Part shown: in pieces, positions 1 through 64,000 of the stretch
Layout: the number at the start of each line of letters is the position of its first letter
Numbering within the stretch: the first letter of the stretch is position 1
Origin: Candidatus Pacearchaeota archaeon
GTDB lineage: Archaea; Nanobdellota; Nanobdellia; UBA10117; JABICX01
DNA length: 64,000 bases
Direction of reading: 5' to 3'
Assembly (NCBI GenBank): GCA_017608025.1
Contig: JAFCGM010000005.1
Location: forward strand, 984-64,983
Notes under the pieces: generated by a model
Databases searched by the model: none
The model's input: the letters and a program-made list of their open reading frames with translations, nothing else
What the model was told of the DNA's origin: nothing
Program-made: the position numbers and the translations under genes

Positions 1-176
1 CTGGCTCATTAGGTGTTTTTGAAGTTATAATGGTCTTTATGACAACCTTGTTTTATGGAAACCCATCTTTAGGACTTGCTTTTGCATTTATGATAAGATT
101 TTCAGATTTGCCGCGCGTTGGATATGGATTAATATGCTTTATAATATATAAAATAAAATTAAGTCATAAAAAATAG
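1..176 (+). CDS. C-terminal fragment of a lysylphosphatidylglycerol synthase TM-domain (flippase-like) membrane protein, runs off the window start
   Basis: Frame from nt 3 reads GSLGVFEVIMVFM...LAFAFMIRFSD...KK*; the (P)GxLGVFE and hydrophobic-R pattern is typical of this family. Confidence 0.55.
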   Translation, partial: GSLGVFEVIMVFMTTLFYGNPSLGLAFAFMIRFSDLPRVGYGLICFIIYKIKLSHKK

Positions 177-1088
177 CTATTCTTCAGCTGCCAGATTCTC
201 TGGTTTAGAATCTTCTGCACTTTCTGATTTAGATGATTCTTCTTCTGCTTTGGAAGGATATTCATTTTCAGAATATTCAAAAGCAAAGCCTTCTTCCCAC
301 ATCTTGTCAAACATGCTCCGTATGCTTTTTGCAAAATAAGGTGTTGTAACCCAAAGACCAATGTCATATGTTGGATGAACATCCTTGTCATGCATGAGCA
401 TGAAAAGCATCTGCTTGTCGTCAACTATGCAGAACCTTCCGTTCAGGTTTGAAACATCCCGAATTTCTGCAATATCTTTTATGTTTTTAAGAACATCTTT
501 TGTTTTTTCAGTTATAGGTGCAACAATTTTTATATCAACACCTCTAGCTTTTGCTTTTTCAAGCAAAGGCTTTAGTGTTCGAACTTTCCGTATAATTCCA
601 TCTTCTGTTGTTGAAAGGTATATTGATGATTCTGCATTTCTTATTAAAGATGAAAGCTGGTCATACAAATTGTGCCTTCCTTTTAATGACCCTGAAAAAT
701 CTGTTGCTTGCATTGGCTCAATTCCTTGATTATAGAGCAAATCAAGCTCCTTTAAAACATCAGAAGCAGCAAGATTGTCAAGCCTTTCAACCTTTTCCCT
801 AGCACTTCTCTCAACTCGTCCCTGCACTCTTGAAATAACTTCTTTTGGGGAAATGGCCATATATCTTATTGGCTTTTCTGTTTTGACAATAACAAATCCT
901 TTTCTCTCTAAGCTTTCTAAAACATCATATGTTCTTGACCGCGGAACATCTGCAATATCAGACAATTCACCTGCTGTTGAAACTCCTCTTGAAAGAAGAG
1001 CAGTCCATAATTTTACTTCATATAAATTAAGATTAAATGACCGCCTTAGCTTGTTTAGAAACTCATCACTCACAATCATATTTTTCAC
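177..1088 (-). CDS. TrmB-family transcriptional regulator
   Basis: N-terminal wHTH (LNLYEVKLW...TAGELS...VPRSRTYDVLESLERKGFV) plus a PLD-like effector domain. Confidence 0.9.
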   Translation of the reverse strand: MKNMIVSDEFLNKLRRSFNLNLYEVKLWTALLSRGVSTAGELSDIADVPRSRTYDVLESLERKGFVIVKTEKPIRYMAISPKEVISRVQGRVERSAREKVERLDNLAASDVLKELDLLYNQGIEPMQATDFSGSLKGRHNLYDQLSSLIRNAESSIYLSTTEDGIIRKVRTLKPLLEKAKARGVDIKIVAPITEKTKDVLKNIKDIAEIRDVSNLNGRFCIVDDKQMLFMLMHDKDVHPTYDIGLWVTTPYFAKSIRSMFDKMWEEGFAFEYSENEYPSKAEEESSKSESAEDSKPENLAAEE

Positions 1089-1199
1089 TCCATAATAAAG
1101 TCTTATTCTTACTACTTAATATATGTTACGCAAAATTGTCTATAAAACTATTTCTATGTTTTGGTTGTATTATTAAGATATATACATTAAACTATTAAG

Positions 1200-1700
1200 T
1201 TAAATTAATTCCTCAAGCATACCCATTTGCCGCATTTCTTGAAACTGCTCAGGGCTTAAAAACAATATTTTTGGCTCAATTCCGATTTTTTCAGCTTCGC
1301 TTTTAATATGAAATTCAACTTTGCCTTTGTTTATGTTTTTTCCAACAACAAAGAACTTTGACTTGTCTTTTTTGCTGAAAAACAATCTTGCTGGAGAGAG
1401 CCTTTTCCTTAAATTAGAAAGAAGATCTTCTGGTTTTCCAACTAGCATTTCATAAAGACTTTGAAATGCATCAGAATCTCTTTTTATTTTGTAGAAAGTG
1501 AATTTGCCTTGAATTTGCTTTTCAACAAGCCCAATTTCAAGGCATTTTTGAATTATTCTATAAGTTGTAGCTAAGCTTACTTTGCTTTCTCTTGACAAAT
1601 CTCTTAAATAGAAAATATCTTTTTTGTTAAGAAGTTTTTGTATAACATTTATTGTTTTGTCATCAAAAAGAGTTGAAAGAAGCTTTGTTTTAACACCCAT
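1200..1700 (-). CDS. Winged-helix protein with a degenerate minimal-nucleotidyltransferase-like C-terminal domain
   Basis: wHTH (YLRDLSRESKVSLATTYRII...GLV). The C-terminus resembles MNT (LFFS...FFVVG...ILFLSPEQF) but lacks GS and DxD. Confidence 0.65.
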   Translation of the reverse strand: MGVKTKLLSTLFDDKTINVIQKLLNKKDIFYLRDLSRESKVSLATTYRIIQKCLEIGLVEKQIQGKFTFYKIKRDSDAFQSLYEMLVGKPEDLLSNLRKRLSPARLFFSKKDKSKFFVVGKNINKGKVEFHIKSEAEKIGIEPKILFLSPEQFQEMRQMGMLEELI

Positions 1701-1740
1701 GCATAAATATGTTTCAGAAATATTATAAATGTTTCTTTTA

Positions 1741-1788
1741 TGAAAACATGTTTCAATCTTTTTTAATTATTTATGAAACAGCGTTTCA
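1741..1788. promoter_or_regulatory. Palindromic operator-like sites upstream of the wHTH gene
   Basis: Perfect TGAAAC-AGC-GTTTCA at 1774-1788 and near-perfect TGAAAA-CAT-GTTTCA at 1741-1755. Confidence 0.5.
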
Positions 1789-1820
1789 AAAAAATAACAC
1801 TATTTCATAAAAACAAAAAT

Positions 1821-3512
1821 TTAGGTTCTATATCGCTGTTTTTTGTAAAGATTTTTTACAGTATCCAAAGTGTCAATTTCTTCAGGTTTTCTGTCTTCTC
1901 TTAGTTTGATAAGCCGCGGAAACCGTAAAGCATATCCAGACTTATATGACGGGCTTTTCTGAATTTCTTCATATCCAACTTCAACAATTACTTGTGGCTT
2001 AACTTTTACACTTTTACCTGATTTTTTTATAATTAGTGGTTTTAGCAGTTTAGTAAAATCTGCATAACTTATTCCTTCTTCAGACTTTTCCTTTACTCCC
2101 GTGCTCATTTTTCCAATAGTTAAAAATTCTTCTTTTTCTGGCTCAACACATGCAAGAGTGTATGAAGTAAGCCACCCAGCTCTTTTTCCCGTGCCCCATT
2201 CCGCTCCAATTATTACAACTTCCAGAGTTTCTGTTTCTGGCTTAACCTTAACTCCATATCCAACTCTGCTTCCAGGCTTGTATTTTGCTTCCAGATTCTT
2301 AACCATTACGCCTTCATTTCCTTTTTCAAGAGATTCCTTGTAGAATTTTTTAGCTTGTTTTTCATTGCTAGTGATAATCTGCTTTGCAATTTCAATTTTG
2401 TTTTTCTTGCTTTTGATTATTTTCTTAAGCTTTTTTCTTCTTTTTGAAAATTCAGTTTCAAGCAAGTCATTTCCTTCCAATGAAATTAAGTCAAAAGGAG
2501 CAATTATAACTGGAATTTTCTTAACCATTTCCTTTATTTTGTACTTTCTTTTTATTCGTTGGGAAATGTTCTGAAACGGCAGCCAATTGCCAGTTTTTTT
2601 GTCAAGGCCAATGACTTCTGAGTCAATAATGCATTTTTCAGCATTAACTGTTTTCTTCACTCTTTCAACAATGTCTGGAAACTGGTTTGTTACATCTTCC
2701 TGCCTTCTTGTAAATAATTGAACTTTGTCTTTGTTCTTGTGAATCTGAAGCCGAAATCCGTCATATTTGTATTCAATTGCAGCAGGCTTTCCAACCCGTT
2801 CAAAAGCCTCAGGAATTCCTGAAACTTTTTGGAAAAGCATTACACGAATTGGTTTTCCAAGCTGAAGCCTGACTTTTTCAAGACCTGAATTGCTCTTCTC
2901 CTTTGCAATAACAGCAACTTCAGAAAAATCACTAAGTAAGTCATAAGCATGCTGAACATTCTTTTTCTCAACATCAAATGCTTTTGAAATAGCATCTCTC
3001 AAAACACCAGCACCAACACCAACCCGAAGGTCGCTTAAGCAGGTTCTTAGAATGTATTTTGCTTCATTTGGTTTTGAATTTGATATTAGCTCTTTTAAAA
3101 TCCTCATTTTTCTATCAACAGCACCCTGTCCTTCTGTTGAAGCAAGCTTTTCAAGTTTTGAATAAACTTCTAAAAGTGAATTTGTTTTTGAAAATAATGT
3201 TTTCTGCTTGCGATTTTTAATTATTTTCTCAGCAATTTCTCCAACATCTCCTATTTTGCTCCATTCTTTCTCAATGTCTTTTATTGAAGTTCCAGTGCTT
3301 GAGCTTAATGCTTTCAGAGCAAGCTTAACACCAATTCCAAGCTCTCTTTTGTCCCAGTCTGGAAAAACCTTTCCTTGAATAAGCAAAATTATTTTCTTTA
3401 AGTCTTCTTTTTCCAAGCCAAAAATAAAATCTGCAAGAATTTCAGTTTTTTTCAAGCTGCTTCCAGTTTCTTCTAACTTTGAATAAATCTCAACAAGTTT
3501 TGAATATTGCAT
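1821..3512 (-). CDS. lig: ATP-dependent DNA ligase
   Basis: Motifs EYKYDGFR, EGVMVK and ALRFPR; 563 aa archaeal architecture. Confidence 0.97.
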   Translation of the reverse strand: MQYSKLVEIYSKLEETGSSLKKTEILADFIFGLEKEDLKKIILLIQGKVFPDWDKRELGIGVKLALKALSSSTGTSIKDIEKEWSKIGDVGEIAEKIIKNRKQKTLFSKTNSLLEVYSKLEKLASTEGQGAVDRKMRILKELISNSKPNEAKYILRTCLSDLRVGVGAGVLRDAISKAFDVEKKNVQHAYDLLSDFSEVAVIAKEKSNSGLEKVRLQLGKPIRVMLFQKVSGIPEAFERVGKPAAIEYKYDGFRLQIHKNKDKVQLFTRRQEDVTNQFPDIVERVKKTVNAEKCIIDSEVIGLDKKTGNWLPFQNISQRIKRKYKIKEMVKKIPVIIAPFDLISLEGNDLLETEFSKRRKKLKKIIKSKKNKIEIAKQIITSNEKQAKKFYKESLEKGNEGVMVKNLEAKYKPGSRVGYGVKVKPETETLEVVIIGAEWGTGKRAGWLTSYTLACVEPEKEEFLTIGKMSTGVKEKSEEGISYADFTKLLKPLIIKKSGKSVKVKPQVIVEVGYEEIQKSPSYKSGYALRFPRLIKLREDRKPEEIDTLDTVKNLYKKQRYRT

Positions 3513-3551
3513 GTTACTTATTAAGATAGAATAAAATAAAAGATTAACCCA

Positions 3552-4145
3552 CTATCTTCCTAAAACCCTGCGAACTTTTTTCTTGATTTTTTCATTCAAG
3601 GGAGCAATATTCTTGTCAATTTTGTTGCCCCACTTTTCAAAGAACATTATTGTGTTTTGCTGAGGCCTGTTTGTTGGTAATGGAGGAGATTCAGTATACC
3701 CTAAAGAAATTACTGCGTGAATTTCAATTTCATCTGTAATTTCCAAGATATCCTTAAGCTCATTTTCTGAAAATGCACCTATCCAGCAGGAGCCCACACC
3801 AAAACCTGTTGCACATAATAACATATTTTCAATTGCAGCAGAAGTGTTCTGTATTGCATACATCTTTCCTTTTTTTGAATAATGTTTTTTCACGCTTTCT
3901 GTGTCTGAGCAGACCACAACAAGAACAGAAGCCTCATCAATCCATTCCTGCTCAAGACAAGCATTTGCAATTTGCCTTTTCTTTTCAAAATCCCTTACAA
4001 CAATAAATCGAGAATTCTGAATATTTCCTGCACAAGGAGCCCATCTTCCAGCTTCCAGAATTGAATACAAAACCTCGTCTGAGATTTTCTTTGAAGAGTA
4101 TTTTCTAACAGACCTTCGGTTCTTGATTAGATTTAAAATATCCAT
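3552..4145 (-). CDS. Nitroreductase family protein
   Basis: RRSVRKY, APCAGNIQ, GVGSCWIG. Confidence 0.9.
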   Translation of the reverse strand: MDILNLIKNRRSVRKYSSKKISDEVLYSILEAGRWAPCAGNIQNSRFIVVRDFEKKRQIANACLEQEWIDEASVLVVVCSDTESVKKHYSKKGKMYAIQNTSAAIENMLLCATGFGVGSCWIGAFSENELKDILEITDEIEIHAVISLGYTESPPLPTNRPQQNTIMFFEKWGNKIDKNIAPLNEKIKKKVRRVLGR

Positions 4146-4204
4146 TAAATAATAAAGAAGTTCTTTGCTTTAAAAATTTGCTATAAATTTTTTCTAAAAA
4201 CAAA

Positions 4205-4318
4205 AAATAGTTTTTCTTTCGCGAACGTTTCTTTTTTCTAAAAAGAAAGGTTCTGGCAGATGCCTTGCGGCATCCACCAGAGGCGGTATCTAACACACTT
4301 CGGAGGTGTCTTTAGAAC
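4205..4318 (-). repeat. Hairpin-module repeat downstream of ftsZ (no tail copy detected)
   Basis: Minus strand GAACCTTTCTTTTTAGAAAAAAGAAACGTTCGCGAAAGA resembles modules after tRNA-Lys (25132) and tRNA-Pro; also a GC hairpin GATGCC-TTGC-GGCATC. Confidence 0.7.
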
Positions 4319-4319
4319 T

Positions 4320-5393
4320 TCAGTTAATCATCTGAATGCCCAGTTCTTTGTTCATCTCTATACTTTGTTTGGAAGGTTTTCCATATTCCTGCTTTCCAAG
4401 AACAAATGGAGATTGAACACCAGTTATAATTGTCATTACACGGAGCTTTCCTTTCATGTCTTCTTCTATTCTTGCTCCCCACATGACATTTGCATCTGCA
4501 TCCAGCTGATCTGTTACTAACTGACCTGCTCTCTCTGCCTCTTCAAGAGTCAAGTCATTTCCACCAGTTATATGGATTAACGCACCAGTGGCTCCTTTAT
4601 AATTTACATCAAGCAAAGGATTTTCAAGTGCTCTTTTTACAGACTCATCAACTTTTTTGTCAGAATCTGCTTCGCCAATTCCAATTACAGAAACACCACC
4701 ATCTGTCATGATGTTTCTTACATCAGCATAATCCATATTTATTAGGCTTGGAACCGCGATAATCTCAACAATTCCTTTAATCATTGTTGAAACAATTTCA
4801 TTTGCAACTGCAAATGCTTGCTGTATTGGCAAATTTCCTGCAATTCGTGATAATCGATTATTGTCAATTACTATTACAGTGTCTGCAACTTGCCTTAGCT
4901 GCTTTAAGCCCCACTCTGCCTTGTCAATTCTTGCTTTTTCAATTGAAAATGGCATTGTTACTACGCCAATGACAATTGCTCCCATGTCTTTTGCCAGCTG
5001 GGCAATTACTGGAGCTGCTCCAGTTCCAGTTCCTCCGCCAAGTCCTGCTGTTACAAAAACCATGTCAACATCCTTAAGGTGATCCTTAATTTCATGAATA
5101 GACTCTTTTGCAGCTTCCATTCCTTTTTCAGGAATTCCGCCTGTGCCTAGACCGCGAGTAAGCTCCCTTCCAATCAAAATCTTTTTGTCAGCTTCTCTTA
5201 TATCTAGGTGTTGACTATCCGTATTAGTTGCTAAAATTTCTGCACCTTGTACGCCTTTTCGATATAACCAGTCACACATATTGCATCCTGCGCCTCCAGC
5301 GCCGAAAACTTTTATAGTTGCCTGTCCGCATGTGTCATCCACTTTTTCTGTTTTTTCCGAATTTTTTAAAGCATTTTGCACAATAAAATCCAT
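4320..5393 (-). CDS. ftsZ: Cell division protein FtsZ (FtsZ2-like)
   Basis: GAGGAGCN, tubulin signature GGGTGTG, INMDYADVR. ATG at 5393 is preceded by SD GGAGGTG. Confidence 0.96.
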   Translation of the reverse strand: MDFIVQNALKNSEKTEKVDDTCGQATIKVFGAGGAGCNMCDWLYRKGVQGAEILATNTDSQHLDIREADKKILIGRELTRGLGTGGIPEKGMEAAKESIHEIKDHLKDVDMVFVTAGLGGGTGTGAAPVIAQLAKDMGAIVIGVVTMPFSIEKARIDKAEWGLKQLRQVADTVIVIDNNRLSRIAGNLPIQQAFAVANEIVSTMIKGIVEIIAVPSLINMDYADVRNIMTDGGVSVIGIGEADSDKKVDESVKRALENPLLDVNYKGATGALIHITGGNDLTLEEAERAGQLVTDQLDADANVMWGARIEEDMKGKLRVMTIITGVQSPFVLGKQEYGKPSKQSIEMNKELGIQMIN

Positions 5394-5691
5394 ACTGCAC
5401 CTCCGTTTTGAAACGGCGAAGTTTTTTATCACAAAACACAATAGTTAAGTGATGTTTTATATTTGAAACAATGTTTAAAAATAGTTTCTATTCTGAAGAA
5501 AACAAATAAATATTTCTTTTGGAAAAACAAACTCTAAGTAAATCGTTCCATAAGAAACATTAAGCACCTCTTTATATTTTTTATGGTCATTTTTGAAAAT
5601 CAAATAACACAAGATATAGTGGTTTGAAAAAAACCAGAAGTATATCTTAAACAATATATAAATTTAATAATATTTAATTAAAAAATATTAC

Positions 5692-6249
5692 ATGCTCTTT
5701 GAGATTGAAAAAAAGTATTTGATTGAAGAGAATAATAAGGATTTTGCAACTAAAGAGTTTTACAATATTTTTGATTCAATAGATTCTTTAAAGCAATATG
5801 TTAAGGAAAAGGGATGGTGGATTTTGCAAGCATATCTTCCACAAAGATTTCTAACACAAGAAAAAATTAACTTTTTGTTTGGAAAACAGGGAATTGAAGC
5901 AAAAATAAACTTCAATCCGCAAGAGGCAAGAATAAGATATTACAAGAGAAAGCACACTTTTACACTTAAAAGCAAAGGAACTCTTGAAAAAGAAGAATTG
6001 GAAAAAGAAATAACTTTAGAACTCTTTCAGAAATTGTATGACAATTATACAGAAGGCAGAAGAGTTGCAAGGACAAGAGCAGAATTTCCTTACAAAGACC
6101 AGATTATTAAGTTTAATGTTTATGACGATCACCCCCTTGTAATTGCAGAAATAGAGTTTGAGTCAAAATCCCTTGCAGACAAATTTCCTGCCCTAGGAAA
6201 AGACATCACAGAAGACAAGAGATATGAGAACAGAAATCTCGCAAAATAA
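5692..6249 (+). CDS. CYTH-domain protein (triphosphatase/adenylate cyclase fold)
   Basis: EIEKKY, ARIR, TLKS, AEIEF and DITEDKRYENRNLA motifs. Confidence 0.85.
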   Translation: MLFEIEKKYLIEENNKDFATKEFYNIFDSIDSLKQYVKEKGWWILQAYLPQRFLTQEKINFLFGKQGIEAKINFNPQEARIRYYKRKHTFTLKSKGTLEKEELEKEITLELFQKLYDNYTEGRRVARTRAEFPYKDQIIKFNVYDDHPLVIAEIEFESKSLADKFPALGKDITEDKRYENRNLAK

Positions 6250-6765
6250 TCAAAAAATCGAGCCGTATTTTTTCCCAGTTTCCTCTTCAAGAATTTCTTT
6301 TGCATAGGGCGGAAGACTATTTATTATATGTTTTATTTCCTTGTTACTTAAATCACTAATAGAAATTTTCTTTTTTTCTTTCCATTCTTTTTCAAGCTGT
6401 TTTTTCGGAGAAGGCATTCCATATATGCAATAAATTTTCCATGCAATTCTTTGAAGGTCCTGGTATTTTTCCATAACATGCACTGATTTGCTGTTATAGT
6501 TATGTTTTGTAAATTCCTTGTTGCAGTAATCTCTCCACACATTAAATAAGTTTATTCGAGCAGTGGCATCTTTTATATTATCATACTCTGTTCTTGAAAA
6601 AAGCTCCCCAATTAATGCAACAAGAGTTTCTTCAGGATTTTCCTCAAAATTTCTCAATGAACCTAGAAAGTCATAATTCATGCTTTTGGCTTTTGTGGTA
6701 ATTTCTTTTTTCTTTTCATTTGTTAATCTCTGCAAAAAGAACAGTTTTTCTTCAAGATTTTGCAT
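6250..6765 (-). CDS. Hypothetical protein
   Basis: 171-aa ORF with an upstream TATA-like sequence; no recognised motif. Confidence 0.6.
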   Translation of the reverse strand: MQNLEEKLFFLQRLTNEKKKEITTKAKSMNYDFLGSLRNFEENPEETLVALIGELFSRTEYDNIKDATARINLFNVWRDYCNKEFTKHNYNSKSVHVMEKYQDLQRIAWKIYCIYGMPSPKKQLEKEWKEKKKISISDLSNKEIKHIINSLPPYAKEILEEETGKKYGSIF

Positions 6766-6851
6766 TTTACAACTAAAAAGTAGTTGTTTTTATTTATAAG
6801 TTTTTTTAATATTAAACAAATTTTTTATATCCTGCTTCACTTATTATTACT

Positions 6852-8123
6852 ATGAAATTCAAAATAGGTTCTAATGTGAAAGTTAAGTCAAAAGGCACAG
6901 AATATTCTGGAGAGGTTTTGCCTTCAACAGATAATGAAACTCTTTTCCTCAAACTTGAAAACGGATACAATGTTGGACTCGCAATTAAATCAATTTCTTC
7001 ATCATCCTCATTAAAGTCTGCCAAAAAATCCTCAAAAAATCCAAAAAAACAAGAAAAGCAGAATCCAAAGCTGCCGAAAATATCAATCATAACTACTGGC
7101 GGCACAATTGCCTCAAAAGTGGAATACAAGACAGGAGCAGTTGCCCCTCTCGAATCACCACAGGAGCTTCTTTCCTCTGTTCCTCAGCTGAAGAAGAAAA
7201 TAAACATTGCAGATGTGATTTCCCCGATTTCAATTTTGTCTGAAAACGTCACATTCGAGGACTGGCAAAAGCTTGCAGAATTTGTTGCAAGGGAATTAAA
7301 TGAGGGCAAGGAAGGAGTTATAGTCTTGCACGGCACAGATACAATGCACTATACTTCAGCAGCCCTTTCCTTTATGCTTGAAAACCTGAACAAGCCCGTG
7401 GCTATTGTAGGCTCTCAGAGGTCAAGCGACAGAGGCAGTTTTGATGGTGCGGAAAATCTTCTTTGCGCAGCAGAATATGCAAAGTCAGATATTGCTGAAG
7501 TATCTGTGATAATGCATGCTTCATCTTCAGACAACAAGTGTCTTGCTATTCCAGGAACAAAAGCAAGGAAAATGCACACAACCCGGCGAGACGCTTTCCG
7601 CCCGATTAATTCATTCCCTTTTGCAGAAATAACTCCTGCAGGAAAAATCACAAAAATCTTCGATTATAATAAAAAGTCAAAAGGGAAAGTGAATGTCAAT
7701 ATTTCTTTTGAGCCCAAAATCGCTCTGATAAAAATCCATCCAGAGATATCTGCAGATATTCTTAATTTCTACATTGACAAGGGATTCAAAGGGATTATTT
7801 TTGAGGGAACAGGAATGGGCCACATGCCTTTGAATGATTCCTGGAAATCTGCCTTAAGAATTGCAAAGCGCAGAAACATTTTCATAGGAATGACTTCCCA
7901 ATGCCTGTATGGAACAACAAATCCAAATGTTTACCAGACCGGTCGCGAACTTGAGGAGCTCGGCATTGTATATCTTAAGGACATCCTGCCAGAAACCGCA
8001 TTTGTAAAGCTGGGCTGTATCTTAGGAAGAACAAATAATTTTGTTAAAGTTAAAGAGCTTATGCTTCAAAATCTTAAGGGAGAGTTTAATTCTCGATTAA
8101 CAAAGTCCCAATACCTTTACTGA
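6852..8123 (+). CDS. gatD: Glu-tRNA(Gln) amidotransferase subunit D
   Basis: KLENGYNVG N-domain; asparaginase motifs TGGTIAS, HGTDTM, GSQRSSDR; adjacent to gatE. Confidence 0.95.
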   Translation: MKFKIGSNVKVKSKGTEYSGEVLPSTDNETLFLKLENGYNVGLAIKSISSSSSLKSAKKSSKNPKKQEKQNPKLPKISIITTGGTIASKVEYKTGAVAPLESPQELLSSVPQLKKKINIADVISPISILSENVTFEDWQKLAEFVARELNEGKEGVIVLHGTDTMHYTSAALSFMLENLNKPVAIVGSQRSSDRGSFDGAENLLCAAEYAKSDIAEVSVIMHASSSDNKCLAIPGTKARKMHTTRRDAFRPINSFPFAEITPAGKITKIFDYNKKSKGKVNVNISFEPKIALIKIHPEISADILNFYIDKGFKGIIFEGTGMGHMPLNDSWKSALRIAKRRNIFIGMTSQCLYGTTNPNVYQTGRELEELGIVYLKDILPETAFVKLGCILGRTNNFVKVKELMLQNLKGEFNSRLTKSQYLY

Positions 8124-8124
8124 A

Positions 8125-9555
8125 ATGGATTACAAAAAACTAGGATTTAAGGCAGGGTTGGAAATACATCAGCAGCTGAACACAAAAAAACTATTCTGCA
8201 ATTGTCCTTCTCAGCTTAGAAAGGAAAAGCCAGATTTTAAGGTTATCAGAAACCTCCGCGCTCGTCCCGGAGAATCTGGAGAAATTGACAAGGCAGCAGC
8301 ACATGCTCAAGAAAAAGGCCTTTCTTATGTTTATGAAGGATATGATGACACAACTTGCCTTGTCGAGCTTGACGAGCAGCCTCCTTGCGTGGTTGACAAG
8401 CAGGCATTTGAAACAGCCCTCATTGTTGCATCAGCACTTCATTGCACATTTCCAGACTACATTCAAGTAATGAGAAAAACAGTTGTTGACGGCTCAAACA
8501 CTTCTGGCTTCCAGAGGACAATGCTCATCGGAACTTCAGGCTACATTGAAGTTGAAGGAGACAAAATTAGAATTGAGTCTGTCTGCCTTGAGGAAGATGC
8601 CGCCCGCAGGACGTCTGAAACAAAAAAAACAGTAAATTACCGCCTCGATAGATTGGGAATTCCTTTGATTGAGATTGCAACAGCCCCAGACATAAAGACA
8701 TCAGAACAGGCAAAGAAAGTTGCAAAGGAAATTGGAATGCTTCTTCGTGCAACAGGAAAAGCAATGCGCGGCATAGGAACAATTCGTCAGGACGTTAATG
8801 TTTCAATATCTGGACATCCCAGAATAGAATTAAAAGGTTTCCAAGACCTTAAAAATATGCCAAAAACAATTGACAATGAAATTCTCCGCCAGAAAAAAGA
8901 GCTGGGAAAAAACCCAAAGCCCCATGTCAGAAATGTGAAAGCAGACTGCTCTTCAAAATACCTAAGACCAATGCCTGGCTCTGCGAGAATGTATCCTGAA
9001 ACAGACCACCCTTTTATTGAGCTGAGCAAAACCCTGATTTTTCAGGCAAGAAAAAACATTCCTGAAAAGCCTGAGAAAAAGCTCAAAAAATACGAGAAAA
9101 TCACAACGCCAGGCCTTGCTTCAAAAATACTATTTTCTGAATATGAAAACCTTTTCAACAAATTAACAGCAAAATACACAAAAATAAAGCCCCTTTTCAT
9201 TGCAGAGACAATTTATTCCATAACAAAAGAAGCTGTAAAGAAAGCAGGACAGAAATATGGAAAATTTACAGAATCCCAAATCGAAGCAGCTCTCGACCTT
9301 CTCGACTCAGGAAAAATCACAAAAGAATCCATCCTAAATGTCTTTGTAGAAATTGCAAAAGGCAAGACTGCCCAAAAGGCAGCAGAGAAATTCAAGCTAA
9401 TCTCTTCCTCAAAACTCGAGTCAGAGATAAAAAAAGTCATAGCCAAGAACAAGAATGCACCAGAAGGAAAACTTATGGGAATTGTAATTGGCTCTTTGAA
9501 GTCCAAGGCACCTGTTCCAGAGATTATAAGAATTTTTAACAAACTCAAAAAATAA
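8125..9555 (+). CDS. gatE: Glu-tRNA(Gln) amidotransferase subunit E (short form)
   Basis: GLEIHQQL, DGSNTSGFQRT, RLDRLGIPLIEI, RGIGTIRQDVN, ARMYPETD. Confidence 0.95.
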   Translation: MDYKKLGFKAGLEIHQQLNTKKLFCNCPSQLRKEKPDFKVIRNLRARPGESGEIDKAAAHAQEKGLSYVYEGYDDTTCLVELDEQPPCVVDKQAFETALIVASALHCTFPDYIQVMRKTVVDGSNTSGFQRTMLIGTSGYIEVEGDKIRIESVCLEEDAARRTSETKKTVNYRLDRLGIPLIEIATAPDIKTSEQAKKVAKEIGMLLRATGKAMRGIGTIRQDVNVSISGHPRIELKGFQDLKNMPKTIDNEILRQKKELGKNPKPHVRNVKADCSSKYLRPMPGSARMYPETDHPFIELSKTLIFQARKNIPEKPEKKLKKYEKITTPGLASKILFSEYENLFNKLTAKYTKIKPLFIAETIYSITKEAVKKAGQKYGKFTESQIEAALDLLDSGKITKESILNVFVEIAKGKTAQKAAEKFKLISSSKLESEIKKVIAKNKNAPEGKLMGIVIGSLKSKAPVPEIIRIFNKLKK

Positions 9556-9611
9556 GCACAACATTTAAAAATCCCCAACAAATTCTTTCTCCATTATAAT
9601 TGGTGAAATAT

Positions 9612-11807
9612 ATGGCAGTTGACAAAAAAACTGAAGAAGTATTGAAATTAATGAAGATGCCTGACGTAATCCGGAACATCGGAATTTGCGCTCACATTGA
9701 TCATGGTAAAACAACTCTTTCTGACAATCTTTTGGCTGGAGCTGGAATGATTTCAGAGGAGCTTTCTGGCAAGCAGAGAGCTATGGATTTCCTTGAGGAA
9801 GAGCAGCAAAGAGGAATCACAATCCAGACAGCTAATATTTCAATGGTTCACACAGTTAATGATAAAAAATACCTTATCAATCTATTAGACACACCAGGAC
9901 ATGTTGACTTTGGAGGAGATGTAACCAGAGCTATGAGAGCTGTAGATGGCGCAATTGTAGTTGCTTGCGCAGTTGAAGGAGTAATGCCTCAAACTGAAAC
10001 AGTTCTAAGACAAGCACTAAAAGAAAGAGTAAAACCAGTTCTTTTCATTAACAAAGTTGACAGGTTGATTTCTGAAGTAAAACTTACACCTGAGGAAATG
10101 CAAAAGAAATTTGTTAAAATCATAACAGATGTAAACAAAATAATCACTTCTGTAGCACCGCCAGAATTCAAGGACAAGTGGACTGTGTCTGTAAATGAAG
10201 GAACAGTTGCATTTGGTTCAGCATACCATAACTGGGGTCTGAGTGTAAATATGATGAAGAAAAACAATGTTTCCTTCAAGGATGTTATTGATGCTTATGC
10301 CAATGATAAACGTGAAGAACTTAGAAAGAAAGCAGCCCTACATGAAGCAGTTCTTGACATGGTTGCAAAGCATCTTCCAAGCCCAGTTCAGGCTCAGGAA
10401 TACAGAATTCCGCGTTTGTGGCAGGGAGATCCAGAATCTCCTCTTGGAAAAAAGCTAAGAAGCTGCAACTCATCTGGACCGCTCGTTTTTATAATCACAA
10501 AAATGATGGTTGACCCTCAGGCAGGGGAAATTGCATTTGGCAGAGTTTTCTCAGGAACACTTAAACGAGGAGAGGAAATTTATCTATCCTTGGCAAAACT
10601 TTCAACAAGAATTCAGCAGGTTGCTCTTTCAAAAGGAGCAAAGAGAATTATTGTTGACGAAGTTCCAGCAGGAAATGTAGCTCAGATTGTCGGACTCAAA
10701 GCAGGAAAATCTGGCGAGACTGTTTCCACAGACAAGGATGTACCTCCTTTTGAATCCATCAAGCACCTTTTTGACCCTGTTGTTACAAAGGCAATTGAGG
10801 CAAAGAACCCGCAGGACTTAGGAAAGCTCACTGAAGCCCTCAAGCAGATGGAGAAAGAGGATCCGACAATAAAAGTTACAATTAATGAAGAGACCGGAGA
10901 AAACCTTATTGCAGGGTTAGGAGAACTTCATCTTGAAATCAAGGAGCATATGATACAAAAAGATAAGGGAATTGATATTGTAACCTCAGAACCGATTGTC
11001 GTTTACAGGGAAACAATTGAAAAGCCGTCTGAAATACAAATGGGAAAATCCCCGAACAAGCACAATAAGTTATTTGTTAAGGTTGAGCCAGTCCCAAACG
11101 AAATCCAGCACGCAATAAAAAACGACAAGATTCCTGAAGCAAGAGTAAAGAAAAACAACCAGAAAGAAATTGTTGAAGCTCTTGTTGAGCACGGATTTGA
11201 CAGGAAAGAGGCAAAGTCAGTAAAGGACATATATAAAGGATGTATTTTTGTTGACGGAACTTCTGGAATTGTTCACATTCAGGAAATCATGGAAATGGTG
11301 CTTGACGCATTTGAAGAAGTCATTGACGCAGGACCACTTGCAGCAGAACCTGGAATCAACTTAAAAGTAACACTTGTTGATGCAAAACTCCATGAAGACT
11401 CAATTCACAGAGGTCCAGCTCAAATTATACCTGCAATGAGACAAGCAATTCACAATTGTTTACTTACAGCAGGAGATGTTCTTTTTGAGCCAAAGCAGAC
11501 AATTAGAATTGATGCCCCACTTGACTATCTTGGAGCAATTTCAAAATTAATTCAGGCAAGACGAGGACAGCTTTTGGACACAGAGCAGGACGAGCATTCA
11601 ATGACAATTAAGGCAAAACTTCCAGTAGCTGAAATGATTGGCTTCACATCAAGCCTTCGTTCAGCAACAGAAGGACGCGGAGCATGGTTCCTTGTTGACC
11701 AGTCTTATGAAAAGCTTCCAGCTGATTTGCAAAAGCAAACAGTAATGAGAATTAGAAAAAGAAAGGGAATGAAAGAGGAAATCCCTCAACCTGTCTTCGC
11801 CGAATAA
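9612..11807 (+). CDS. fusA: Translation elongation factor aEF-2
   Basis: AHIDHGKTT, RGITI, DTPGHVDF, NKVD; diphthamide loop HEDSIHRG. Confidence 0.98.
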   Translation: MAVDKKTEEVLKLMKMPDVIRNIGICAHIDHGKTTLSDNLLAGAGMISEELSGKQRAMDFLEEEQQRGITIQTANISMVHTVNDKKYLINLLDTPGHVDFGGDVTRAMRAVDGAIVVACAVEGVMPQTETVLRQALKERVKPVLFINKVDRLISEVKLTPEEMQKKFVKIITDVNKIITSVAPPEFKDKWTVSVNEGTVAFGSAYHNWGLSVNMMKKNNVSFKDVIDAYANDKREELRKKAALHEAVLDMVAKHLPSPVQAQEYRIPRLWQGDPESPLGKKLRSCNSSGPLVFIITKMMVDPQAGEIAFGRVFSGTLKRGEEIYLSLAKLSTRIQQVALSKGAKRIIVDEVPAGNVAQIVGLKAGKSGETVSTDKDVPPFESIKHLFDPVVTKAIEAKNPQDLGKLTEALKQMEKEDPTIKVTINEETGENLIAGLGELHLEIKEHMIQKDKGIDIVTSEPIVVYRETIEKPSEIQMGKSPNKHNKLFVKVEPVPNEIQHAIKNDKIPEARVKKNNQKEIVEALVEHGFDRKEAKSVKDIYKGCIFVDGTSGIVHIQEIMEMVLDAFEEVIDAGPLAAEPGINLKVTLVDAKLHEDSIHRGPAQIIPAMRQAIHNCLLTAGDVLFEPKQTIRIDAPLDYLGAISKLIQARRGQLLDTEQDEHSMTIKAKLPVAEMIGFTSSLRSATEGRGAWFLVDQSYEKLPADLQKQTVMRIRKRKGMKEEIPQPVFAE

Positions 11808-11889
11808 TCTCTTTTTTTTATTTTAGTTTTCTTTTTAGTATGGGTTTTTTTCTAAAAGAAAAAAGCATCAACCTGTTTTTGCAGAGTAA
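11787..11889 (+). repeat. EF-2 tail, hairpin module, then a synonymously recoded copy of the tail
   Basis: 11787-11807 CAA CCT GTC TTC GCC GAA TAA versus 11869-11889 CAA CCT GTT TTT GCA GAG TAA (both QPVFAE*). The copy is preceded by GGTTTTTTTCTAAAAGAAAAAAGC. Confidence 0.8.
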
Positions 11890-11949
11890 TTTTTCCTCAT
11901 TTTTTATTTAGATACTCTTTTATATTCTGATTAATATGTTTAACCAGTA

Positions 11950-13035
11950 ATGGATATGAAGAAAGTTAATATTATCTTGATTTCAACCTTTGCAATTTTA
12001 ATAATTCTTTTTTCTGCACCGCACATAATAGGAAATTTAATAACAAGTACAGGCTCAGAACAGGTGTTAGAGGAAGTTAATGTTATTTTCCAGAACTCAA
12101 CAACCCTTGAAATAATGCCAAATGTTTCTGCAGATGAATACCTCTCTTCAGTAAAAGTTTCTGGAGAATATTCTGGAGAAGGCGAGCTGAAAATTTATCT
12201 TCTTGATAAGAATAACAAGTATATCCTTTACGACAACACAGCAAAAAAGCCATCAGCATTGACTGGATTCTTTGCTTACACTGGCCTTGCAAAAGAAGAC
12301 AAAGAAGAAAAGCAAGACCAGCAGAAAAAGAAACAAGAAGAAAAGCAAGACCAGCAGAAAAAGAAACAAAAAGAAACTGAAGCTGAAGCAGAAGAACCAG
12401 AAACACTAGCAGAACAACCTGAAACAGAGGAAGAGCAAACCGAAGCCGAGCAAGAAGAAGCTGAGGAACAAGAACAAAAAGAATTAGAAAAGCAACCTGA
12501 AACTGAAGAGCAGGAATCTCCAGAAGAGCCAGAACAAACCTCAGAGCCAGAACCAGAAAACCAAACACAGCCAGAAGAGCAATCTCCAGCGCAAGAAACA
12601 AATGAAACAGCAGAAGAGCAGGAAGTAATTCCTAAAAATGAAACACAATCAGAAGCCCCAGAGACAAACCAGACATCTGAAGAAACAGGGTCAGAAAACC
12701 AAACAATTGCAGAGCCAGAACCAGAAAACCAAACAGAAGAAGCACCGCAGGAAACCCAGCAAACAGCAACATCAAGCGCATCATCTTCTAGCTCATCGTA
12801 CTCTCCCGCAGTTGAAATCCCTGAAGAGCCAGAACAAACACAGAAAACCTCTTTATCAAGCCCAACAGTTGAGATTCCAGAAGAGGAGTTTGAAAACAAG
12901 TTTGAGAATGAATGCGGAGAAGCATGCCAGCTCGAGCTTGAGCCAGGAACATACAAAATAGTTATAGTTACAGAGCAGGGCAGAGTAAAAGGAATTCTTT
13001 CAAAAATTATTTTTGAAATAAGAAAAAGAACTTAA
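11950..13035 (+). CDS. Membrane-anchored/exported acidic low-complexity surface protein
   Basis: N-terminal TM/signal, long E/Q/P/T-rich linker with multiple N-x-T sequons, CGEAC near the C-terminus. Confidence 0.75.
   Translation: MDMKKVNIILISTFAILIILFSAPHIIGNLITSTGSEQVLEEVNVIFQNSTTLEIMPNVSADEYLSSVKVSGEYSGEGELKIYLLDKNNKYILYDNTAKKPSALTGFFAYTGLAKEDKEEKQDQQKKKQEEKQDQQKKKQKETEAEAEEPETLAEQPETEEEQTEAEQEEAEEQEQKELEKQPETEEQESPEEPEQTSEPEPENQTQPEEQSPAQETNETAEEQEVIPKNETQSEAPETNQTSEETGSENQTIAEPEPENQTEEAPQETQQTATSSASSSSSSYSPAVEIPEEPEQTQKTSLSSPTVEIPEEEFENKFENECGEACQLELEPGTYKIVIVTEQGRVKGILSKIIFEIRKRT
12302..12367 (+). repeat. 33-bp in-frame tandem repeat (2 copies)
   Basis: AAGAAGAAAAGCAAGACCAGCAGAAAAAGAAAC twice. 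Confidence 0.9.
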
Positions 13036-13104
13036 TTGTTACTGCTAAATAGAAACATTTATAAACAAATTTCTATATTCTAGACTCTATAATAAGAGCT
13101 TAAA

Positions 13105-13581
13105 ATGGAAACACCACATAAATCAGATTTGCTTTGGGCAATTAAGGAAATTCACAAAGCAGAATCTTCTTTTGATTTGGAAGAAGAAAACCGACATTAC
13201 AATTCAGCAAGAACAAGATTAAATAATGCTTTGAGGCATGATACAAATTTCTTGCCAGCCCAAATTCTTTATGAAAGGTCAACTCAGAGCTCCAATTTAA
13301 GAATCAATCAGATTCATAAAATTCTTAGAAATTTCCCAGGCTCAAAAATAAGGAACGCAATTCTTTATTTGGACATTGCAAAAGTATATGCGAAAAAATA
13401 CTGGAAAGAAAATGATGTTAATGAAAAAAGCCCAAACAGATTAAAAGTAATTGAATATGTAAAAAAAGCAACTGACGAAACACCACATAATTCGCAAGTA
13501 ATTGAAGAAGCATTTTATTTCTTTGATACTCTTGGTGCATACAAAGAAGCAAAAGCACTTGAAGAAAAATTATTAAAATGA
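13105..13581 (+). CDS. Hypothetical helical (TPR-like) protein
   Basis: 158-aa ORF with TPR-like spacing of small/aromatic residues. Confidence 0.55.
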   Translation: METPHKSDLLWAIKEIHKAESSFDLEEENRHYNSARTRLNNALRHDTNFLPAQILYERSTQSSNLRINQIHKILRNFPGSKIRNAILYLDIAKVYAKKYWKENDVNEKSPNRLKVIEYVKKATDETPHNSQVIEEAFYFFDTLGAYKEAKALEEKLLK

Positions 13582-13910
13582 TGTCTTTGGAAGAAAAACA
13601 AGCACAATTAAAGCAGGCAAGAAACCTAATCTTAAAAAACACCAGAGAATCACTTGAAAAAGCTCTTGATATTTATGTTCATCTTCTTAATAATAACATG
13701 AAAAGCCCTGTGCTTCATGCAGCAATTGCAAGAATATATTTAAGTTTAGGTGAGCCCTTAATGGCAAACATTTATGCTGGCGAGGCTGTTGCTTTTGATA
13801 GGAGAAACCCTGAAATGTATTATCTTGAAGCACAAACTTTTGATGCTTTAGGAAAATACGACCTGTCTGCAAAATGCAGAAGAATAGCAATGGAATTGAA
13901 AAATGAATAA
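13578..13910 (+). CDS. TPR-repeat protein
   Basis: AAIARIYLSLG...AVAFDRRNPEMYYLEAQTFDALGKY. Confidence 0.7.
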   Translation: MMSLEEKQAQLKQARNLILKNTRESLEKALDIYVHLLNNNMKSPVLHAAIARIYLSLGEPLMANIYAGEAVAFDRRNPEMYYLEAQTFDALGKYDLSAKCRRIAMELKNE

Positions 13911-14364
13911 ACAGAAAAGATTGCTTCTTTTTGATTTGGATGGAAACTTCTCCCCAGTTGAGGACCTCCTCTTTGGTGGATTTCCTAAAGAATATATAAT
14001 GAAATGCGATTCTCTTACAAATCTCAAGAAAATTGCAACAAATAAGAAAATGCAGAAAAACCTCGAAATTCCTGTAGTGATTTATGAACTTGACATTCCT
14101 TATTTTGAACAAAACCCTTTTATATTTAATGAAATAAAATCAAGCAGAAATAAAATCAGAGAAATTTATTCTCCAGAAGAATTCTATGTAACTGACCTTA
14201 AAATAATAGACATATCTAAAATAAAAACTCTTGCAGATATTGGTGCAATTGACTTCCCAGATTCAGGAAATCTCCTTCCGCGCAATTTTGATGCGAACGA
14301 GCACGATTTTTACAAAATTTTTGGAAAAAATCTCTTAAAGACCATTTTCAGCTCAAAAGAGTAA
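13903..14364 (+). CDS. Hypothetical protein
   Basis: 153-aa ORF overlapping the upstream stop. Confidence 0.55.
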   Translation: MNKQKRLLLFDLDGNFSPVEDLLFGGFPKEYIMKCDSLTNLKKIATNKKMQKNLEIPVVIYELDIPYFEQNPFIFNEIKSSRNKIREIYSPEEFYVTDLKIIDISKIKTLADIGAIDFPDSGNLLPRNFDANEHDFYKIFGKNLLKTIFSSKE

Positions 14365-14424
14365 GATTTATAAAGACCTTTTTTTAACTGAATATCACTA
14401 ATATAATACTAAAGAGGGTAAAAA

Positions 14425-15693
14425 ATGGCATCAAAAGAGCACATAAACCTTGTTTTTATCGGTCACGTAGACCATGGTAAAAGTACCACAGTAGGAAGAT
14501 TGCTCTACGACACAGGAGCAATAGACGATCAGACACTAAAAAAGCTTAAAGAGAAAGCGCAAGAGCTTGGAAAAGTCGGTTTCGAGTTTGCTTTCGTTAT
14601 GGACAGAGTAAAAGAAGAGCAAGAGAGGGGAGTTACAATTGATCTTGCTTACAAAAAATTCGAGACTCAGAAGCACGTATTTACAATCATTGATGCTCCT
14701 GGACACAGAGACTTCATCAAGAACATGATTACAGGAACATCCCAGGCAGATGCTGCTGTTCTTGTAGTTGCTGCAAATGATGGAGTTATGGAGCAGACAA
14801 AAGAGCATGCTTTCTTAGCTAAGACACTCGGAGTTCCGCAAATTATAATTGCAGTAAACAAGATGGATATTGTCAATTATGATGAGTCTAAATTCAATGC
14901 TGCAAAAGAGCAAGTTGGAAAGCTTCTTTCAGGAATCGGATACAAAATCGATGAAGTTCCTTTTGTTCCTATTTCAGCTTTGAAAGGAGACAATATAGCT
15001 AAGAAAACAGAGCAAATGTCTTGGTATAAGGGAAAAACCCTTCTTGACACAATTGATGACCTTAAGGCTGGAGAAAAGCCAACAGATCTTCCACTTAGAA
15101 TGCCAATTCAGGATGTATATACAATTACTGGTATTGGAGCAGTTCCAGTTGGAAGAGTTGAAACAGGAAAAATGAAAGTTGGCCAGAAAGTTATTGTAAT
15201 GCCTTCTGGAAAGACAGGAGAACTTAAATCCATTGAAATGCATCACGAGCAGATGCAGGAAGCAACTCCTGGTGACAATGTCGGAATTAACATTCGGGGC
15301 ATTGGAAAAGAAGACTTGAAAAGAGGAGATGTACTTGGCGAAGCTTCAAATCCACCAACAGTAGTTAAGGAGTTCACTGCAAGAATTATTGTATTGAACC
15401 ACCCAACTGTTTTGACTGTTGGATACACACCTGTTTTTCACATAAACACTTCTCAAGTTTCCTGCAAAGTTAAGGAAATCAAGAGAAAGCTTGACCCAAA
15501 AACAGGACAGACTGTTGCAGAGCACCCAGATTTCTTGAAGAACGGAGATGCTGCAGAAGTTGTAATTGAGCCAACAAGGCCAATTGTAATTGAAAAGCAG
15601 TCTGACATTCCGCAGCTTTCCAAATTCGCTATTCGGGATATGGGAAGAACAGTTGCAGCTGGAATGTGCATCGACCTAGTAAAGAAGGCTTAA
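14425..15693 (+). CDS. tuf: Translation elongation factor aEF-1A
   Basis: [40 protein letters not shown]; SD GAGG. Confidence 0.98.
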
Positions 15694-15715
15694 GCCTTCT
15701 TTTAATTTATTTTTA
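15681..15715 (+). terminator. Palindrome plus T-rich tract at the tuf stop
   Basis: AAAGAAGGCTTAAGCCTTCTTT is a perfect palindrome, followed by T-rich sequence. Confidence 0.5.
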
Positions 15716-15717
15716 TT

Positions 15718-15987
15718 ATGATATCTAATTTTTCTGAGAAAGAAGATAAAGAACAGTGTATTGAGATTATTAAGATATATAAGCAGTTTGGATGCCTTAA
15801 TACACCTTTTTATTCTAAAGAATTGAAGATAGAGACTTTGGTTGATAAAGAAAAAAGAGTTGTTAAAGGATTTATAAGTACAATTGAAAATTCTATTGAA
15901 GCATTATTTGTTCATCCTGATTTTGTAAGACAAGGAATTGGTACTATTAAAAATGATTTTCCGCGAGTTAGACAAAGCCAATATTGA
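15718..15987 (+). pseudogene. Truncated GNAT acetyltransferase
   Basis: Similarity ends right after motif A (LFVHPDFVRQGIGT); the ORF then overlaps the next GNAT gene. Confidence 0.6.
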
Positions 15988-16363
15988 TGAAATATTTTCA
16001 TGTATTTCTTTAAGTAATGAAACTCAAGGTCTTTTTCCTTCAAACAGGATCACCCCTAAAGAAATAGAAGCTTTCAGAAAACCAGAAGTGAATACAATCA
16101 TATGTGAAAAAAACAATGAAATACTTGGATACGGAACTCTTTGCGGAACATATATAAGTGACTTGTATGTTTATCCAACAATGCAGAGAAAAGGGATTGG
16201 AACAAAAATCCTTTCAAAACTTGAAGAAATAGCAAAAGAATCTGGCAAAAACCAGATAAAACTGATCGCTGTTCGCGGCTCAGAGACTTTCTATCAAAAG
16301 CAAGGATATGAAATATTTAAAGATTCTTCAGGAGATTCAATCGCTGCTAAATTTTTAGAATAG
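15953..16363 (+). CDS. GNAT family N-acetyltransferase
   Basis: LYVYPTMQRKGIGTKIL...FYQKQGY. Confidence 0.88.
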   Translation: MIFRELDKANIDEIFSCISLSNETQGLFPSNRITPKEIEAFRKPEVNTIICEKNNEILGYGTLCGTYISDLYVYPTMQRKGIGTKILSKLEEIAKESGKNQIKLIAVRGSETFYQKQGYEIFKDSSGDSIAAKFLE

Positions 16364-16483
16364 TTGCTCAAAAACCGCACTCTTTACCTTGCTTTCCAAG
16401 AAATATTTGAAAAAACAAGCACACTTTGTTTATTAAATTCTTAACATAAACTTTATAAACTCAAATAATAACAAATACCTATC

Positions 16484-16792
16484 ATGCCAAAAGCGCGAAT
16501 AAAGCTATACAGCACAGAACTTGACAAGCTGAACAATGTTTGCTCAGAAATAACAGACATAGCTAAGCAGACAAAGGTCAAATACTCCGGACCTGTAACT
16601 CTGCCAACAAAAATATTGAAACTGGCAGTAAGAAGATCTCCAGATGGAGAAGGTTCTGAAACATATGAACGCTGGGAAAAAAGAATTCACAAGCGTTTAA
16701 TTGACCTTGAAGCAGATGAACGCGCACTTCATCTTGTTATGAGAGTTTCAATTCCACAAGACGTAAACATTGAAATCCAAGTTATAGAATGA
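16484..16792 (+). CDS. rps10: 30S ribosomal protein uS10
   Basis: SGPVTLPT, RRSPDGEGSETYERWE, IHKRLID. Confidence 0.97.
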   Translation: MPKARIKLYSTELDKLNNVCSEITDIAKQTKVKYSGPVTLPTKILKLAVRRSPDGEGSETYERWEKRIHKRLIDLEADERALHLVMRVSIPQDVNIEIQVIE

Positions 16793-17073
16793 TGAAACTA
16801 AATCGCGGCGATGTTTTAATTTTAAATTCAAGATATTATGTTTATATTAAACAAGATCCAGAATGCAATGATATTTCTGTTCTTTTAGAACTTTCTGATG
16901 AAAGACGGGAAATCTATAAGATTATTGATAAATCTTCTGAAAAAATTACAACTTTGGATATTTCTTTATTTTCAGACAAAGAAATAAAAACATTTGATTT
17001 GAAAACTCTTTCTTTTGTAGAGTCTAGAATTAGGGATTTTTATAGAAATTATCCAATAGTACACTCACACTAA
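16789..17073 (+). CDS. Hypothetical protein
   Basis: 94-aa ORF coupled to rps10 (ATGA overlap). Confidence 0.5.
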   Translation: MMKLNRGDVLILNSRYYVYIKQDPECNDISVLLELSDERREIYKIIDKSSEKITTLDISLFSDKEIKTFDLKTLSFVESRIRDFYRNYPIVHSH

Positions 17074-17120
17074 AACATATACCAAAACTTTTTAAACTGA
17101 ATTTACTCATAATTCTTATA

Positions 17121-17200
17121 TGCGTTCGTAGCTCACGGCCCAAAACTGAGCCGGCGAGCTGATTACGCATGCTCTTCGAGTAGTGTAATGGAATGTGGTT
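17121..17200 (+). repeat. Copy of the tRNA-Thr 5' end followed by structured sequence
   Basis: TGCGTTCGTAGCTCA at 17121-17135 equals 17201-17215. Between them lie hairpins CGGC...GCCG and ATTACGC-ATGCTC-TTC-GAGTA-GTGTAAT. Confidence 0.8.
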
Positions 17201-17201
17201 T

Positions 17202-17347
17202 GCGTTCGTAGCTCAGTCTGGTAGAGCGATGGTCTTGTAATGAATTCCTTTCAAAAAGGTCTTCACCCTAAGTCTGGCGGAAAACCGATGATTCTGAAAG
17301 GAAAACTGGAAAACCATAGGTCGAGGGTTCGATTCCCTCCGAGCGCT
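17202..17347 (+). tRNA. tRNA-Thr(TGT) with a 72-nt intron at 37/38 (17240-17311)
   Basis: Acceptor GCGTTCG/CGAGCGC, anticodon stem ATGGT/ACCAT, loop CT-TGT-A|A, T-loop TTCGATT; relaxed BHB. Confidence 0.88.
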
Positions 17348-17549
17348 GCCTTTTAGAAAAAGGCAAGTTGCCAAAAATTCTCGCTTCGCTCGAAAACGGT
17401 TTTGCAGAAGCTTTTTTTAAAAGCTTCAGTCGAGCGGATGATTCCCTCCGAGCGCTGCCTTTTAGAAAAACTAAAGTTCTTCTTTCATGAACATTTCTTT
17501 TTAAGAAAGGTTCTGCAAGTTGCCAAAAATTCTCACTTCGTTCGAAAAT
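17331..17549 (+). repeat. tRNA-Thr tail duplication with hairpin modules
   Basis: 31-bp GATTCCCTCCGAGCGCTGCCTTTTAGAAAAA at 17331 and 17440; GCAAGTTGCCAAAAATTCTCrCTTCGyTCGAAAA at 17363 and 17516. Confidence 0.9.
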
Positions 17550-17688
17550 TCGTTTTCTCTTTAGCTAACTTACTCTCTCATAATTTTAAACTCCAAAACA
17601 AAATTAACATCCCATCTCAACCCAGACAATTCATTTGAAAAAATAGATTCTGAAAACACTTAAAAGTTTATTCTTTTTAAGTAGCAAT

Positions 17689-18672
17689 ATGGAACAGCCA
17701 ATTGTAATAAACACACCATTGCCTTTGAAGATAGCAGACACTGTTGGCTCGGAAAATTTATTTAAAGGCATTTATTTAATTGAAAAAACCGGCAAAAATC
17801 TCTTGCAAAAAAGCCCCACTTACCTCAATCTTCACCCTTCTCTCTGGAACTCAGGACAAAACCAGATTGTTCTTTCAGAACATCTTATCCATTCTTGCGC
17901 AGTTGAAGATGAAGTTTTCACAGCTCAGCAGGTTTATGAAGTTCATGATTTTGAAGACGAGCTCAAGATGATTGCGCCCAGAATGAGATGCACTGCTTGT
18001 GATTCGGTCTATAAAAACCCTTCAGACCTTTGTGAGGGATTTTTTATTGTAGATGATGGGAAAATGAAGGAGCTTACTCCAAGCAAAGCATCAGAGCTTG
18101 AATGGCTCTGCGTAGGAAACAACAACACATTCCTTAGCGAATTCCTCACGGAAACTCTTTTTTCAATGCCTGAACTCACTGATTATTTTGTCTCAGAAAA
18201 CTATATTGACACAATAATGTCTGAAAAGCACTCTGAACAATTTATGAAATACCTTGTTCCTTTAGGCTATGTTCAGAAAATCCAAGGCGATTTTATGCCA
18301 ATAACCCACTCACACAAAGTCAATGCCTACAGGCTGACGCAAGAAGGATATGAGAGATTGGAAATCCTTGAAAAAGAAGCTCACAAAATCGGAATTGCAA
18401 ACCTTGCCAAGAGCTTTGTTAAGGAAAGAGCAAGAAAAATCGAAAACTGTGTCCTGGAAAACAAACTGCAAGAAGGCTACATAAAAAACTCAATTATTTT
18501 CAAAGGAAATGAATATGAAAAAGAAAAAATCCCTTTAATCCACTTTGTTCAGCCAGATATGGAAAAATCTTGGAAATATGATAAAGAATTCTACTGGACA
18601 AAAAAGCCTCTGGCAAATAAAGCAGAATCCCGGCCACTGACTTGGGATGAAATAGACAAAATTTCCTTCTAG
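17689..18672 (+). CDS. Hypothetical protein with CxxC and a possible internal winged-helix segment
   Basis: 327-aa ORF; RCTACD; LVPLGYV...YRLTQEG. Confidence 0.65.
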   Translation: MEQPIVINTPLPLKIADTVGSENLFKGIYLIEKTGKNLLQKSPTYLNLHPSLWNSGQNQIVLSEHLIHSCAVEDEVFTAQQVYEVHDFEDELKMIAPRMRCTACDSVYKNPSDLCEGFFIVDDGKMKELTPSKASELEWLCVGNNNTFLSEFLTETLFSMPELTDYFVSENYIDTIMSEKHSEQFMKYLVPLGYVQKIQGDFMPITHSHKVNAYRLTQEGYERLEILEKEAHKIGIANLAKSFVKERARKIENCVLENKLQEGYIKNSIIFKGNEYEKEKIPLIHFVQPDMEKSWKYDKEFYWTKKPLANKAESRPLTWDEIDKISF

Positions 18673-18703
18673 CAAAAGTTATTTAATATTCTGGAGCATA
18701 TAG

Positions 18704-19828
18704 ATGAGCATGGGCACAGTCTCTCACCAGGAATGCTTCAACTGCAAAAAGACATTTCCCCCAGACAAAATTATTTTCTTTTGCCCTCATTGCTCTGGCT
18801 CAATTGTTATGAAATATAAGCCCCATTCAATAAAAAATCAAATAATGCACGACGATTTTCTTAAGGCAGAGCCAGACCACTGGAAATACTGGATGTTTTA
18901 TCCAATTGAAAGCAAGAAAGACATAATTTCAATGGATGAAGGCGGTACGCCTCTTGTTTCAGACCCGCAAAACCCTAACTGGTTTTTCAAATATGAAGGA
19001 ACAAATCCAACTGGCTCTTTCAAGGACCGCGGCTCCAGTGTTGAGATAACTCGCGCAAAGCAGCTTGGAATTGAAAAACTCGCCTGCGCATCAACAGGAA
19101 ACATGGGTGCTTCAGTCTCAGCATACTGCGCAAGAGCAGAAATAAAAGCATCAATATATGTTCCTTTTGGAGCAACAGCAACAAAAAAGAAGCAAATAAA
19201 ATTCTATGGCGCAAAAATAAAAAGAGTTTTCGGCGATTATACAAAAGCCCTTAACAAAACCCAAGGCCTCTGGGCAAAAAAACACACATATCTCGCAGGA
19301 GATTATGTCTATCGAAACGAAGGCCAGAAGTCAGTGGTCTTTGAAATACTTGACCAGCTGAAATTTAAATCTCCTTCCCAAATAATTTTGCCAATTGGAA
19401 TGGGAAACCTATGCTTCGCAACCTACAAAGGAGCAGTTGAGATGAAGGAAGCAGGCCTTATCTCAAAAATCCCGAAAATAATCGGGGTCCAGTCAGTCCA
19501 CTGCAATCCAATTGAAATAGCCTTCAAAAACAACCTAAAATATATTCCTGTAATAAAGAATCCAAAGACAATTGCTTCAGCAATAAACACAGGCAACCCG
19601 AATTACGGCCTTGAAGCCCTTTACGCAATAAGGAAAACTAAAGGAAAGGTAATCTCTGTTACAGACACAGAACTCCGTCACGCAAAGGCCCAGCTTGCCC
19701 ATAAAGGCCTGTATGTCGAAGCCAGCGGGGCAGCACCCTATGCAGCAGCAAAGAAACTAAAAAATCTGCCTGGTAAGACAGTAATGATTCTCACAGGCCA
19801 CGGACTTAAAGACACTTTAGTAAAATAA
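18704..19828 (+). CDS. thrC: Threonine synthase
   Basis: N-terminal CxxC...CPxC, EGGTPL, NPTGSFKDRG, ASTGNMG, LTGHGLKD. Confidence 0.92.
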   Translation: MSMGTVSHQECFNCKKTFPPDKIIFFCPHCSGSIVMKYKPHSIKNQIMHDDFLKAEPDHWKYWMFYPIESKKDIISMDEGGTPLVSDPQNPNWFFKYEGTNPTGSFKDRGSSVEITRAKQLGIEKLACASTGNMGASVSAYCARAEIKASIYVPFGATATKKKQIKFYGAKIKRVFGDYTKALNKTQGLWAKKHTYLAGDYVYRNEGQKSVVFEILDQLKFKSPSQIILPIGMGNLCFATYKGAVEMKEAGLISKIPKIIGVQSVHCNPIEIAFKNNLKYIPVIKNPKTIASAINTGNPNYGLEALYAIRKTKGKVISVTDTELRHAKAQLAHKGLYVEASGAAPYAAAKKLKNLPGKTVMILTGHGLKDTLVK

Positions 19829-19864
19829 CTAAATGCTTATTAATCCATTCAATAATTATATTTC

Positions 19865-20038
19865 ATGGCAGAAGAAAATCTAGAAGACAAATTTCCAAAA
19901 ACAGCAGAAATTGGAGGATTTAAAATAAGATATAATGATAAAAGAGACGCAATACTTTATTCTCCAATCACAGAAAAAGAAATATATAAATATATTCTTC
20001 CAGAGAAAATCTACAACTCTCTTGAAGAAAAGCAATAG
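19865..20038 (+). CDS. Small hypothetical protein (57 aa, below the ORF-track cutoff)
   Basis: MAEENLEDKFPKTAEIGGFKIRY...EEKQ* with an upstream TATA-like sequence. Confidence 0.5.
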   Translation: MAEENLEDKFPKTAEIGGFKIRYNDKRDAILYSPITEKEIYKYILPEKIYNSLEEKQ

Positions 20039-20092
20039 CTTGTCACTACCAAAAGGTTTAAATTTCTTGTTTTTCCATTTATAAATAGAAAA

Positions 20093-20467
20093 ATGACAAT
20101 TTATGAGGAAACCTATGACATAAGAGAGCTTCCAAATGTTCCTAAAACCCAGGAATTGAATTTAGAAGCAATAGCTCAAAGGCTTGACAAGATATTTAAC
20201 CAGATATTGGTTCATGGCGAAGCAGAGGGAATTGCTTACCATTTTGAGGGAAATGTTGATGAACTCTGTTTAAAATACAAGGAAGCAAAAGGGCTTTACA
20301 GAATTCTGAAAAAAATTGACCTTTCTTATATAACAACAGAACGCGATGAAAAAATGGGAATACTTTATGATGCTCAGGACCTCGCAAAAAGGCTCTTTAG
20401 AGAAAAGCAAAAGCAAAAAGCTTTTCCAACCATAGAAAAGCTTCTTAACAACATCTATGAGCAATAG
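20093..20467 (+). CDS. Hypothetical protein
   Basis: 124-aa ORF with an upstream TATA. Confidence 0.55.
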   Translation: MTIYEETYDIRELPNVPKTQELNLEAIAQRLDKIFNQILVHGEAEGIAYHFEGNVDELCLKYKEAKGLYRILKKIDLSYITTERDEKMGILYDAQDLAKRLFREKQKQKAFPTIEKLLNNIYEQ

Positions 20468-20512
20468 CTTTTTAGAAACTCTTTTAAACTAATTTTTACA
20501 CAAAAACTTATT

Positions 20513-20587
20513 GGGCCTGTGATCTAGTCCGGTTATGATGTCGCCCTTACAAGGCGAATGTCGGCGGTTCAAATCCGCCCAGGCCCA
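20513..20587 (+). tRNA. tRNA-Val(TAC)
   Basis: GGGCCTG/CAGGCCC acceptor; TCGCC-CTTACAA-GGCGA anticodon arm; TTCAAAT T-loop. Confidence 0.95.
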
Positions 20588-20686
20588 TTGGTTCAAAAAA
20601 TGCTCAGACGGAAACTAAATAGGTTTTCTTTTGGAAACTTACCTTTTCTTTTTTGAAAAGAAAAGGGAGATCCGCCCAGGCCCATT
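20573..20686 (+). repeat. tRNA-Val tail duplication with hairpin module
   Basis: 17-bp ATCCGCCCAGGCCCATT at 20573 and 20670; the copy is preceded by CCTTTTCTTTT-TTG-AAAAGAAAAGG. Confidence 0.9.
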
Positions 20687-20707
20687 TTAATATATTTGGA
20701 ATGTGAA

Positions 20708-20965
20708 ATGGAATTAAAAAAAGCATGTAATATTTTGGGAGTATCAGAAAACTCTTCTCCTGAAGAAATTGAAGAAGCATATCAAACAGAATTAAGAAAA
20801 AACCCCTTTGTTTCAGACAAAGACTCTGAGCTAATGGAAGCATATTCTCTTCTTATTAATGAGCACCAAAAAAACCCTCCTAAAAAAACTCTAGCTTCTG
20901 CAAGACCAGATGAAATAATCAATCATCCCATTGAGGACTTGATTGAAAAAATAAACAGAAAGTAA
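20708..20965 (+). CDS. J-domain-like protein lacking HPD
   Basis: ACNILGVSENSSPEEIEEAY...LMEAYSLL; the HPD position reads NPF. Confidence 0.7.
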   Translation: MELKKACNILGVSENSSPEEIEEAYQTELRKNPFVSDKDSELMEAYSLLINEHQKNPPKKTLASARPDEIINHPIEDLIEKINRK

Positions 20966-22054
20966 CTATTCAAGACTCTTCCGAAAAATATCAAAAACCC
21001 TGTCCAAGTCCTTTTCTTCAACTTTTTCCCTTTTCTCAAGCCAGGCAGAAGCCCTAATCAGTTTCATTAAAGTCCTTACCATCTTTTCGTCAACAGGTTT
21101 TGCAAACTTTTCCTCATTTTTTTTAAGGTAAACACTAAAATCCTTTACTTTCTTTGTCAAATCCTTTGAAACTGAAACATCTTTTTTTGAAAGGTTGTCT
21201 AAATATTTTCTTATGAACCGAACATCTTTTTTGTTAATTTCAACTTTTTTCGCACTTGCGATGCTTTCTGCCAGTTCTTCAAACCTCTTCTTGTCAATGC
21301 TTTTAATTAAAAAAATCATATCAAACATGTAAGCAAAATTTGAGGGCATTTTCAGTTTTCCCACAAAATTCTTCGGAATCTTGTCATAAAGCTCATTTTT
21401 AAAACTTGCAGAAGCAATCATCGAAACATCATTTTTCAAATAAAATTCCTTTATTTTCTTGTAAGTTGATTTTGTATAGTCCCCAATTTCATCCATAAGC
21501 AAAAGGTCCTTTTTCTCAGCATTTTTCAAAGACCTTGAAAAAACCTGGCTTTTCTTCTTCAACTCTTTAGTATTCAGCACAAACTCTGCCTTGTCCACAC
21601 TCGGATTTCCAACCAACAGCAGTGACATCTTCTTATCTGAAGCAAGCACAAGTGAAATTGCCTGCTTAATGTGCTTCAGTCCAAGAGTGTTTGGAGCAAT
21701 GTATTCTGGAATTGCTTGCCACGCTCTCTTTGAAAAGCTCTTTATAGCCTCATCCCAAAACTTCTCCTCAATTTTCTTATTCAAATAGTTAATTTTCTCT
21801 TCATCTGAAACAATCTTTGGCATAATGTCCTGCGAGCAAATCAAAAACGAAAATCCCTTTCTCAAAACCCTTATCTCAGCTTTCTTCTGCTTCAGCTTCC
21901 ACTTAACTTTCCGAATTTCAGAGTTTGAAAGATATGGCTTAAGTCGCATAAGAAGAATTTTCTGCTTTTTTCTCAAAGGAATTAGCAAAACAGCAATCTC
22001 TTTTAGAAACTTGAAAATATTGCTTACAATTGAAGAAATGTCCTGTTTTTTCAT
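20966..22054 (-). CDS. Degenerate MCM-like AAA+ domain protein
   Basis: IAPNTLGLKHIKQAISLVL, LLLVGNPSVDK (broken Walker A), LLMDEI, FDMIF, FIRKY, RTLMKLIRASA. Confidence 0.7.
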   Translation of the reverse strand: MKKQDISSIVSNIFKFLKEIAVLLIPLRKKQKILLMRLKPYLSNSEIRKVKWKLKQKKAEIRVLRKGFSFLICSQDIMPKIVSDEEKINYLNKKIEEKFWDEAIKSFSKRAWQAIPEYIAPNTLGLKHIKQAISLVLASDKKMSLLLVGNPSVDKAEFVLNTKELKKKSQVFSRSLKNAEKKDLLLMDEIGDYTKSTYKKIKEFYLKNDVSMIASASFKNELYDKIPKNFVGKLKMPSNFAYMFDMIFLIKSIDKKRFEELAESIASAKKVEINKKDVRFIRKYLDNLSKKDVSVSKDLTKKVKDFSVYLKKNEEKFAKPVDEKMVRTLMKLIRASAWLEKREKVEEKDLDRVFDIFRKSLE

Positions 22055-22077
22055 TAATTAAAACAGAATTTCCTTAT

Positions 22078-22203
22078 TTAAAAGAGTTGAGATACGAATT
22101 TTGCAAAGTATATTACAACCCCGAACAGAATAAAGAAAATACTATAGGATACCAAGAAATACAGCTTTTCTCCAGATGATTTAAATCCTAATTTGTTTTT
22201 CAT
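22078..22203 (-). CDS. Small single-TM membrane protein (41 aa)
   Basis: MKNKLGFKSSGEKLYFLVSYSIFFILFGVVIYFAKFVSQLF*. Confidence 0.45.
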   Translation of the reverse strand: MKNKLGFKSSGEKLYFLVSYSIFFILFGVVIYFAKFVSQLF

Positions 22204-22258
22204 TTTCAAGTGATTAATATATAACAAAACATGCAATTAGCTTTATAAAGTTTTTTAA

Positions 22259-22600
22259 TTAAAAGTCAAAGCTATTTTTGTATTTCCTGAACTCTCTAAG
22301 CTTCTTCCCATAATTCTCTGCAAGAGCAACATATTCCTCTTTCTCATCATCCCTGCCTCTCTTCGCAGCCAATGCAGCAGTTATTGTGTAGAAGTCAGTT
22401 ATTGATTCTAGCTCAGCCATTATCAAATTCAAGTCTTTCTCACAAACCTTCTGAAGTCCGCCACTTTTCTCAATTTCCTTAAGCTTGTTGTTTAGTTCCT
22501 CTTCATTAAAAGCCCTGTCTTTAAGGGATTTTAAGCATTCTTCGCTTTTGTTGTCCCTTGCAAAACACATTCTCAACCGCTCAATGCTTGTGTTTCCCAT
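22259..22600 (-). CDS. Hypothetical helical protein
   Basis: 113-aa ORF with an upstream TATA. Confidence 0.55.
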   Translation of the reverse strand: MGNTSIERLRMCFARDNKSEECLKSLKDRAFNEEELNNKLKEIEKSGGLQKVCEKDLNLIMAELESITDFYTITAALAAKRGRDDEKEEYVALAENYGKKLREFRKYKNSFDF

Positions 22601-22676
22601 AACTTTTCCATAGTTCTTTTTATTTTATAAGACTTATTATAATGAATTCATCAGAAAAACTTTGTTGAGAGAAAAG

Positions 22677-22749
22677 TGCCGAGGGCGAGACTCGAACTCG
22701 CGACATCCAGCTTATGAGACTGGCACTCTACCAACTGAGTTACCTCGGC
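22677..22749 (-). tRNA. tRNA-Met(CAT), probably elongator
   Basis: GCCGAGG/CCTCGGC acceptor; CCAGT-CTCATAA-GCTGG; lacks the initiator A1-U72 pair and triple G-C pairs. Confidence 0.9.
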
Positions 22750-22927
22750 GGACCCTTTTCAGAAAAGCGTCCACGGAAAACGCGGAGCTTTTCAAAAAGC
22801 TTGCAAAAACAAGTCTATCTTCGCAAGCTCGATAGACTGAAAGTATTATCAAAAACGAAACTATTGAAGTATGTGTTGTGTGAAGCTTCGCTTTACACGA
22901 CCATCGCAGTCTTTCTGCTTGAAGGAC
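22750..22927 (-). repeat. Gly-Met spacer built from hairpin modules
   Basis: On the minus strand it ends TTTTCCGTGGACGCTTTTCTGAAAAGGGTCC immediately before tRNA-Met +1; several other hairpins present. Confidence 0.75.
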
Positions 22928-23000
22928 TGCAGCTGCCGGGATTTGAACCCGAGTCGCAAACTTGGCAAGCTTGAGTGATACCAGACTACACCACAGCTGC
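22928..23000 (-). tRNA. tRNA-Gly(GCC)
   Basis: GCAGCTG/CAGCTGC; CAAGC-TTGCCAA-GTTTG; TTCAAAT. Confidence 0.93.
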
Positions 23001-23115
23001 GGAACTCTTTTGGAAAAAGCGTTCACGGAAAACCGCAGATTCTTTTTCACAAAAAGTTTTATCAAAAACGAAATCTTTTCGTTCTTTTGCGAGCGTTTCT
23101 TTTTAAGAAAGGCTC
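23001..23115 (-). repeat. Pro-Gly spacer built from hairpin modules
   Basis: On the minus strand it ends TTTTCCGTGAACGCTTTTTCCAAAAGAGTTCC before tRNA-Gly +1, homologous to the Gly-Met spacer end. Confidence 0.75.
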
Positions 23116-23189
23116 CGAGGCTGCCCGGATTTGAACCGGGGTCGCTAGGTCCCAAACCTAGAAGGATTGCCAAGCTACCCTACAGCCTC
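23116..23189 (-). tRNA. tRNA-Pro(TGG)
   Basis: GAGGCTG/CAGCCTC; CTAGG-TTTGGGA-CCTAG; TTCAAAT. Confidence 0.92.
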
Positions 23190-23290
23190 ACATCTAAAAA
23201 AATGCATAAAAGCGTATAAAAATGTTTCTACAATAGTTTTTAACATATATAACACAAAATATATAAGGGAGTACATACTTTATTCTATTA

Positions 23291-23551
23291 ATGGCTGAAA
23301 TCTCTTTTAATAAAAACATGCGAAAGCATGAAATTATGGGCTCTTTGCTAATATTTATTGGAGCAACATGGCTTGGTCTCGGACTTTATGCTACAATGCT
23401 TGCAGCAAATCGATTGCTTGCAAACATTCCCTTGCTTAGCACAAATCAGTTGCTTATTTTCCCATTGTTTTATGGTTTAGGATCAATTTTAATCATGTTT
23501 GGAATAATCGAGCTGAGGGAAATGCTTCCAGGAAAAAACAGGAGAAATTAA
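23291..23551 (+). CDS. Small two-TM membrane protein
   Basis: 86 aa with two hydrophobic stretches. Confidence 0.65.
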   Translation: MAEISFNKNMRKHEIMGSLLIFIGATWLGLGLYATMLAANRLLANIPLLSTNQLLIFPLFYGLGSILIMFGIIELREMLPGKNRRN

Positions 23552-23553
23552 AA

Positions 23554-23661
23554 ATGAAACTAGGAACAGATGAAATTGAATATGGGTTAAAGGAATTTAT
23601 ACAAGGACTTATACTCGGAATAATTTTTGGATTTGTGCTTGCAACTTTTTTGGTTTACTAA
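23554..23661 (+). CDS. Small single-TM protein (35 aa)
   Basis: MKLGTDEIEYGLKEFIQGLILGIIFGFVLATFLVY*; GGAG upstream; starts 2 nt after the previous stop. Confidence 0.5.
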   Translation: MKLGTDEIEYGLKEFIQGLILGIIFGFVLATFLVY

Positions 23662-23694
23662 TCTTTTTAAACCTTTTTTTGCTTTTATTTTCAT

Positions 23695-24507
23695 ATGCTA
23701 AATTGCGTATTTTTGCAGCCGCACGAACTATCTTTGAAAAGCAATCAAACAAGAGCTAGATTTGAAAAGCGGCTTGCCAAAAACATAAAAGCAGTCATTG
23801 GAAAAAGGAACTTAAAGCGATATTTTGGCAGCCTTACAATTAATTCAAGAACGTCTGAAGAGCATGCAAGAAAATTAAAATATGTCTTCGGTCTCAGTAA
23901 AATCTCTCCTGCAATTAAATGCAATGCCACAGCACCAGAAATTCTTCAGGCAATTGATTTCTTAATTAAAAAAACAAAACTAAATTCTTCAAAAACCTTT
24001 GGAGTAAGAGCAAAATGCTTGAACTCATATTTTAAGTCAAGGGAAATTGAAAAAGAATTTGGCCAGTATATTCTTGAAAAGACTAATGCCAAAGTAGATC
24101 TTGACAAAACAAAAAACTGGTTTTACATAAACATCCTTGGTGAAAACGCTTTTATCTACACAGAAAAAATCTCTGGCTTTGGCGGCCTTCCTGTCGGAGT
24201 CTCTGGAAAATGCCTTGCAGAAATAGATTCCTCAAAGCAAAGCCTTCTTGCAGCATGGCTAATGGCTCGTCGCGGCTGCGAAATTGACTTCTACATCAAA
24301 GAGTCAAACTCTTCCTTAAAAGAACTTCAAAAATACCTTTTGGGCTACAAGCCTCGCAAACTGAAAACCCTGAACACAAATCACGATGCAATTATTCTTG
24401 CTTCAAAAACCCCTAGCAAATCCAAAAAAAGCAAACTCCTATTTACACCACTCCTTGGCCTTAACAATCAGCAAATAAACAATTATATAAGGAAACTTAA
24501 CTTTTAA
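23695..24507 (+). CDS. THUMP-domain ThiI-like protein with a degenerate PP-loop
   Basis: ELSLKS..R..FE..L..NI, THUMP (TFGVRA...KVDL), GGLPVGVSGK; SGGxDS is missing. Confidence 0.8.
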   Translation: MLNCVFLQPHELSLKSNQTRARFEKRLAKNIKAVIGKRNLKRYFGSLTINSRTSEEHARKLKYVFGLSKISPAIKCNATAPEILQAIDFLIKKTKLNSSKTFGVRAKCLNSYFKSREIEKEFGQYILEKTNAKVDLDKTKNWFYINILGENAFIYTEKISGFGGLPVGVSGKCLAEIDSSKQSLLAAWLMARRGCEIDFYIKESNSSLKELQKYLLGYKPRKLKTLNTNHDAIILASKTPSKSKKSKLLFTPLLGLNNQQINNYIRKLNF

Positions 24508-24542
24508 TTTCTTAGTTAAGATTCCTTTCTTGAAAAAAAGTC

Positions 24543-24640
24543 GGGCGGGTAGCACAGTCTGGCAGTGCGTTTGCTTCGCAATAACTTTAACAGAAAAACG
24601 AAAAAGCAAAAGGTCCTGAGTTCAAATCTCAGCCCGTCCA
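24543..24640 (+). tRNA. tRNA-Ala(CGC) with a 24-nt intron (24581-24604)
   Basis: GGGCGGG/CCCGTCC with the G3:U70 Ala determinant; TTTGC/GCAAA stem; TTCG pairs with intron CGAA as the central helix. Confidence 0.92.
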
Positions 24641-24750
24641 CTTGAAGCTTTTCTTTAGAAAAGAAAATCTTCTGCAAAAGAAACCACTATTTGGGAATGC
24701 AAACACTTTTTTAAAGGGTTTGCCCTGGGTATCAAATCTCAGCCCGTCCA
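24622..24750 (+). repeat. tRNA-Ala tail duplication with hairpin modules
   Basis: 19-bp TCAAATCTCAGCCCGTCCA at 24622 and 24732; the copy is preceded by GCAAACACTTTTTTAAAGGGTTTGC. Confidence 0.9.
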
Positions 24751-24868
24751 TTCTCTCTTTTTTCCGCAAAAAATGCAAGATTTCAAAAGAAAAAACACAT
24801 TCTTGTTTTTTACAGCCGTTTTAAAATCAATACATTTAAAAGTAAAAAATCAATCTTTTCTCTATTAC

Positions 24869-24952
24869 GCCAGGATGGCACAATCTGGTACTGCGCAGGC
24901 CTGCTAAGTCTGTTTCCTTCGGGATGTACGGGTTCAAATCCCGTTCCTGGCG
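24869..24952 (+). tRNA. tRNA-Ser(GCT)
   Basis: GCCAGGA/TCCTGGC; CAGGC-CTGCTAA-GTCTG; long variable arm; G73. Confidence 0.94.
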
Positions 24953-25053
24953 CTTTCTCTTTATCTTGTTTTTGATATTTCTCAAAAAGAGCATTTTTCT
25001 TAAGAAAAGAAATCATCGAAACCTTTTTTAACTAATTTCTTATTTTGCCTTAT

Positions 25054-25128
25054 GGGTCCGTAGCTCAGTCTGGCTAGAGCACTTGGCTCTTAACCAAGGG
25101 GTCGCGGGTTCAAATCCCGTCGGACTCG
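25054..25128 (+). tRNA. tRNA-Lys(CTT)
   Basis: GGGTCCG/CGGACTC; CTTGG-CTCTTAA-CCAAG. Confidence 0.95.
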
Positions 25129-25320
25129 CTTGAACCTTTCTCTTGTAAGAGAAATGTTCTCGAAAGAGAACGTATTATTTTTTCTTTGGGCAACTTACAC
25201 TTTCTTTTTTCTAAAAAGAAAGGGCAGAATCCCGTCGGACTCGCTTGAATCCCTTTTCAAAAAAGTCTTCACTCCAAAACAATTTTTGGGAATGAAATCG
25301 CTTTTACAAAGAAAAAAGCA
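25113..25320 (+). repeat. tRNA-Lys tail duplication with an inverted pair of hairpin modules
   Basis: 22-bp AATCCCGTCGGACTCGCTTGAA at 25113 and 25228; the copy is preceded by TTTGGGCAACTTACA-CTTTCTTTTT-TCT-AAAAAGAAAG; more modules follow. Confidence 0.9.
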
Positions 25321-25435
25321 GAATTTTTGAGAACATAAATATATACGCAGAAGAAGTTTAAAAACCTTATTGTTTGCTGATTTTTGTCTAGCGTAGTAAC
25401 ATAAATTTTATAAGGTCTCACAAATATCTTCTTTT

Positions 25436-25603
25436 ATGGCAAAGGAAAATTTTGAGTGTATGATTTGCGATTACAGAGGCGTTGTAAAAGAAAAAGGATA
25501 CCATTTAGGCATTTGTAAGGACTGCGTTAGAAGAATAAAATTATCCTGGCCAGATGGAAAGAATGTCATAGTGGTTTCTGATGAAACACCTGTGCAGCAT
25601 TAA
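25436..25603 (+). CDS. Small zinc-finger protein (55 aa)
   Basis: MAKENFECMICDY...GICKDCVRR...; two CxxC; upstream TTTATAA. Confidence 0.6.
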   Translation: MAKENFECMICDYRGVVKEKGYHLGICKDCVRRIKLSWPDGKNVIVVSDETPVQH

Positions 25604-27444
25604 TGAATCTTAGCCCCTTCTTCAATGTCTGATTCTGGAGCAAGAAACTTGACTTTCTTCCCTTTTTCAGCAGCTAGAATCATTGCCTCACTGTCATAGC
25701 CCATTAGCTTAACTGGCTTCAAATTAACAACAAAACTTGCCTTCTTTCCAATCAAATCTTTTGGCTTGTACCATTTCCTGATTCCAGCTAAGACCTGCCG
25801 TTTTTCTCCGCCAAAATCAACCTGCATTTTTATCAGCTTCTCTGAGTTTGGAACGTCTTCTGCTTTAACTATCTTTCCAATCCTTATATCCACTTTTTCA
25901 AAATCTTTAAACTCAATCATAGATTTCACCTTCATAGTCTGCGAAAGTAGACTGCTCTTTAAGTCTATTTTTTTGAATAGGATGCTGCCTTTTTGAATTT
26001 TTAATCCTGGATGAATTGGTTTTTTTAGCTCTTCGAATGTTGGAACTTTTTTCAAGCCAATTTGCTTTGCAATTTTCTTACTTGCCTCTGGAACAAAAGC
26101 ATAGGTTGCTGCAGAAACCCATCTCAAGCTTTCTGCAAGAGTGTATAAAATATCATTCAAATCCTTTGGTTTTGTCCAAGGCTCTTTCTTTGTAATAAAC
26201 TCATTAACTTTCCCAATTTCAGTCCAAACAGCCTCAATTGCTTTGTGAATTTCCCTTTTTTCCATATACTGCTGAGCCTTTTTCTCACTCAGTTTCAACT
26301 TTAATTTTCCTTTTGGGACAGTTCCATCAGCAAATCTCTCAATCATCTTCAAACTTCTTGAAACTAGATTTCCCAATGAATTAGCCAATTCATTATTAAT
26401 TCTTGTAATAATTGCTTTCTGCGAATAATCTCCGTCTGCTGTGCTTGGAATTTCCCTTAAAATAAAATACCTAACAGCGTCTGCCCCGTATTTATCAATT
26501 TCCTTAAACGGATCAACAACATTTCCTAAAGATTTACTCATTTTCTGCCCTTCTGAAGTTACAAAACCATGAACAAACAATTCTCTTGGAACCTTTATTC
26601 CCGCAGACAATAACATTGCAGGCCAATAGACTGCGTGAAATCTAATAATATCTTTTCCAATAACATGAACATCAGCAGGCCACCACTTCTCGTATTTTTT
26701 GTTTGGAAAACCAATTCCACTCAAGTAATTAGACAAAGCATCGCACCAAACATACATAACCTGCTCTTTGTCACCTGGAACAGGAATCCCCCACGGAAGA
26801 TTCTTTCTGCTCCTTGAAAATGAAATATCATTTAGCCCTTCTTTGATAAATGACAGAATTTCATTTTTCCTAGACTTCGGCACAATCTTGTACCTATCTT
26901 TCTCAATTAGTTTCTGAAGCCGCTTTTCATATTTTGACAGCCGAAAAAAGTAATTCTCTTCCTCAATTGTCTCCAATTTCCTATTAGCATGCAACGGACA
27001 TTTTCCATTTACCAAATCCTTCTCAGTAACATACTTCTCGCATCCAGAGCAGTACTTTCCAGAATACTTTTTTTTGTAAATGTCTCCACTTTTCTCCAAT
27101 AATTTCCACATCTTTTGTGCACCAGGCCAATGAACCTTTTTGTCAGAAGTCCTGATAAAATAATCATTCCTCAAATTAAGCGATTTTGCCAGCTTCTTAA
27201 ACCTTGCAGCATTGTCATCTGCAAGCGCCTTTGTTGAAGTCCCTTTTTCCTTTGCAGTCTGGTGTATCTTAACTCCGTGCTCATCAGTCCCAGTCATATA
27301 AAAGACATTCTTACCTTCCTGCTCCTTCCACCTGGCAATAGCATCTGCCTGAATAATCTCAAGGGCAAAACCAATATGCGGTTTAGAGTTCACATACGCA
27401 ATTGCAGTTGTTATGTAAAATTTCTTTTTTGGGAAGGATATCAC
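25600..27444 (-). CDS. metG: Methionine--tRNA ligase with a C-terminal tRNA-binding (EMAP/Trbp) domain
   Basis: PHIGF, GTDEHG, YVWCDAL, IGKDIIRFH, KMSKS. Confidence 0.97.
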   Translation of the reverse strand: MISFPKKKFYITTAIAYVNSKPHIGFALEIIQADAIARWKEQEGKNVFYMTGTDEHGVKIHQTAKEKGTSTKALADDNAARFKKLAKSLNLRNDYFIRTSDKKVHWPGAQKMWKLLEKSGDIYKKKYSGKYCSGCEKYVTEKDLVNGKCPLHANRKLETIEEENYFFRLSKYEKRLQKLIEKDRYKIVPKSRKNEILSFIKEGLNDISFSRSRKNLPWGIPVPGDKEQVMYVWCDALSNYLSGIGFPNKKYEKWWPADVHVIGKDIIRFHAVYWPAMLLSAGIKVPRELFVHGFVTSEGQKMSKSLGNVVDPFKEIDKYGADAVRYFILREIPSTADGDYSQKAIITRINNELANSLGNLVSRSLKMIERFADGTVPKGKLKLKLSEKKAQQYMEKREIHKAIEAVWTEIGKVNEFITKKEPWTKPKDLNDILYTLAESLRWVSAATYAFVPEASKKIAKQIGLKKVPTFEELKKPIHPGLKIQKGSILFKKIDLKSSLLSQTMKVKSMIEFKDFEKVDIRIGKIVKAEDVPNSEKLIKMQVDFGGEKRQVLAGIRKWYKPKDLIGKKASFVVNLKPVKLMGYDSEAMILAAEKGKKVKFLAPESDIEEGAKIH

Positions 27445-27595
27445 CTACTTGTATTATAAAAAAATGAATTAAAAAGGTTTCTTGTTTCCCCTAAAACCTG
27501 AATTATGCTTTACTATTAAAAGATGTTTTTTCATTTAAGCAAACCCTCAATAACTTTTCCGAGGTTTTTTAAGGTTTTTTAGTTTATATAAATAC

Positions 27596-30028
27596 ATGAT
27601 TGACGTAGTCCGTAATTTTATACACAAAAAAGAAAGGGAAATTCTTAAGAATTCTAATTCTGTACTGCGAGAATTGAATCATAAGTGGAAAAATATTGTT
27701 GAAAAAGACATTTACTTAACATATCCCCTACGAAAGGAAATAGAGACCAATATCAGTAAATACTATAATGAGATTTCAATACCGTGGTACTTATTCTGGG
27801 ACTGGAAACTAAAATCAAAAATTTATGCAAATGATAAGGACATACAATCATGTGAAAAAAAGTTAGAAACATATAATTCTGATTTTGTAGCTAAAAAGAA
27901 AAAAGAATATGCGTCTTTATTCAAAAAAGGAGATCTTGTTTTAGATGATGATCAAAAAACTGCAATAATTAAGGATGATGTGCATAATTTGGTTGTTGCG
28001 GGAGCGGGTTCTGGAAAAACTGAAGTGCTTACTACACGAATTGCATATTTAGTAAAAAGGAAAGGAGATCGAATTAAGCCCGAGCGAATTTTAGCCTTAG
28101 CGTTTCAAAATAAAGCTGCAGACGAAATTAGAAATAGACTGAGAAAAAGATATAATATTGATATAGAAATAAAAACCTTTCATGCGCTTGGTAAAAAAAT
28201 AATAGAAACATACGCTAAGAAAAATAAAATAGAAATTCCAAGACCAAATCAATCTTGTTGCGAAGAAAGAAAATTTAATAATTTCATTAAAGGTTTATTT
28301 AAAATTATAAGTTTGAAGAGTTCTGATTTTAACAACAAAGTTATTGAATATATGAAATCATATGCTGATTTTGAAATAATAAAAAATGAGACAGATTTCA
28401 CAGAGAAAGAAGAGTATTATAAATATATGCGAAGTTTAAGGTACACTGCAATAAATGGACAAAAAGTAAAAAGTGAAGGAGAAAGAGCTATTCTAAACTT
28501 TTTTTTAATGCATAAAATTAATGGGCAAGAAATAAATATAAAATATGAAGCTCCTGCAGAATGGATGAGGTATAGAAATGAAAAAGGCAATGAAATTATT
28601 CCTAAACCAGACTTCTTTTTCCCACAATTTGATATTTATCTCGAACATTGGGCAATTAATAAAGATGGAAAAGTTCCGAATTGGTTTTTTGGAGAAGATC
28701 CAACAGAGGAATATATTAAAGGAATGAATATTAAGAAAAAAAAGTATTTTGCACATAAAAAAGAGTTAATTGAAACAACTTATGCAGATTTCGCTAAAGA
28801 AGATTTTCTTGATAAATTAGAGCAAATATTCTTAAAAAGAATTAGTAAAAAAAAGCCTAAACAAAAGTTTAAATTAGAAAGAATACCTTACGAAAAGCTA
28901 GTTAATAAAACATGGGAATCTGCTCAATTTGTAAAAAGCCTTCCAGGACAAATTGCAAACTTCATAACAATCGCAAAAACATATAATTTAGATGTTAAAG
29001 GTATTGAAGAACGCCTCTCAAAAGAAGACTGGTCAAAAAAACAAATAGCTTTTTCTGAAATTGCTTTAATTGTTTTTGATTACTATCAAAAAATACTAAG
29101 AAAAACAAATACTATTGACTTTTCAGATATGATAAATTTAGCTGTAAAATACCTAAAAAGCGACAAGAAACTTTTTGAGGACGCTTATGATCACATTCTT
29201 GTTGATGAATTTCAGGATATAAGTATGCAACGATATAGACTAATTAAAGAGCTTATGAATAAAAACAAGAACTGCAAATTATTTTGCGTTGGTGATGACT
29301 GTCAAAGCATTATGGGATTTTCTGGATCAAATCTTAATTATTTCTTAGACTTTAACAAATACTTTGATTTCCCTGAAAGAACAGATTTAACAGTAAATTA
29401 CCGGAGCATTAAGTCTGTAGTTGACCTTGGATCAGAGATAATAAAACACAATAAAAATCAAATAAAAAAGAAAGCAGTAGCAAATTCAGATCTATCTAAA
29501 AAAATTGTCCTTTATTCTTCACTTTATCCTGAAAAAGAATTCACAAATTATTATAATCAAACAATTAAGCATTGCTTTAATAAGATAAAAGAGTATCACG
29601 ATAAAGGATATTCTTATGCTAATTTTATGATATTATTAAGGATTTCAAAAGGAAAAATAAAAACAATAATCAATGATGTAGCAGATCAGATGAAAATCCC
29701 AATATCGTTTGAAAGAGGCGATCTTCCAAATCGAGTTCGCGTTATGACTGTTCATAAAAGTAAAGGACTTCAGTCAAAAGTTGTCTTTATACTAAGATTA
29801 AACAACGGAATATATGGTTTTCCTTGTCAATTACATGATCCAGATATTTTTGAACCAGCAATTATTAATAATAACACACTAAGAGAGCAAGAAGAAAGAC
29901 GATTATTCTATGTCGCAGTAACTAGAGCCAAAGAGGATGTTTTTATGTATACTCAACAAGGCGCCGAAAGCAAATTCATCAAAGAGATTGAAGATTTTGT
30001 TAAAAGAGAGGAGTTAAGTACTAATTGA
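27596..30028 (+). CDS. UvrD/helicase IV-like SF1 helicase with an internal PD-(D/E)xK-like insert
   Basis: AGAGSGKT, VDEFQD, VGDDCQSI, NYRS, TVHKSKGLQ, EERRLFYVAVTRAK; insert KVKSEGE...PDFF...YLEHWA. Confidence 0.9.
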   Translation: MIDVVRNFIHKKEREILKNSNSVLRELNHKWKNIVEKDIYLTYPLRKEIETNISKYYNEISIPWYLFWDWKLKSKIYANDKDIQSCEKKLETYNSDFVAKKKKEYASLFKKGDLVLDDDQKTAIIKDDVHNLVVAGAGSGKTEVLTTRIAYLVKRKGDRIKPERILALAFQNKAADEIRNRLRKRYNIDIEIKTFHALGKKIIETYAKKNKIEIPRPNQSCCEERKFNNFIKGLFKIISLKSSDFNNKVIEYMKSYADFEIIKNETDFTEKEEYYKYMRSLRYTAINGQKVKSEGERAILNFFLMHKINGQEINIKYEAPAEWMRYRNEKGNEIIPKPDFFFPQFDIYLEHWAINKDGKVPNWFFGEDPTEEYIKGMNIKKKKYFAHKKELIETTYADFAKEDFLDKLEQIFLKRISKKKPKQKFKLERIPYEKLVNKTWESAQFVKSLPGQIANFITIAKTYNLDVKGIEERLSKEDWSKKQIAFSEIALIVFDYYQKILRKTNTIDFSDMINLAVKYLKSDKKLFEDAYDHILVDEFQDISMQRYRLIKELMNKNKNCKLFCVGDDCQSIMGFSGSNLNYFLDFNKYFDFPERTDLTVNYRSIKSVVDLGSEIIKHNKNQIKKKAVANSDLSKKIVLYSSLYPEKEFTNYYNQTIKHCFNKIKEYHDKGYSYANFMILLRISKGKIKTIINDVADQMKIPISFERGDLPNRVRVMTVHKSKGLQSKVVFILRLNNGIYGFPCQLHDPDIFEPAIINNNTLREQEERRLFYVAVTRAKEDVFMYTQQGAESKFIKEIEDFVKREELSTN

Positions 30029-30029
30029 A

Positions 30030-30311
30030 ATGAAAGAAGAGGTTTATGAAGACGAAAAAGGTTATCTAAGAAGTAAATCAACTAAGAAATTAGTTCATCG
30101 AGAGATAGCATATAAGGAAATTTACTTAAAGAATAAAGAAAAATATGCATTACCTTTTAAGGAATATATTGTTCATCACATTGACGGAAACAAAAAGAAC
30201 AATAATTCTTCTAATCTTATTATACTCTTACCAATGGATCATACTAAATTACATCGATTTATAGCATTAAATAAACAAGAATTGGAACCTCATGAAATGG
30301 GGATGGGTTAA
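30030..30311 (+). CDS. HNH endonuclease
   Basis: LVHREIA...VHHIDGNKKNNNSSNL...HTKLH. Confidence 0.85.
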   Translation: MKEEVYEDEKGYLRSKSTKKLVHREIAYKEIYLKNKEKYALPFKEYIVHHIDGNKKNNNSSNLIILLPMDHTKLHRFIALNKQELEPHEMGMG

Positions 30312-30351
30312 CAAAAAAACCTTATATCTTTTGCTTTCTTAAAATAAATTA

Positions 30352-30642
30352 ATGAAAATTTCAACATCACTAATTATTTTCTTTTTATCAATTATTACTT
30401 TGGTTTTTGAGTTAATCCTTTACTTTATTATTGGAATGGGTGCTGCATTTGCAGGAGAAGCTTCTTCTATAATAAATATTGCTTCATTTTTTCTATATTT
30501 AATGATTACAACGATTTCTATTGGAGTTATTTGCCCAATAATTGCTATTATTCAAAAAATGAATAATGTTAAAGTAGTAAAAAAGAAAGGAAAAAAACGC
30601 AAATCTTTAAAATTAGGTTTTTTTGAAATAAGTTTTAAATAA
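30352..30642 (+). CDS. Two-TM membrane protein
   Basis: Hydrophobic helices and a basic tail. Confidence 0.55.
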   Translation: MKISTSLIIFFLSIITLVFELILYFIIGMGAAFAGEASSIINIASFFLYLMITTISIGVICPIIAIIQKMNNVKVVKKKGKKRKSLKLGFFEISFK

Positions 30643-30646
30643 ATTT

Positions 30647-31123
30647 TTAATTTAAGTTAATATCTTCAATACATATTTCATTATTGAATATATCACTTCT
30701 AATTCTAAGTGCAACAATTTGTGCTGGTAAAATTTCGCTTTTATTAGATTTAACTAATTTCATATTTTCAAGAAGTTCTCTATGAGAAATTTTAACACTT
30801 TTCTTAGATATATAAATTGTATTTTCATTAGCTTTTGAAGAATTATCTATATATATTGTTTTTGTTTGATTATTTGTAATTCCGAACCACTTTAAATGTC
30901 CGTTTGGATACTGAAGTAAAAAATAAAGAACGTAATCTTCACCAATTTCTTTAATATTATAAGTTATCGAATGATTTTCAGTGATTTTAATTGGTTTACT
31001 CAAAATCAAATCTTTAAAATCCCAATGATTCCATCTAATGTTTAAATTATTATCAAGATAACATAATTTAATATGCTTGCTTATATGTTTCTGTTCCATT
31101 AAATTATATATTAAAAATATCAA
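30647..31123 (-). CDS. Hypothetical protein (start uncertain)
   Basis: About 150-aa ORF. Confidence 0.5.
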   Translation of the reverse strand: MIFLIYNLMEQKHISKHIKLCYLDNNLNIRWNHWDFKDLILSKPIKITENHSITYNIKEIGEDYVLYFLLQYPNGHLKWFGITNNQTKTIYIDNSSKANENTIYISKKSVKISHRELLENMKLVKSNKSEILPAQIVALRIRSDIFNNEICIEDINLN

Positions 31124-31157
31124 GATTCCAATATTCGGAAGCAGCAGTGGAAAATCA

Positions 31158-31349
31158 TTATTTACCCAAAAAGATTATTAATAAAGAAACAATTAATATA
31201 AGTACAATATAAATAATAATCAAAAACGTCTTTTTAGAAAGATAGCTTTTGAACTCATTAAATTCAAAAGACCCTAAATATCTCTTTCTAATAATATCAT
31301 TATAATTTCCTAAAAAGTCAAAGAAAGTTTTAATAATTATTTCTGACAT
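31158..31349 (-). CDS. Small membrane protein
   Basis: 63 aa with a C-terminal TM. Confidence 0.45.
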   Translation of the reverse strand: MSEIIIKTFFDFLGNYNDIIRKRYLGSFEFNEFKSYLSKKTFLIIIYIVLILIVSLLIIFLGK

Positions 31350-31424
31350 TATATTATAAAATAAGTACTTTAATTATATAAAATATATAGGTATATACTT
31401 TATTTTCAATTAAATTTTTTTGCC

Positions 31425-31846
31425 TTATATATTAAAAATTACTTCATCAATAACATCATCTTCATCTAACGATACTGGTTGATATAATGTCTTTATTTTA
31501 ATTGAATCAAAACTTTCCATCAAAGGACCATAAATTTTTGCATTATTATTTTTAATAGAAAATTCTACATCCGAAGTTATACATGATTTAGCATTACAAC
31601 CACAATCTCCTGCTACTCCAAGCATATCAGTTACATCTTCGAACAAAACGTTTTTCCATTTACCATCACTTTTGATCCATATTTGATATTGATAGGTTTC
31701 TGAAAATAAGTCTCTCGTTTTTAGTTGGTTTCTCGGTTGTTGTTTATTGATGCTTCTGTTACTTTTGTTTGAGTTTCTTTTTGAACACATCCGCTAAACA
31801 AAGCAAGAAGGACAATAACGGAAATAAGCATTATTCTAGTCTTCAT
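31425..31846 (-). pseudogene. Frameshifted lipoprotein
   Basis: ATG at 31846 gives MKTRIMLISVIVLLALFSG|CVQKETQ (lipobox) and stops at about 31723; a plausible continuation lies in the frame of ORF 31425..31790. Confidence 0.55.
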
Positions 31847-31904
31847 ATAAAGTATTCTTTATAAAACTTTTAACTCTTTCCATAATACTAAATATCTAAT
31901 TAAA

Positions 31905-32111
31905 TTATTTACTTTTCTGAATATATCGTATTATTAAAAAAAGAAGTACTAAGAATACAACAATAACGATCATATTAATTGTATGAAATATCCATGTGCC
32001 GTGATAATTTGATGATAAATAAAAAACATAATTCGCAGATAGCCCTCCAAGAAAACCAATTAATGCAGCTAGAGCAAGTAGCAATAAGCTAAATAGATAC
32101 TCTTCTTTCAT
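31905..32111 (-). CDS. Small two-TM membrane protein
   Basis: 68 aa, coupled to the upstream gene. Confidence 0.55.
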   Translation of the reverse strand: MKEEYLFSLLLLALAALIGFLGGLSANYVFYLSSNYHGTWIFHTINMIVIVVFLVLLFLIIRYIQKSK

Positions 32112-33061
32112 TTTATTAGACCATCGAATCTAAATATTTTTCGTAAGTTAATTACAAACGGAGGGATTGCAAATGCCAATACACCAAGTAAAGTTATGAA
32201 ATAGTAGTTTCGATTCTCTCTTAAGTTATTATATTCCCCCTGAGTTAAAAATCTTACCTTACTTTCAGCAATATAACATGGATCCGCTCCCGTCTCATTA
32301 AGTCTCTCGATTCTGAAATTAACTGAAAGAAGATTGTCTTTCGCTAAGAAGTTTAGATTATCTTGAGTCGTTTTATTAGAAGTACCGTCTCTGAATTTAA
32401 AAGTAAGTGTCTTATTTAAGTTATCTATATTAATCTTCGTAGTTTTACATTCTATTAGGTTTCCTGTAATGAATTCCCCATACCTATCTGAACAGCTAAT
32501 TCTATCAATAATTGTATTATTTGAATCTCTACAACGAATCACATTTAGATCAAGTGTTGGTGGTGATGTAACACCTATAATAAAAACAATTCCAATGTAA
32601 AATATACTGAGAATAAGTATAACTGTAGTTAAACTCCACCACTCTGGCTTAGTCCACTTTTTAATTAAAATAGGTGCTAATAGAAATAGAATTAATACAC
32701 TTATTAAAAGATTGTATAAGGCAGGTCCGCGAAGAATTGGTAAGAAAATAATAGTAGCTAAAATATATTTAATCGCCCATTTTGCTTTTTGTTTAGGGAT
32801 AATTATTACTACAAATAATGCAATAAATAATATTGTTAATAAGCCTAAAAATAATTTAATTGTATTTAAAAAGTAGTATCTTATTAATTCAGGAATTAGA
32901 TTGAAAAATACAGACTTTGATATGGAGAAACAGAAAATTAAGATAAATATCATAAATAAGAAGATAGCTATTTGATGAATCCTAGAACAATATCTTTTCC
33001 AGAATTTATAGACCGAGAAATAACTTTTTATTGAAGCACAGAGCCAAGACCAATTTTTCAT
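32108..33061 (-). CDS. Multi-TM membrane protein with a Cys-containing extracellular domain
   Basis: 317 aa; about 5 N-terminal TMs and a C-terminal TM. Confidence 0.65.
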   Translation of the reverse strand: MKNWSWLCASIKSYFSVYKFWKRYCSRIHQIAIFLFMIFILIFCFSISKSVFFNLIPELIRYYFLNTIKLFLGLLTILFIALFVVIIIPKQKAKWAIKYILATIIFLPILRGPALYNLLISVLILFLLAPILIKKWTKPEWWSLTTVILILSIFYIGIVFIIGVTSPPTLDLNVIRCRDSNNTIIDRISCSDRYGEFITGNLIECKTTKINIDNLNKTLTFKFRDGTSNKTTQDNLNFLAKDNLLSVNFRIERLNETGADPCYIAESKVRFLTQGEYNNLRENRNYYFITLLGVLAFAIPPFVINLRKIFRFDGLIK

Positions 33062-33181
33062 ATTAATTTAATATATTATTTAATTTTAAAGAATTTATAT
33101 TCTCTAGGACTTTTTTCTTGGATTTTTGTCCTTATTCTTTAATAAATAAAAGCTTAAAATATATATTGTGGAGAATTTAAC

Positions 33182-33427
33182 ATGAATAACTCAAAAGAAG
33201 AATCTGACATTTGGGATGGTCTTGCGAGATTAGCTAAAGCTATTGCGCCGTTTGGTGTCCCCTTTTCGGCAGTGTTTATGGCAAATGTTGTTGTTATTTT
33301 TATGATACTTTTTCTTCAGAGTCAATTTTCTTATTTATGGTTAGCGTGTTTGAGTTTTGCATCTGTTGAAGTCGTTATGGGGGTGCTAGTCTACAAATGG
33401 AAAGAGGAAAAGATATTAAAGAAATAA
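33182..33427 (+). CDS. Small two-TM membrane protein
   Basis: 81 aa, hydrophobic. Confidence 0.5.
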   Translation: MNNSKEESDIWDGLARLAKAIAPFGVPFSAVFMANVVVIFMILFLQSQFSYLWLACLSFASVEVVMGVLVYKWKEEKILKK

Positions 33428-33915
33428 AAGAACAAGAGATTCCATCTGGTAAGAATTGGAAGAAAGTTCTTAGTGAGATTTATGAATATGCACCACATAC
33501 TTATTTTAGAAACAATAAAATTGGAATTCAAAATCCAAACCATTCTTTAGTAAAGAAATTAAGAATGTCTGAGTATGAAGTGATGTTGTGTGCTTCTTTT
33601 CTGGAAGAGAATGGTTTACTAGAGTGGAAGAAAGTTCATAATTCTTTAGATAATCATCAAGATTTAGTCCTTACTAGTAAAGGTTTTGATGTAGCGCTTC
33701 AAAATGAAGGTCAAGAAAAGACGCAAGGATTACAAAAAATTTTAGCTTTAGCTTCAGTTTTATCTGCAATTCTTGTAATATTTTCGATTATGTTAAATTC
33801 AAGGAATATAATTGCGTTGATTGCAGCATTTATTCTTATTATACCTATAACTGTATTTTTAAGTCCCATGTTGCAGGAAGCATTTAATTTAATATTTAGA
33901 AAAAAATTAGAATGA
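33397..33915 (+). CDS. Winged-helix-like domain with two C-terminal TMs
   Basis: FLEENGLL...LVLTSKGFDVA wing motif followed by TMs. Confidence 0.6.
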   Translation: MERGKDIKEIKEQEIPSGKNWKKVLSEIYEYAPHTYFRNNKIGIQNPNHSLVKKLRMSEYEVMLCASFLEENGLLEWKKVHNSLDNHQDLVLTSKGFDVALQNEGQEKTQGLQKILALASVLSAILVIFSIMLNSRNIIALIAAFILIIPITVFLSPMLQEAFNLIFRKKLE

Positions 33916-34691
33916 AAAAGAAATATAAATTAAGTTGGTTAGTAATTTTTTTAGGACTATGTATCGCAATAGGCCTTCTTATATTTAGTATTCAGCTTGA
34001 GATTTATCCTCCTCGCGAAAAATATACATTTGGTATTGAGTTATCTGATAATCAATATTCTAATTCGGTTGTATGGAATTATATTGTTAGATGTAATTAT
34101 GAAAAAAATCCAACTGAATGCAATATGTCTTTTTTCTTTAAAACAGAAAATCTGAGCATTATGCAAATATATTATCCTGAGTCATTAGAACTAATAAACA
34201 TAAATAATTTAACAACTGAAGCATATTCTATTAGCAATGCAAATAAATCAAATTATGTGCATCATAAAAATACGACAGTTAGAGAAGTCAATTTCTCAAA
34301 AAAATATATTAAAGGATACATAATCGCAGCTTTTAAAGGTAAAATAACCCCAAATGCTGTGTTTATTAATTTTGTTAATACAAGAGAGGCTCCTTCTCCA
34401 AACGCGGATTCTAAGGTATTTATGGAACTCTATCTTGGAAAAAAATATGATTGCGAATATTGTATTGGTCCTACTAGAAAATGTGATGTTTATCGAGAAG
34501 GCGAGACAATTATTGCAAGAGTACCATTAATTGATAACGAAAATTTTAGATATGAAGCAATAAGACACGCAGATTTTTCAACTAATGTATATTATGCTGA
34601 TAAGAAGATATGCAAAGATTTTTTATTTGCGCTTTCAATTAGTTTAATTTCTGGTTTAATTGTTGGTTTGATAACAATGTTATTTTCCTAG
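33912..34691 (+). CDS. Membrane protein with N- and C-terminal TMs and an extracellular domain
   Basis: 259 aa; several Cys residues and N-x-S/T sequons. Confidence 0.6.
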   Translation: MKKKYKLSWLVIFLGLCIAIGLLIFSIQLEIYPPREKYTFGIELSDNQYSNSVVWNYIVRCNYEKNPTECNMSFFFKTENLSIMQIYYPESLELININNLTTEAYSISNANKSNYVHHKNTTVREVNFSKKYIKGYIIAAFKGKITPNAVFINFVNTREAPSPNADSKVFMELYLGKKYDCEYCIGPTRKCDVYREGETIIARVPLIDNENFRYEAIRHADFSTNVYYADKKICKDFLFALSISLISGLIVGLITMLFS

Positions 34692-34824
34692 GTTAGAAGA
34701 GATTAATCAATACCTCAGCGGAACCTCCGAAAAAAGTGCGTTTAACTCATAACACATTCACATTTCCCTTTAATCTAGATTACCAGCTGGATTTCTCCCC
34801 TGCAATAAAAGAGTGGAAAAGATA

Positions 34825-34852
34825 AGTTCGCCTAACGAATATTATGAGTAAT
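34825..34852 (+). other. dif-like Xer recombination site
   Basis: AGTTCGCCTAA-CGAATA-TTATGAGTAAT has the 11-6-11 layout and resembles E. coli dif GGTGCGCATAA-TGTATA-TTATGTTAAAT. Confidence 0.6.
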
Positions 34853-34881
34853 AGATAATGGACAGATATCCAAAAATCTTT

Positions 34882-34905
34882 TAAACTATAGTATACTATA
34901 GTTTA
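34882..34905. promoter_or_regulatory. 24-bp perfect palindrome, likely the TA autoregulatory operator
   Basis: TAAACTATAGTATACTATAGTTTA lies between the TATA box and the antitoxin ATG. Confidence 0.7.
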
Positions 34906-34907
34906 CT

Positions 34908-35132
34908 ATGGGGATCACAACTATTCAAATAAGTTCTGCATTAAGGGACGCTCTATCTAAAATGAAGTTTTTTGCTAGTGAAACTTATGAAGAAATCATC
35001 TGGAGTTTAATTGAAGATAGAATGGAGTTAAGCGAAGAAACTAAAAAAGCTATTCTTGAAGCTGAAAAGGACATTAAAGCAGGTCGTGTTTATACTCTTG
35101 AAGAGGTTAAGAAAGAACTTGGTTTGAGGTGA
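34908..35132 (+). CDS. Antitoxin (RHH/RelB-like)
   Basis: TTIQIS...ETYEEII...AEKDIKAGRVYTLEEVKKELG; upstream of RelE. Confidence 0.85.
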   Translation: MGITTIQISSALRDALSKMKFFASETYEEIIWSLIEDRMELSEETKKAILEAEKDIKAGRVYTLEEVKKELGLR

Positions 35133-35136
35133 TTTT

Positions 35137-35385
35137 ATTTATTCTATTATATTTACAGAAAAAGCAAAGAAAAAGATAGCAAAGTTTGAGAAAGAAATTC
35201 AGGAAAGAATTATTTCTTCATTAGAACGATGTAAGATACGACCTTATGCTCATATCGAAAAATTATCAAATTCGCGCTATTTTAAGCTGCGAGTTGGCAA
35301 GTATCGAGTAATCCTAAAAATCGATAATGGAAAATTGATTATTCTTGTTATTGATGCAGATTTAAGAAAAAGAGTTTATAAGTAA
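35137..35385 (+). CDS. relE: RelE/ParE family toxin with a non-canonical ATT start (or start-inactivated)
   Basis: xYSIIFTEKAKKKIAKF...YFKLRVGKYRVI...RKRVYK*; SD GAGGTGA lies 4 nt before ATT; in-frame TGA just upstream. Confidence 0.8.
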   Translation: MYSIIFTEKAKKKIAKFEKEIQERIISSLERCKIRPYAHIEKLSNSRYFKLRVGKYRVILKIDNGKLIILVIDADLRKRVYK

Positions 35386-35418
35386 AGAAGAGGGGAGTAT
35401 TAAGAGAATTGTTCAGTC

Positions 35419-35437
35419 GAATGCCATCAATTTTTTA
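35419..35437 (+). repeat. 19-bp direct repeat, copy 1 (copy 2 at 37084-37102)
   Basis: GAATGCCATCAATTTTTTA occurs at both positions; each runs into a TATA-like box. Confidence 0.8.
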
Positions 35438-35462
35438 TAGTTTTCATTATTTTTAAATTTAC

Positions 35463-36446
35463 ATGGTAATTCCGTCAAAGTTGAAGAAAGGAGATGAGAT
35501 TCGAGTGATTGCTCCTGCTAGAAGTATGAAACTTATTTGTTCAGAATCAAGAAAGATTGCAACTGAGCTGTTTGAAAATCTTGGCTTCAAAGTAACTTTT
35601 GGAAAGCATGTAATGGAAAAAGATATGTTTGCTTCGTCTTCAATTAAATCCAGAATTGAGGATTTGCATGATGCTTTTGCAGACAAAAATGTAAAAGTTA
35701 TATTGACAGTGATTGGCGGTTTTAATTCCAATCAATTATTAAAATATATTGATTTTGATTTGATTAAAAGAAATCCGAAAATTCTTTGCGGTTATTCAGA
35801 TATAACTGCGCTTCAAAATGCAATTTTAAAGAAAACCGGACTTGTGACTTATTCTGGTCCGCATTATTCAACCTTTGGAATGAAAAAAGGTTTTGATTAT
35901 ATTGAAGAGTATTTCAAAAAATGTCTGATCGAAGACAAGCCATTTGAGATTAAAGACTCAAAAGAATGGAGTGATGATCGCTGGTATACGGACCAGGAAA
36001 ATCGAAAATTCATCAAAAATAAGGGCGCTTATGTAATAAATTTTGGAAAAGCAAAAGGACGAATTGTTGGAGCAAACCTCTGCACATTCAATTTATTGCA
36101 GGGAACTGAATTCATGCCAGATTTAAAAAACACTGTTTTGTTTATTGAAGACGACGCTGAAACAAGAGACGTTATTTTTGACCGAGACTTACAGTCATTA
36201 ATTCACCAACCCGGTTTTGAAGGTGTCCAAGGAATTGTTATTGGAAGATTTCAGAAAGCTTCAGAAATGACTCGAGAGAAAGTGATTCAGATAATTAAAA
36301 CTAAGAAAGAATTAAATAAAATTCCAGTTATTGCAGATGTTGATTTTGGTCATACAACACCAATGATAACTTTCCCGATTGGAGGAACATGTGAGATTTT
36401 AGCACCTAAAACAGGTAAACCAAAGATACAAATTTTAGAGCATTAA
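35463..36446 (+). CDS. S66 family LD-carboxypeptidase (MccF-like)
   Basis: GYSDIT, FIEDD, DFGHTTP catalytic S/E/H. Confidence 0.92.
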   Translation: MVIPSKLKKGDEIRVIAPARSMKLICSESRKIATELFENLGFKVTFGKHVMEKDMFASSSIKSRIEDLHDAFADKNVKVILTVIGGFNSNQLLKYIDFDLIKRNPKILCGYSDITALQNAILKKTGLVTYSGPHYSTFGMKKGFDYIEEYFKKCLIEDKPFEIKDSKEWSDDRWYTDQENRKFIKNKGAYVINFGKAKGRIVGANLCTFNLLQGTEFMPDLKNTVLFIEDDAETRDVIFDRDLQSLIHQPGFEGVQGIVIGRFQKASEMTREKVIQIIKTKKELNKIPVIADVDFGHTTPMITFPIGGTCEILAPKTGKPKIQILEH

Positions 36447-36448
36447 AG

Positions 36449-37111
36449 ATGTCAAAAGATATATTTTCAAAGCATTACAAAAAAGAAGAAATGTATTGGG
36501 GGCTTAAGCCAGCAAAGCTTGTCAAAGCAATCCTGAAATACAAGAGTTCTGGAACTGTTTTGGATATTGGCTGCGGAGAGGGAAGAAATGCAGTGTTTCT
36601 TGCAAAAAAAGGTTTTGATGTCACTGGAATAGATATCTCAAAAAAAGGCATTGAAAAAATGAATCTTCTTGCTAAGAAAATGAATATTAAAGTCAAGGGA
36701 ATTGTTGAAGACATTCAAAAGTTTAAATTTGATAAAAAATATGATGTTATTCTTTCAATTGCAACATTTCCTTTTTTGAAAAAGAAAGAGATTAAAAAAG
36801 TGATTTCTAAGATAAAAGAAAATACAAAAGAAAATGGTTTAAATGCAATTTTGTCCTTTACAACAAAAGATTATTTTTTCGGAAACAAGCAAATGTATTT
36901 TTTCAAAGAAAATGAACTTAAGGAATACTATAGAGACTGGAATATTTTAATTTACAAGGAATTTATGACTAAGCCAGAAAAGCATGGTGATGGAGTATAT
37001 CATCGACACGGAGTTTCTGTTATTTTAGCTCAAAAAAAAATTTACGAAAAAGTTCACATAACGAATAAAAAAGTTGTTTTGTGGAATGCCATCAATTTTT
37101 TAAACTTCTGA
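36449..37111 (+). CDS. Class I SAM-dependent methyltransferase (TehB-like)
   Basis: VLDIGCGEGRNAVFLAKKGFDVTGID; the tail after AQKK reads through the dif remnant and is probably spurious. Confidence 0.88.
   Translation: MSKDIFSKHYKKEEMYWGLKPAKLVKAILKYKSSGTVLDIGCGEGRNAVFLAKKGFDVTGIDISKKGIEKMNLLAKKMNIKVKGIVEDIQKFKFDKKYDVILSIATFPFLKKKEIKKVISKIKENTKENGLNAILSFTTKDYFFGNKQMYFFKENELKEYYRDWNILIYKEFMTKPEKHGDGVYHRHGVSVILAQKKIYEKVHITNKKVVLWNAINFLNF
37051..37067 (+). other. Partial dif-like site (left arm and central hexamer)
   Basis: AGTTCACATAA-CGAATA matches 34825-34841 at 15 of 17 positions. Confidence 0.5.
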
Positions 37112-37125
37112 TGAAAAGCTAGAAC

Positions 37126-38124
37126 ATGACTCTTAAAGAAATTGCTTCGCAGATTCGGGAGATTTCAGCTAAGAGAAAAGCATTTGCAGAAAAACTTAGG
37201 TCTGAGATTAAATTTTCATCTATTGGAGATGTTGATTTGAAAGGGCTTCGGATTGCTGGAGTAGATGGCGGATTTTTAGCTAAGCAGAAACACGGAGTTT
37301 CTTTTGTGATTCGGCGGGCTGTTGGAGTTTGTTTTGAATATGGTGAGAAGCTTCAGACATCATATTTACCTTCAAAAAATCCTTCACCTGAAGTGATTCC
37401 TGTTTCATATATTCTTGAGGAACATGAGTTTAATACTTATGCATCGCTTTTGAGAGTTGAAAGGGAGATTCAGGTTGCAATTGAATCTGCTAAGAGATTT
37501 AAGCCAAATGTTTTGATTCTTGATGGTTCTGTTGTTTTGTATCCTGCTAATCGACCGAAAAGTTCATCTCTGGCTTTTAAGAAATATGAGGAAGTTATTC
37601 AGCTTTTCAATGAGTTATATTTGTTTTGTTTAGAAAATTCAATTGCTTTGGTTGGTGCTGTTGAGGATTCGCGGAGCATGAAACTGTGCAAAAAAGCAAT
37701 ATCTGATGATAAACTTCTTCTCAAATTTTCAGATACAATTGTTTTGTCGCACATAATGGAGAAAGGAACTCGGACAGATATTATGGAATATTCAGAATCT
37801 GCTGAGTTGCCGATTCTTCAGGATATTGGAGAGTTTTCGAAAAAGCTTTTTTCATTTTATCTTCGGGCTTCAGATTATGATTTGCCTTTGCGAATTGATT
37901 TTTTGTCAAATAATCCGCGAGAAGATGTTGAACAAATTTCCAAAATTATGCTTGCGATTTCAAACAATTTTAAAGAATACACATATCCAAGTGTTTTAAT
38001 TGAAGCTGATGCCAGAGCAAAATTAAGTGAGAAGGATTTGATGTTTATTGATAAGGCGATTTCTTCAGAAGTTGGATTTTCTCCTGATTTGATGTCTTTT
38101 AGGAGAGAGAAGCGTGTAGTGTAA
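37126..38124 (+). CDS. nurA: NurA 5'-3' nuclease
   Basis: AGVDGG, ILDGS, YPSVLIEADARAK; upstream of herA. Confidence 0.88.
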   Translation: MTLKEIASQIREISAKRKAFAEKLRSEIKFSSIGDVDLKGLRIAGVDGGFLAKQKHGVSFVIRRAVGVCFEYGEKLQTSYLPSKNPSPEVIPVSYILEEHEFNTYASLLRVEREIQVAIESAKRFKPNVLILDGSVVLYPANRPKSSSLAFKKYEEVIQLFNELYLFCLENSIALVGAVEDSRSMKLCKKAISDDKLLLKFSDTIVLSHIMEKGTRTDIMEYSESAELPILQDIGEFSKKLFSFYLRASDYDLPLRIDFLSNNPREDVEQISKIMLAISNNFKEYTYPSVLIEADARAKLSEKDLMFIDKAISSEVGFSPDLMSFRREKRVV

Positions 38125-38239
38125 TTTGCTTTATAAATGTTTTAAGGTCCTTCTTGTGAAGAGCCTGCCAGAGTGTTTAAGCAAGCTAAATACACTGAAC
38201 TAAACAAAGATTTTTTAAGGAAGTAATTTAGTGATAACT

Positions 38240-39733
38240 ATGGATATTTTAGGGACAGTTATTGCAGGACAGGGTACTCCGTCTATATCTGAATTCTCTT
38301 TTGTAATAAGAAAGCCAGTCAAGCACGGAGAGTTTGTTTCTGTTAAAACAGAAGACGGCCTTCTTATTGGTAACATTGAAAATATTTACAAGACAAACAA
38401 GTATTTTGAGTCAGCAGGAGCAGCCTCTGATTTAACATCCTCAAAAAACGCAGACGCATCTTTTCCAATTGGCGAATGGGAATACACTATAGCTGAAGTG
38501 AAAACTCTAAGCGTGAAATCATCCTCAGGGCTCTTGAAAAGGCCAAGCTTTCCTCCAGCACCTGGCTCAGATGTTTTGCCTTTAACTCCAGAATTCCTGA
38601 ATTTATTTTTAGGGCTTGACCAGGAAAAAGGAATAAATATCGGTCAAGTGCAGCAGCATTCTCTTCCAGCAAAGTTTAATATTACAAAAATGTTGCAAAA
38701 GCATCTTGCAATAATAGCAATGTCTGGTTCTGGAAAATCCTATGCAACAGCAGTTTTGATTGAGGAGCTGCTCTCCAGAACAAGCGAAAACGGCCAGGTT
38801 GCACTTTTGATAATTGACAATCATGGAGAATATGTTAATATGAAGGAGTATCCAGAATTTCAAAACAAAATTTCAATTATTGATTCAGAAAACATAAAGT
38901 TTGACATTTCTTATTTCGGAGAATACGGCTTAAAAGCTCTGCTTCCTGGAATGAGCCGACCCCAGGTAAGGGAACTCGGAAGAATAATCCGCGAACTTAA
39001 ATCCCAAAACAACAGGTATTCTCTTTCCAGTCTTATTGAAAGAGTTAAGGAAGACGAAGTAATGAAGCCTAGTGTAAGAAATGCTCTCTGCTCCTGGCTT
39101 GACCAGTTAGACCACATGAAAATTTTCTCCTCAGCAGAATACCCGAATCTGGATAACATGCTGGAGCTTGGAAAGGCAGTTATAATTGATTTGTCAAAAA
39201 CCCTTGATATAACCAGGAAGCAGATTATTGTTGATTACATTTCAAAAAAAATGTTTAATTTAAGAAGGAGAAACAAATGCCCTCCTTATTTTGAGATTAT
39301 AGAAGAGGCGCACAATTTCTGCCCAGAAGGAGTTAAAGTTGAAAATGCTCTTTCAAAAAATATAATTGAAACAATTGCAAGAGAGGGAAGAAAGTTTTTT
39401 GCAGGAATTTGCCTGATTTCCCAAAGGCCAGCAAGGCTTTCAACAACTGCTTTGTCGCAGTGCAACACGCAGATAATCTTAAGAATTAATAATCCAAATG
39501 ACTTGGACCACATAAGCAGGAGCTTTGAATCAGTTTCATCTCAGACAACAAAAATGATATCTGCTCTTCGCGTTGGAGAGGCTTTAATTCTTGGAGAAGC
39601 AGTTAATTATCCTGTTTTTGTGAATATTAGGGAAAGAAAATCAAAAGAGAAAGAGGAACGTGATTTAGAGCAGTATTCCAGGGAATATTTGGAAAGTGCA
39701 AAAACATTGGCTTCAGCAGATGATTTTATCTAA
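38240..39733 (+). CDS. herA: HerA helicase/ATPase
   Basis: HAS barrel, MSGSGKS, IDNHGEY, EEAHNF, IAREGRKF, SQRP. Confidence 0.93.
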   Translation: MDILGTVIAGQGTPSISEFSFVIRKPVKHGEFVSVKTEDGLLIGNIENIYKTNKYFESAGAASDLTSSKNADASFPIGEWEYTIAEVKTLSVKSSSGLLKRPSFPPAPGSDVLPLTPEFLNLFLGLDQEKGINIGQVQQHSLPAKFNITKMLQKHLAIIAMSGSGKSYATAVLIEELLSRTSENGQVALLIIDNHGEYVNMKEYPEFQNKISIIDSENIKFDISYFGEYGLKALLPGMSRPQVRELGRIIRELKSQNNRYSLSSLIERVKEDEVMKPSVRNALCSWLDQLDHMKIFSSAEYPNLDNMLELGKAVIIDLSKTLDITRKQIIVDYISKKMFNLRRRNKCPPYFEIIEEAHNFCPEGVKVENALSKNIIETIAREGRKFFAGICLISQRPARLSTTALSQCNTQIILRINNPNDLDHISRSFESVSSQTTKMISALRVGEALILGEAVNYPVFVNIRERKSKEKEERDLEQYSREYLESAKTLASADDFI

Positions 39734-39792
39734 TAGCAAACTTTATAAAACTAATTTCTTATTATTTTTTACACCAAATTAGGAGAACAAAA

Positions 39793-40044
39793 ATGGCAAA
39801 AGACGAAGTACAATTCGAAACAATAAGTTCAAAAGAAATTAAATTTGGACGAAACAGCTTTATTGAAGTCGCAAGAAAAAAAGCAAAAACAGAAGAAGGA
39901 GAAAACGAGTTTATCTCCATTTCTAAAGGATTCTTTATGCCTGACGGAGCAAAAAGATTCAGCAGAGGAAAAAATGTTTCCTTGCCTTTTGACAAAGAGG
40001 TTGTTACAGAGCTAGCAGACAAGATAAAAGAAGTGCTTAAGTAA
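39793..40044 (+). CDS. Small PC4/PUR-like nucleic-acid-binding protein
   Basis: FIEVARK...FISISKGF...VSLP beta-strand pattern; SD AGGAG. Confidence 0.55.
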   Translation: MAKDEVQFETISSKEIKFGRNSFIEVARKKAKTEEGENEFISISKGFFMPDGAKRFSRGKNVSLPFDKEVVTELADKIKEVLK

Positions 40045-40142
40045 TAAAAATAACCTTTTTTGTATTTTTATTACTATATTTATTTTATTTTTAATAGAAA
40101 AATTTATTAATCAAAAGTAACAACAAAAACCTTGTGATTTAA

Positions 40143-40535
40143 ATGAAAATTGAAGAGTATACAGTAAGTGATTTGATTTCAATATGCAGTAACCTTAATA
40201 AAGAATACAAAGAAAGTGGAGCAAAGCCAACAATAGAAGAAAAATATGAAATTGGAAAATATATAAATTCTATTCACAATCAAATAAACTTTTGTTTGGA
40301 AAAAAATCCAGAACTTTCAAGCAAACTTGTTCACGATGTTTTAGGAATTCATAAGGAAGATATTGTTGAGTCTTCTTCAAATTCAATAAAGACAAGACAG
40401 GGATTGGATTTTTTCATAGTGCGGGATAATTTGTATGTAATAGATTTGAAAACAAAGAAAGCTTATGTTATTTCTGAAAAACCAGACCTTTTGAATTTTT
40501 ATGAAGACTGCATGGGTTCAAGATTTTCTGATTAA
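40143..40535 (+). CDS. Hypothetical protein
   Basis: 130-aa ORF. Confidence 0.55.
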   Translation: MKIEEYTVSDLISICSNLNKEYKESGAKPTIEEKYEIGKYINSIHNQINFCLEKNPELSSKLVHDVLGIHKEDIVESSSNSIKTRQGLDFFIVRDNLYVIDLKTKKAYVISEKPDLLNFYEDCMGSRFSD

Positions 40536-40550
40536 TTTTTATTTTTTATG

Positions 40551-40661
40551 GCCTTATTATATTGTTCCCAGCAGAAATCCCTTTAAAAAGTGATTTCATT
40601 CCCAAAGAAAGCTTCAGAAAATCACTATTAAAAACTACAGCCTTATTATATTGTTCCCAGC
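40551..40661 (-). repeat. rad50 tail duplication with hairpin module
   Basis: 22-bp GCCTTATTATATTGTTCCCAGC at 40551 and 40640; on the minus strand the copy is preceded by GAAATCACTTTTTAAAGGGATTTC. Confidence 0.9.
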
Positions 40662-42911
40662 TTCAGCTAGCCTTTCGTCATGAGTTACAACAAAAACCTG
40701 CTCAATTATGTCTGAAAGCCGCGTTTTTATTATTTCAACAAGAGTTTCAACAGCTTTGTCATCAAGATTGTGAGTTGGCTCGTCAAGAATAAGGAGCCCC
40801 AGATTTGGCGCCAAAACTCTTGAAAAAGCAATTCTTACTGCAAGAGCTGCAAGCATTTTCTCTCCTCCAGATGCATAGCCAGAAACTTTTAGCCAGTCAC
40901 CATCCAGATTTTTCATTTGCAGTATGTAGTCATTCTCGTCAACAAAAAGTCTTACACTCTGCCATTTTTCATAAGGATAAAGCTGACTCCATATTGAATC
41001 CATCATTTCATTTACAGTAAGAATAAGCTCATCTCTTAGTGACTTCTGAGTCTCGCTTAATGCCACCCTAAATTCTTCCAGAAACTTTGTTTGCCTTTCA
41101 AGAGCCTTTATTTCACCAAGATATTTTTCATTTTGCGAAAGCTCCCGTTCAAGGTTTGAAATTCTTTTTTCCTTTTCAGAAATAAGATTTTCAAAACCCT
41201 CAAGCCGCGTTTTTGCTTCCTGGATTTCATTTGCTGTTTTTTCTTTTTCCCGTTCAGCAGCAGCAAGGTTTGAGAGAATGTCGTTCTTTTCCCTTAAAAT
41301 TTCCTCAAGCTCCTGAAGATTTTTATTTACTTCAATTTCCCGGTCTTTTAATTCAAAAAGCCGGATTTTTTCAATAAGGTATTCTCTTTTTCCATTAAGA
41401 GTCTCAATCTCCTGCTTCAAATCCTGTCTTTTTTTAGCAGTACTTTCAAATTCTGACTTTAAGGAGTTTTTCTTTGAAATTATTTCTTCTATTTTTAAGT
41501 GAATTTTCATTAATTCGTCTTTATAGAATTCTTCTTTTGAAATGTCTTCAAGTCCTTCGCGATTCTCTTTGAAGATTTTTTCAAGCATTTCCTCTCTTTT
41601 CTCAAGCTGTGAAAGTTCGTCTTTTATCTGCGATTGTTGCTGAAGATTTTCAGAAATTGCTCTTTTCTTCTCCGAAATCAGCTCGTTTTTTGTCATTTCT
41701 GAAAGCTCTCGACTGCATGTAGGGCACAAGCTGTCTGCTTTTTCAAGCTCAACCAAATGGTTTTTTTCCTCAGAAATTTTGACTGAAAGAGAATTGAATT
41801 GCTTTTCAATTTCCTTTCTTCTTGCTTTTGTCTCCTCAAGCTCTGCATTCAAGTCTTTGATATTATATTCAAGAATTTTTTCTTTTAATTCTTTGATATT
41901 ATCCATTTTTTCAGCGAGGTCTTTTTTCTTGCTTTCTAATTCAATCTGCTCCCGTTCAATTTCCAGAAGCTGTTGGTTTTTGGATTCTTTTTCAATTTCA
42001 AGACTTTCTATGAGTTTGTTTTTTTCAGGAATGCTTTCCTTGACTTTGTTTAGTTCTTTAAGAAATTCTTCTTTACTTTTGTCAAAAGAAGCTCCTGCAA
42101 GCTTTTCAGAAATTCTTCCAAGCTCCTCTTCCAAAAGTTCCTTTCTTTCAGATTTTTTCTGAACAAAATCTGCTTTTTCGCGAAGCCTTGAATGGCTTTT
42201 TAATATCATTTTTTCCCTTTCTTTTAGTTTTTCAAGGCCAGACTTCAAAGACACCTCTTGCGATTTTATTGCTTCTTTTTCTTTTATAAGTTCATCATGC
42301 TCTTTTTTTATTTCTTCAATATTTAGCTCAGAAACAATTTTCTCAAACTCTGCTTTTCTCTTCAAAAGCTGGTTTCTCAGCTTTATGCAGTTATTTCTAG
42401 CTTTGTCAAACTTGTCAAGCCCCATTAATTCATCTGTTTTTTCTTTTCTTTCTTTTGGCGAATATTTCACAATTGCGTCAATATTATTTTGAACGCAATA
42501 AGCTGTTCTAAAAAAAATCTCGTCATTTGCTTTGAGAAAGTTCTCAACAAACAAATTCGCACTGGTTGGATTGGGTCCAGCTATAAGTTTGCCTTCACTG
42601 GTTCTTGCAACTGCTTCATTTGTGCCTTTTTCATTTATCTTTCTTTGGATTATGTATTTTTCTTTTCCAGAGGAAATTTTAATTTTTGCTTCAGCAAAGC
42701 TCGCACCTGAATTTCGTGTTATGATTTCCTGTTGAGTTACATCTCTTTTTTTCAGCTCCATAAATGTTCCGAAAAGGGAAAAGCTGATTGCCTGAAGAAT
42801 TGAGCTTTTTCCAGAGCCCATGTTTCCCACAAGGACATTGATTCCAGGCGAAAAAGTGAAATCCTTTTCACTATGAATTTTCCAGTTCTTCAGATAAAGA
42901 GAGTTAATCAT
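40635..42911 (-). CDS. rad50: Rad50 SMC-family ATPase
   Basis: GNMGSGKS, coiled coils, CPTC hook, SGGEK, LDEPT, VTH. Confidence 0.95.
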   Translation of the reverse strand: MINSLYLKNWKIHSEKDFTFSPGINVLVGNMGSGKSSILQAISFSLFGTFMELKKRDVTQQEIITRNSGASFAEAKIKISSGKEKYIIQRKINEKGTNEAVARTSEGKLIAGPNPTSANLFVENFLKANDEIFFRTAYCVQNNIDAIVKYSPKERKEKTDELMGLDKFDKARNNCIKLRNQLLKRKAEFEKIVSELNIEEIKKEHDELIKEKEAIKSQEVSLKSGLEKLKEREKMILKSHSRLREKADFVQKKSERKELLEEELGRISEKLAGASFDKSKEEFLKELNKVKESIPEKNKLIESLEIEKESKNQQLLEIEREQIELESKKKDLAEKMDNIKELKEKILEYNIKDLNAELEETKARRKEIEKQFNSLSVKISEEKNHLVELEKADSLCPTCSRELSEMTKNELISEKKRAISENLQQQSQIKDELSQLEKREEMLEKIFKENREGLEDISKEEFYKDELMKIHLKIEEIISKKNSLKSEFESTAKKRQDLKQEIETLNGKREYLIEKIRLFELKDREIEVNKNLQELEEILREKNDILSNLAAAEREKEKTANEIQEAKTRLEGFENLISEKEKRISNLERELSQNEKYLGEIKALERQTKFLEEFRVALSETQKSLRDELILTVNEMMDSIWSQLYPYEKWQSVRLFVDENDYILQMKNLDGDWLKVSGYASGGEKMLAALAVRIAFSRVLAPNLGLLILDEPTHNLDDKAVETLVEIIKTRLSDIIEQVFVVTHDERLAEAGNNIIRL

Positions 42912-44151
42912 TTAACATCATCTCCTCTGCCTTCTCAAGATTTCCTTCTGAAAGGCTTAAAAACAGATTCTTTATTTTTTCAGATTTTTCCATTGAATCT
43001 GCCTTCAACTTGTTCAGAAGAATTTCTGTTCCAATTTCTTCAACAGAAACTTTTTTTGATTTAAGGTCAAGAATCATTTTTGTTTTTTCAGAAAGCTTTG
43101 AAGAGTAAATTCCTGACTTGTCAAAATAGAGAATTGCTTTTCCAGAAAAGAGCTTGATTAGAGAGCTGAAGTCAAAGTCTGTTGGCAGAATTCCCTTTTC
43201 AACATCGCCCTTTAATTTTACTCTTATAAGAGGAGAGCTCTGCTTTGCAGTGGTTTTTATTATTTTAGTTATTTTTTCCTTAAGCTCTTCAGAAACAGCA
43301 GAAGGATCTTTTCCACTTACATCATTTTCAATAAGATGAAAGTCTCTTTCCTGCCGGATTTCCTTGAATTTTGCATTTATCTTTCCTTCTTTAATTTCAA
43401 GAATATAAATTCCCTTTTTCCTTTCAGCTTCGATTTTTCTCATTTGAGTTAGCATCGTGCTTCCTGGAATTATTATTGGGGCATTTGTCAAAGGATGCTT
43501 GTCTTCAATTCTCCAGTGAATGTGCCCGAGAAGATAAAGACTAAATCCTTTTGGCAGGTCAGACAAACTTGCAATTCGGGGATCTTTCATTGGCAGCAGC
43601 TCCTTAAAGCTTTGGTGCGCCATGAAAATGTTCACCATTCCGGGAAAAGGGGAAACATTCCATTTTTCCAAAATGTTTTTTACATATATGTCTGGAACTC
43701 CGCTTAACCCATGTAAGCCCACTTTTCCATTGTCAGATTCAACAATTAAGGAGTCTGTGTGAAGATGCATGAAAAGCCCGGCTTTTTCAAGAAGATGAAT
43801 TGGATTTATATTTCCCTTGTTTCTTGTTTCATGCGTTCCGTAAATCCCCAAAATTGCAGGAACATTTTGGTTTAGGAACTCCTCTTTTTCCTTTAAATCT
43901 TTTTTCCGCACAATTTTAATGTTTCCAACTTTAAGAGCTACTTTTGAAAAAAGGTCAATTGCCTGAGCCATTATTTCTGGGCGAGGAACTTTGTCATGAA
44001 AAACATCTCCCAAAACCAGAACCAAGTCAGGATTTTCTGCAAGAGCAGAGTCAAAAGCAGATTCAGCATTAATAAACGAATCCCTCTCCCTTTTACCACC
44101 ATAATCAAATCCAAGATGAAAGTCAGTAACAACAGCAATTCTCATATTCAA
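42904..44151 (-). CDS. mre11: Mre11 nuclease
   Basis: DFHLG, GDVFH, GTHE, AHQ, GHIH. Confidence 0.93.
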   Translation of the reverse strand: MNMRIAVVTDFHLGFDYGGKRERDSFINAESAFDSALAENPDLVLVLGDVFHDKVPRPEIMAQAIDLFSKVALKVGNIKIVRKKDLKEKEEFLNQNVPAILGIYGTHETRNKGNINPIHLLEKAGLFMHLHTDSLIVESDNGKVGLHGLSGVPDIYVKNILEKWNVSPFPGMVNIFMAHQSFKELLPMKDPRIASLSDLPKGFSLYLLGHIHWRIEDKHPLTNAPIIIPGSTMLTQMRKIEAERKKGIYILEIKEGKINAKFKEIRQERDFHLIENDVSGKDPSAVSEELKEKITKIIKTTAKQSSPLIRVKLKGDVEKGILPTDFDFSSLIKLFSGKAILYFDKSGIYSSKLSEKTKMILDLKSKKVSVEEIGTEILLNKLKADSMEKSEKIKNLFLSLSEGNLEKAEEMMLND

Positions 44152-44249
44152 TCTCTTAATTTTTTGATTTTAAATGATTTATTGAGTAGAGAAAACAAGT
44201 TAATGCTAAAAGCAATTGTTTTATATACTTATTGCTAGGTATATGTATT

Positions 44250-45665
44250 ATGAAAAACAAAAAATCATCCAATTTTTCAGAATGGTACACTGAGGCAATT
44301 CTAAGTGCAGAATTAATGGAGTACTCAGATGTTTCTGGTTGTATGATTTTTCGCGCAGAGTCAATTGCAATGTGGGAGAAAATCCGCGATGAGCTTGACA
44401 AAAGAATAAGAAAACTTGGTGTGAAAAATGTTTATTTTCCTTTATTGATTCCAGAAAAATTCCTCAAAAAAGAGGCAGAATTCATGGAGGGATTTTCACC
44501 AGAAGTTGCGTGGGTTACTCATGCAGGAAACTCAAGGCTTTCTGAGAAGCTCGCAATTCGGCCAACATCAGAAGCAATAATGTATCCGTATCTTGCAAAA
44601 TGGATTCGGTCCTGGAAAGACCTTCCATTTAAAATGAACCAATGGAGTAACATTGTTCGGTGGGAATTCAACAACCCAGTCCCATTTTTAAGAACACGAG
44701 AGTTCCTTTTTAATGAAGGCCATACAGCTTTTGCAACAAAAAAAGAGGCAGATGAAGAAGTGCCTAAAATAATGAAAATTTATAATTACATTCTTAAAGA
44801 CATGATGGCACTTCCTTCTTATGCTGGCAGAAAGACAGATAAGGAAAAATTTGCAGGAGGCCTTGCTTCTTTTTCATTTGAGCATATTCTGCCTTCTAAA
44901 AAAGCAATACAAGGACCTGCAGTGCATCAGGACGGACAAAATTTCTCAAAAGCATACAACATAAGCTTCCTTGACCAGAACAAGAAAAAACAGTATGTGT
45001 GGCAAAACACTTGGGCAATATCAACGAGAAATCTTGGAGTAATGCTTGCAGTGCACGGAGATGACCGTGGCCTTGTAATTCCTCCAAAAATGGCTTCAAA
45101 AAAGGCAGTGATAATCCCTATTTATAATAAAAACACAAAAAAAGAAGTCCTAAAAAATGCCAACAAAATCAAAAAACTTATTCCAGATTCCTTTGTTGAT
45201 AACCGCAAGGATTATTCTCCTGGCTACAAATTCCATGAATGGGAGCTAAAGGGAATTCCGCTTAGAATTGAAATCGGTCCAAGAGATATAAAAAACAATC
45301 AAGTTGTTTTGGTAAGGCGCGACACACTAAAGAAAACACAAGTTAAAATCCCTGCTCTTAAGAAAACCTGCAAACAAGAGCTTGAAAATATGCACAAGAA
45401 CCTTTACACCAATGCCTTGAAATTCATGAAGGAAAACACGCGGGAAGCAAAAACATATTCTGAGCTCAAGCAAATTCTGAAAAAGCACGGCGGATTTGTC
45501 AAAGCAAGCTGGTGCGGCTCACAGAAATGTGAGGAGAAAATCAAGGACGAAACCGGAGCAAAAATAACAAATCTTCCTTTTGAATTCCAGAAAAACATAA
45601 AAGGTAATTGTATTTTCTGCAATGAAAAAGCCAAGCACATAGCAAATTTTGCTAAAAGCTACTAG
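44250..45665 (+). CDS. proS: Proline--tRNA ligase (archaeal/eukaryotic type)
   Basis: IRPTSE, VRWE, FLRTREF, HGDDRGL, C-terminal FAKSY. Confidence 0.96.
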   Translation: MKNKKSSNFSEWYTEAILSAELMEYSDVSGCMIFRAESIAMWEKIRDELDKRIRKLGVKNVYFPLLIPEKFLKKEAEFMEGFSPEVAWVTHAGNSRLSEKLAIRPTSEAIMYPYLAKWIRSWKDLPFKMNQWSNIVRWEFNNPVPFLRTREFLFNEGHTAFATKKEADEEVPKIMKIYNYILKDMMALPSYAGRKTDKEKFAGGLASFSFEHILPSKKAIQGPAVHQDGQNFSKAYNISFLDQNKKKQYVWQNTWAISTRNLGVMLAVHGDDRGLVIPPKMASKKAVIIPIYNKNTKKEVLKNANKIKKLIPDSFVDNRKDYSPGYKFHEWELKGIPLRIEIGPRDIKNNQVVLVRRDTLKKTQVKIPALKKTCKQELENMHKNLYTNALKFMKENTREAKTYSELKQILKKHGGFVKASWCGSQKCEEKIKDETGAKITNLPFEFQKNIKGNCIFCNEKAKHIANFAKSY

Positions 45666-45766
45666 CAAAGAAAACTAATTCTATACTACTAATAATAAAT
45701 AACAGATTTTGGAAATCCTTAAATACTATTTAATTTTCCACTAAAATACCAATGGAGGTTTCAAAA

Positions 45767-45865
45767 ATGAACCCTAAACTATGGTTAATGTCTGAAGACG
45801 AAGACGAAGATTGGGAAGACGAAGAAGACGAAGACGAAGACGACTTTGAAGAAGACGAGGAATAA
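45767..45865 (+). CDS. Highly acidic 32-aa microprotein
   Basis: MNPKLWLMSEDEDEDWEDEEDEDEDDFEEDEE*; SD GGAGGT upstream; own intergenic slot. Confidence 0.6.
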   Translation: MNPKLWLMSEDEDEDWEDEEDEDEDDFEEDEE

Positions 45866-46023
45866 ATAACCAACTTAGGTTCACACTTCTTGAAAAACCT
45901 TTTTTATATTTTTTATTCATTCTCTTCTTCTTGATATTTTGCTGTCAAATAAAAGCATAAAATTTTTAAATACACGAATTTACTTTTAAATATACTTCTA
46001 TAGCAATAAGGAGTGAAATTATA

Positions 46024-46662
46024 ATGGAAAAAGAAATGAAAAAAGGAACTACAACAGTTGGAGTTGTATGCACTGATGGAGTTGTAATTGCAGCAGACCA
46101 ACTTTCATCTCTTGGCGACTTTAAGTTTAACAAAGATGCAAAGAAAGTTCATGAAATAACTCCTAAAATAGTTATGACAACAGCAGGCTCTGTTGGAGAT
46201 AATCAAGCATTGCTAAGGTTTCTCCGTGCGCAGATGAAAATTTACGACCTTGAAGAAAAAGAGCCGACAGTAAAGGCTGTAGCAACTCTTATTTCAAACA
46301 TACTTTCTGAAAAATACCTTTACACATATTTGCCTTATCAGATTTTTGATTTGCTAGGTGGTTATGACTCTGAGCCAAGTCTTTACAGCATTGACATGGT
46401 TGGAGGCGTATCTCCTGAAAAAGAATTCTCAGCAACAGGTTCAGGAATGACTGTGGCTTATGGAATTCTTGATGCTGAATACAAAAAGGAAATGACTGTT
46501 GAAGAAGGACTTAATCTTGCAGTTAAGGCAATTGTGGCAGCAAGAAAAAGAATCTCAAGCGTGGGAGGAGAAAACATAACAGTCTACACTGTAACAAAAG
46601 ACGGCGCAAAGGAAATCCCTTCTACAAGAATTAAATCAATTGCAGATAAACTAAACAAGTAG
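46024..46662 (+). CDS. psmB: Proteasome beta subunit
   Basis: KKG|TTTVG propeptide junction, TAGSVGD, TGSG. Confidence 0.95.
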   Translation: MEKEMKKGTTTVGVVCTDGVVIAADQLSSLGDFKFNKDAKKVHEITPKIVMTTAGSVGDNQALLRFLRAQMKIYDLEEKEPTVKAVATLISNILSEKYLYTYLPYQIFDLLGGYDSEPSLYSIDMVGGVSPEKEFSATGSGMTVAYGILDAEYKKEMTVEEGLNLAVKAIVAARKRISSVGGENITVYTVTKDGAKEIPSTRIKSIADKLNK

Positions 46663-46687
46663 CAAAAACAAAGGATATACTTTTACA

Positions 46688-48565
46688 ATGAGTATCTTAG
46701 ACAAAATTCTAGAGAAATTACCAAGAGAGACGCAAATATCCAGCACGAGCTATGAAGGCGCAAACATTATTCTCTACACAAAAAGCAGGAAATTTTTTCT
46801 AAATAGCGGAGACATAATCCGGCAGCTTGTTGATGAATTCAAAAAAAGAATTGAGCTTCGTGCAGATGCAGCAATACGAAAGTCAGAAGAGGATTCTGAA
46901 AAAATTCTCAAAAAACTATTTCCAAAAGATGCTGAAGTCACAAATATTGTATTCCTGCCTTCGCAATCCCAAGTAATAGTTGAAGCGAAAAATCCTGGAA
47001 GAGCAATTGGAAAAGATGGCGAGATATTAAAGGAAATCAAGGAAAAAACATCATGGACACCTTTTATCAAAAGAGAGTCAGTTGTTACTTCAAACATAAC
47101 AAATAACATTCGCAAGGTTCTTTATGAGGACAATGCAGAAAGACAGCGTTTCTTAAATAATGTTGGAAAGCGAATTTATGAAATAAAAAAAGCAACTTCT
47201 TCTGAAAAATGGGTCCGACTTTCAGTTCTTGGCGGAGGTCGTCAAGTAGGACGTTCATGCTTCTTGCTGCAGACACCAGAATCAAAGGTTTTGATTGACT
47301 GCGGAATAAATCCTGCAGCATCAAATTCAGGAGAATTTCCATATCTCACCGCACCAGAGTTAAATCTTCAAGACCTTGATGCTGTAATTGTTTCTCACGC
47401 TCATTTGGACCACTCAGGCTTTGTGCCTTACCTTTTCAAATACGGATACAAAGGTCCGGTTTACTGCACAGAACCAACTCGAGACATTTCATCTCTTTCG
47501 CAGCTTGACTATATTCAAGTAAGCCATGCCCAGACAAAAAAAGCCCCGTATTCCAGCACAGACATAAAAGAGGCAGTAAAGCATACAATTGTTTTGGATT
47601 ACAATGAAGTGACAGATATAACTCCTGATGTTCGAATTACGCTTTACAATGCAGGCCACATTCTTGGCTCTTCTCTTGTCCACCTTCATATTGGCGAAGG
47701 TTGGCACAACATTCTCTATACAGGAGACTTCAAGACAAAGGAAACTCAATTGCTTAATCCAGGGCATTCTGAATTTCCTCGCGTTGAAACTTTAATAACA
47801 GAAAGCACCTATGGAAAGCCGGACGACTTAATGGCTCCGCGCAAGGAATCAGAAAACGAGCTTGCAGAGTTTGTAAAGTCAACAATAAAAAGAAAAGGAA
47901 AAGTTATTATTCCAGTACTTGGAGTTGGCCGTGCGCAAGAAGTTATGATAATTCTTGAAGAAATTTTTAGGAAAAGCAAAATAAATGTTCCAATTTACAT
48001 TGACGGAATGGTTTGGGACATGACTGCAATTCACAATGCCTATCCAGAATATCTAAATAATTCTATTCGCGAGAAAATCTTTTACAAAGACAGAAACCCT
48101 TTTCTTGCAGGGAACTTCAAAAGAGTCGGCTCAGCAAAGGAAAGAAAGCAGGTTATTGATGGAGGCTCTTGCGTTATTTTGGCAACATCGGGTATGCTTG
48201 TTGGAGGTCCGTCAGTTGAATATTTGAAAAAATTAGGTTCAGACAAGAAAAACTCCTTGGTTTTTGTTTCCTATCAGGCAGAAGGCTCTTTGGGAAATAA
48301 CATTCAGAGAGGAGATACATCATTTTCAGAAGACGGCGAAACCTATGAAGTTAATCTTGACATTAACACTGTTCCTGGATTATCAGGACATTCTGATAGA
48401 GAAGAGCTGTTAACTTATGTTCGAAAAATGACTCCAAGGCCGAGAAGAATTATCGTAGTTCATGGAGACAACCAGTCATGCCTAAACCTTGCTTCAGCTT
48501 TCCACAAGGAATTTCACATAGAGACTACAGCACCGAGAAATCTGGATGTTCTTCGGTTACGTTAG
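46688..48565 (+). CDS. KH-domain beta-CASP ribonuclease aCPSF1 (termination factor FttA)
   Basis: Two KH domains, HAHLDH, AGHILGS, GRAQE, SGHSD, VHGD; next to psmB as is usual in archaea. Confidence 0.95.
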   Translation: MSILDKILEKLPRETQISSTSYEGANIILYTKSRKFFLNSGDIIRQLVDEFKKRIELRADAAIRKSEEDSEKILKKLFPKDAEVTNIVFLPSQSQVIVEAKNPGRAIGKDGEILKEIKEKTSWTPFIKRESVVTSNITNNIRKVLYEDNAERQRFLNNVGKRIYEIKKATSSEKWVRLSVLGGGRQVGRSCFLLQTPESKVLIDCGINPAASNSGEFPYLTAPELNLQDLDAVIVSHAHLDHSGFVPYLFKYGYKGPVYCTEPTRDISSLSQLDYIQVSHAQTKKAPYSSTDIKEAVKHTIVLDYNEVTDITPDVRITLYNAGHILGSSLVHLHIGEGWHNILYTGDFKTKETQLLNPGHSEFPRVETLITESTYGKPDDLMAPRKESENELAEFVKSTIKRKGKVIIPVLGVGRAQEVMIILEEIFRKSKINVPIYIDGMVWDMTAIHNAYPEYLNNSIREKIFYKDRNPFLAGNFKRVGSAKERKQVIDGGSCVILATSGMLVGGPSVEYLKKLGSDKKNSLVFVSYQAEGSLGNNIQRGDTSFSEDGETYEVNLDINTVPGLSGHSDREELLTYVRKMTPRPRRIIVVHGDNQSCLNLASAFHKEFHIETTAPRNLDVLRLR

Positions 48566-48649
48566 TTTATTATTTTCCGCCGCCGCTTTTTTGAAAAGGG
48601 GCGTGAGGCCACTGCTCCAAGAAATCTGGATGTGTTGAGGTTGAGATGA
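48527..48649 (+). repeat. aCPSF1 tail, hairpin module, then a synonymously recoded copy of the tail
   Basis: 48527-48565 and 48611-48649 both encode TAPRNLDVLRLR*; the copy is preceded by CGCCGCTTTT-TTG-AAAAGGGGCG. Confidence 0.9.
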
Positions 48650-48905
48650 AAATAGAAAAGAAATACTGGCCAGAATATTTTCAGAAAATTCTTGACAGAG
48701 AGAAAACATTTGATTTAAGATTAGTTGATTTTGATTGTAAAAAGGAGATATTTTAGTTCTCCGAGAATGGAATCCTAAAACCAAAGAATACGCTGGTCGC
48801 ACAATTGAAAAAGAAATAATCTGCATTATTAAAACAAAAGAAGTGCCTTTTTGGTCAAAAGAGGAGATTGAGAAATCTGGCTTTCAAGTAATTGGATTTA
48901 AATAG
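48646..48905 (+). pseudogene. ASCH/DUF3850-domain gene with a 1-nt frameshift
   Basis: MKIEKKYWPEYFQKIL..EKTFDLRL.DFDCK then, one base back, GDILVLREWNPKTKEYAGR...IGFK*; the shift is in the A5 run at 48739-48743. Confidence 0.8.
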
Positions 48906-48907
48906 AA

Positions 48908-49510
48908 TTAAGCATTCAAGTTGTAAATCTTCCAGACAACAGCACTGCAAGGATAAATTTTCTTCAGATTTGTTTTTAGCAGATTTGAGATTTTCTTTGG
49001 ACCTTCAATGCTTAGAATATCTGCAGAAGTTGCTTTTTTTGCATAAGCAGAAACATATTCTTTAGTTACTTTCTGAAGCTTAGAGCTTACACTATGATGA
49101 ATTTTGTTTTTTCCAAGAAGATAAATTTTGAATTTCAATTCTTTTTCATCTTTTGTTTTGACATTAAAAACACATAGTATTCTCTGCTTTTTCCTTCTGT
49201 GAAGTGACTGAATATAGCTGTCAGCAACAAAGAATTTTTTTGCTTCAGTATCAGCAGTTTCACCTTGAACTTTGTTTATTTTTATTACAATTTTGTTGAA
49301 AACATCCCTTCGATTTCCAGAAATCTGGCCAAAGCTTGTCTCAACAGTCCTTCCAATAAGGGCTTTTGGTTCGTTTGCAGGAATCTCTCCAATTTCCTTT
49401 TTATTGAACTGCTCAGAAGCATTTACGATGAACCACTTCTTTTTAGCTTTTTGAGTTCTAGAACCTAATTGCTTTTTTTTGCTAACTTTTTTCTTTTTTC
49501 CTGCTGACAT
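48908..49510 (-). CDS. rps3ae: 30S ribosomal protein eS1 (S3Ae)
   Basis: KKKWF...LIGRTVE...KKIYP; downstream of rps15 as in other archaea. Confidence 0.85.
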   Translation of the reverse strand: MSAGKKKKVSKKKQLGSRTQKAKKKWFIVNASEQFNKKEIGEIPANEPKALIGRTVETSFGQISGNRRDVFNKIVIKINKVQGETADTEAKKFFVADSYIQSLHRRKKQRILCVFNVKTKDEKELKFKIYLLGKNKIHHSVSSKLQKVTKEYVSAYAKKATSADILSIEGPKKISNLLKTNLKKIYPCSAVVWKIYNLNA

Positions 49511-49515
49511 GATAA

Positions 49516-49971
49516 TTAACCTACCAACAACCTTGACCTTTCAGGGTCGTATTTCCATTTTTCTGAAAGCTTTTTGTTTCTTTTGTAGTATTTTTCCAAT
49601 CTTCGGATTTTTGATTCAATTAACTGAAGCCCTCTTTTTGAAACAAGGTCTTTTTTGTTTGTTTCAAGGTGCTTCCTAATTTTGACTGCTTTTCGAATAA
49701 GGGACTGAAGCTCTTCAGGAACATCTCCAGTCAAATTGTTTTCCTTTAGAATTTGCGTGATTTTTTTCTTAGTTCCAATTCTTACATCTGGAACACCATA
49801 ACTATCTCTGAGAATTATCCCTATTTCTGTGCTTGACTTTCCGTCTTTTGCAAGCTTTACAACGAGTTTCTCAATCTCAGCAGCTTTCCGAGTGTTCCAA
49901 GTAGGAACTGTCTTTGAAAGCGGTTTCTTGCTTCCTGATTTTCCCCGTGTTCTTGCATGCATTCGTCCCAT
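49516..49971 (-). CDS. rps15: 30S ribosomal protein uS15
   Basis: [31 protein letters not shown]. Confidence 0.97.
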
Positions 49972-50165
49972 AGTTCTTTTAGCGAAGAGACTCCGCGCGG
50001 TTGCAAAATCCCTTATGCTTTAAAGGGTTTGCCGCTGAGCGCCTGCAAATTTGTATTAACAGGCAATGGAATCTTTTTATTGATTTGGCTAAAATTTTGA
50101 CTGAGAATTAAAACCGTTAGCTTTAGCATACCGGTCTAACCCCGCCGAAACTTGATTAGCCTACT
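49972..50165 (-). promoter_or_regulatory. Putative ~190-nt structured 5' leader of rps15
   Basis: TTTATAAA at 50184-50191; GC-enriched non-coding stretch with hairpin GCGG-CAAA-CCCTT...AAGGG-ATTTTG-CAA-CCGC. Confidence 0.5.
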
Positions 50166-50380
50166 TTTTGATAAATTAGTTGATTTATAAATGTTTCTGA
50201 TTATCTGAAATATAATCTTTTTAAGATATATTAAACTTCTTGAAGAAGAAATAGCTTGAAAGAAGAAAACAAATTATCAACTTCTTGTTGAAATAAAGCA
50301 AGACTCAATTAATGAAACTGGAGAAATAACTCCTTATGTATATAAGTAAAATATAATAAGAACTTATGCTAATTTTTTGT

Positions 50381-51040
50381 ATGTTTGAATATTCAGTTAG
50401 AAGAAGCAAAAGAGCAAAAAGAGTTTCAATAAAAGTTTCCTCTTCTGCAGAAGTTGAAGTAATAGCTCCGAAGCATGTTCCTGAACGCAGAATTGATTCT
50501 TTTGTTTCTGAAAATTCAAACTGGATTGAAACTCAGCTGCATAAATTCAGCAAATTAAGCAGAAAAAAATTCAATCAAAACATAGAAAAAGAAATCTTCT
50601 TTCTCGGAAGAAAATATCTCACAGAAATTCGAAACTCAAAAAAACAAGGAATTAATTTGGGATATGACAAAGCCATTTTTCATTCAAAAACAGGCTCAAA
50701 AAAAGAATTAAGGGAAATTCTGGAAAAATTCTATCGAAACCAAACTCGAAAAATTGCAGAAAACCTAATTAAGAAAAAAGGATACAAAATAAATCGAATT
50801 TCAGTCCGCGGCCAGAAAACGCGATGGGGCTCTTGCTCAAAAAAAGGAAACCTAAACCTTAACTGGAAGCTTGCTATTGCACCTCTTCCAGTTTTCAATT
50901 ATGTAATTTGCCATGAAATAAGCCATTTAAAGCATTTTAACCACTCAAAGCAATTTTGGAAAGAAGTTGAATCCATCTGCCCAGATTACAAAGACCTGAG
51001 AAGATGGCTCAATAAGAACGGTCTTTTCTTAACAATTTGA
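50381..51040 (+). CDS. YgjP/SprT-like (DUF45) metal-dependent hydrolase
   Basis: RRSKRAK, KTRWGSCS, YVICHEISH, NHSKQFW. Confidence 0.9.
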   Translation: MFEYSVRRSKRAKRVSIKVSSSAEVEVIAPKHVPERRIDSFVSENSNWIETQLHKFSKLSRKKFNQNIEKEIFFLGRKYLTEIRNSKKQGINLGYDKAIFHSKTGSKKELREILEKFYRNQTRKIAENLIKKKGYKINRISVRGQKTRWGSCSKKGNLNLNWKLAIAPLPVFNYVICHEISHLKHFNHSKQFWKEVESICPDYKDLRRWLNKNGLFLTI

Positions 51041-51612
51041 CCCCAATATTTTCCTCGCTTCTCAACTTTTTCCAGTCTCAAAAGAACATCGTCTTGTTTA
51101 TAGGTTTTCAGAAAATTTCTCCATGCTCGGTTTCTGATTTTAAAGTGCTTGCTCTTTAAGCACTCTTTCAAAACATGCAAGTCCACAGCTTTGTCTTCCA
51201 CTTTTTTTGAATATTCTCCAAGCCCGAAATCAATAATATATACTTTTCCTCTTTTTAGAATCATGTTTGATGTTGTTAAGTCTCCATGAACAATATGGTT
51301 TTCATGCATTTTGTTAACTTCTTTTCCGATTTTTCGGAAAATTCGAGGACCATTGTTCTTTAAATAATCAGAAACTTTTTCTCCATTTATAAACTCAATA
51401 CAAAGCTTTGTATCTGAACTTTTAAGCAAGTTTGGAACATGAATTCTGTTTATCCTTGCCCTCTTCAAAAGCCGAGCCTCCGCCTTTGTTCTTGATTTTC
51501 GCAGAAAGCTGTCAATTTCTTTAATTCGGTATTCTTTCTGAATTCGGTCTTTTATAACATGTTTATTTTTTCTGAAAATCTTTGCCTCAGCACCTTCTGA
51601 AATAAGTTCCAT
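50986..51612 (-). CDS. bud32: KEOPS kinase Bud32
   Basis: GAEA, RTKAEA, VHGDLTTSN, IDFGL, DKAVDL. Confidence 0.93.
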   Translation of the reverse strand: MELISEGAEAKIFRKNKHVIKDRIQKEYRIKEIDSFLRKSRTKAEARLLKRARINRIHVPNLLKSSDTKLCIEFINGEKVSDYLKNNGPRIFRKIGKEVNKMHENHIVHGDLTTSNMILKRGKVYIIDFGLGEYSKKVEDKAVDLHVLKECLKSKHFKIRNRAWRNFLKTYKQDDVLLRLEKVEKRGKYWGQIVKKRPFLLSHLLRSL

Positions 51613-52157
51613 TACACAATCACCAAGTAAGTTATAATTATTATTATGTATTTTAAAATTAACCCTGCAGCACTCAAAAAAATTGCTTTTTTAAAAGGAT
51701 ATTTGACCAGTCCGGCAGTCAGCAGCAAAATTGGAGATGACGCTGGCACTAGATTGAAAAGAAAGATTACCCATCCGCCGTATTTGTCAATTTTCTTTTT
51801 TGTTTTTTTATACTTTCTTTCAAAATCAGGGCTTTTCCCTAAAAAACCAATAACTTTGTCACTTAGAAGATATCCGATTCCATAATCAATTATTTGGGCA
51901 GAAACAGCCAGCACAATTGCCAGAACAAAAAGAACAATAAAATTGTAACCTAAAAACAAATAGCCTAAAAAGAGCATTTCAACTGGCAAAGTTATAAAGA
52001 ATAAATAACACATAAACTGAATTATTACAAAAGATTCCAAACTAGGAGTGAGTCCTTGGATAATTTCATTTCCAATTGTTGCGCTGAGAAGGGCTATTGC
52101 TAAGAAAGCAGGAATAATAACACCAAAAAGCCTCCAAAGCCAGTTCTTTTTTCTCAT
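51612..52157 (-). CDS. DedA/VTT-domain membrane protein
   Basis: LPVE, IDYGIGY, KYGGWVIF, AGLVKYPF. Confidence 0.75.
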   Translation of the reverse strand: MRKKNWLWRLFGVIIPAFLAIALLSATIGNEIIQGLTPSLESFVIIQFMCYLFFITLPVEMLFLGYLFLGYNFIVLFVLAIVLAVSAQIIDYGIGYLLSDKVIGFLGKSPDFERKYKKTKKKIDKYGGWVIFLFNLVPASSPILLLTAGLVKYPFKKAIFLSAAGLILKYIIIIITYLVIV

Positions 52158-52252
52158 GAAAATACTTGTATTTTAATTAATAAAACTCTTGCTTATAACT
52201 TTGAGTTAACCTTTTATTATATGTATACTATATTATATATTACGGTGTTGGA

Positions 52253-53167
52253 ATGCGAATAGTAATTGCTCTGGGTGGAAATGCCTTGCTCTCTCCAAAA
52301 AGTAATGCTACTTTCAAAGAGCAGAAGCAGGCAATTGAAAAAACAGCTAACTTGCTCGCAGAAATTGCAAAAAAACATGAAATAATAATAACACATGGAA
52401 ATGGTCCGCAGATTGGAGAAATATATGAGCAGCAAAAAGCGTCAAAAATAAAGAAAACACTTGATGTTTGCGGAGCAGAATCTCAAGGCCAGATTGGCTA
52501 CATGCTTCAGCAGGCTCTGAAAAATGAATTCATAAAAAAAGGTTTGAACAAAAAAATTTCAACAATTATCTCTCAAATACAAGTTATGTCATCAGATTCT
52601 GCATTCCAAAATCCTACAAAGCCAATTGGAAGGTTCTACTCAGTTATGGAAAACATGCTTCTGAAAAAAGAGGAATATATGAAGTACTTCAAAGGCAAAG
52701 GATATAGAAAAGTTGTTCCTTCTCCAAAACCAGTTAAAATTCTTGAACTAAATGAAATTGAATTGCTTCTTGAAAAAAACTTTGTGGTTATTTGCTGCGG
52801 TGGCGGCGGCATTCCAGTAATAAGGAAAAACAAGCAATTTAAAGGTGTAGAAGCAGTTATTGACAAGGATAGAACAGCGTCCCTTCTTGCAAGGAATATT
52901 GGAGCAGACATGCTTGCAATCCTGACAGATGTTGATGCAGTGTATTTGAATTACAAAAAAGCAAATGAAAAAAGAATTTCAGAAATATCTGAAAGAAATC
53001 TGCAAGAGTATTTTATAAGAGGATATTTTGAAGCAGGAAGCATGAAACCAAAAATTGAAGCTGCAATTGATTTTGTTTCAAAAACCAAAAAACCTGCAGT
53101 TATTGCTCATCTTTCAAACATAAAAGACGCAGTTAATCAGAAGAATTGCACGGTGGTGCTTCCATGA
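52253..53167 (+). CDS. arcC: Carbamate kinase
   Basis: ALGGNAL, THGNGPQ, PTKPIG, GGGGIP, EAVIDKD, GSMKPK. Confidence 0.95.
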   Translation: MRIVIALGGNALLSPKSNATFKEQKQAIEKTANLLAEIAKKHEIIITHGNGPQIGEIYEQQKASKIKKTLDVCGAESQGQIGYMLQQALKNEFIKKGLNKKISTIISQIQVMSSDSAFQNPTKPIGRFYSVMENMLLKKEEYMKYFKGKGYRKVVPSPKPVKILELNEIELLLEKNFVVICCGGGGIPVIRKNKQFKGVEAVIDKDRTASLLARNIGADMLAILTDVDAVYLNYKKANEKRISEISERNLQEYFIRGYFEAGSMKPKIEAAIDFVSKTKKPAVIAHLSNIKDAVNQKNCTVVLP

Positions 53168-54060
53168 AACTTTCAGCAAAGCATCTTATTTCTATAAATG
53201 ACTTAACTAAAAAAGATATTGAGTTAATTTTCAAAACTGCTGATAAATTGTATCGAAGAAAACTTTCAGCACTCCGCCAGAAAACTCTCGCAATGATTTT
53301 TGAAAAATCTTCCACTAGGACGCGGATTAGTTTTGAAGTTGCAATGACTCAGCTTGGCGGTCATGCTCTTGATTTGACAACCACCAAACTTCAGGCAAGT
53401 CGGGGCGAGGCAGTTAAGGATACTGCGGCAGTGGTTTCGCGTTATGTTGACGGGATAATGGCGCGGTTGTATTCGCATGAACATCTTCTTGAGATGGCCA
53501 GACATTCATCTGTGCCTGTGATAAACGGACTTACTGATTTTTTGCATCCTTGCCAAGCACTTGCTGATTTGTATACTATTAAAAAAAAGAAAGGTTTGAA
53601 AAATGTAAAATTGGTTTATATCGGAGATGCAAATAATAATGTTTGCCATTCTTTAATGCACTGCTGTCATAAATTAGATGTAAATATGGCGGTTTGCTGT
53701 CCGAAGAAGTATTTGCCTGACGAGCAAATTATGAAGAACACTCACAATTCAATTAAGATTACAGATTCAATTTCTGAAGCGCTGAAAGACGCAGATGTTG
53801 TTTACACAGACACTTGGGTAAGCATGGGTCAGGAAAAAGAAGCTAAGAAGAAAATTGCTGACTTGAAGCCATATCAGGTTAATTCAAAATTAATGCATCT
53901 TGCGAAATCTGATGCGATTTTCATGCACTGCCTTCCTGCACATCGAGGGCAGGAAGTTACAGATAAAGTAATTGATTCTGAAAAATCTGTTGTTTATGAC
54001 CAAGCTGAAAATCGTCTGCATGTTCAAAAAGCGATATTATATTTGCTAATGAAGAAATGA
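53164..54060 (+). CDS. argF: Ornithine carbamoyltransferase
   Basis: STRTR, HPCQ, SMG, HCLP, QAENR. Confidence 0.95.
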   Translation: MKLSAKHLISINDLTKKDIELIFKTADKLYRRKLSALRQKTLAMIFEKSSTRTRISFEVAMTQLGGHALDLTTTKLQASRGEAVKDTAAVVSRYVDGIMARLYSHEHLLEMARHSSVPVINGLTDFLHPCQALADLYTIKKKKGLKNVKLVYIGDANNNVCHSLMHCCHKLDVNMAVCCPKKYLPDEQIMKNTHNSIKITDSISEALKDADVVYTDTWVSMGQEKEAKKKIADLKPYQVNSKLMHLAKSDAIFMHCLPAHRGQEVTDKVIDSEKSVVYDQAENRLHVQKAILYLLMKK

Positions 54061-54129
54061 AAGCGTAACTTTTGATTGCTTTTACTGAATACAAATTTTT
54101 TTAAATGATCCTTATAATCTTAAACTGCA

Positions 54130-54375
54130 ATGAATAATTACATACCTTCAACAACTTTGTTTATTAAAATGTATGATGCAACATTAGGCAAGATTTTTCC
54201 AAGAAAACAACATTTGTCTCTTGATGACCTTGTGGGAAACAATAAGAATAAAGAACTAACTGCTGAACTCATAGCAGAAGCTTGTAATTCTTCTTATTTA
54301 AACAAAGATGGTGCACAAATTCCCTGTTTTCCTCCTAGAAGACATAATGAAACAACAACAAAAACATATTATTAG
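54130..54375 (+). CDS. Hypothetical protein
   Basis: 81-aa ORF with an upstream TATA. Confidence 0.45.
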   Translation: MNNYIPSTTLFIKMYDATLGKIFPRKQHLSLDDLVGNNKNKELTAELIAEACNSSYLNKDGAQIPCFPPRRHNETTTKTYY

Positions 54376-54410
54376 ATAAATTTTTAAGTTAGCATTCTAA
54401 AATAAGTTAT

Positions 54411-55688
54411 ATGAAAACAACCTTTATTCGAGACATTTTGAAAAAATCCAAGGCAGGGAAAACAGTTGAAGTCTGCGGATGGGTTTACAGAAAACGGGAA
54501 ATGAAAGACAAGATATTTCTTGTAATTAGGGATTCAACAGATATTATGCAGGTAATTGTTACAGACAAGTCAGATGCATGGAAATCTGCACAGAAAGTTA
54601 CAATAGAGTCTTCAGTAATAATTTCTGGAACTTTGAAGCAAGACTTTAGAGCACCCACTGGCTATGAACTGAAAGCAGAAAAACTGGAAATAGTAGATCT
54701 TGCAGAAAGATTCCCAATTTCAAAAGATCTTTCAACAGAATTTTTAATGGATGTCCGCCATCTTGCTTTAAGAGGAATTAAGCAGGCAGCAATTATCAAG
54801 CTTAGGTCCCAAATGTTTATGGCATTTCATGAGTATTTTCGAAAAAACAAGTTCATTGAAGCAGAAGCCCCTTCATTCATGTCTCAAGGTTCAGAAGGGG
54901 GCTCAGAAGTTTTTCAGGTAAAATATTTTGGAAAAAAAGCATTCCTAACTCAGTCATGGCAGTTTTATGCAGAGAACATGATTCATGCTTTTGAAAATGT
55001 TTATGCTCTTGCTCCTTCTTTTCGCGCAGAAAAATCCTCAACAAACCGCCACTTAACAGAATACTGGCACCTTGAAGTTGAGTCTGCCTGGGCAAACCTT
55101 AACGACATAATCAACCTTACAGAAGGATGCATATCTGCTGTGATTGACAAACTGCTAAGTGAAAATTCACGAGAGCTGGAGATTGTTGGAGTTGACAAAA
55201 AATGGCTTAATTCACTTAAGCCACCATACAAGAAAATAACATATTCAAAAGCAGTAAAAGAATTGCAGAAAAAAGGATTCAAAATCAAAGAAGGGCAAGA
55301 TTTTGGAGCTCCGCATGAAAAGGAATTGGCAAAAAACGGCCCGATTTTTGTAACCCATTATCCAATGTCAATTCTGAAGTTTTACCATGGAGAAGACCCA
55401 AAAAATCCAGGCTATGGAACAAACTTTAATCTTCTTTTTCCTGAAGTCGGAGAAACAGTTGACGGCTCCCAAAGAGAGCCAGAACTGGAAAAAATAAAAC
55501 AGCGCCTCAAAAAAGCGAAAATAAACCTTGGAAAATCTGACTGGTATCTGGATTCACGGAGATATGGTTCAGTGCCACATGCAGGCTTCGGCCTTGGAAC
55601 AGAGCGCCTTTTGCAGGCTCTTTTGAAACTCGACCACATCCGAGACATTTTGCCATTCCCTAGGTTTATGAACCGAATAAGACCATAA
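54411..55688 (+). CDS. asnS: Asparagine--tRNA ligase
   Basis: OB fold, LTQSWQ, FRAEKSSTNRHLTEYW, RRYGSVPHAGFGLG. Confidence 0.9.
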   Translation: MKTTFIRDILKKSKAGKTVEVCGWVYRKREMKDKIFLVIRDSTDIMQVIVTDKSDAWKSAQKVTIESSVIISGTLKQDFRAPTGYELKAEKLEIVDLAERFPISKDLSTEFLMDVRHLALRGIKQAAIIKLRSQMFMAFHEYFRKNKFIEAEAPSFMSQGSEGGSEVFQVKYFGKKAFLTQSWQFYAENMIHAFENVYALAPSFRAEKSSTNRHLTEYWHLEVESAWANLNDIINLTEGCISAVIDKLLSENSRELEIVGVDKKWLNSLKPPYKKITYSKAVKELQKKGFKIKEGQDFGAPHEKELAKNGPIFVTHYPMSILKFYHGEDPKNPGYGTNFNLLFPEVGETVDGSQREPELEKIKQRLKKAKINLGKSDWYLDSRRYGSVPHAGFGLGTERLLQALLKLDHIRDILPFPRFMNRIRP

Positions 55689-55990
55689 AATATTGTTCTA
55701 ATCTCTTTGAGATTGTTCTTTTGGCAACTTACCTTTTCTTTTGAAGAAAAGGCAGGGGTTTTATGAACCGAATAAGACCATAAAATATTGTTCTAATCTC
55801 TTTGAGATTGTTCTTTTGGCAACTTACAGAAACTTTTTAGAAAAAAGTTTCATCAAAAAATAAATTTGTTTCTTTTTGAAACTTACTTGTTTTTTCTTAG
55901 AAGGCGTAGCCGCCTTAGGCTTTGCCTTAGTGGAGGTTCTTTTTTAAAGAAAGTCCTTTGAAAGAAAAGGGAGTGAGAAAGTGCAGAGTA
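55665..55990. repeat. asnS tail duplication (68 bp) plus hairpin modules up to tRNA-Ser
   Basis: 55665-55732 equals 55760-55827, separated by CTTTTCTT-TTG-AAGAAAAG-GCAGGGGT; further modules are shared with the tRNA-Leu locus. Confidence 0.9.
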
Positions 55991-55991
55991 G

Positions 55992-56075
55992 CGCCGGCAG
56001 CAGGATTTGAACCTGCAAATCCTTTCGGAAACAAGGGTTCGAGCCTTGCGCTCTGCCAGATTAAGCCATGCCGGC
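55992..56075 (-). tRNA. tRNA-Ser(CGA)
   Basis: GCCGGCA/TGCCGGC; CAAGG-CTCGAAC-CCTTG; long variable arm; G73. Confidence 0.93.
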
Positions 56076-56101
56076 ACAAAACATATTTTTTGCGAAATTT
56101 T

Positions 56102-56794
56102 CTAAATTTTTGACAATAAAAAGTCTCCTATCTTCAGAATGTCATCCGGTTGTCCTAAGTCTTTCCAATAATCTTTGATTTTCAAAACCCGAACTTTTTT
56201 TTCTTTTGCAAGTAAGGTTAATGCATCAGTTAATTCAAGTTCGCCCCTTGGAGAAACTTCAATTTTCTCAATTGCCTCAAAAATCTCAGGAGTCAGTTTA
56301 ATTAGTCCGGTGTTAATCAGATTTCCGACAAATTCTTTTGGCTTTTCTTTAATTTCTTCAAGAAAACCGTTATTTTCTATCAGTACTCCATATTTGTTCG
56401 GATTTTCAACCTCAAAACCTTTAATGTAATTTAAGTTATCGTCTTTCCAGCAGTCCTTAAAATCTTCTGAACTGTAAAGATTGTCTCCAGGAACAAGAAG
56501 AAAATTGTCTTTTCCAACAAAGTTCTTAGCATATCTTACTGCGTCAGCAGTTCCTTTCTGCTCTGGCTGGTCAACAAAAACAGCACTTATCTTTAGTTTT
56601 TTAACATAATTTATAATCTGCTCTTTCTTGTAATGGACAACAAAGCAGAATTCATCAAATCCAGCTTTCTGCAAATTTTCAATTAAATAGCTCAAAAAAG
56701 GCTTTTCATTAATTTCAATCATTGGCTTAGCATACTTTTCAGTAATTGGTCTCATTCTAGTGCCCTTGCCAGCGCACATAATCACAACCTTCAT
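56102..56794 (-). CDS. Sugar-phosphate nucleotidyltransferase
   Basis: CAGKGTRMRP...KPM, QKGTADA, SPRGELELTDA. Confidence 0.9.
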   Translation of the reverse strand: MKVVIMCAGKGTRMRPITEKYAKPMIEINEKPFLSYLIENLQKAGFDEFCFVVHYKKEQIINYVKKLKISAVFVDQPEQKGTADAVRYAKNFVGKDNFLLVPGDNLYSSEDFKDCWKDDNLNYIKGFEVENPNKYGVLIENNGFLEEIKEKPKEFVGNLINTGLIKLTPEIFEAIEKIEVSPRGELELTDALTLLAKEKKVRVLKIKDYWKDLGQPDDILKIGDFLLSKI

Positions 56795-56846
56795 AAAAGT
56801 ATATTAAGAGCAATGCTTTTAAACCATTTTGTTCAAAGTAAATCAT

Positions 56847-56920
56847 GGGCTCGTAGCATAACCTGGATAGTGCGTCCGGTTTCGGCCCGGTTGATGTGGG
56901 TTCAAATCCTACCGAGCTCG
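56847..56920 (+). tRNA. tRNA-Arg(TCG)
   Basis: GGGCTCG/CGAGCTC; CCGG-TTTCGGC-CCGG; TTCAAAT. Confidence 0.9.
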
Positions 56921-56990
56921 TTGTCCTTCATGCTGAAGGGATTTACGAGATTCGTTCCGGGGCAAACAGTGCCCGGATCGAGCCCAGCAA

Positions 56991-57127
56991 GCCCCGGTGG
57001 TGTAGTCCGGCCAATCATTTCAGCCTCTCGCAGCCCTTTTATTGGCTTCGCTTGTGAAAAAGCACTGGCGGAAAAAATAATGCGCTGGAGAAAGCTGAGG
57101 ACGTGAGTTCAAATCTCGCCCGGGGCA
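56991..57127 (+). tRNA. tRNA-Glu(CTC) with a 62-nt intron (57031-57092)
   Basis: GCCCCGG/CCGGGGC; TCAGC/GCTGA stem; BHB with CTCT:GGAG central helix and AGC:GCT outer helix. Confidence 0.92.
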
Positions 57128-57139
57128 GCTTTTTCAAAA

Positions 57140-57745
57140 ATGGCTAAAATAAAATTAATCATCTTTGACATTTGGAATACGCTTATGTACACACATGAAA
57201 ATAAATTAGATGTTATGCTTGAGCTTTTAGGTATTGATGAAGCAACATTCAGAGATGGAATAAAGCGAATGTGTCTTTCTAAAATGTCTATTGAAGATCT
57301 TTTCTCAGAATTTACAACAGATAAAAAGAAACTTAAAACTGCTGTTGATTTATGGATGAATGATAAAGTTACTATTTACAAGGATGTTATTCCTACGCTG
57401 AATGTATTATATGGGAAAATTAAGATGGCAATTCTTTCTAACTCTTCAACATACATAAGAGAATTTTTGAAGGAAAAAAGGATTTCTGCGTATTTTGATA
57501 AGATTTATTTGTCTGCAGAATACGGACTTCTTAAGCCAGATCCAAGGCTTTTTAATATAATTCTTAAAGATTTTAATTTAAAACCAGAAGAAGTAGCAAT
57601 GGTCGGCGACAAGGAAAGCAAAGACATCGCCCCAGCCAAGCAAAAGGGAATTCTCGGAATTTTGATTGACAGAAAAAACTCAAAAGAGAAAATCCTTGCT
57701 GACTACAAAATTCAGAATTTGAGAGAAATAGAAAAGATAATTTAG
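57140..57745 (+). CDS. HAD-superfamily hydrolase
   Basis: FDIWNTL, LSNS, KPDPRLF, MVGD...DI. Confidence 0.9.
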   Translation: MAKIKLIIFDIWNTLMYTHENKLDVMLELLGIDEATFRDGIKRMCLSKMSIEDLFSEFTTDKKKLKTAVDLWMNDKVTIYKDVIPTLNVLYGKIKMAILSNSSTYIREFLKEKRISAYFDKIYLSAEYGLLKPDPRLFNIILKDFNLKPEEVAMVGDKESKDIAPAKQKGILGILIDRKNSKEKILADYKIQNLREIEKII

Positions 57746-57935
57746 TTTTCTTTTGGCAACTTGGGTTTTCTTTTTCTAAAAGAAAAGCCAGCTGACTACA
57801 AAATTCAGAATTTGAGAGAAATAGAAAAGATAATTTAGTTTTCTTTGGGTTACCTTACCACATTCTTTTCTGTAGAGCAGTTTCTTTCGGGTTGTAAGAA
57901 GCTATATTTTTCCGTGAATGCTTTTTCTAAAATAG
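57698..57935. repeat. HAD tail duplication (56 bp) with hairpin modules
   Basis: 57698-57753 equals 57791-57846, separated by TGGCAACTTG-GGTTTTCTTT-TTCT-AAAAGAAAAGCC-A; TTTTCCGTGAATGCTTTTTCTAAAA module near 57907. Confidence 0.9.
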
Positions 57936-57940
57936 TTCAA

Positions 57941-58597
57941 TTACTTCCAGAGCCAGCCCAGAAGTCCTTTTCCTTTTTCAGCTTTTGCGAGATTTGTAAG
58001 TCTTTCTTGTTCTTTTTCCATAACCTGAATTTGTTCTTCAAATGCTTCGCAAACTTCTTCATCTGCTTGGCATTGTTGTCGCAGTTGTTTTAGTTGTTGA
58101 ACAGCCTCTTTGTTTTGATTTGCAATTTGCTCAAGCTCTTCTCCTGTTTCTTTATCTCCGCCGAAAAGCAATCTTGCAAATGCTCCTTTTTTCTGAGCCG
58201 TTGCTTCAGCTTTAAGAGATTCATTTATCCGATTGTTCCATTGCCTTGCAATTTCAGAAACTTGAGGTCCAATTCCCCCAACTAATTCTCCCATAGCAAG
58301 AAGATTGTGAACAGCATTTCGAACTTGATTCTGATTTTTATAAGCCTTTGCTTCAGCACCCTGTTTTCCTTCAGCTTGCTCTTCAAGAACTCTTTTTCTT
58401 TCTTGAGCCATTTGCTTAAATTCTTCTAAATTTCCTGCTATTGCTTGGGTTGCGATTGCAAGCTGTGTTTCTTCACCAGTATTCTGTGTAGAAACTTCCT
58501 GTCCTGAGCTAGAAGCTCCAGCTCCTTGCGGTCCAACTGCAAAAACAGCACCAAATAGAAAAAGTCCTATAAAAATACTAAATAATATTTTTTTCAT
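57941..58597 (-). CDS. Secreted coiled-coil protein
   Basis: Signal peptide (AVFA|VG), helical Q/E/K-rich body, C-terminal GLLGWLWK. Confidence 0.7.
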   Translation of the reverse strand: MKKILFSIFIGLFLFGAVFAVGPQGAGASSSGQEVSTQNTGEETQLAIATQAIAGNLEEFKQMAQERKRVLEEQAEGKQGAEAKAYKNQNQVRNAVHNLLAMGELVGGIGPQVSEIARQWNNRINESLKAEATAQKKGAFARLLFGGDKETGEELEQIANQNKEAVQQLKQLRQQCQADEEVCEAFEEQIQVMEKEQERLTNLAKAEKGKGLLGWLWK

Positions 58598-58640
58598 TCT
58601 AGTAAAAAATTAAAAATACAAGTATAAAAATATTTGGAAA

Positions 58641-59081
58641 TTACTTTTCAGAGCCTTTTTCAATTCCAATAATTTTAATCCTGAAATTCAGGTTTTTTCC
58701 TGCAAGAGGATGATTCATATCAATAGTAATATCTTGTTCAGATACTTCAATGATTTTCGCAGGGATTTTCTGTCCTTCTGAAGTTGTTAAAGCAAGAACC
58801 ATTCCTTTCTTTGCTTCAGGCTCTTTTGGAAGCTTGTCTTTTGGAATTTTTTGTATTAAGTTTTCATTTTTTGGTCCGTAAGCATCTTTAACATCAATGT
58901 GAATATTCTTTTCCTCATTTTCATTCATTCCAATTACTGCTTCGTCAAATCCTTTTATTACATCACCATTTCCAGCTATAAATTCCAGAGGTTCTTTGCC
59001 CTCTGAAGAATCAAAAACTTTTCCATCTTCTAACATTCCAGTGTATTCAACTTTAACTGTATCGCCTTTTTCAACTGCCAT
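58641..59081 (-). CDS. slyD: FKBP-type peptidyl-prolyl isomerase (SlyD-like)
   Basis: GDTVKVEYTG, VFDSS, AYG, DMNHPLAGK. Confidence 0.93.
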   Translation of the reverse strand: MAVEKGDTVKVEYTGMLEDGKVFDSSEGKEPLEFIAGNGDVIKGFDEAVIGMNENEEKNIHIDVKDAYGPKNENLIQKIPKDKLPKEPEAKKGMVLALTTSEGQKIPAKIIEVSEQDITIDMNHPLAGKNLNFRIKIIGIEKGSEK

Positions 59082-59259
59082 TGTTGTTTAAATGGTAAGG
59101 TGTTCTTTTATAAGCTTATAGGTCTTTTAGAAGATATTGGACAAATCCCCTAAATCTTTTTATACTAAAGATTAAAAAAGATTTTCTAAAGAGATTCCAA
59201 AAAGCAACCAATACATTGCTTGCAATGCGCTCCGCGTGAATCTCTTCGTGAGAAGAACA

Positions 59260-61131
59260 ATGGAATTTTTCCCTTTTGAAAAAGTGCGCCCAGAGCAAAA
59301 CAAACTTATAGCAGACATAAAAAACGCAGTTGAAAACAAGAAAAACATTATTGCTCATGCTCCAACAGGTTTGGGAAAAACTGCAGCAGCATTAACTCCT
59401 TTAATAGAATTTGCTGAAAAAAACAATTTAAACATTTTTTTCCTAACTTCCAGAAATGCACAGCATAACTTAATTATGGAAACACTGCAAAGCATAAACA
59501 AGAAAACAAAAGTGAATTCTGTTGATTTCATTGGAAAAAAGCACATGTGTCCAAAAGTACGGCAATACAATCAAAGAGAGCTGAACTTCTTTGATTTCTG
59601 CAAAAATCTTCGGAAAAACAAAGAATGTGAGCTTTACCTTAATTCTTTTCAAAAAGCAGAACATTCAAAGCAGGCAAAAGATTTTGCAAAAAAAATTATT
59701 GAAAACGGACCTGCAAATGTAGAAAAGATTGTTGAACTAACAAAAAATAAATTCTGCACTTATGAAATTTCAATTCTTCTGGCAAAAGAGGCAAGAGTTT
59801 TTGTTGGAGATTATTTTCATGTTTTTGACCCTTCAATTCAAAAACACCTTTTCCAGCGAATTGGAAAAGAGCTCAGTAAGACAATTCTTGTAATTGATGA
59901 AGCTCACAACTTGCCAGATAGAATAAGAAATGACTGGACACTTCAGCTTAATACATTTCTTTTGAAAAACCTTGCTGACAAATTGAAAAAACAGCACTAT
60001 AATGATTTTGCAAACATAATTCTTAAAATAAAAGATGAACTAAAAAACTATGCTTCTGATCAGCTTTTTCAGGAAAATGAAGTTTATGCAAACAAGCAGG
60101 ATTTTGTGTCAATTATTGAAGAAGCATCAAAGCAGAACTACACTTCATTTTTAAATGATTTTTCAAAACTTAGCGATGAAATTGAAGAACGAGAAGAATA
60201 TGATGAATTCACGAGATTTGCAATGTTTTTGAAATTCTGGGTCAATTTTGACAAGGGTTTTGCAAGAATTCTGAGAACTGAAAAAACAAAATCCGGAAAA
60301 ACATTTCCTTCTTTGGAATTCTGCTGCCTTGACCCGTCAATTATAACAAAGCCGCTTTTTGATGAAGCATATTCCTCAATTCTAATGTCTGGAACTCTTT
60401 TACCTGGAGAAATGTATAGGGACATTCTTGGATTTGAGCCTGAGGAAACAGAAATCAAAGTTTACAAAAATCCTTTTCCTAGAAAAAACAAACTTGTGCT
60501 TACCTCCTCAAGTATAACAACAAAATATTCAGAAAGAAGCGAGGAAATGTTTAAGCGCATAGCAGCCTCCTGCGCCTATTTAATAAATTCTGTAAATGGA
60601 AATTCAGCAGTTTTCTTTCCATCATACAGCTTCATGTCAAAGACATTGTTTTATCTTACTGCAATTTCCAAGAAAAAGCTTTTTGTTGAAAAACAGGGAA
60701 TGACTCAACAGGAACGCGAGGAATTAATAAGCAAATTCAAAAGCAATGTTATTAATGGGGGCTCTGCTTTGTTAGGAGTTCAGGGAGCAAACTTCTCAGA
60801 AGGCATTGATTTGCCAGGAGAACTTTTAAAAGGAGTTGCAATTGTTGGAGTTCCCTTAGCACCGCCAAATCTTCGCCAAAAATCCTTAATTGATTATTTT
60901 GAAAACAAGCTTGGAAAGGGTTGGGATTATGGATATGTTTTTCCAGCAATAAACCGTGCTCTGCAAGCAGCAGGACGCTGCATTAGAAGTGAAAAAGATA
61001 CTGGAATAATTGCCTTTCTTGACAAGAGGTTTCTATGGGACAAGTACAGGAAAATAATTCCGCCTGACTGGGAAATGAAGCCCACCGACGACTTAAGAAC
61101 AGAGATCAGAAATTTTTTTAATGAAAATTAA
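59260..61131 (+). CDS. xpd: XPD/Rad3 Fe-S DNA helicase
   Basis: APTGLGKT, four Fe-S Cys, DEAH, MSGTL, SEGID, QAAGRCIR. Confidence 0.93.
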   Translation: MEFFPFEKVRPEQNKLIADIKNAVENKKNIIAHAPTGLGKTAAALTPLIEFAEKNNLNIFFLTSRNAQHNLIMETLQSINKKTKVNSVDFIGKKHMCPKVRQYNQRELNFFDFCKNLRKNKECELYLNSFQKAEHSKQAKDFAKKIIENGPANVEKIVELTKNKFCTYEISILLAKEARVFVGDYFHVFDPSIQKHLFQRIGKELSKTILVIDEAHNLPDRIRNDWTLQLNTFLLKNLADKLKKQHYNDFANIILKIKDELKNYASDQLFQENEVYANKQDFVSIIEEASKQNYTSFLNDFSKLSDEIEEREEYDEFTRFAMFLKFWVNFDKGFARILRTEKTKSGKTFPSLEFCCLDPSIITKPLFDEAYSSILMSGTLLPGEMYRDILGFEPEETEIKVYKNPFPRKNKLVLTSSSITTKYSERSEEMFKRIAASCAYLINSVNGNSAVFFPSYSFMSKTLFYLTAISKKKLFVEKQGMTQQEREELISKFKSNVINGGSALLGVQGANFSEGIDLPGELLKGVAIVGVPLAPPNLRQKSLIDYFENKLGKGWDYGYVFPAINRALQAAGRCIRSEKDTGIIAFLDKRFLWDKYRKIIPPDWEMKPTDDLRTEIRNFFNEN

Positions 61132-61699
61132 GAGAACATTAAGTATGGAATCTGTTGAAGAAGCAAAAACACTTCTTAAAAATGAAATAAGTGAACAGAA
61201 TTTAATAAAGCACTGCTTAGCAGTTGCCGCAATTATGAAAGCTATTGCTAAAAAGCTTGGTGAAAATGAAAATTTATGGGAGATAACAGGACTTTTGCAT
61301 GATTTTGACTATGAGGAAACAAAAGACAATCACAAACAGCACGGATTGATTGCATCAGAAAAATTAAAGCAAAAACTTCCTCCAGAATCCTTACATGCAA
61401 TTGAGGCACACAACTTCGAAAATACTTCAGTACTCCCCGAATCAAAAATAGATTATGCTTTGATTGCAGCAGACGCAATTTCTGGTTTGGTAATTGCAAC
61501 AGCTCTTGTTAGGCCCTCAAAAAAGCTTGAGGATGTAAAGCCGAAAAGTATAAAAAAGAAATTCAAGCAAAAAGAATTTGCAAAAAATTGTTCTCGGAAA
61601 AAGATTCTCTACTGCGAAAAACTGGGAATTGAGCTTTCAGAATTTATTGAAATTTCCCTAATTTCTCTAAAAAGAATATCTAAAAATCTTGGGCTCTAA
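61121..61699 (+). CDS. HD-domain (HDIG) phosphohydrolase
   Basis: KHCLAV, GLLHDFDY, HG, AH, ADAISG. Confidence 0.88.
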   Translation: MKIKRTLSMESVEEAKTLLKNEISEQNLIKHCLAVAAIMKAIAKKLGENENLWEITGLLHDFDYEETKDNHKQHGLIASEKLKQKLPPESLHAIEAHNFENTSVLPESKIDYALIAADAISGLVIATALVRPSKKLEDVKPKSIKKKFKQKEFAKNCSRKKILYCEKLGIELSEFIEISLISLKRISKNLGL

Positions 61700-61905
61700 T
61701 TATTTTTTGGTTTGTAGTTATTTCCTGATTTGTATTCTTCCAGAGACTGCTTGTAGCGGAAAATTCCACCAATTTCTTCTCCATTTTTGTTGTAAAGAGG
61801 ACGGAATTCAGTATCTTTGAGAAGACATTCTAAAAAACTGCGTTCTTCTTTTGGAAAAATTTTTTTTCTTAAGTAATTTATAATTTTCATTATGATACCT
61901 CGCAT
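61696..61905 (-). CDS. Small hypothetical protein
   Basis: About 64-69 aa; GAGGT SD before the second Met. Confidence 0.45.
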   Translation of the reverse strand: MRGIIMKIINYLRKKIFPKEERSFLECLLKDTEFRPLYNKNGEEIGGIFRYKQSLEEYKSGNNYKPKNN

Positions 61906-61989
61906 TGAATTTTGTGATATTTCATTTATAAAGGTATTGGTTTAAAATATCAAAACGCTTAAAAAACACAATAAGTTTTTCTAGACTAT

Positions 61990-62073
61990 GCTAGGGTACC
62001 CAAGCGGTCAAAGGGGCAGGACTTAAGATCCTGTGGCTTAGTGCCTTCCGGGGTTCGAATCCTCGCCCTAGCA
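61990..62073 (+). tRNA. tRNA-Leu(TAA)
   Basis: GCTAGGG/CCCTAGC; CAGGA-CTTAAGA-TCCTG; long variable arm; A73. Confidence 0.94.
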
Positions 62074-62466
62074 CTGCCCTTTCTTTCCCAAAGAAAGTGC
62101 AAGTTGCCCAAAGAAAAACAACAATAGTTCTTTGCAAACACCAAAGAAAATGCTTCGGTCATAATAACCTATTTATTCGAAAGAAAAACAACAATAGTTC
62201 TTTGCAAACTTATTATTTTTGATGAAACTTTTTCTAAAAGTTTCTTTTTGATGAAACTTTTTCTAAAAGTTTCTGGGGGATGCAAACACTTTTCTAAAGG
62301 GTTTGCAGGGGTTAAGAATCCTCGCCCTAGCACTTTCTCTTTTAGAAAAAGAGAACCTGCACTAAGAGAAAACTAATCTTTAAAAAAAGATGCATCAAAA
62401 ATGTTTCGCTGCCGCTTAACATACTTTTCTTTTTTGAAAAGAAAATATCATCGCCCTAGCACTGCC
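62057..62466 (+). repeat. tRNA-Leu tail present three times, with nested hairpin modules
   Basis: Tail copies at 62316-62334 (19 bp) and 62451-62466 (16 bp); internal 30-bp repeat (62110/62180) and 29-bp tandem (62216/62245). Confidence 0.9.
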
Positions 62467-62599
62467 TGTTAAACATATTGATAAAATAAGGCAGTAATAT
62501 GAATGAATAATCATTAAAATTTTTTCTAAAACAAACCAACAGAGAGCAGTTATTAACATTTGGCCTATAAATAATAAATTTGCCTTAACTCGCAGATAT

Positions 62600-62990
62600 A
62601 TCCAAGGATAGCTTTATTTTTATTTATGTTGTACTGTATTACATTTACACTCGCGCGGAAAATTTTGATGAAGCATGGGTTTTAGAGTCTAAAAATGGGA
62701 GACATTTTACAAAAAGATTCAAAATCAAAATTCCTTTTGCTTTCCAGTTTTCTATTATAGACGAAGGTGATTATTATGTTGCTTACATAGGGCACATACC
62801 TGCTGACATTAAACCATATACTGATTTAGAGTGCCCTAATTTGCGTTATCCTATTAGAGCTATCTCAAAAAACGGAATAAACTGGCAAAGGATTATAGAA
62901 CAACTTAATGGACCATGACATTGAGATAGAATTTATTGTAATGGTTATGCTGTACTTAAATTATTTGATGGATATTATTTTTATTAATTT
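62600..62990 (+). pseudogene. Decayed Asp-box/beta-propeller protein fragment
   Basis: Startless frame ...WVLESKNGRHF...RAISKNGINWQ... with two S-x-D/N-G-x-x-W/F boxes, followed by in-frame stops. Confidence 0.5.
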
Positions 62991-63106
62991 TCAGCTGCAA
63001 CCTATTTTTACTTTCGCCAATTTTTTCTTCAGTATGTTTCACTTCGTTTGAGCCTTTGCTATGCAAAAAGATAAGTTTATATGCATAATTGTTTATAATT
63101 AATATT

Positions 63107-64000
63107 ATGAAAAAAAGAACAGTAGTTTTATTTTTGTTAGGAATATTATTAGTTTCACCTGTAGTTTTAGCTCAAGAACAATCTCAAACTTATTCTGAAT
63201 TTAACAGGCTTACAGATAATATTAAAATGTTTTTTTCTTCAGGAGATAATAAGGTTAAATTAGCTTTGGAAATTAGGGAGAAAGAAGTAGATTCAGCAAT
63301 AACTAATATTCAAAATCAAGAAGAAGATAAAGCTATTAAAAATTTAAAAAGGGCAAAAGAAAAACTTCAGACTGTGCAAGAAAAAGTTTCTTTGGAGACT
63401 TCAAAAGAAATTAAAACAAATGTTAATGAGATTAAAGAAAAAATAAGTCGAGAGAAAAATCTTCCTGAAGAATTTGATGAATACATTTTAGAAGAAGAAA
63501 AAACCATGCTCACAGCTGAGCTTACTGAAAAAACTTATAAATATTGCAGTGAGCTTGCTAAAGAAGATTTTAATTTAATGTTAAAAGAAGAGAAATGTAA
63601 TCCTAAAACTGCACCAGAATCACTTAGGGATGATTTAGAAAAATTAAAAGACCTTCAAGAAAGAATGTTTGTTCAATTAATGTTAGAAATTAGAAGTTGC
63701 ATAGATGACCCTGGAACTTGCAATTGTGAAGTGAATGTTGATGCTGAACAAAAAGCAAAATGCGAGAAAATGGTTGCTCTTGCTCTTAAATGTGAATATA
63801 AAGATGATGAAGCAGCTTGTGAGGAATTAGAACTTATGAAACCTAAGCAAGGAGATAATTTCGCAGAAAGTTTTGTTCCTGATTTTTTAAGAAATTTATT
63901 TAAGAAAAAAGACTACATGATAGAGTATGATATAGAGCCTTCAGATTGTGTTCCTGAAGAATGTTGGAATTATAACAACAAACCTGAATGTAAGAAATAT
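63107..64000 (+). CDS. Secreted helical, Cys-rich protein (runs off the window end)
   Basis: MKKRTVVLFLLGILLVSPVVLA|QE signal peptide; open to 64000. Confidence 0.75.
   Translation, partial: MKKRTVVLFLLGILLVSPVVLAQEQSQTYSEFNRLTDNIKMFFSSGDNKVKLALEIREKEVDSAITNIQNQEEDKAIKNLKRAKEKLQTVQEKVSLETSKEIKTNVNEIKEKISREKNLPEEFDEYILEEEKTMLTAELTEKTYKYCSELAKEDFNLMLKEEKCNPKTAPESLRDDLEKLKDLQERMFVQLMLEIRSCIDDPGTCNCEVNVDAEQKAKCEKMVALALKCEYKDDEAACEELELMKPKQGDNFAESFVPDFLRNLFKKKDYMIEYDIEPSDCVPEECWNYNNKPECKKY

Follow-up and report, generated by a model that had tools for sequence, protein, structure and literature searches.

Duplicated gene ends in the window

The window is a stretch of 64,000 nt from one contig of a tiny Woesearchaeota-type archaeal genome (700 kb, ~ 89% coding), designated G000. 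All 11 second copies of gene 3' ends that a preliminary description had placed at 10 of its loci are present, each where it had put them or a few bases away (Table 1). In each event, a short-range direct repeat (T, copies T1 and T2) brackets a small insert (I), giving the layout T-I-T. By our reading, each of these 11 copies is also preceded by a T-run/loop/A-run hairpin in gene orientation, ending no more than 12 nt upstream, as had been described.

The tRNA-Thr locus displays a perfect 31-nt tail copy, in a layout that is identical in G001, a same-genus genome from an independent assembly, and its spare head precedes the gene, which starts at 17202, by 80 nt (by eye). The EF-2 tail copy, though diverged, retains QPVFAE and the stop in translation, and that of aCPSF1 is 76% identical to the live tail and allele-like, with a stop overlapping the ATG of the next small ORF. 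The F3a module at tRNA-Val consists of a T-rich flank motif, a hairpin and GGGAG, the tRNA-Lys insert combines an F9 double hairpin with an F3b module, and the 67-nt rad50 insert contains an F5-like hairpin. At asnS, T1 ends with the flank motif of F3 (17 nt), after which just the hairpin half of an F3 module was added, and T2 is followed by a different hairpin module (F2). Within the tRNA-Leu stretch there are also two F2 modules in tandem (62213-62270) and, at 62110-62209, a unique filler of 40 nt bracketed by a 30-nt duplication. The weak copy of a pseudoknot element (PK) has its 5' end 2 nt from the complement of the start ATG of a plus-strand gene.

Table 1. Duplicated gene ends, inserts and associated features (window coordinates)
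Feature	Position	Strand	Remark
EF-2 live 3' end (QPVFAE + stop)	11787-11807	+	tail read in translation
EF-2 T-run/loop/A-run hairpin and diverged tail copy	11843-11889	+	copy 11866-11889
tRNA-Thr head duplication, spare first 14 nt	17122-17135	+	by eye
tRNA-Thr gene, intron-bearing	17202-17347	+	Rfam
tRNA-Thr T1	17331-17361	+	last 17 nt of gene + 14 nt downstream
tRNA-Thr hairpin, then AGTCGAGCGGAT, then T2	17407-17470	+	T2 17440-17470
tRNA-Val T1	20573-20589	+	17 nt
tRNA-Val F3a module, then T2	20624-20669; 20670-20686	+	module 46 nt
tRNA-Ala gene, intron-bearing	24543-24640	+	Rfam
tRNA-Ala T1	24622-24640	+	
tRNA-Ala F5 hairpin module, then T2	24689-24724; 24732-24750	+	
tRNA-Lys T1	25113-25134	+	22 nt
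tRNA-Lys insert and T2	25135-25249	+	T2 25228-25249
rad50, whole event	40551-40661	-	live tail 40640-40661, spare copy 40551-40572
aCPSF1 live tail	48521-48565	+	ETTAPRNLDVLRLR, then stop
aCPSF1 F1-type hairpin module, then tail copy	48574-48605; 48605-48649	+	copy EATAPRNLDVLRLR, then stop
asnS T1, hairpin insert (27 nt), T2	55665-55732; T2 55760-55827	+	68 nt perfect
HAD hydrolase T1, F3-type insert (37 nt), T2	57698-57753; T2 57791-57846	+	56 nt perfect
PK element, weak copy	59225-59257	-	nhmmer E = 0.028
tRNA-Leu tail and copies	62057-62075; copies 62316-62334, 62451-62466	+	stacked modules between

Genome-wide extent of the pattern and nature of the inserts

The genome contains ~ 100 such short-range direct repeats, about one event per 7 kb, with T of 17-70 nt, mostly 100% identical between copies and different at every locus. 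Among 98 local repeats, the median T is 29 nt and the inserts measure 4-240 nt (median 74). Inserts in the genome, 4-260 nt overall, carry no genes and are too small for one, and no result points to a foreign origin of the ORFs that follow tail copies; the proposed import of accessory genes is thus not supported. Start-to-start spacings peak at 60-120 nt, 61 of the 94 local repeats outside genes falling at 40-140 nt and just 1-2 per 100-nt bin beyond 340 nt. The genome-wide scan of gene tails that had been suggested was positive, with a copy of the last 15 nt (≤ 2 mismatches) within 450 nt downstream of 13 of the 33 tRNAs (0/33 each on the opposite strand and on the upstream side) and a copy of the translated C-terminus plus stop within 600 nt downstream of 32 of the 705 genes (opposite strand 2/705), a pattern far above chance. 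Contrary to the initial view, the phenomenon is not confined to 3' ends, and aim at those of conserved genes is not supported: when 113 pairs are sorted by site, 41 lie at a tail, 7 at a head, 3 at head and tail, 46 at none of these and 16 inside a gene (one also scored as tail, the majority being ordinary protein repeats), and duplication also affects intergenic DNA, further repeats and two sites in frame within genes. The 41:7 bias of tails over heads is what selection would leave.

The insert sequences are members of repeat families with copies elsewhere in the genome, and the single hairpin family first proposed gives way to at least six modular hairpin families, besides which stands one pseudoknot element, which is new; some inserts are unique fillers. 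In a clean example at a tRNA-Leu (C28:62882), a 52-nt T is followed by a 46-nt F3a module plus one base and by the same 52 nt. Among nine F3a copies, five lack a flanking duplication (noise ≤ 5 nt) and the others have 23, 32, 47 and 52 nt, none being classically short. The majority of PK copies are intergenic; two, of 93 nt each, lie in frame in the C-terminal tails of ribosomal proteins L24 and L32e, where they are read through and 27-30 nt of gene are duplicated. Wherever a duplication is detectable at a PK copy, T1 lies 0-3 nt from GTCC and the opposite end is variable.

A perfect-stem hairpin lies within 12 nt before the second copy in 29 of 97 events genome-wide, and after the first copy in 37 of 97, against a background of 11.5%, so that the association is an enrichment and not the rule that the window had suggested. 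Both insert ends are structured, the spare-copy end slightly more (21 vs 13 of 34 events, Wilcoxon p = 0.30). T boundaries are sharp in ~ 85% of cases, and identity just outside T reaches 3.9 and 4.05 of 11 positions on the two sides, compared with 2.96 and 3.24 in shuffles (0/2000 reach the observed values).

A genome-wide search gave no match for reverse transcriptase, Y1/HUH, TnpB or Cas1 genes, and the earlier remark that the window holds no candidate enzyme stands for the families searched. The sole transposase in the genome is a single-copy IS5-type DDE gene (167.7 bits; 17.4 bits against the IS1634 model, cut-off 100), whose flanks show no terminal repeats resembling the modules, and the genome contains no repeated IS above 600 bp. 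IS5 elements are known for short duplications. Hairpin-directed nick-and-join of the HUH/REP type, the lead option of the preliminary description, would suit modules that are hairpins with a conserved flank, ending in TTAC in some F3 copies, and the fold of the pseudoknot on one strand only (U.G pairs) would suit a single-stranded intermediate. However, Y1_Tnp found no match in a genome rated 91.5% complete, the flank motif varies between families and HUH transposition is not known to make a target duplication; we regard this route as highly improbable.

Site-specific integration would explain the copies as scars of elements that carried a replacement 3' end and were later deleted to a stub between attL and attR. 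Such elements yield allele-like tail copies, the T of tRNA events begins (by eye) in or near the T-loop, a known crossover sublocation, and two tyrosine recombinase genes are present (C8:80725, 171.6 bits; on contig C24, a protein of 234 aa, 42.3 bits). Already contradicted by how many and how varied the targets are, this reading is largely refuted and has very little probability: ~ 100 different targets are struck, among them heads, intergenic DNA and in-frame sites, T length is continuous, and the gene-free inserts are built of shared small modules. The earlier exclusion of classical att scars and of short, fixed-length DDE duplications is borne out by the length range of T, its locus specificity and the gene-free inserts.

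Related genomes and diverged tails

In G001, tRNA-Lys, tRNA-Gln and two tRNA-Leu lack the tail copy that is present in G000; at three of these four sites there is no module, and one tRNA-Leu site has different modules. The distance from asnS to tRNA-Ser is ~ 37 nt in G001 against ~ 300 nt in G000. The orthologous-locus comparison proposed at the outset has in this way yielded what appear to be empty sites, which favour target duplication. The PK pattern was counted 18 times in G000 and 3 times in G001 but was absent from the other 37 genomes searched of the order, a distribution that points to a lineage-specific burst; on a 21-kb contig from a relative further removed, 0 events were counted.

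All T-I-T junctions were read from assembled contigs, and a metagenome assembly artefact, for instance k-mer-overlap duplication, has a recognizable counterpart in G001, where 55 nt, 100 N and the same 55 nt follow each other and one of the three pseudoknot events has T = 55 beside an N run. At least 5 of the 21 pairs in 337 kb of this genome flank or include N runs (T55 or T43) and are scaffolding artefacts, while the remainder includes real events with T of 28-48 nt. In G000, however, T lengths are evenly spread over 17-70 nt with no k-mer spike, N is present in only one contig, the inserts are specific repeat families and reading frames are kept in diverged copies; together with N-free events of the same kind at other loci in the independent assembly, this makes an artefact very unlikely.

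Across 14 diverged tail pairs, whose selection on amino-acid score favours synonymous differences, 51 of the differing codons are synonymous and 30 non-synonymous, where neutral decay would give ~ 14 and 73 (0 of 5000 simulations as extreme). Since live and spare tails differ mostly synonymously, the two copies would be different alleles, and inter-lineage recombination would also be at work. The duplication itself could then stem from one-ended recombination instead of element insertion: a fragment from a related lineage, ending just after a hairpin module, would recombine by homology on the gene side, an illegitimate joint would fix its hairpin end a few tens of nt upstream of the corresponding point in the resident gene, and the resident tail, displaced downstream, would become the spare. 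Such stacking of alleles is consistent with the codon differences (synonymous to non-synonymous 9:1 in aCPSF1 and 9:2 in C25:52505), with a gene tail that is present in three successive versions, a pseudoknot element standing ahead of each, with the spare tails of tRNA-Gln and tRNA-Lys, which carry bases found in the G001 allele (by eye), and with a fixed module end turned toward the spare copy in 16 of 19 F-type or pseudoknot events (by-eye tally). The score-based choice of pairs weakens the codon argument, yet this bias cannot by itself account for cases as extreme as the top three. Against stacking, most T pairs show 100% identity, events in frame or between genes offer no gene anchor, T never exceeds 70 nt, which the model does not predict, and the G001 ortholog tail of C8:53311 resembles the live tail more than the spare ones, which gives no clear direction. 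The donor must, moreover, already carry a module after its tail, so that a primary insertion process would still be required, and we consider stacking an unlikely source of the duplications.

Proposed origin and comparison with known systems

The tail copies are probably duplications flanking inserted miniature elements. Small, non-coding structured modules of 20-100 nt would have spread through G000 and its sister species as non-autonomous elements, each new copy being set between two copies of the 17-70 nt of DNA that it entered. The two joints may form independently rather than by a paired transposase complex, one at a module end that is fixed (immediately beyond the hairpin, or GTCC in the pseudoknot), and the other loosely, within the module, in short homology or after unique filler; the stretch between these opposite-strand joints would be completed by fill-in synthesis, or copied a second time once the template had switched backward, and the target thereby duplicated. 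The fixed GTCC end, the half module at asnS, the unique fillers and the similarity of T flanks point to such independent joints, a mechanism that we advance tentatively, as somewhat short of an even chance. Homology does help some joints, as at asnS and in the similarity of T flanks, and the allele-like behaviour of diverged tail copies fits the homology-assisted recombination envisaged earlier.

Selection would retain only insertions that leave the gene intact and, because so much of the genome is coding, most tolerated insertions would fall at gene ends, where a long duplication restores the gene and a spare tail, or less often a spare head, is left over. The synonymous bias is beyond what plain decay of such a duplication can produce, and a later exchange of alleles between lineages is therefore assumed, through which some spare tails may be fossils of another allele. 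Taken as a whole, this account seems to us evenly balanced between right and wrong. The absence of a matching enzyme counts against target duplication, as does the mixed orientation of modules relative to the neighbouring gene (co:anti 13:17 for F3, 5:8 for F1 and 11:1 for F2). Many module copies have no flanking duplication, so that a second spreading route or a fast loss of duplications would be needed. In addition, a new module is often placed precisely against the border of an earlier one (T-E1-T-E2), and the tRNA-Thr event is common to two species, yet perfect in each; target duplication predicts neither.

Like MITEs and REP/BIME elements, the modules are small, non-coding, palindromic and mostly intergenic, and recombine in different orders. 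REP/BIME elements depend on RAYT and are not known to make target duplications, whereas here the genome search found no RAYT or Y1 gene and the duplications span 17-70 nt. The in-frame, read-through pseudoknot copies resemble Rickettsia palindromic elements, which insert in frame into protein genes, but the elements described here are shorter, duplicate part of the gene and are mostly intergenic. Integrative elements with a replacement 3' end share the order of live tail, insert and displaced tail, in which the displaced allele may differ synonymously; unlike them, our events have no integrase or cargo between the copies and ~ 100 unrelated targets.

For prokaryotic MITEs, PMC11602168 gives duplications of 2-10 bp, far below those found here, and a high MITE density in a Woesearchaea genome. 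IS1549 and IS1634 come closer, with long target duplications varying from copy to copy in small AT-rich host genomes; PMC2266710 gives variable direct repeats of 8-514 bp and no model for them, and the IS1634 family is said there to be common in Euryarchaeota. These elements are autonomous, 1.5-2 kb long and carry their own transposase, unlike our non-coding inserts. MITEs of the classical kind, mobilized in trans by a DDE transposase whose target stagger is comparably wide and irregular, could draw on this precedent, on the 9-nt inverted ends of the F3a module (TTTTCTTTT ... AAAAGAAAA, by eye), on the sharpness of most T boundaries and on the one DDE gene of the genome. That gene is, however, single-copy and IS5-type, no IS1634-type transposase was found in the genome, inverted ends are absent from the pseudoknot elements, partial modules, unique fillers and joint homology are unlike transposase products, and MITE duplications are far shorter; we hold this origin to be rather unlikely. 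Template switching of the MMBIR/FoSTeS type (PMC2621351) likewise leaves a short duplication with, at the joint, a segment templated by another site, and the homology at some joints and the unique fillers agree with it. By contrast, the pieces copied here are recurrent, discrete structured modules with one fixed end, at a density of about one event per 7 kb.

Duplicated gene ends in the window and across the genome

The source genome (700,509 bases in 34 contigs, about 34% G+C, rated 91.5% complete) is that of a DPANN-type archaeon and is very compact, with 806 genes on 89% of its DNA according to our own rough gene calling. The window corresponds to positions 984-64983 of its contig C21. Reading of the window and an independent repeat finder both recovered all 11 second copies of gene tails that the preliminary description had reported and, by eye, a T-run/loop/A-run hairpin ended at most 12 nt upstream of the copy in 11 of 11 cases. 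The feature it noticed is real and unusual, but was drawn too narrowly, since gene heads, intergenic sites and in-frame sites are duplicated too, and this throughout the genome. For the tRNAs of the window, ARAGORN returned nine genes and Rfam supplied tRNA-Thr and tRNA-Ala besides, both carrying long introns and overlooked by the default mode of ARAGORN. Between positions 28000 and 34000 of the window, G+C drops to 0.24-0.29 vs about 0.35 elsewhere and many short ORFs occur; this stretch may be a foreign island.

A whole-genome self-comparison revealed 134 repeat pairs on the same strand and spaced by less than 700 nt, 98 of which passed our filter (duplication T of at least 17 nt, identity of at least 95%, spacing of at most 260 nt), with T spanning 17-70 nt (median 29) and the insert between the copies 4-240 nt (median 74). 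Lengths of T and insert were negatively correlated (rho = -0.45), their sums gathering near 90 nt. Start-to-start spacing fell within 40-140 nt for 61 of the 94 pairs outside genes, and only 1-2 pairs per 100-nt bin were found beyond 340 nt, so that chance adds little to the pattern. A downstream copy of the last 15 nt was detected for 13 of 33 tRNAs (0/33 in each of two controls). A translated copy of the C-terminus was detected for 32 of 705 genes, where the opposite strand gave 2 of 705. Classified by site, 113 pairs comprised 41 at tails, 7 at heads, 3 at head and tail, 46 at neither and 16 inside genes, the latter being mostly ordinary protein repeats (one was counted as a tail too).

Of 97 events genome-wide, 29 had a perfect-stem hairpin ending at most 12 nt ahead of the second copy and 37 had one starting at most 12 nt past the first, against a background of 11.5%, and the insert ends folded with means of -4.7 and -4.0 kcal/mol vs -1.45 kcal/mol in random non-coding DNA. 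Next to the spare copy (the second copy of a tail, beside the insert), structure was not significantly stronger (21 vs 13 of 34 events, p = 0.30), and module orientation relative to the upstream gene was mixed, with no consistent co-orientation. Hairpins lie at the junctions because the insert is itself a hairpin module, and not as marks of tail copies.

Coordinates and attributes of the main features (C, contigs of the source genome; L, loci of this genome or its relatives; PK, pseudoknot element)
Feature	Location	Description	Source
tRNA-Thr	window 17202-17347	intron-bearing, gene spans 146 nt	Rfam
tRNA-Ala	window 24543-24640	intron-bearing, gene spans 98 nt	Rfam
asnS tail repeat		86 nt, 91% identity, 68-nt perfect core	repeat finder
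HAD tail repeat		59 nt, 98%	repeat finder
tRNA-Thr tail repeat		60 nt, 82%	repeat finder
tRNA-Leu tail		three copies	repeat finder
aCPSF1 tail repeat		38 nt, 76%	repeat finder
ABCE1 head duplication	C25:54327	first 34 nt of gene and 20 nt upstream	
tRNA head duplication	C25:74757		
tRNA-Thr head duplication	in window	first 14 nt of gene	
PK copies	C8:23210, 26319, 27187, 28472, 53160, 98349		
PK copies	C28:93743, 107080, 144103		
PK copy	C25:74779		
PK weak copy	window 59225-59257 (-)		
L24 with in-frame PK	C8:26234-26809	locus L009	
L32e with in-frame PK	C8:23086-23868	locus L009	
tRNA-Lys	C25:27847	no tail copy in same-genus genome	
tRNA-Gln		no tail copy in same-genus genome	
tRNA-Leu	C28:62814	no tail copy in same-genus genome	
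tRNA-Leu	C8:11214	no tail copy in same-genus genome	
Scaffolding artefacts of same-genus genome	L121:4243, L123:12177, L129:6798		
IS5-family DDE transposase	C8:48200-49186 (-) (locus L101:1414-2400)	328 aa, single copy	NF033579, 167.7 bits

Insert modules and the pseudoknot element

The inserts are assembled from short modules with further copies elsewhere in the genome. In most modules, a 10-17-nt flank adjoins a hairpin whose centre resembles TTTTAGAAAAA. In the F3 module family this flank is TTCTTTTGGNAACTTAC, and the core GGNAACTTAC occurs four times in the window vs 0.3 expected; its 46-nt form, F3a, counts 9 copies, has 9-nt inverted ends (by eye) and is flanked either by no duplication or by one of 23-52 nt. 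Module order varies between inserts, and tandem arrays form. By eye, one fixed module end abuts T directly (just outside the hairpin in F3, at GTCC in the pseudoknot element) while the other end is variable, a feature that seems real. A k-mer mask intended to tell element from target covered 86% of this AT-rich genome and gave no separation. The 37-nt F1 module forms tandem arrays at two contig ends (C21:1-95 and C8:1-114) and another at C28:80809-80952; as the assembly breaks at F1 arrays, module copy numbers are lower bounds.

A separate family, PK, consists of GTCCTTC, a 6-nt loop, AAGGGAC, NCA and the complement of the loop, followed by a variable hairpin, so that the loop of the first hairpin pairs with its 6-nt complement shortly downstream. 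Across 13 copies of this pseudoknot helix, two-sided changes affect 5 of 6 pairs and 92% of the cells pair, giving a covariation score of 0.445 vs 0.160 in shuffles (0/500 as high) and at most 0.15 for slid partners. Six U.G pairs at one position show that the GTCC strand folds, and not its complement; this folding strand is antisense to the operon genes that PK interrupts. No Rfam family matched PK, the best matches besides tRNA (E = 0.8 and E = 2) remaining well under the gathering scores. Judged from its covariation, PK is a new predicted family of structured nucleic acids. We counted its pattern 18 times in the source genome and three times in the same-genus genome; the other 37 genomes searched from this order lacked it. 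PK is restricted to this genus among the genomes searched.

In our reading, 10 of 27 PK copies adjoin the complement of a start codon. The ribosomal proteins L24 and L32e carry PK and a 27-30-nt duplication in frame in their lysine-rich C-terminal tails, 93 nt each in all, adding peptides with ...GEDSASVGPFAGRT... and ...GEDSTAVGPFSRRT...; L24 homologs elsewhere align only to about residue 159 of 191.

Probable insertion sites, joints and enzyme searches

Comparison with the same-genus genome, which shares about 73-75% identity with the source genome in asnS and aCPSF1, yielded evidence for insertion: it has no tail copy at four tRNA loci duplicated in the source genome, the tRNA-Lys, tRNA-Gln and C28 tRNA-Leu sites being without module and the C8 tRNA-Leu site carrying different ones. 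Likewise, the distance from asnS to tRNA-Ser is about 37 nt there vs about 300 nt in the source genome. The architecture of a clean event is a 52-nt T, F3a plus one base, then the same T. At other loci, the same-genus genome carries events of its own (T of 28-48 nt), along with scaffolding artefacts that mimic target duplications (55 nt, 100 N, the same 55 nt). Such N-flanked repeats must be left out of event counts in automated scans, and a 55-nt T beside N makes one of its three PK events suspect.

The tRNA-Thr duplication (window 17331-17470; L124:17776 in the same-genus genome) is common to both genomes, with a homologous insert end. Its two copies are identical inside each species, yet T differs between the species, whose genes are ~25% diverged, which suggests concerted evolution by conversion, or recurrent hits with re-insertion. 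A metagenome scan with AsnS returned no strain-level allele of an empty site, the best match having 76% amino-acid identity. Two related contigs, L022 and L045, were identical to each other and about 89-93% identical to a third (L023); duplications flanking an insert were absent from L022 and from ten other related loci scanned, a set comprising neither L023 nor L045.

A plain transposon reading meets obstacles at the joints, several of which look recombinational. The asnS target already ends in the F3 flank, the hairpin half alone having been added; the HAD joint falls inside a shared TTTTCTTT; T at ABCE1 and at C26:57563 begins with the usual continuation of the module; and certain inserts are unique 16-40-nt fillers. 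Similarity just outside T exceeded chance on both sides (identity at 7 or more of 11 positions in 7 and 5 of 60 events, vs 1.2 and 1.6 expected), and T boundaries were mostly sharp despite this excess.

The enzyme complement of the source genome also speaks against it. The HUH/REP-type enzyme put forward in the preliminary description found no support, Y1 (PF01797) having no match at E <=0.01 in a genome rated 91.5% complete, and searches of the same genome returned no match to reverse transcriptase (PF00078) or Cas1 (PF01867), no TnpB gene and no repeated IS. The only transposase found is the single-copy IS5-family gene (best model IS5_2), whose flanks have no convincing terminal repeats and no end similarity to the modules; for the IS1634 family, NF033559 reached 17.4 bits vs a cut-off of 100. 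The recombinase searches gave one XerA-like protein and, on contig C24, a short protein resembling an integrase, neither lying between T copies.

Allele-like spare tails and relation to known systems

Where the spare tail has diverged from the live tail, the gene's own 3' end, the differences are mainly silent, with 9 synonymous vs 1 non-synonymous codons for aCPSF1, 9 vs 2 at C25:52505 and 7 vs 5 at C8:53311. Over 14 tail pairs we counted 51 synonymous vs 30 non-synonymous differences, where random decay of a copy would give ~14 vs 73 (0/5000 simulations); picking these pairs by protein similarity biases them toward a synonymous excess, but this bias alone does not account for the most extreme of them. 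A copy that is no longer coding would lose its frame in the time that the live gene needs to saturate its silent sites; both tails must therefore have been coding when they diverged, in separate lineages. The event itself then joined foreign DNA to the resident sequence, unless the allele was replaced later by crossover in the conserved module. At C8:53080-53370 (locus L011), the last 17-19 codons of the C8:53311 gene stand in three serial versions, each preceded by PK, which reads like a fossil stack of alleles.

These observations are best described as a probable lineage-specific burst of miniature structured elements inserting with long, irregular target duplications, with allele exchange on top. 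It is improbable, in our view, that the modules owe their spread to a transposase-free, 'retro-like' mobility by template switching. They would then be structured RNAs of small size, or single strands, whose 5' end is fixed, and a host polymerase would copy them into DNA at breaks or stalls, with no dedicated transposase or reverse transcriptase required; run-off at the template 5' end would leave the sharp joint, re-priming 17-70 nt back on the chromosome would create the duplication, and old and foreign gene tails would become stacked as fossils.

Prokaryotic miniature repeats have been viewed as tied to a partner transposase and as leaving 2-10 bp duplications; in this 0.7-Mb symbiont-type archaeal genome, where no partner transposase was found, about 100 insertions have 17-70 nt duplications. 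Should the junctions hold in reads, the burst would provide a second and far simpler system, after IS1634/IS1549, for long irregular duplications, and would show how a streamlined genome tolerates a burst of selfish DNA, the duplication repairing the gene struck. It would also have left fossils that can be dated, stemming from earlier or foreign alleles of such core genes as EF-2, aCPSF1 and tRNAs, and with them a gauge of between-lineage recombination in uncultured DPANN archaea. The combination of long duplications with miniature structured elements was without description in the literature searched, whose main texts gave no account, for Woesearchaeota or DPANN, of miniature repeats flanked by long duplications; their supplementary tables may bear on this.

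As the preliminary description had rightly argued, att scars and ordinary DDE duplications fail as explanations: integrases act at one or few targets and leave an integrase and cargo between the repeats, whereas 113 pairs at unrelated sequences, with inserts of 4-260 nt, are found here. HUH elements derived from REP/RAYT or IS200/IS605 systems are not known to duplicate their target on insertion, in contrast with the many copies lying here between long duplications. Target-primed reverse transcription needs a reverse transcriptase and CRISPR-type or casposase integration needs Cas1, neither of which was matched in the source genome. Homology-facilitated illegitimate recombination, which calls for one homologous anchor, a microhomology joint and a foreign donor, fits the allele-like spare tails and the excess similarity at T edges, but the two copies of T are mostly identical and a gene anchor is lacking from many events.

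For the elements themselves, RPE-type repeats count among the nearest precedents. The others are MITE and REP/BIME repeats as presented in PMC11602168, a paper that names a Woesearchaea genome with high MITE density in its Table S2. Classical MITEs leave a short duplication of fixed length, given as 2-10 bp in PMC11602168, unlike the variable 17-70 nt seen here. They also share terminal inverted repeats with an autonomous IS in the genome; no such match was found in the flanks of the only DDE gene. For the duplications, an element of IS1634 type would be expected to come with a transposase of its own family, not found in the source genome, but it produces long direct repeats of variable length at insertion, as are seen here. 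IS1634/IS1549, as portrayed in PMC2266710, are the nearest precedent for these duplications.

Follow-up and report, generated by a model that had tools for sequence, protein, structure and literature searches.

Synonymous-type divergence between two copies of an elongation factor 2 gene end flanking a hairpin mini-element in a pacearchaeal genome

In the window analysed here (the whole 64,000-nt stretch of DNA from a Candidatus Pacearchaeota archaeon), the end of the gene for elongation factor 2 (fus) is present twice, on either side of a short hairpin mini-element. Copies of gene ends of this kind diverge like working gene ends, mostly by synonymous changes and from stop to stop, and models of decay in place fail to reproduce this. 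It is the manner in which the tail copies differ that is new here; in a limited search of the literature on DPANN hairpin repeats and target site duplication, neither the element family nor recoded tail pairs were found described, and no paper among those listed mentions DPANN. The differences between the copies speak for an exchange of DNA among related lineages; the four ORFs that follow fus are only weakly linked to the tail copy, whose differences do not point to their arrival. The features are listed in Table 1. All genomes used were metagenome bins; the present genome is called G000, the same-genus genome (a sister species) G001, and G008 and G019 are other genomes of the order.

Table 1 Features of the fus-tuf region and of the second recoded gene end in the window
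Feature	Position	Strand	Description
fus (archaeal EF-2)	9600..11807	+	ORF called from TTG 9600; Pfam GTP_EFTU, EFG_IV, EFG_C, EFG_III
Repeat arm X1	11787..11823	+	Translated last six codons and stop (11787-11807), then 16 nt of T-rich 3' sequence
Hairpin mini-element	11824..11868	+	45 nt; inverted repeat 11827-11838 / 11852-11863
Repeat arm X2	11869..11909	+	Untranslated six codons and stop (11869-11889), then T-rich stretch
ORF1	11950..13035	+	361 aa; hydrophobic N-terminus, long Glu/Gln/Thr-rich middle
ORF2	13105..13581	+	158 aa; positional orthologue of a 147-aa G001 ORF
ORF3	13578..13910	+	110 aa; start overlaps ORF2 stop
ORF4	13903..14364	+	153 aa, orphan; start overlaps ORF3 end
tuf (aEF-1 alpha)	14425..15693	+	Pfam; 85.5% identical to G001
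rps10	16484..16792	+	Pfam
Second recoded pair	48524..48649	+	FttA/aCPSF1 gene end (46688-48565) and copy ending at 48649

The start of fus is probably the ATG at 9612, judged by the 84.5% identical protein of G001, whose first codon is the equivalent ATG. The genes fus, tuf and rps10 lie on one strand in this order, as in an archaeal str-type cluster, and the order is the same in G001. The initial annotation had reported that the fus end QPVFAE with its stop (TAA) is encoded again directly 3' of a family hairpin with four synonymous third-position changes, and the sequence confirms this. The two 21-mers differ at four bases (C/T, C/T, C/A and A/G), all at third codon positions and all synonymous. 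In a shuffle test that had been set beforehand for a chance match, the 300 nt 3' of fus were shuffled 20,000 times with dinucleotides preserved, and no shuffle encoded the six residues plus stop in any frame. Tail-copy matches of this type were found for 14 of 639 ORFs, against 0.05 expected when each tail was paired with the downstream DNA of another gene. The shuffles and the mispaired-tail control together thus exclude a chance origin of the fus tail copy. Since an in-frame stop lies upstream at 11854-11856, X2 is not part of an ORF. X1 and X2 form a direct repeat of 37-41 nt around the mini-element, and the insert contains no ORF; the T-rich end of X2 matches the end of X1 loosely, with small indels between the T-rich parts.

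The mini-element at fus is one of three copies of its subfamily in the genome, and its edges were set by eye from the alignment of these three, of which the other two have a longer left arm. It belongs to the TTTT..AAAA hairpins, which account for 152 of the 524 hairpins listed for the genome, and the same element family is present at many different gene ends. In this genome 33 of 638 long ORFs have a tail copy (at least 18/24 nt) in the next 300 nt, against 1.4 expected; in G001 copies of at least 21/24 follow 10 of 498 ORFs (0 expected), and in G019 tail copies follow 10 of 598 (0.6 expected). In the cases inspected by eye, the copy abuts the 3' edge of a hairpin. The duplicated ends in this genome measure from about 12 to 48 nt and longer, and 17 of 56 copies are identical duplicates with the same architecture as at fus. 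The window itself holds a second recoded pair at the end of a gene whose product matches Pfam Beta-Casp, KH_TffA and RMMBL, and here too the tail copy adjoins a hairpin element; over 13 codons plus stop this pair shows, by reading, 8 synonymous differences, 1 replacement and a change of stop from TAG to TGA.

For the analysis of divergence, copies were collected by nucleotide identity alone, in one set from G000 and G001 and another from G019. The differences fell at codon positions 1/2/3 in the numbers 36/28/73 in the former set and 5/4/27 in the latter, and the synonymous share of codon differences was 0.448 and 0.758, respectively. The simulated share had a mean of 0.19-0.21 for a freely decaying copy, and reached 0.31-0.34 when the working copy also drifted synonymously; the observed share was attained in 0 of 2000 simulations for G000 and G001 and in 0 of 1000 for G019, which is from another family. 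Changed stop codons were still stops in 8 of 12 cases in the first set and in both cases in the second. True orthologous tails of G000 and G001, passed through the same filter, gave 421 synonymous and 238 replacement differences (64%). The G019 copies did not differ from true orthologous tails in synonymous share (p 0.19), and the copies of G000 and G001 lay below them (52:64 vs 421:238, p 0.0002), in a set that includes low-complexity false matches and repeat-edge mismatches. This lower share also allows in-place decay of some copies.

Plain target duplication, in which the element inserted 3' of fus with duplication of about 40 nt, the four differences being acquired afterwards in place and nothing foreign being involved, is an unlikely account of the fus pair. 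Exact duplications of the same architecture are indeed common, and the fus element looks old, with its shortened left arm and the indels in the T-rich parts of the repeat. The case is also ascertained, the site having been chosen in the initial annotation for its peptide identity, and comprises four differences only. However, with one constrained and one free arm a synonymous share of about 0.31 would be expected, which puts the chance of four out of four near 0.01. The translated arm would moreover have had to turn three common codons into rare C-ending ones in an AT-rich genome, and for the class as a whole the simulations show that decay in place fails.

The initial annotation had regarded the downstream copy as a captured foreign-allele tail. 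Origin of one tail from a diverged allele is the best reading of the synonymous-only differences, but codon usage hints at the reverse of the proposed direction. The codons of X1 are rare in this fus (GTC 4 of 63 Val, TTC 7 of 19 Phe, GCC 4 of 55 Ala), and X2, the GTT TTT GCA GAG version, has the commonest fus codons; the genome has 33-34% G+C. Codon usage at these three codons suggests, weakly, that the translated X1 is the import and the downstream X2 the native tail. Along fus, third-position divergence from the G001 gene does not change abruptly as the 3' end is approached, so any imported tract would be shorter than about 40 codons.

The four ORFs between fus and tuf are present (11950..14364), and Pfam gives none of them a family above its cut-off. 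ORF1 starts 60 nt beyond the tail copy; it has no Pfam, PHROG or PADLOC family and no counterpart at the fus-tuf site of G001. Weak likeness to its residues 4-150 was seen in further proteins of the genome and in proteins from 11 of 40 relatives, and by comparison of coordinates none of these lies on the fus contig of its own genome. An Rfam search of 11000-15000 gave only one sub-threshold snoRNA-like match, inside ORF1. ORF2 matches C5 14470-14865 of G001, between fus and tuf (tblastn, 32% identity over 136 aa, E 5e-17). By eye, a block upstream of ORF2 also looks conserved in G001. ORF3 is weakly TPR-like (TPR_8 and TPR_17, both below Pfam cut-offs), and 38 other genomes of the order gave a single weak match to it, within a large protein. 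ORF4 has no Pfam, PHROG or PADLOC family and no match in those 38 genomes. The G001 locus lacks ORF1, ORF3 and ORF4.

It had been proposed that the tail copy marks the point where the four genes entered, and that the repeat system is thereby linked to gene gain. The first part is not supported, and the second not as a general rule. The ORF2 orthologue at the G001 locus means that one or more of the four were in place beforehand, and no further fus tail copy was found between 11890 and 16500, so the four are not bracketed as cargo would be. Among the other loci with diverged tail copies, 8 of 12 keep the same downstream neighbour as in G001, and tail copies are therefore not generally coupled to gene gain. 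Distant tail copies (300-12,000 nt downstream) that might bracket cargo numbered 4 in G000, where the permuted control gave 11; the corresponding rows for G001 reflect masked N runs and are artefacts.

A version of that proposal has the downstream arm as a foreign fus end which arrived with ORF1, perhaps also ORF2-4, by an illegitimate join at the hairpin and homology near tuf; we consider it improbable. The absence of three of the ORFs from the G001 locus and of ORF4 from 38 other genomes of the order agrees with it, as do the closeness of ORF1 to the copy and the variable fus-tuf gap of the order (57 to 1133 nt). Accessory genes also follow the recoded fus copy in G008 and G019, and in G008 a DUF2683 and ParE-like (toxin-antitoxin-like) gene pair is found between two displaced fus tails, from which it follows that the fus end is a site of gene gain somewhere in the order. 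Yet that cargo sits between tails, unlike the arrangement at the present fus. The native codon style of the downstream arm, the orthologue of ORF2, the lack of a tail copy to the right of the ORFs, the unchanged neighbours elsewhere and the lack of an ORF1 homologue on the fus contig of any relative also speak against it.

Across the order, an EF-2 gene with a recoded tail copy beside a dispersed element was found at 3 of 34 fus loci. The copy in G008 covers 11 codons, with 7 differences that are all synonymous, and that in G019 covers 10 codons with 6 synonymous differences and 1 replacement; the elements beside them are dispersed in their own genomes, with 17 and 11 further matches, respectively. 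G001 has no fus tail copy. A 20/24 match downstream of fus in G016 lies inside another ORF and has no stop, and was not counted. The initial annotation had suggested looking for a genome whose real fus end is the GTT TTT GCA GAG version, with a homologue of ORF1 behind it. The QPVFAE tail occurs in none of the 33 other distinct fus loci, and no donor was found there. The sets metagenome_contigs and genome_contigs were also scanned with a degenerate pattern of the six-residue end and its stop, and among the matches listed there was no fus relative and neither exact 21-mer; this pattern is too loose to be informative on the existence of a donor, the listed matches being unrelated and mostly bacterial chance hits. 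Among viral contigs, a peptide pattern built on the final 99 EF-2 residues picked out 55 stretches, none of which was confirmed.

Since all genomes are metagenome bins and shared repeats are sites where assemblers may switch paths, the recoded pairs might be artefacts, with identical arms in the real genomes and bins that join two co-occurring relatives inside a shared element. This is very unlikely. Three bins, each from a different family, show the recoded pattern, one contig shows it at several sites, the fus element is only 45 nt long, and such a join would still need the element and the duplication at the same site in both relatives.

Use of both arms in place, the element and one arm being removed or skipped in RNA (for example by the archaeal splicing endonuclease), would lead directly to coding-like conservation of the unused arm, but we give it hardly any credence. 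The predicted fold of the region is not more stable than that of shuffled sequence (z -0.44), and bulge-helix-bulge-like pairings, counted with a loose motif, show no clear enrichment at the exact repeat period (24 vs 2-30 at other offsets). With no fus tail copy in G001, nothing at the locus is conserved within the genus, and the synonymous share is the same as in ordinary orthologues, with no sign of stricter constraint.

The reading that we prefer, and to which we give about an even chance, is element-end duplication combined with recombination between diverged relatives at an element-bearing site, which would have left hybrid arms at fus, with the four ORFs outside the event. The element would insert, or be copied, at gene ends and duplicate the end, and because the end is duplicated on insertion the gene stays whole. 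The genome holds dozens of such element-plus-gene-end duplications, and the many exact ones demonstrate insertion with end duplication. The arms at fus, and at a subset of conserved genes, differ as orthologous ends do, which suggests that one arm was once a working fus end in a closely related lineage. Two routes may lead to such a hybrid pair: a break at an empty/occupied site repaired from the copy of a relative, homing-like and with one flank converted, or a crossover within the shared element. Codon usage weakly suggests that the translated arm would have arrived with the element, the downstream arm then being the displaced native tail, like icdC beside e14. The four ORFs lie outside the repeat pair and would not be cargo of the event. 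Profile searches of the genome found no nuclease, transposase or reverse transcriptase able to drive insertion or homing: Y1_Tnp (PF01797), the TnpB-type domain (PF07282) and RVT_1 gave 0 matches each, as did Cas1 (PF01867), for which control genomes gave matches (the genome is 91.5% complete). The tyrosine-recombinase domain gave two matches only, one of which is probably the chromosome resolvase.

More tentatively, in these DPANN-type archaea the hairpin mini-elements may be non-autonomous homing elements or break-repair hot spots that cross between diverged lineages and leave hybrid resident/donor gene ends. If so, recoded tails would record frequent inter-species recombination at core gene ends (EF-2, FttA, S10), and the elements would be an occasional door for cassettes such as the toxin-antitoxin-like genes found at fus in G008. 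Should one arm of each recoded pair be foreign, the pairs would offer a cheap means, from sequence alone, to see and date gene flow in uncultured reduced archaea, and tiny non-coding repeats, besides prophages and casposons, would use essential gene ends as safe landing sites. For annotation, a repeated gene tail 3' of a hairpin should not be taken as a pseudogene of a second gene copy, and at fus the idea of four genes entering a core operon in one event is corrected.

Several known systems resemble this one in part. Like REP/BIME repeats with RAYT and like MITEs, the elements are short, dispersed, hairpin-forming, non-coding repeats at gene ends. Unlike REP/RAYT or IS200/IS605-derived elements, they occur in a genome where no Y1/RAYT transposase or TnpB was found; their flanking duplications are long and differ in length, not absent or short and fixed as with MITE/REP elements, and to our knowledge coding-like flank divergence is no feature of REP/BIME or MITE elements. 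A diversity-generating retroelement does not fit, since RVT_1 is missing from the profile matches and the fus differences involve other bases besides the adenines of a single copy. Homing of group I introns or inteins with co-conversion of flanks would explain hybrid resident/donor flanks around a spreading selfish insert. In contrast to these, no endonuclease and no intron or intein was found and the target sequences vary by gene; the analogy is one of mechanism, not membership.

Casposons make target duplications of about 14-15 bp, unlike the repeat of 37-41 nt at fus, and the insert here is 45 nt, not kilobases, and has no polymerase, in a genome where no Cas1 was found. The likeness lies in the gene end: in the excerpted text of PMC4046053, the 3'-distal part of aEF-2 is described as the landing site of thaumarchaeal casposons, with the gene unaltered, and the mini-element lies at the same gene end.

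The presence of an insert inside the 3' end of an essential gene, with the end present twice as a direct repeat and the gene intact, is shared with prophage e14 (also phage 21) in icd of E. coli. Older papers on this prophage and phage in icd are reportedly those of Hill from 1989 and Campbell from 1992. According to the excerpted text of PMC13626634, the prophage e14 has on one side icd, which runs on into it, and on the other the C-terminal pseudogene icdC, and its excision alters several synonymous sites together with two Asp to Glu changes. As there, the two ends at fus differ mainly synonymously, like alleles, here at four sites out of four. The e14 prophage spans 15 kb, carries an integrase of its own and uses a single fixed site, whereas the fus insert is about 45-61 nt long without a gene; the mini-element family occurs at many gene ends, and its exact duplications indicate that it copies whatever end it lands on.

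The window is part of contig C21 in a 700-kb bin of 34 contigs (33-34% G+C, 91.5% complete), which, by its relatives, comes from a small DPANN-type archaeon. The last codons of the EF-2 gene, fus, encode QPVFAE and are followed by TAA, with the gene ending at 11807; QPVFAE with TAA is encoded a second time at 11869-11889. The two copies show four differences, all of them at third codon positions, and are separated by a T-rich stretch and a hairpin (Table). The initial annotation had pointed to this second, synonymously altered copy, and the observation was borne out: in 20,000 dinucleotide-preserving shuffles of the stretch of 300 nt following fus, the six residues plus a stop were never encoded. 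Taken alone, fus is a modest statistical case at an ascertained site. The second copy is not translated within any ORF because an in-frame stop precedes it, and it is highly improbable that both arms are used, at the RNA level.

Table. Features in the window (window positions)
Feature	Position	Description
Hairpin mini-element at fus	11824-11868	Edges set by comparison with two other copies of its subfamily
Repeat arms at fus	11787-11823 and 11869-11909	Each has six codons, stop and T-rich trailer; arm ends approximate, as the two trailers match loosely
ORF1 to ORF4, between fus and tuf	11950..13035, 13105..13581, 13578..13910, 13903..14364	All on the + strand
FttA/aCPSF1 (termination factor) recoded pair	48524-48649	13 codons repeated 84 nt downstream past a hairpin element; gene and copy span 46688-48649
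Class II aminoacyl-tRNA synthetase gene end	55665-55783	Exact 24-nt duplication beside a hairpin element; trailer after the stop also duplicated
HAD hydrolase gene end	57698-57838	Exact 48-nt duplication beside a hairpin element

Duplicated gene ends are found throughout the genome holding the window (G000). Among its ORFs of at least 120 aa, the last six residues and stop are repeated within 300 nt downstream in 14 of 639, against 0.05 expected when gene tails were paired with the downstream DNA of other genes. At the nucleotide level, tail matches of at least 18/24 were obtained for 33 of 638 ORFs (1.4 expected). The same-genus sister species G001 has matches of at least 21/24 in 10 of 498 ORFs and none in the control, and in G019, which belongs to another family of the order, 10 of 598 ORFs have tail matches versus 0.6 in the control. 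In the G000 cases compared by eye, the tail copy abuts the 3' edge of a member of a hairpin family, whose members start from a T-rich lead and have a stem that varies and a loop around TTTT..AAAA; a simple census counted 524 hairpins in G000, 152 of them of the TTTT..AAAA kind. In some pairs a unit made up of tail, stop, trailer and hairpin is repeated exactly in tandem, and some loci have three or four units. For four genes, tail copies are present in G000 as well as in G001 but next to different elements, and therefore the same gene ends have been hit repeatedly. A search of the G000 genome for an enzyme able to move the elements found none, with no match to Y1 transposase, Cas1, a TnpB-type domain or reverse transcriptase; of two matches to tyrosine recombinases, one is probably the chromosome resolvase.

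Several further arrangements were noted in G001. The end of rps10 (S10) on contig C5, near 16892, has a copy 53 nt further downstream that differs from it at two synonymous sites, and a gene on C16 near 6236 has three tail copies, the farthest of which has K, as in the working tail of G000. At the G001 fus locus (L041, C5, 5176-5375), a reverse-oriented hairpin element abuts the fus stop codon with no tail copy; a second copy of that element follows some 170 nt further on, with two other hairpin elements in between.

The novel aspect lies in the kind of difference between copies. The copies compared were picked on nucleotide identity only, a criterion that takes no account of codon position. 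G000 and G001 together gave 56 copies, 17 of them identical, with 36, 28 and 73 differences at codon positions 1, 2 and 3. The codon differences comprised 52 synonymous and 64 nonsynonymous ones, a synonymous share of 0.448 in a set that still contains some low-complexity false matches and repeat-edge mismatches, both of which work against the effect. Simulation gave a share of 0.19 for a freely decaying copy and 0.31 when the working copy also drifted synonymously, and the observed share was reached in 0 of 2000 simulations. The picture from G019 was cleaner, with 5, 4 and 27 differences by codon position and 25 synonymous versus 8 replacement changes, a result reached in 0 of 1000 simulations. 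Where the stop codon differed, it was still a stop in 8 of 12 cases for G000 and G001 and in 2 of 2 for G019. Gene ends that are truly orthologous between G000 and G001, passed through the same filter, served as a yardstick (421 synonymous vs 238 replacement, 64%); the G019 copies did not differ from it (p 0.19), and the noisy G000 and G001 set lay below it (p 0.0002). The clearly delimited G000 pairs gave 46 synonymous and 20 replacement differences in a hand count made by eye. The replacements between tail copies are conservative, and at two loci G001 and the downstream copy have a residue in common that is absent from the working copy. With the divergence of many pairs being coding-like, many of the downstream copies resemble gene ends once used in some related lineage rather than scars decaying in place. 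That a duplicated arm simply decayed where it lies is unlikely against these simulated shares.

Recoded pairs recur at conserved genes. Of 34 distinct fus loci across the order, three have a downstream copy of the gene tail, namely those of G000, G019 and G008, the last being a relative from a further family. The G008 gene has 11 codons repeated on either side of an element some 100 nt long, with seven synonymous and no replacement differences; in G019 there are six synonymous and one replacement over 10 codons as computed, and nine and two over 16 codons by eye. The elements between these tails are dispersed in their own genomes, with 17 further matches in G008 and 11 in G019. In the window, the FttA pair is heavily recoded: by hand count its copies differ synonymously at eight codons and by replacement at one, and the stop has changed from TAG to TGA. 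To judge from the tail peptide the FttA gene end of G019 seems to be recoded as well. All genomes used are metagenome bins, a circumstance in favour of a mis-join in the bin as the origin of the fus pair; set beside recurrence in three genomes, such an error is very unlikely.

Codon usage bears on which fus arm is foreign. The downstream arm has the codons common in the window fus (GTT, 36 of 63 Val; TTT, 12 of 19 Phe; GCA, 35 of 55 Ala), and the translated arm has GTC (4/63), TTC (7/19) and GCC (4/55). The tail codons of the G001 fus likewise end in A or T. Rare codons in the translated arm and common ones downstream thus hint, from three codons, that the translated arm may be the newcomer. 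Divergence between fus and its G001 ortholog does not jump towards the 3' end, and any imported tract would accordingly be short; no donor of the tail was found among the 33 other distinct fus loci of the order. We infer that hybrid arm pairs would result from exchange, between relatives that have diverged, of a site carrying an element. A break might be repaired from the relative's copy with one flank alone converted, or, if both relatives carried the element, a crossover might occur inside it.

The initial annotation had further proposed that the tail copy marks the entry point of the four genes between fus and tuf. This proposal was not supported: ORF2 has a counterpart in G001, no further fus-tail copy occurs in 11890-16500, and 8 of 12 other diverged loci share their following gene with G001 (the remaining four are fus, two at contig ends and one without a match). 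Across G000, the number of tail copies at a distance of 300-12,000 nt does not exceed that in the control. The fus-tuf gap ranges from 57 to 1133 nt across the order and several genomes have no tuf within 1.5 kb, and thus gene turnover at this variable junction is common, mostly without a tail copy. On this evidence, we assign the tail copy to the mini-element rather than to the set of four genes.

The order in G001 is fus, several hairpin elements, a 147-aa ORF, tuf and rps10. The 147-aa ORF corresponds to ORF2 (32% identity, E 5e-17), and a similar block lies upstream of both, beginning 5 nt past the ORF1 stop (by eye). Therefore, ORF2 predates the separation of the two species. For ORF1, ORF3 and ORF4, the G001 locus has no equivalent. 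Among the 38 other genomes of the order, ORF4 has no match and ORF3 a single weak TPR-type one. ORF2, ORF3 and ORF4 overlap (ORF2 stop with ORF3 start at 13578-13581, ORF3 with ORF4 at 13903-13910), which suggests one translationally coupled unit. ORF1 has a weak N-terminal region common to other proteins, and by coordinates none of the ORF1-like proteins is on the same contig as its own genome's fus. That the downstream arm entered together with ORF1, from a common origin, is a doubtful reading, somewhat less probable than decay in place. An instance of genes between tail copies is found in G008 (L042, C13, 2900-3645), where the fus tail is present three times, the third copy being shorter and lying 691 nt downstream. 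The second and third copies enclose a DUF2683 ORF together with another that is weakly ParE-like, as would be expected of cargo integrated into a gene end.

Other features of these loci were also recorded. The middle of ORF1 (12270-12420) is Glu/Gln/Lys/Thr-rich and of low complexity with an internal near-repeat, and a sub-threshold snoRNA-like Rfam match within ORF1 (12172-12234) is probably noise. Between tuf and rps10, at 15718-16363, two overlapping ORFs of 89 aa (weak) and 141 aa (clear) match GNAT acetyltransferases and may be a split or duplicated gene. In G001, tuf adjoins rps10, and a 155-aa ORF lies upstream of fus on the opposite strand. In G008 (L042), a coiled-coil-like ORF of 1083 aa comes after the DUF2683 and ParE-like ORFs, ahead of tuf.

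The nearest parallels among known systems are the e14 prophage at icd, thaumarchaeal casposons and Tn7 at glmS. For e14, the working end of icd reaches into the element, with the displaced end beyond it (PMC13626634). The 3'-distal part of aEF-2 is the site of thaumarchaeal casposons (PMC4046053). The fus arrangement would resemble that of e14 if the translated arm is the newcomer and the displaced end lies past the element. Features in common with these systems are the use of an essential gene's end and a tail that is present twice in allele-like form. Unlike e14, casposons and Tn7, the insert is a 45-nt non-coding hairpin without its own recombinase, and its family is found at many different gene ends.

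Follow-up and report, generated by a model that had tools for sequence, protein, structure and literature searches.

A doubled, synonymously recoded end of the aCPSF1/FttA gene beside a hairpin module in a DPANN archaeon: possible replacement of a gene end by imported DNA

The DNA analysed (64,000 nt of contig JAFCGM010000005.1, hereafter the window) carries on its forward strand an ORF of 625 aa (nt 46,688–48,565) that specifies aCPSF1/FttA, an essential archaeal beta-CASP ribonuclease and termination factor. The protein has the N-terminal KH, metallo-beta-lactamase, beta-CASP and RMMBL domains of this family, all scoring above the Pfam cut-offs (KH_TffA 66.4 bits, Lactamase_B 57.3, Beta-Casp 107.9 and RMMBL 66.3), and full-length orthologues are present in related genomes. 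The end of the gene is found twice. Tail copy 1 (nt 48,521–48,565, + strand) is the end in use and reads E T T A P R N L D V L R L R, followed by the TAG stop of the gene; tail copy 2 (nt 48,605–48,649, + strand), here called the displaced end, reads E A T A P R N L D V L R L R and terminates at TGA. The C-terminus of the protein is TAPRNLDVLRLR followed by the stop, and both copies translate to TAPRNLDVLRLR and a stop. The codons of nt 48,527–48,565 are ACA GCA CCG AGA AAT CTG GAT GTT CTT CGG TTA CGT TAG in copy 1, and those of nt 48,611–48,649 are ACT GCT CCA AGA AAT CTG GAT GTG TTG AGG TTG AGA TGA in copy 2. As a previous sequence-only reading of this DNA had described, a 12-residue end and its stop are duplicated in synonymous codons: of the 12 sense codons, 8 differ and 4 are identical, the stops differ too, and 27/39 bases are identical and 12/39 different, with no amino-acid change. 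The similarity spans 38 nt (nt 48,521–48,558 against nt 48,605–48,642, 76% identity) and begins 6 nt further 5' than that reading gave. The two copies are spaced 84 nt apart, in frame, and the TAG is the only stop between them. Both contain the 14-nt exact core noted previously, AGAAATCTGGATGT (nt 48,536–48,549, + strand, identical to nt 48,620–48,633), which has exactly two matches in the window, a number reached in 0 of 100 shuffles, and no further copies elsewhere in the 700-kb genome.

Between the copies lies a non-coding insert of 39 nt (nt 48,566–48,604, + strand) consisting of a T-rich spacer and one hairpin module, and no ORF of at least 40 aa was found on the + strand between them. 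The module (nt 48,575–48,603) has a stem pairing nt 48,581–48,590 with nt 48,594–48,603 and a T-run at nt 48,587–48,592; the insert hairpin has a predicted fold energy of −13.6 kcal/mol (z −1.2). That it belongs to a repeat family, as had been proposed, was confirmed: the genome has 30 copies, and compensatory changes preserve the three outer pairs in 28 of them. Like MITEs, it forms a multi-copy family with a conserved structure, which includes a conserved G.G mismatch. The hairpin pattern had no matches in viral contigs, and in the genome collection it was found in one other Woesearchaeota assembly only, at contig ends. Rfam models returned tRNAs and nothing else over the window, and a scan for promoters and terminators of bacterial type gave no signal at the hairpin. 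A bulge-helix-bulge intron was considered and is unsupported, since nt 48,560–48,655 fold no better than shuffled sequences.

The TGA of copy 2 (nt 48,647–48,649) shares an ATGA overlap with the start codon (nt 48,646–48,648) of the following gene. The sequence-only reading was right about this overlap and had named the gene ASCH; it is a DUF3850 gene, a family we take to be grouped with ASCH, and it is split by a frameshift. The first piece (nt 48,646–48,756, + strand) runs into a premature TAG after 36 codons and matches positions 2–28 of the Pfam DUF3850 profile with 20.0 bits, below the cut-off of 22.9, while the second (nt 48,741–48,905, + strand) follows in another frame after a shift in an A-run (near nt 48,739–48,743) and matches positions 32–64 with 25.3 bits, above the cut-off. 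As the pieces lie in different frames, no single open frame covers the whole profile, and the split represents either a frameshifted gene or a sequencing error. The stop and the T-run hairpin upstream fit a single frameshift of DUF3850. Downstream is a convergent ORF of 200 aa (nt 48,908–49,510, − strand), which is presumably ribosomal protein S3Ae. The comparison of orthologues suggested in the sequence-only reading gave aCPSF1 in 41 of 41 genomes searched, every one ending at the same ...RL(R/K)-stop position. The convergent gene directly adjoins aCPSF1 in two relatives, 23 nt downstream in G003 and 36 nt in G004; DUF3850 occurs in 14 of the 41, never immediately after aCPSF1, and was not found in the congener G001.

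A second, synonymously recoded aCPSF1 end was detected 72–261 nt downstream of the first in 6 of 39 genomes of the order, against none with a reversed-pattern control. These six represent six different genera, and other members of the same genera lack the second end. The six pairs together, compared over the stretch that starts with the Ala codon and ends with the stop (72 codons), show 59 base differences, which change 45 codons synonymously and one non-synonymously, the latter at the 5' edge; the stop is retained in all six and its type is switched in three. In the present genome (G000), the same interval has 11 base differences and no amino-acid changes, for which the chance is about 6 × 10^-4 if half of the changes fell at random in an unconstrained copy; on the same assumption, the per-genome values range from 3 × 10^-4 to 1.5 × 10^-2. 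The view that both versions evolved under selection at the protein level is upheld by this pattern, which recurs independently in the five other genomes. The identical cores measure 14 nt in G000 and G019, 12 in G038, 11 in G012, 9 in G017 and 6 in G005, runs that conserved codons alone could produce. The inserts of the other five genomes are 24–215 nt long, none of the six contains an ORF, and the fossil end has a size of 11–15 codons in every case. A 72-nt insertion accounts for the whole difference between G038 and its congener G025, and the convergent gene lies next to copy 2 in the former and next to the single tail in the latter. The tail peptide itself varies little, with 0–2 of 14 residues differing between congeners, and the D-V-L found in both G000 copies occurs in none of the 29 orthologues compared.

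The wider searches had the following outcome. Across the class, 13 of 401 genomes matched the pattern (reversed control, 6), and the seven matches outside the order do not resemble aCPSF1 tails, a judgement based on the matched sequence alone. Of the genomes searched, the closest shares 81% amino-acid identity. A metagenome scan yielded 16 loci, the nearest of them 79% identical and ending 15 nt past the stop, and a second tail was present in none of the 11 loci with a correct gene end and enough downstream sequence, a count that leaves out two mis-picked loci and two without an ORF. The back-translated tail had no matches in viral contigs. Contigs from a public read run (0.07 share of sampled words) touch only nt 47,990–48,302, derive mostly from other organisms and do not extend to nt 48,500–48,700, so that this run yielded no molecule carrying both tails.

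The aCPSF1 locus does not stand alone: a process linked to hairpin modules is at work across the genome and the order. Dozens of gene ends in G000 are duplicated behind such modules, and ORFs with a tail copy number 15/815 in G000, 4/287 in G012:C1 and 3/101 in G005:C7, with none in the respective controls. The tail of an Obg-like GTPase is doubled at 4 of 30 loci and recoded in three of the four, and G012 has doubled tails at aIF2-gamma (10/10 residues kept, 26/33 bases identical) and at an MBL-fold protein (10/10 residues, 24/33 bases). Among the tRNA genes of the window, 5 of 11 have their 3' part, from the T-loop onward, repeated beyond an insert, the inserts being hairpin modules of 80–240 nt without genes. 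Most of the other repeats in G000 are identical, vary from 14 to 70 nt, and occur at gene ends, three gene starts and tRNA ends; they flank unique, poorly conserved sequence, which points to target duplication on the spot and not to import. In these identical-repeat cases the similarity continues into the 3' flank, whereas in the recoded cases the stop codon is precisely where it ends. Where less conserved genes have serial arrays, the copies further down decay.

Differences that are solely synonymous, together with the retention of both stops, suggest that each end worked in a separate lineage until recently, and the divergence of the two source lineages would be at least comparable to that between two species of one genus. 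The two copies have 4 of 12 codons in common, and between G000 and its congener G001 the share of identical codons at conserved residues along aCPSF1 ranges from 0.40 to 0.70. Ends from separate working lineages make the locus a probable recombination hybrid that includes DNA of a related lineage. A probable foreign origin of one copy, already put forward in the sequence-only reading, is the most economical account of the codons. We consider it slightly better than an even chance (roughly 0.55) that a short cassette from a related lineage, comprising a replacement end, a stop and a hairpin, recombined into the end of aCPSF1 and left the earlier end behind as a fossil. We lean towards copy 1 plus the hairpin as the incoming piece. 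The cassette would measure 84 nt and lie within the last 13–15 codons of the gene, bringing the same amino acids in other codons, its own TAG, the T-rich spacer and one hairpin module. The earlier end (copy 2) would thereby have been pushed outside the gene, still ATGA-fused to the now frameshifted DUF3850, as a recent fossil without function. Exchange would most plausibly have taken place at the identical core, and the hairpin may mark the other edge of the imported piece. Two routes could have produced this arrangement: repair of a break in which copying from a diverged donor halted at the hairpin and end-joining followed, or the action of a recombinase on a very small element that carries a gene end.

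Several observations count against import. No clear imported tract stands out when divergence between G000 and G001 is followed along aCPSF1. The narrow fossil size is not predicted by simple illegitimate joining. A domain search of G000 found neither a reverse transcriptase (RVT_1) nor a TnpB-type domain, and the genome has one full-length tyrosine recombinase (G000:C8:80725–81207) and one fragment. A donor with the codons of copy 1 and its flank was not found among the relatives, the metagenome loci or the genome collection, and the same relatives, scan and collection gave no insertion-free close relative. Given D-V-L in both copies and in none of the orthologues compared, the donor lineage must have had the same tail peptide; such a donor is possible in view of the small differences among congeners, and no lineage of that type was observed among the orthologues.

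Were the direction reversed, as in the cargo alternative of the sequence-only reading, copy 1 and its hairpin would be native to the genus, and a piece that starts within the aCPSF1 tail of a donor (copy 2) and carries DUF3850 would have arrived as cargo between the hairpin and the convergent gene. The congener G001 has hairpins of the same family right after the aCPSF1 stop and no copy 2, the convergent gene comes straight after aCPSF1 in relatives, the distribution of DUF3850 described above agrees with an arrival behind this gene, and it is clear from the ATGA overlap that copy 2 co-evolved with DUF3850 somewhere. The comparison with congeners divides: copy 1 of G019 and the first 22 nt of its 3' flank match the congener G037 (4 against 8 differences), while its copy 2 and the sequence beyond do not, but in G017 it is copy 2 that is nearer the congener tail (6 against 10 differences over 11 codons), and the copies are equally distant in G000, G005 and G038. 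In G038, moreover, copy 2 is followed by the native neighbour and no extra gene, and a fragment that starts 11–15 codons before the donor stop would be left unexplained in six independent cases; we regard this direction as rather unlikely. A lower probability still is given to insertion of the hairpin on the spot with duplication of a 40–45 nt target and later divergence, in which selection of some kind would preserve copy 2 intact, be it that recombination between the repeats often removes and restores the insert or that copy 2 has a role before DUF3850. The dozens of hairpin insertions between identical repeats in G000 have the same geometry as at aCPSF1, and DUF3850 has its ribosome-binding region and start codon within the 3' half of copy 2. 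A gene start follows copy 2 in G000 only, however, and not in G005, G012 or G038, and a free copy should have accumulated mostly non-synonymous changes and lost its stop, as opposed to 1 of 46 changed codons and six stops of six. Decay is what the far copies in the serial arrays show, and aCPSF1 pairs with identical repeats number none in 39 genomes. Tandem duplication by slippage was rejected, as it had been previously, because the 12/39 differences are all synonymous or stop-to-stop and so are not random in an unused copy; an echo of the same sequence fits no better.

An assembly artefact, with sequence from two co-occurring strains or species joined end to end, is very improbable. The genome, from a metagenomic organism of Woesearchaeota type, is assembled in 34 contigs, and contigs do break at hairpin arrays; the right edge of the hairpin and copy 2, on the other hand, have no shared sequence to link them, the sole identity is 14 nt, and the words used by assemblers are longer than that. 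The same architecture also occurs in six assemblies of different genera, at several genes and with a different insert each time, and copy 2 passes directly into the downstream gene through the 4-nt overlap. Expression of copy 2 by read-through of the TAG, given the in-frame spacing of 84 nt, or as an alternative C-terminus, we find scarcely credible. Five of the six aCPSF1 spacings are multiples of three (chance about 0.02, tested post hoc), and no other stop intervenes in G000, but in this genome TAG is the stop of 68 of 366 long ORFs, extra in-frame stops interrupt the inserts of G019 and G017, the spacing in G005 is 83 nt, and over all recoded pairs 7 of 11 are in frame (chance about 0.04). 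The product would be a protein with a repeated tail of no evident use.

Beyond the single locus, the replacement of gene ends by imported cassettes might reflect a more specific agent. We entertain, as a tentative and somewhat doubtful extension, that Woesearchaeota host ORF-less miniature hairpin elements of about 40–250 nt that carry recoded gene ends and move between species. Such elements would enter conserved genes within roughly their last 10–15 codons, and tRNA genes in the T-loop region; with its own recoded end, an element could insert silently, and a conserved target would offer a landing site across species. In effect they would be homing or integrative elements reduced to their attachment site, and would leave a visible trace of DNA being exchanged frequently among DPANN lineages. 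If the import reading is true, these tiny genomes hold a readable record of interspecies recombination at their most conserved genes, in which each recoded fossil end stands for one event that is datable by its decay, and DNA exchange among uncultured DPANN archaea becomes measurable. The harmless replacement of gene ends would then be the work of a distinct class of very small hairpin elements, or of a hairpin-stopped repair pathway; a literature search found no description of such gene-end replacement for archaea. In practice, gene callers, tRNA finders and tests of strain chimerism may be misled by duplicates of this kind, and hairpin arrays break assemblies.

One of the two closest parallels among known systems is the insertion of prophage e14 (and also phage 21) into icd of Escherichia coli, where icdC is a C-terminal pseudogene (PMC13626634, citing Hill et al. 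1989). The icd ends differ mainly synonymously, and excision of e14 swaps them, according to the same source. There, as would be the case at aCPSF1, the end in use comes from the inserted DNA and an older C-terminal fragment is displaced to its far side (PMC13626634). Both loci share a duplicated gene end with the copy in use beside the insert. They differ in that e14 places 15 kb with an integrase between the copies and the aCPSF1 insert is 39 nt of non-coding DNA, one hairpin with neither ORF nor integrase; the signature described here also extends over many genes and genomes with different inserts. The other parallel comes from fungal mitochondria (Allomyces, Glomus), in which atp6, atp9, cox2 and nad3 form gene hybrids with a carboxy-terminal duplication, where a mobile endonuclease ORF comes with an inserted C-terminal; the C-terminal copies have 64–81% DNA identity and 94–100% protein identity, and the duplications were interpreted as recent interspecies transfer (PMC3630166, citing Paquin et al. 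1994). At aCPSF1 there is likewise an in-phase C-terminal end that may have been inserted, a native one downstream, diverged DNA and a preserved protein. In the fungal hybrids a LAGLIDADG or GIY-YIG endonuclease ORF accounts for mobility, whereas no endonuclease ORF lies in any of the six aCPSF1 inserts; the duplicated part here is only 11–15 codons, and the genome is that of a DPANN archaeon and not of an organelle.

Archaeal integrative elements of the pNOB8 and SSV types use tRNA genes as attachment sites. The doubled tRNA genes of the window resemble such sites, with the 3' part from the T-loop repeated beyond the insert, and a tRNA fragment next to a recombinase-bearing insertion is described in PMC3293823. 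Unlike the pNOB8- and SSV-type elements, the inserts at tRNA genes here are short hairpin modules that carry no gene. Miniature hairpin repeats are also known, as MITEs, REP-like elements and the repetitive hairpin elements of mitochondria, and the present family is similar to them in being multi-copy, structured, non-coding and located at gene borders. Known MITEs generate short target duplications of fixed length. The repeats that flank the modules in G000 vary in length (14–70 nt) and are recoded at conserved genes, and those at aCPSF1 were probably 73–77% identical from the start.

The window belongs to contig C21 of a 700-kb genome in 34 contigs (33.5% G+C). A search of the genome collection with the hairpin pattern from this genome returned one other match, an assembly titled Candidatus Woesearchaeota archaeon, and the host is therefore a DPANN archaeon. 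The aCPSF1/FttA gene (nt 46688–48565, plus strand) is a 625-aa ORF with KH_TffA, metallo-beta-lactamase, Beta-Casp and RMMBL domains (Pfam), and full-length orthologues were present in all 41 genomes searched. The sequence-only reading had claimed that the end of this gene is written twice with different synonymous codons, and both versions were found on the plus strand: the last 12 codons and TAG stop in use (copy 1, nt 48527–48565) and, at a spacing of 84 nt, 12 codons and a TGA stop (copy 2, nt 48611–48649) translate to the same peptide, TAPRNLDVLRLR*. The copies use different codons at 8 of the 12 sense positions and different stops, share 27 of 39 bases, and are separated by a T-rich spacer with one hairpin. 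Their common 14-nt core occurs twice in the window, which 0 of 100 shuffles reached, and a genome-wide search gave no further copy elsewhere. The core and the 12 codons stand as first described, but the similarity starts 6 nt further 5', at GAG. Likewise, the ATG of a downstream ASCH gene does overlap the TGA of copy 2, but this gene, a match to Pfam DUF3850, is broken into two pieces in different frames (nt 48646–48753 and 48741–48902, plus strand). The frameshift (nt 48739–48756) falls within an A-run and reflects either decay after an insertion severed the gene from aCPSF1 or a sequencing error.

The hairpin at aCPSF1 folds at -13.6 kcal/mol, which is ordinary for its composition (z -1.2; 22 of 200 shuffles as good); the structure is supported by its family and not by folding energy. 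A loose pattern search detected 30 family members in the genome, with 11 distinct arm pairs, and three outer base pairs are preserved in 28 of the 30 by compensatory changes (AGC/GCT, CAG/CTG, GAG/CTC, CGC/GCG, GAA/TTC and GGA/TCC), adjoined by a conserved G.G or A.G mismatch. Arrays in which this hairpin module repeats in tandem with a period of 37 nt lie at C21:1-100 (just before the window), C8:1-115 and C28:80809-80950, and others at the end of contig C15 and the start of C22 in the congener G001, two contigs of which overlap by about 45 nt inside an array. Such arrays at contig ends break assemblies.

Comparison of the aCPSF1 orthologues of related genomes showed that the doubled, recoded end (same residues, other synonymous codons) recurs. 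The gene end was visible in 29 of 30 loci of relatives, with a second tail in five by eye, and of the order's 39 genomes, six matched a back-translated two-tail pattern (window 48527/48611; loci L049 and L051–L054), the reversed-pattern control giving 0. The six (G000, which holds the window, and G005, G012, G017, G019 and G038) represent six different genera, the other members of which are without a second aCPSF1 tail. Spacings are, in the same order, 84, 83, 162, 261, 123 and 72 nt, and the inserts differ in sequence and length. Between the Ala codon and the stop (72 codons over the six pairs) there are 59 base differences. They amount to 45 synonymous codon changes and a single non-synonymous one, an Ala-to-Ile replacement in G038 at the 5' edge; non-synonymous differences in these pairs are confined to the 5' edge of copy 2, adjoining the insert. 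Stops of the second copies are in register in all six and changed in type in three. Under a null in which a copy free of constraint acquired half of the differences at random, the protein would stay unchanged with a probability of 3e-4 to 1.5e-2 per genome. The aCPSF1 double end is real and recurrent.

A copy that is not in use is expected to gather mostly non-synonymous changes and to lose its stop. Decay of this kind is seen in distal copies of serial arrays at less conserved genes, but not in the recoded pairs, whose similarity stops exactly at the stop codon, while in identical pairs it extends into the flank. Copies 1 and 2 use the same codon at only 4 of 12 positions, compared with a fraction of 0.40–0.70 at conserved residues along aCPSF1 between G000 and its congener G001. 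From the synonymous-only divergence, the boundary at the stop and the few identical codons, we think it holds that each copy served a lineage of its own as the working gene end, over a time similar to or longer than the separation of the congeners, and that the two were brought together recently. The central proposal of the sequence-only reading, that both versions are functional ends of separate lineages, is thus judged to hold, since the differences are synonymous only and the stops are kept, and the aCPSF1 locus is probably a hybrid between lineages. Congeners' tails differ at only 0–2 of 14 residues, which makes a donor with an identical tail peptide plausible. It is notable, even so, that the residues D-V-L, common to both G000 copies, occur in 0 of 29 orthologues.

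Other gene ends are doubled as well. The tail of an Obg-like GTPase (YGR210-like, TGS domain; C25:52505-53704, minus strand, in G000) is doubled in 4 of 30 loci (G000, G001, G007 and G017) with differing inserts; the G001 repeat (~85 nt) is near-identical, and in the other three the second tail is recoded and departs from the first by no more than one residue. The G000 copy lies 255 nt downstream and keeps 12 of 12 residues with 30 of 39 bases identical, with one Glu/Asp change further 5'. One and the same module adjoins copy 2 at the G007 GTPase and at G017 aCPSF1. In 235 kb of G012, a member of a different family of the order, 4 of 287 ORFs had a tail copy (control 0), three of them recoded: aCPSF1, aIF2-gamma (C1:131996-133213, L118; spacing 146 nt) and an MBL-fold protein (C1:70576-71352, L115; spacing 118 nt). 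The 86 kb scanned in G005 gave 3 of 101 ORFs (control 0).

Within G000, scanning for direct repeats at short range yielded 81 rows. From these and an earlier listing, 42 events were chosen by eye as unique repeats around hairpin-like inserts, leaving out tandem arrays and repeats without hairpins; the repeats measure 14–70 nt and the inserts, drawn from seven or more hairpin families, 20–240 nt. In a comparison of proteins, 12 of 1442 ORFs (at least 70 aa) have their last 12 residues re-encoded within 350 nt (at least 10 of 12 identical), against none at a control position 3 kb away. At the DNA level, 34 of 815 ORFs of at least 100 aa, a denominator that includes spurious ones, have a tail copy that matches in 24 or more of 36 bases (control 2). 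The majority of these repeats are identical, and only the aCPSF1 and Obg-like GTPase tails keep 12 of 12 residues despite many base differences. The tail of a 201-aa ORF (window nt 57140–57745) is among the exact repeats, matching at 36 of 36 scored bases and on past the stop. A 37-nt hairpin module lies between the two copies, which are spaced 93 nt apart, and an older, degenerate module follows the second. The second beta-CASP gene of the genome, an aCPSF2-type paralogue (C26:121237-122490, minus strand), has a 32-nt identical tail repeat (C26:121103-121264; spacing 130 nt). Gene starts gave only four matches, one a spurious ORF on a tRNA repeat. The other three ORFs (C25:54431 and C26:154984, plus strand; C28:128971, minus strand) have their first 10–11 residues re-encoded 85–89 nt upstream in near-identical DNA, so the process duplicates starts too, more rarely than ends.

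Of the window's 11 tRNA genes, five are followed 97–259 nt downstream by an exact repeat of their 3' part (T-loop onward, sometimes with a few bases beyond the gene): nt 17331–17361/17440–17470, 20573–20589/20670–20686, 24622–24640/24732–24750, 25113–25134/25228–25249 and 62057–62075/62316–62334. In these five cases the second copy is always directly behind hairpin modules. Directly 5' of the exact repeat, second copies retain likeness to the T-stem, with the start of the T-loop disturbed alike each time (window nt 24724–24731, preceding the copy at 24732, and 62307–62315; C28:177310-177318): GAGT|TCAAATC becomes GGGTA|TCAAATC twice, and GGTTC|GAATCC becomes GGTTAA|GAATCC once. The disturbance might mark the border of an exchange or reflect inactivation. 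Two Rfam tRNA genes (nt 17202–17347 and 24543–24640), neither reported by ARAGORN, are 146 and 98 nt long and therefore probably contain introns.

In four of the six aCPSF1 pairs the two copies agree over an unbroken 11–14 nt, and in the G012 aIF2-gamma pair a manual count gives a 15-base stretch of identity and then seven synonymous differences. Such pairs may be the product of a single exchange within a short run of identity shared by the resident end and a diverged copy. Every insert ends on the right at the hairpin's right arm or a few bases past it, and the fossil end is always short (11–15 codons at aCPSF1). By one possible route, repair of a break near the gene end would use a diverged donor as template, copying its stop and then its hairpin, where synthesis would halt and the end be joined back. 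Alternatively, a very small element, comprising a gene-end copy and hairpin, might be exchanged by a recombinase, as at attachment sites. The genome carries one full copy of a tyrosine recombinase; a domain search of it detected no reverse transcriptase and no TnpB-type domain.

As to direction, we lean towards copy 1 and its hairpin as the incomer, on three grounds. G038 differs from its congener G025 only by a 72-nt insertion, the same convergent neighbour following copy 2 in the former and the single tail in the latter; in G017 the congener's tail is closer to copy 2 than to copy 1 (6 versus 10 differences, manual count); and a stop and T-run hairpin placed ahead of DUF3850 would explain its single frameshift in G000. 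The reverse, in which copy 2 and DUF3850 arrived as cargo, remains a competing account. It is favoured by G001, where same-family hairpins directly follow aCPSF1 without a second tail (over two overlapping contigs: aCPSF1, three modules, a 78-aa ORF, then the convergent gene, which in the window is at nt 48908–49510, minus strand), and by G003 and G004, where 23 and 36 nt separate aCPSF1 from the convergent gene. A DUF3850 gene occurs in 14 of 41 relatives, in none of them immediately downstream of aCPSF1, and a search of G001 for it gave no match. In G019 it is copy 1 and its flank that match the congener G037.

An assembly chimera is very improbable, as it would need a link between the hairpin edge and copy 2, of which the sequence has none, and the same architecture appears in six assemblies and at several genes with differing inserts. 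Read-through of the copy 1 TAG into copy 2 would fit the in-frame spacing of five of the six aCPSF1 pairs (84, 162, 123, 72 and 261 nt, the exception being 83; chance ~0.02, post hoc), an excess that is unexplained. However, it weakens to 7 of 11 over all recoded pairs seen (chance ~0.04, also post hoc), TAG is an ordinary stop here (ending 68 of 366 long ORFs), and other aCPSF1 inserts hold further stops. The main weakness of import lies in the numerous identical repeats at unique sequence, which mean either that the process operates within the population too, or that there is a step that duplicates the target locally. For this reason an origin of the second end on the spot, by local target duplication, keeps some weight, though we consider it unlikely.

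The literature searched, whose coverage lay outside subscription journals, contained no account of recoded gene-end duplicates beside hairpins in archaea, which is weak evidence of novelty. Two known systems have a similar signature. The e14 element at icd supplies the gene end and leaves the earlier end behind, with the icdC fragment (PMC13626634), and mobile endonuclease ORFs make carboxy-terminal duplications in fungal mitochondrial genes, with 64–81% identity in DNA and 94–100% in protein, read as recent transfer (PMC3630166). The aCPSF1 locus resembles both in its insert-supplied end, in its displaced earlier end and in DNA that has diverged while the protein was kept. Unlike these systems, it has neither an integrase (e14) nor an endonuclease ORF (mitochondria) between the copies, and it therefore belongs to neither kind; by analogy, the aCPSF1 double end may work like e14 or like the mitochondrial duplications.
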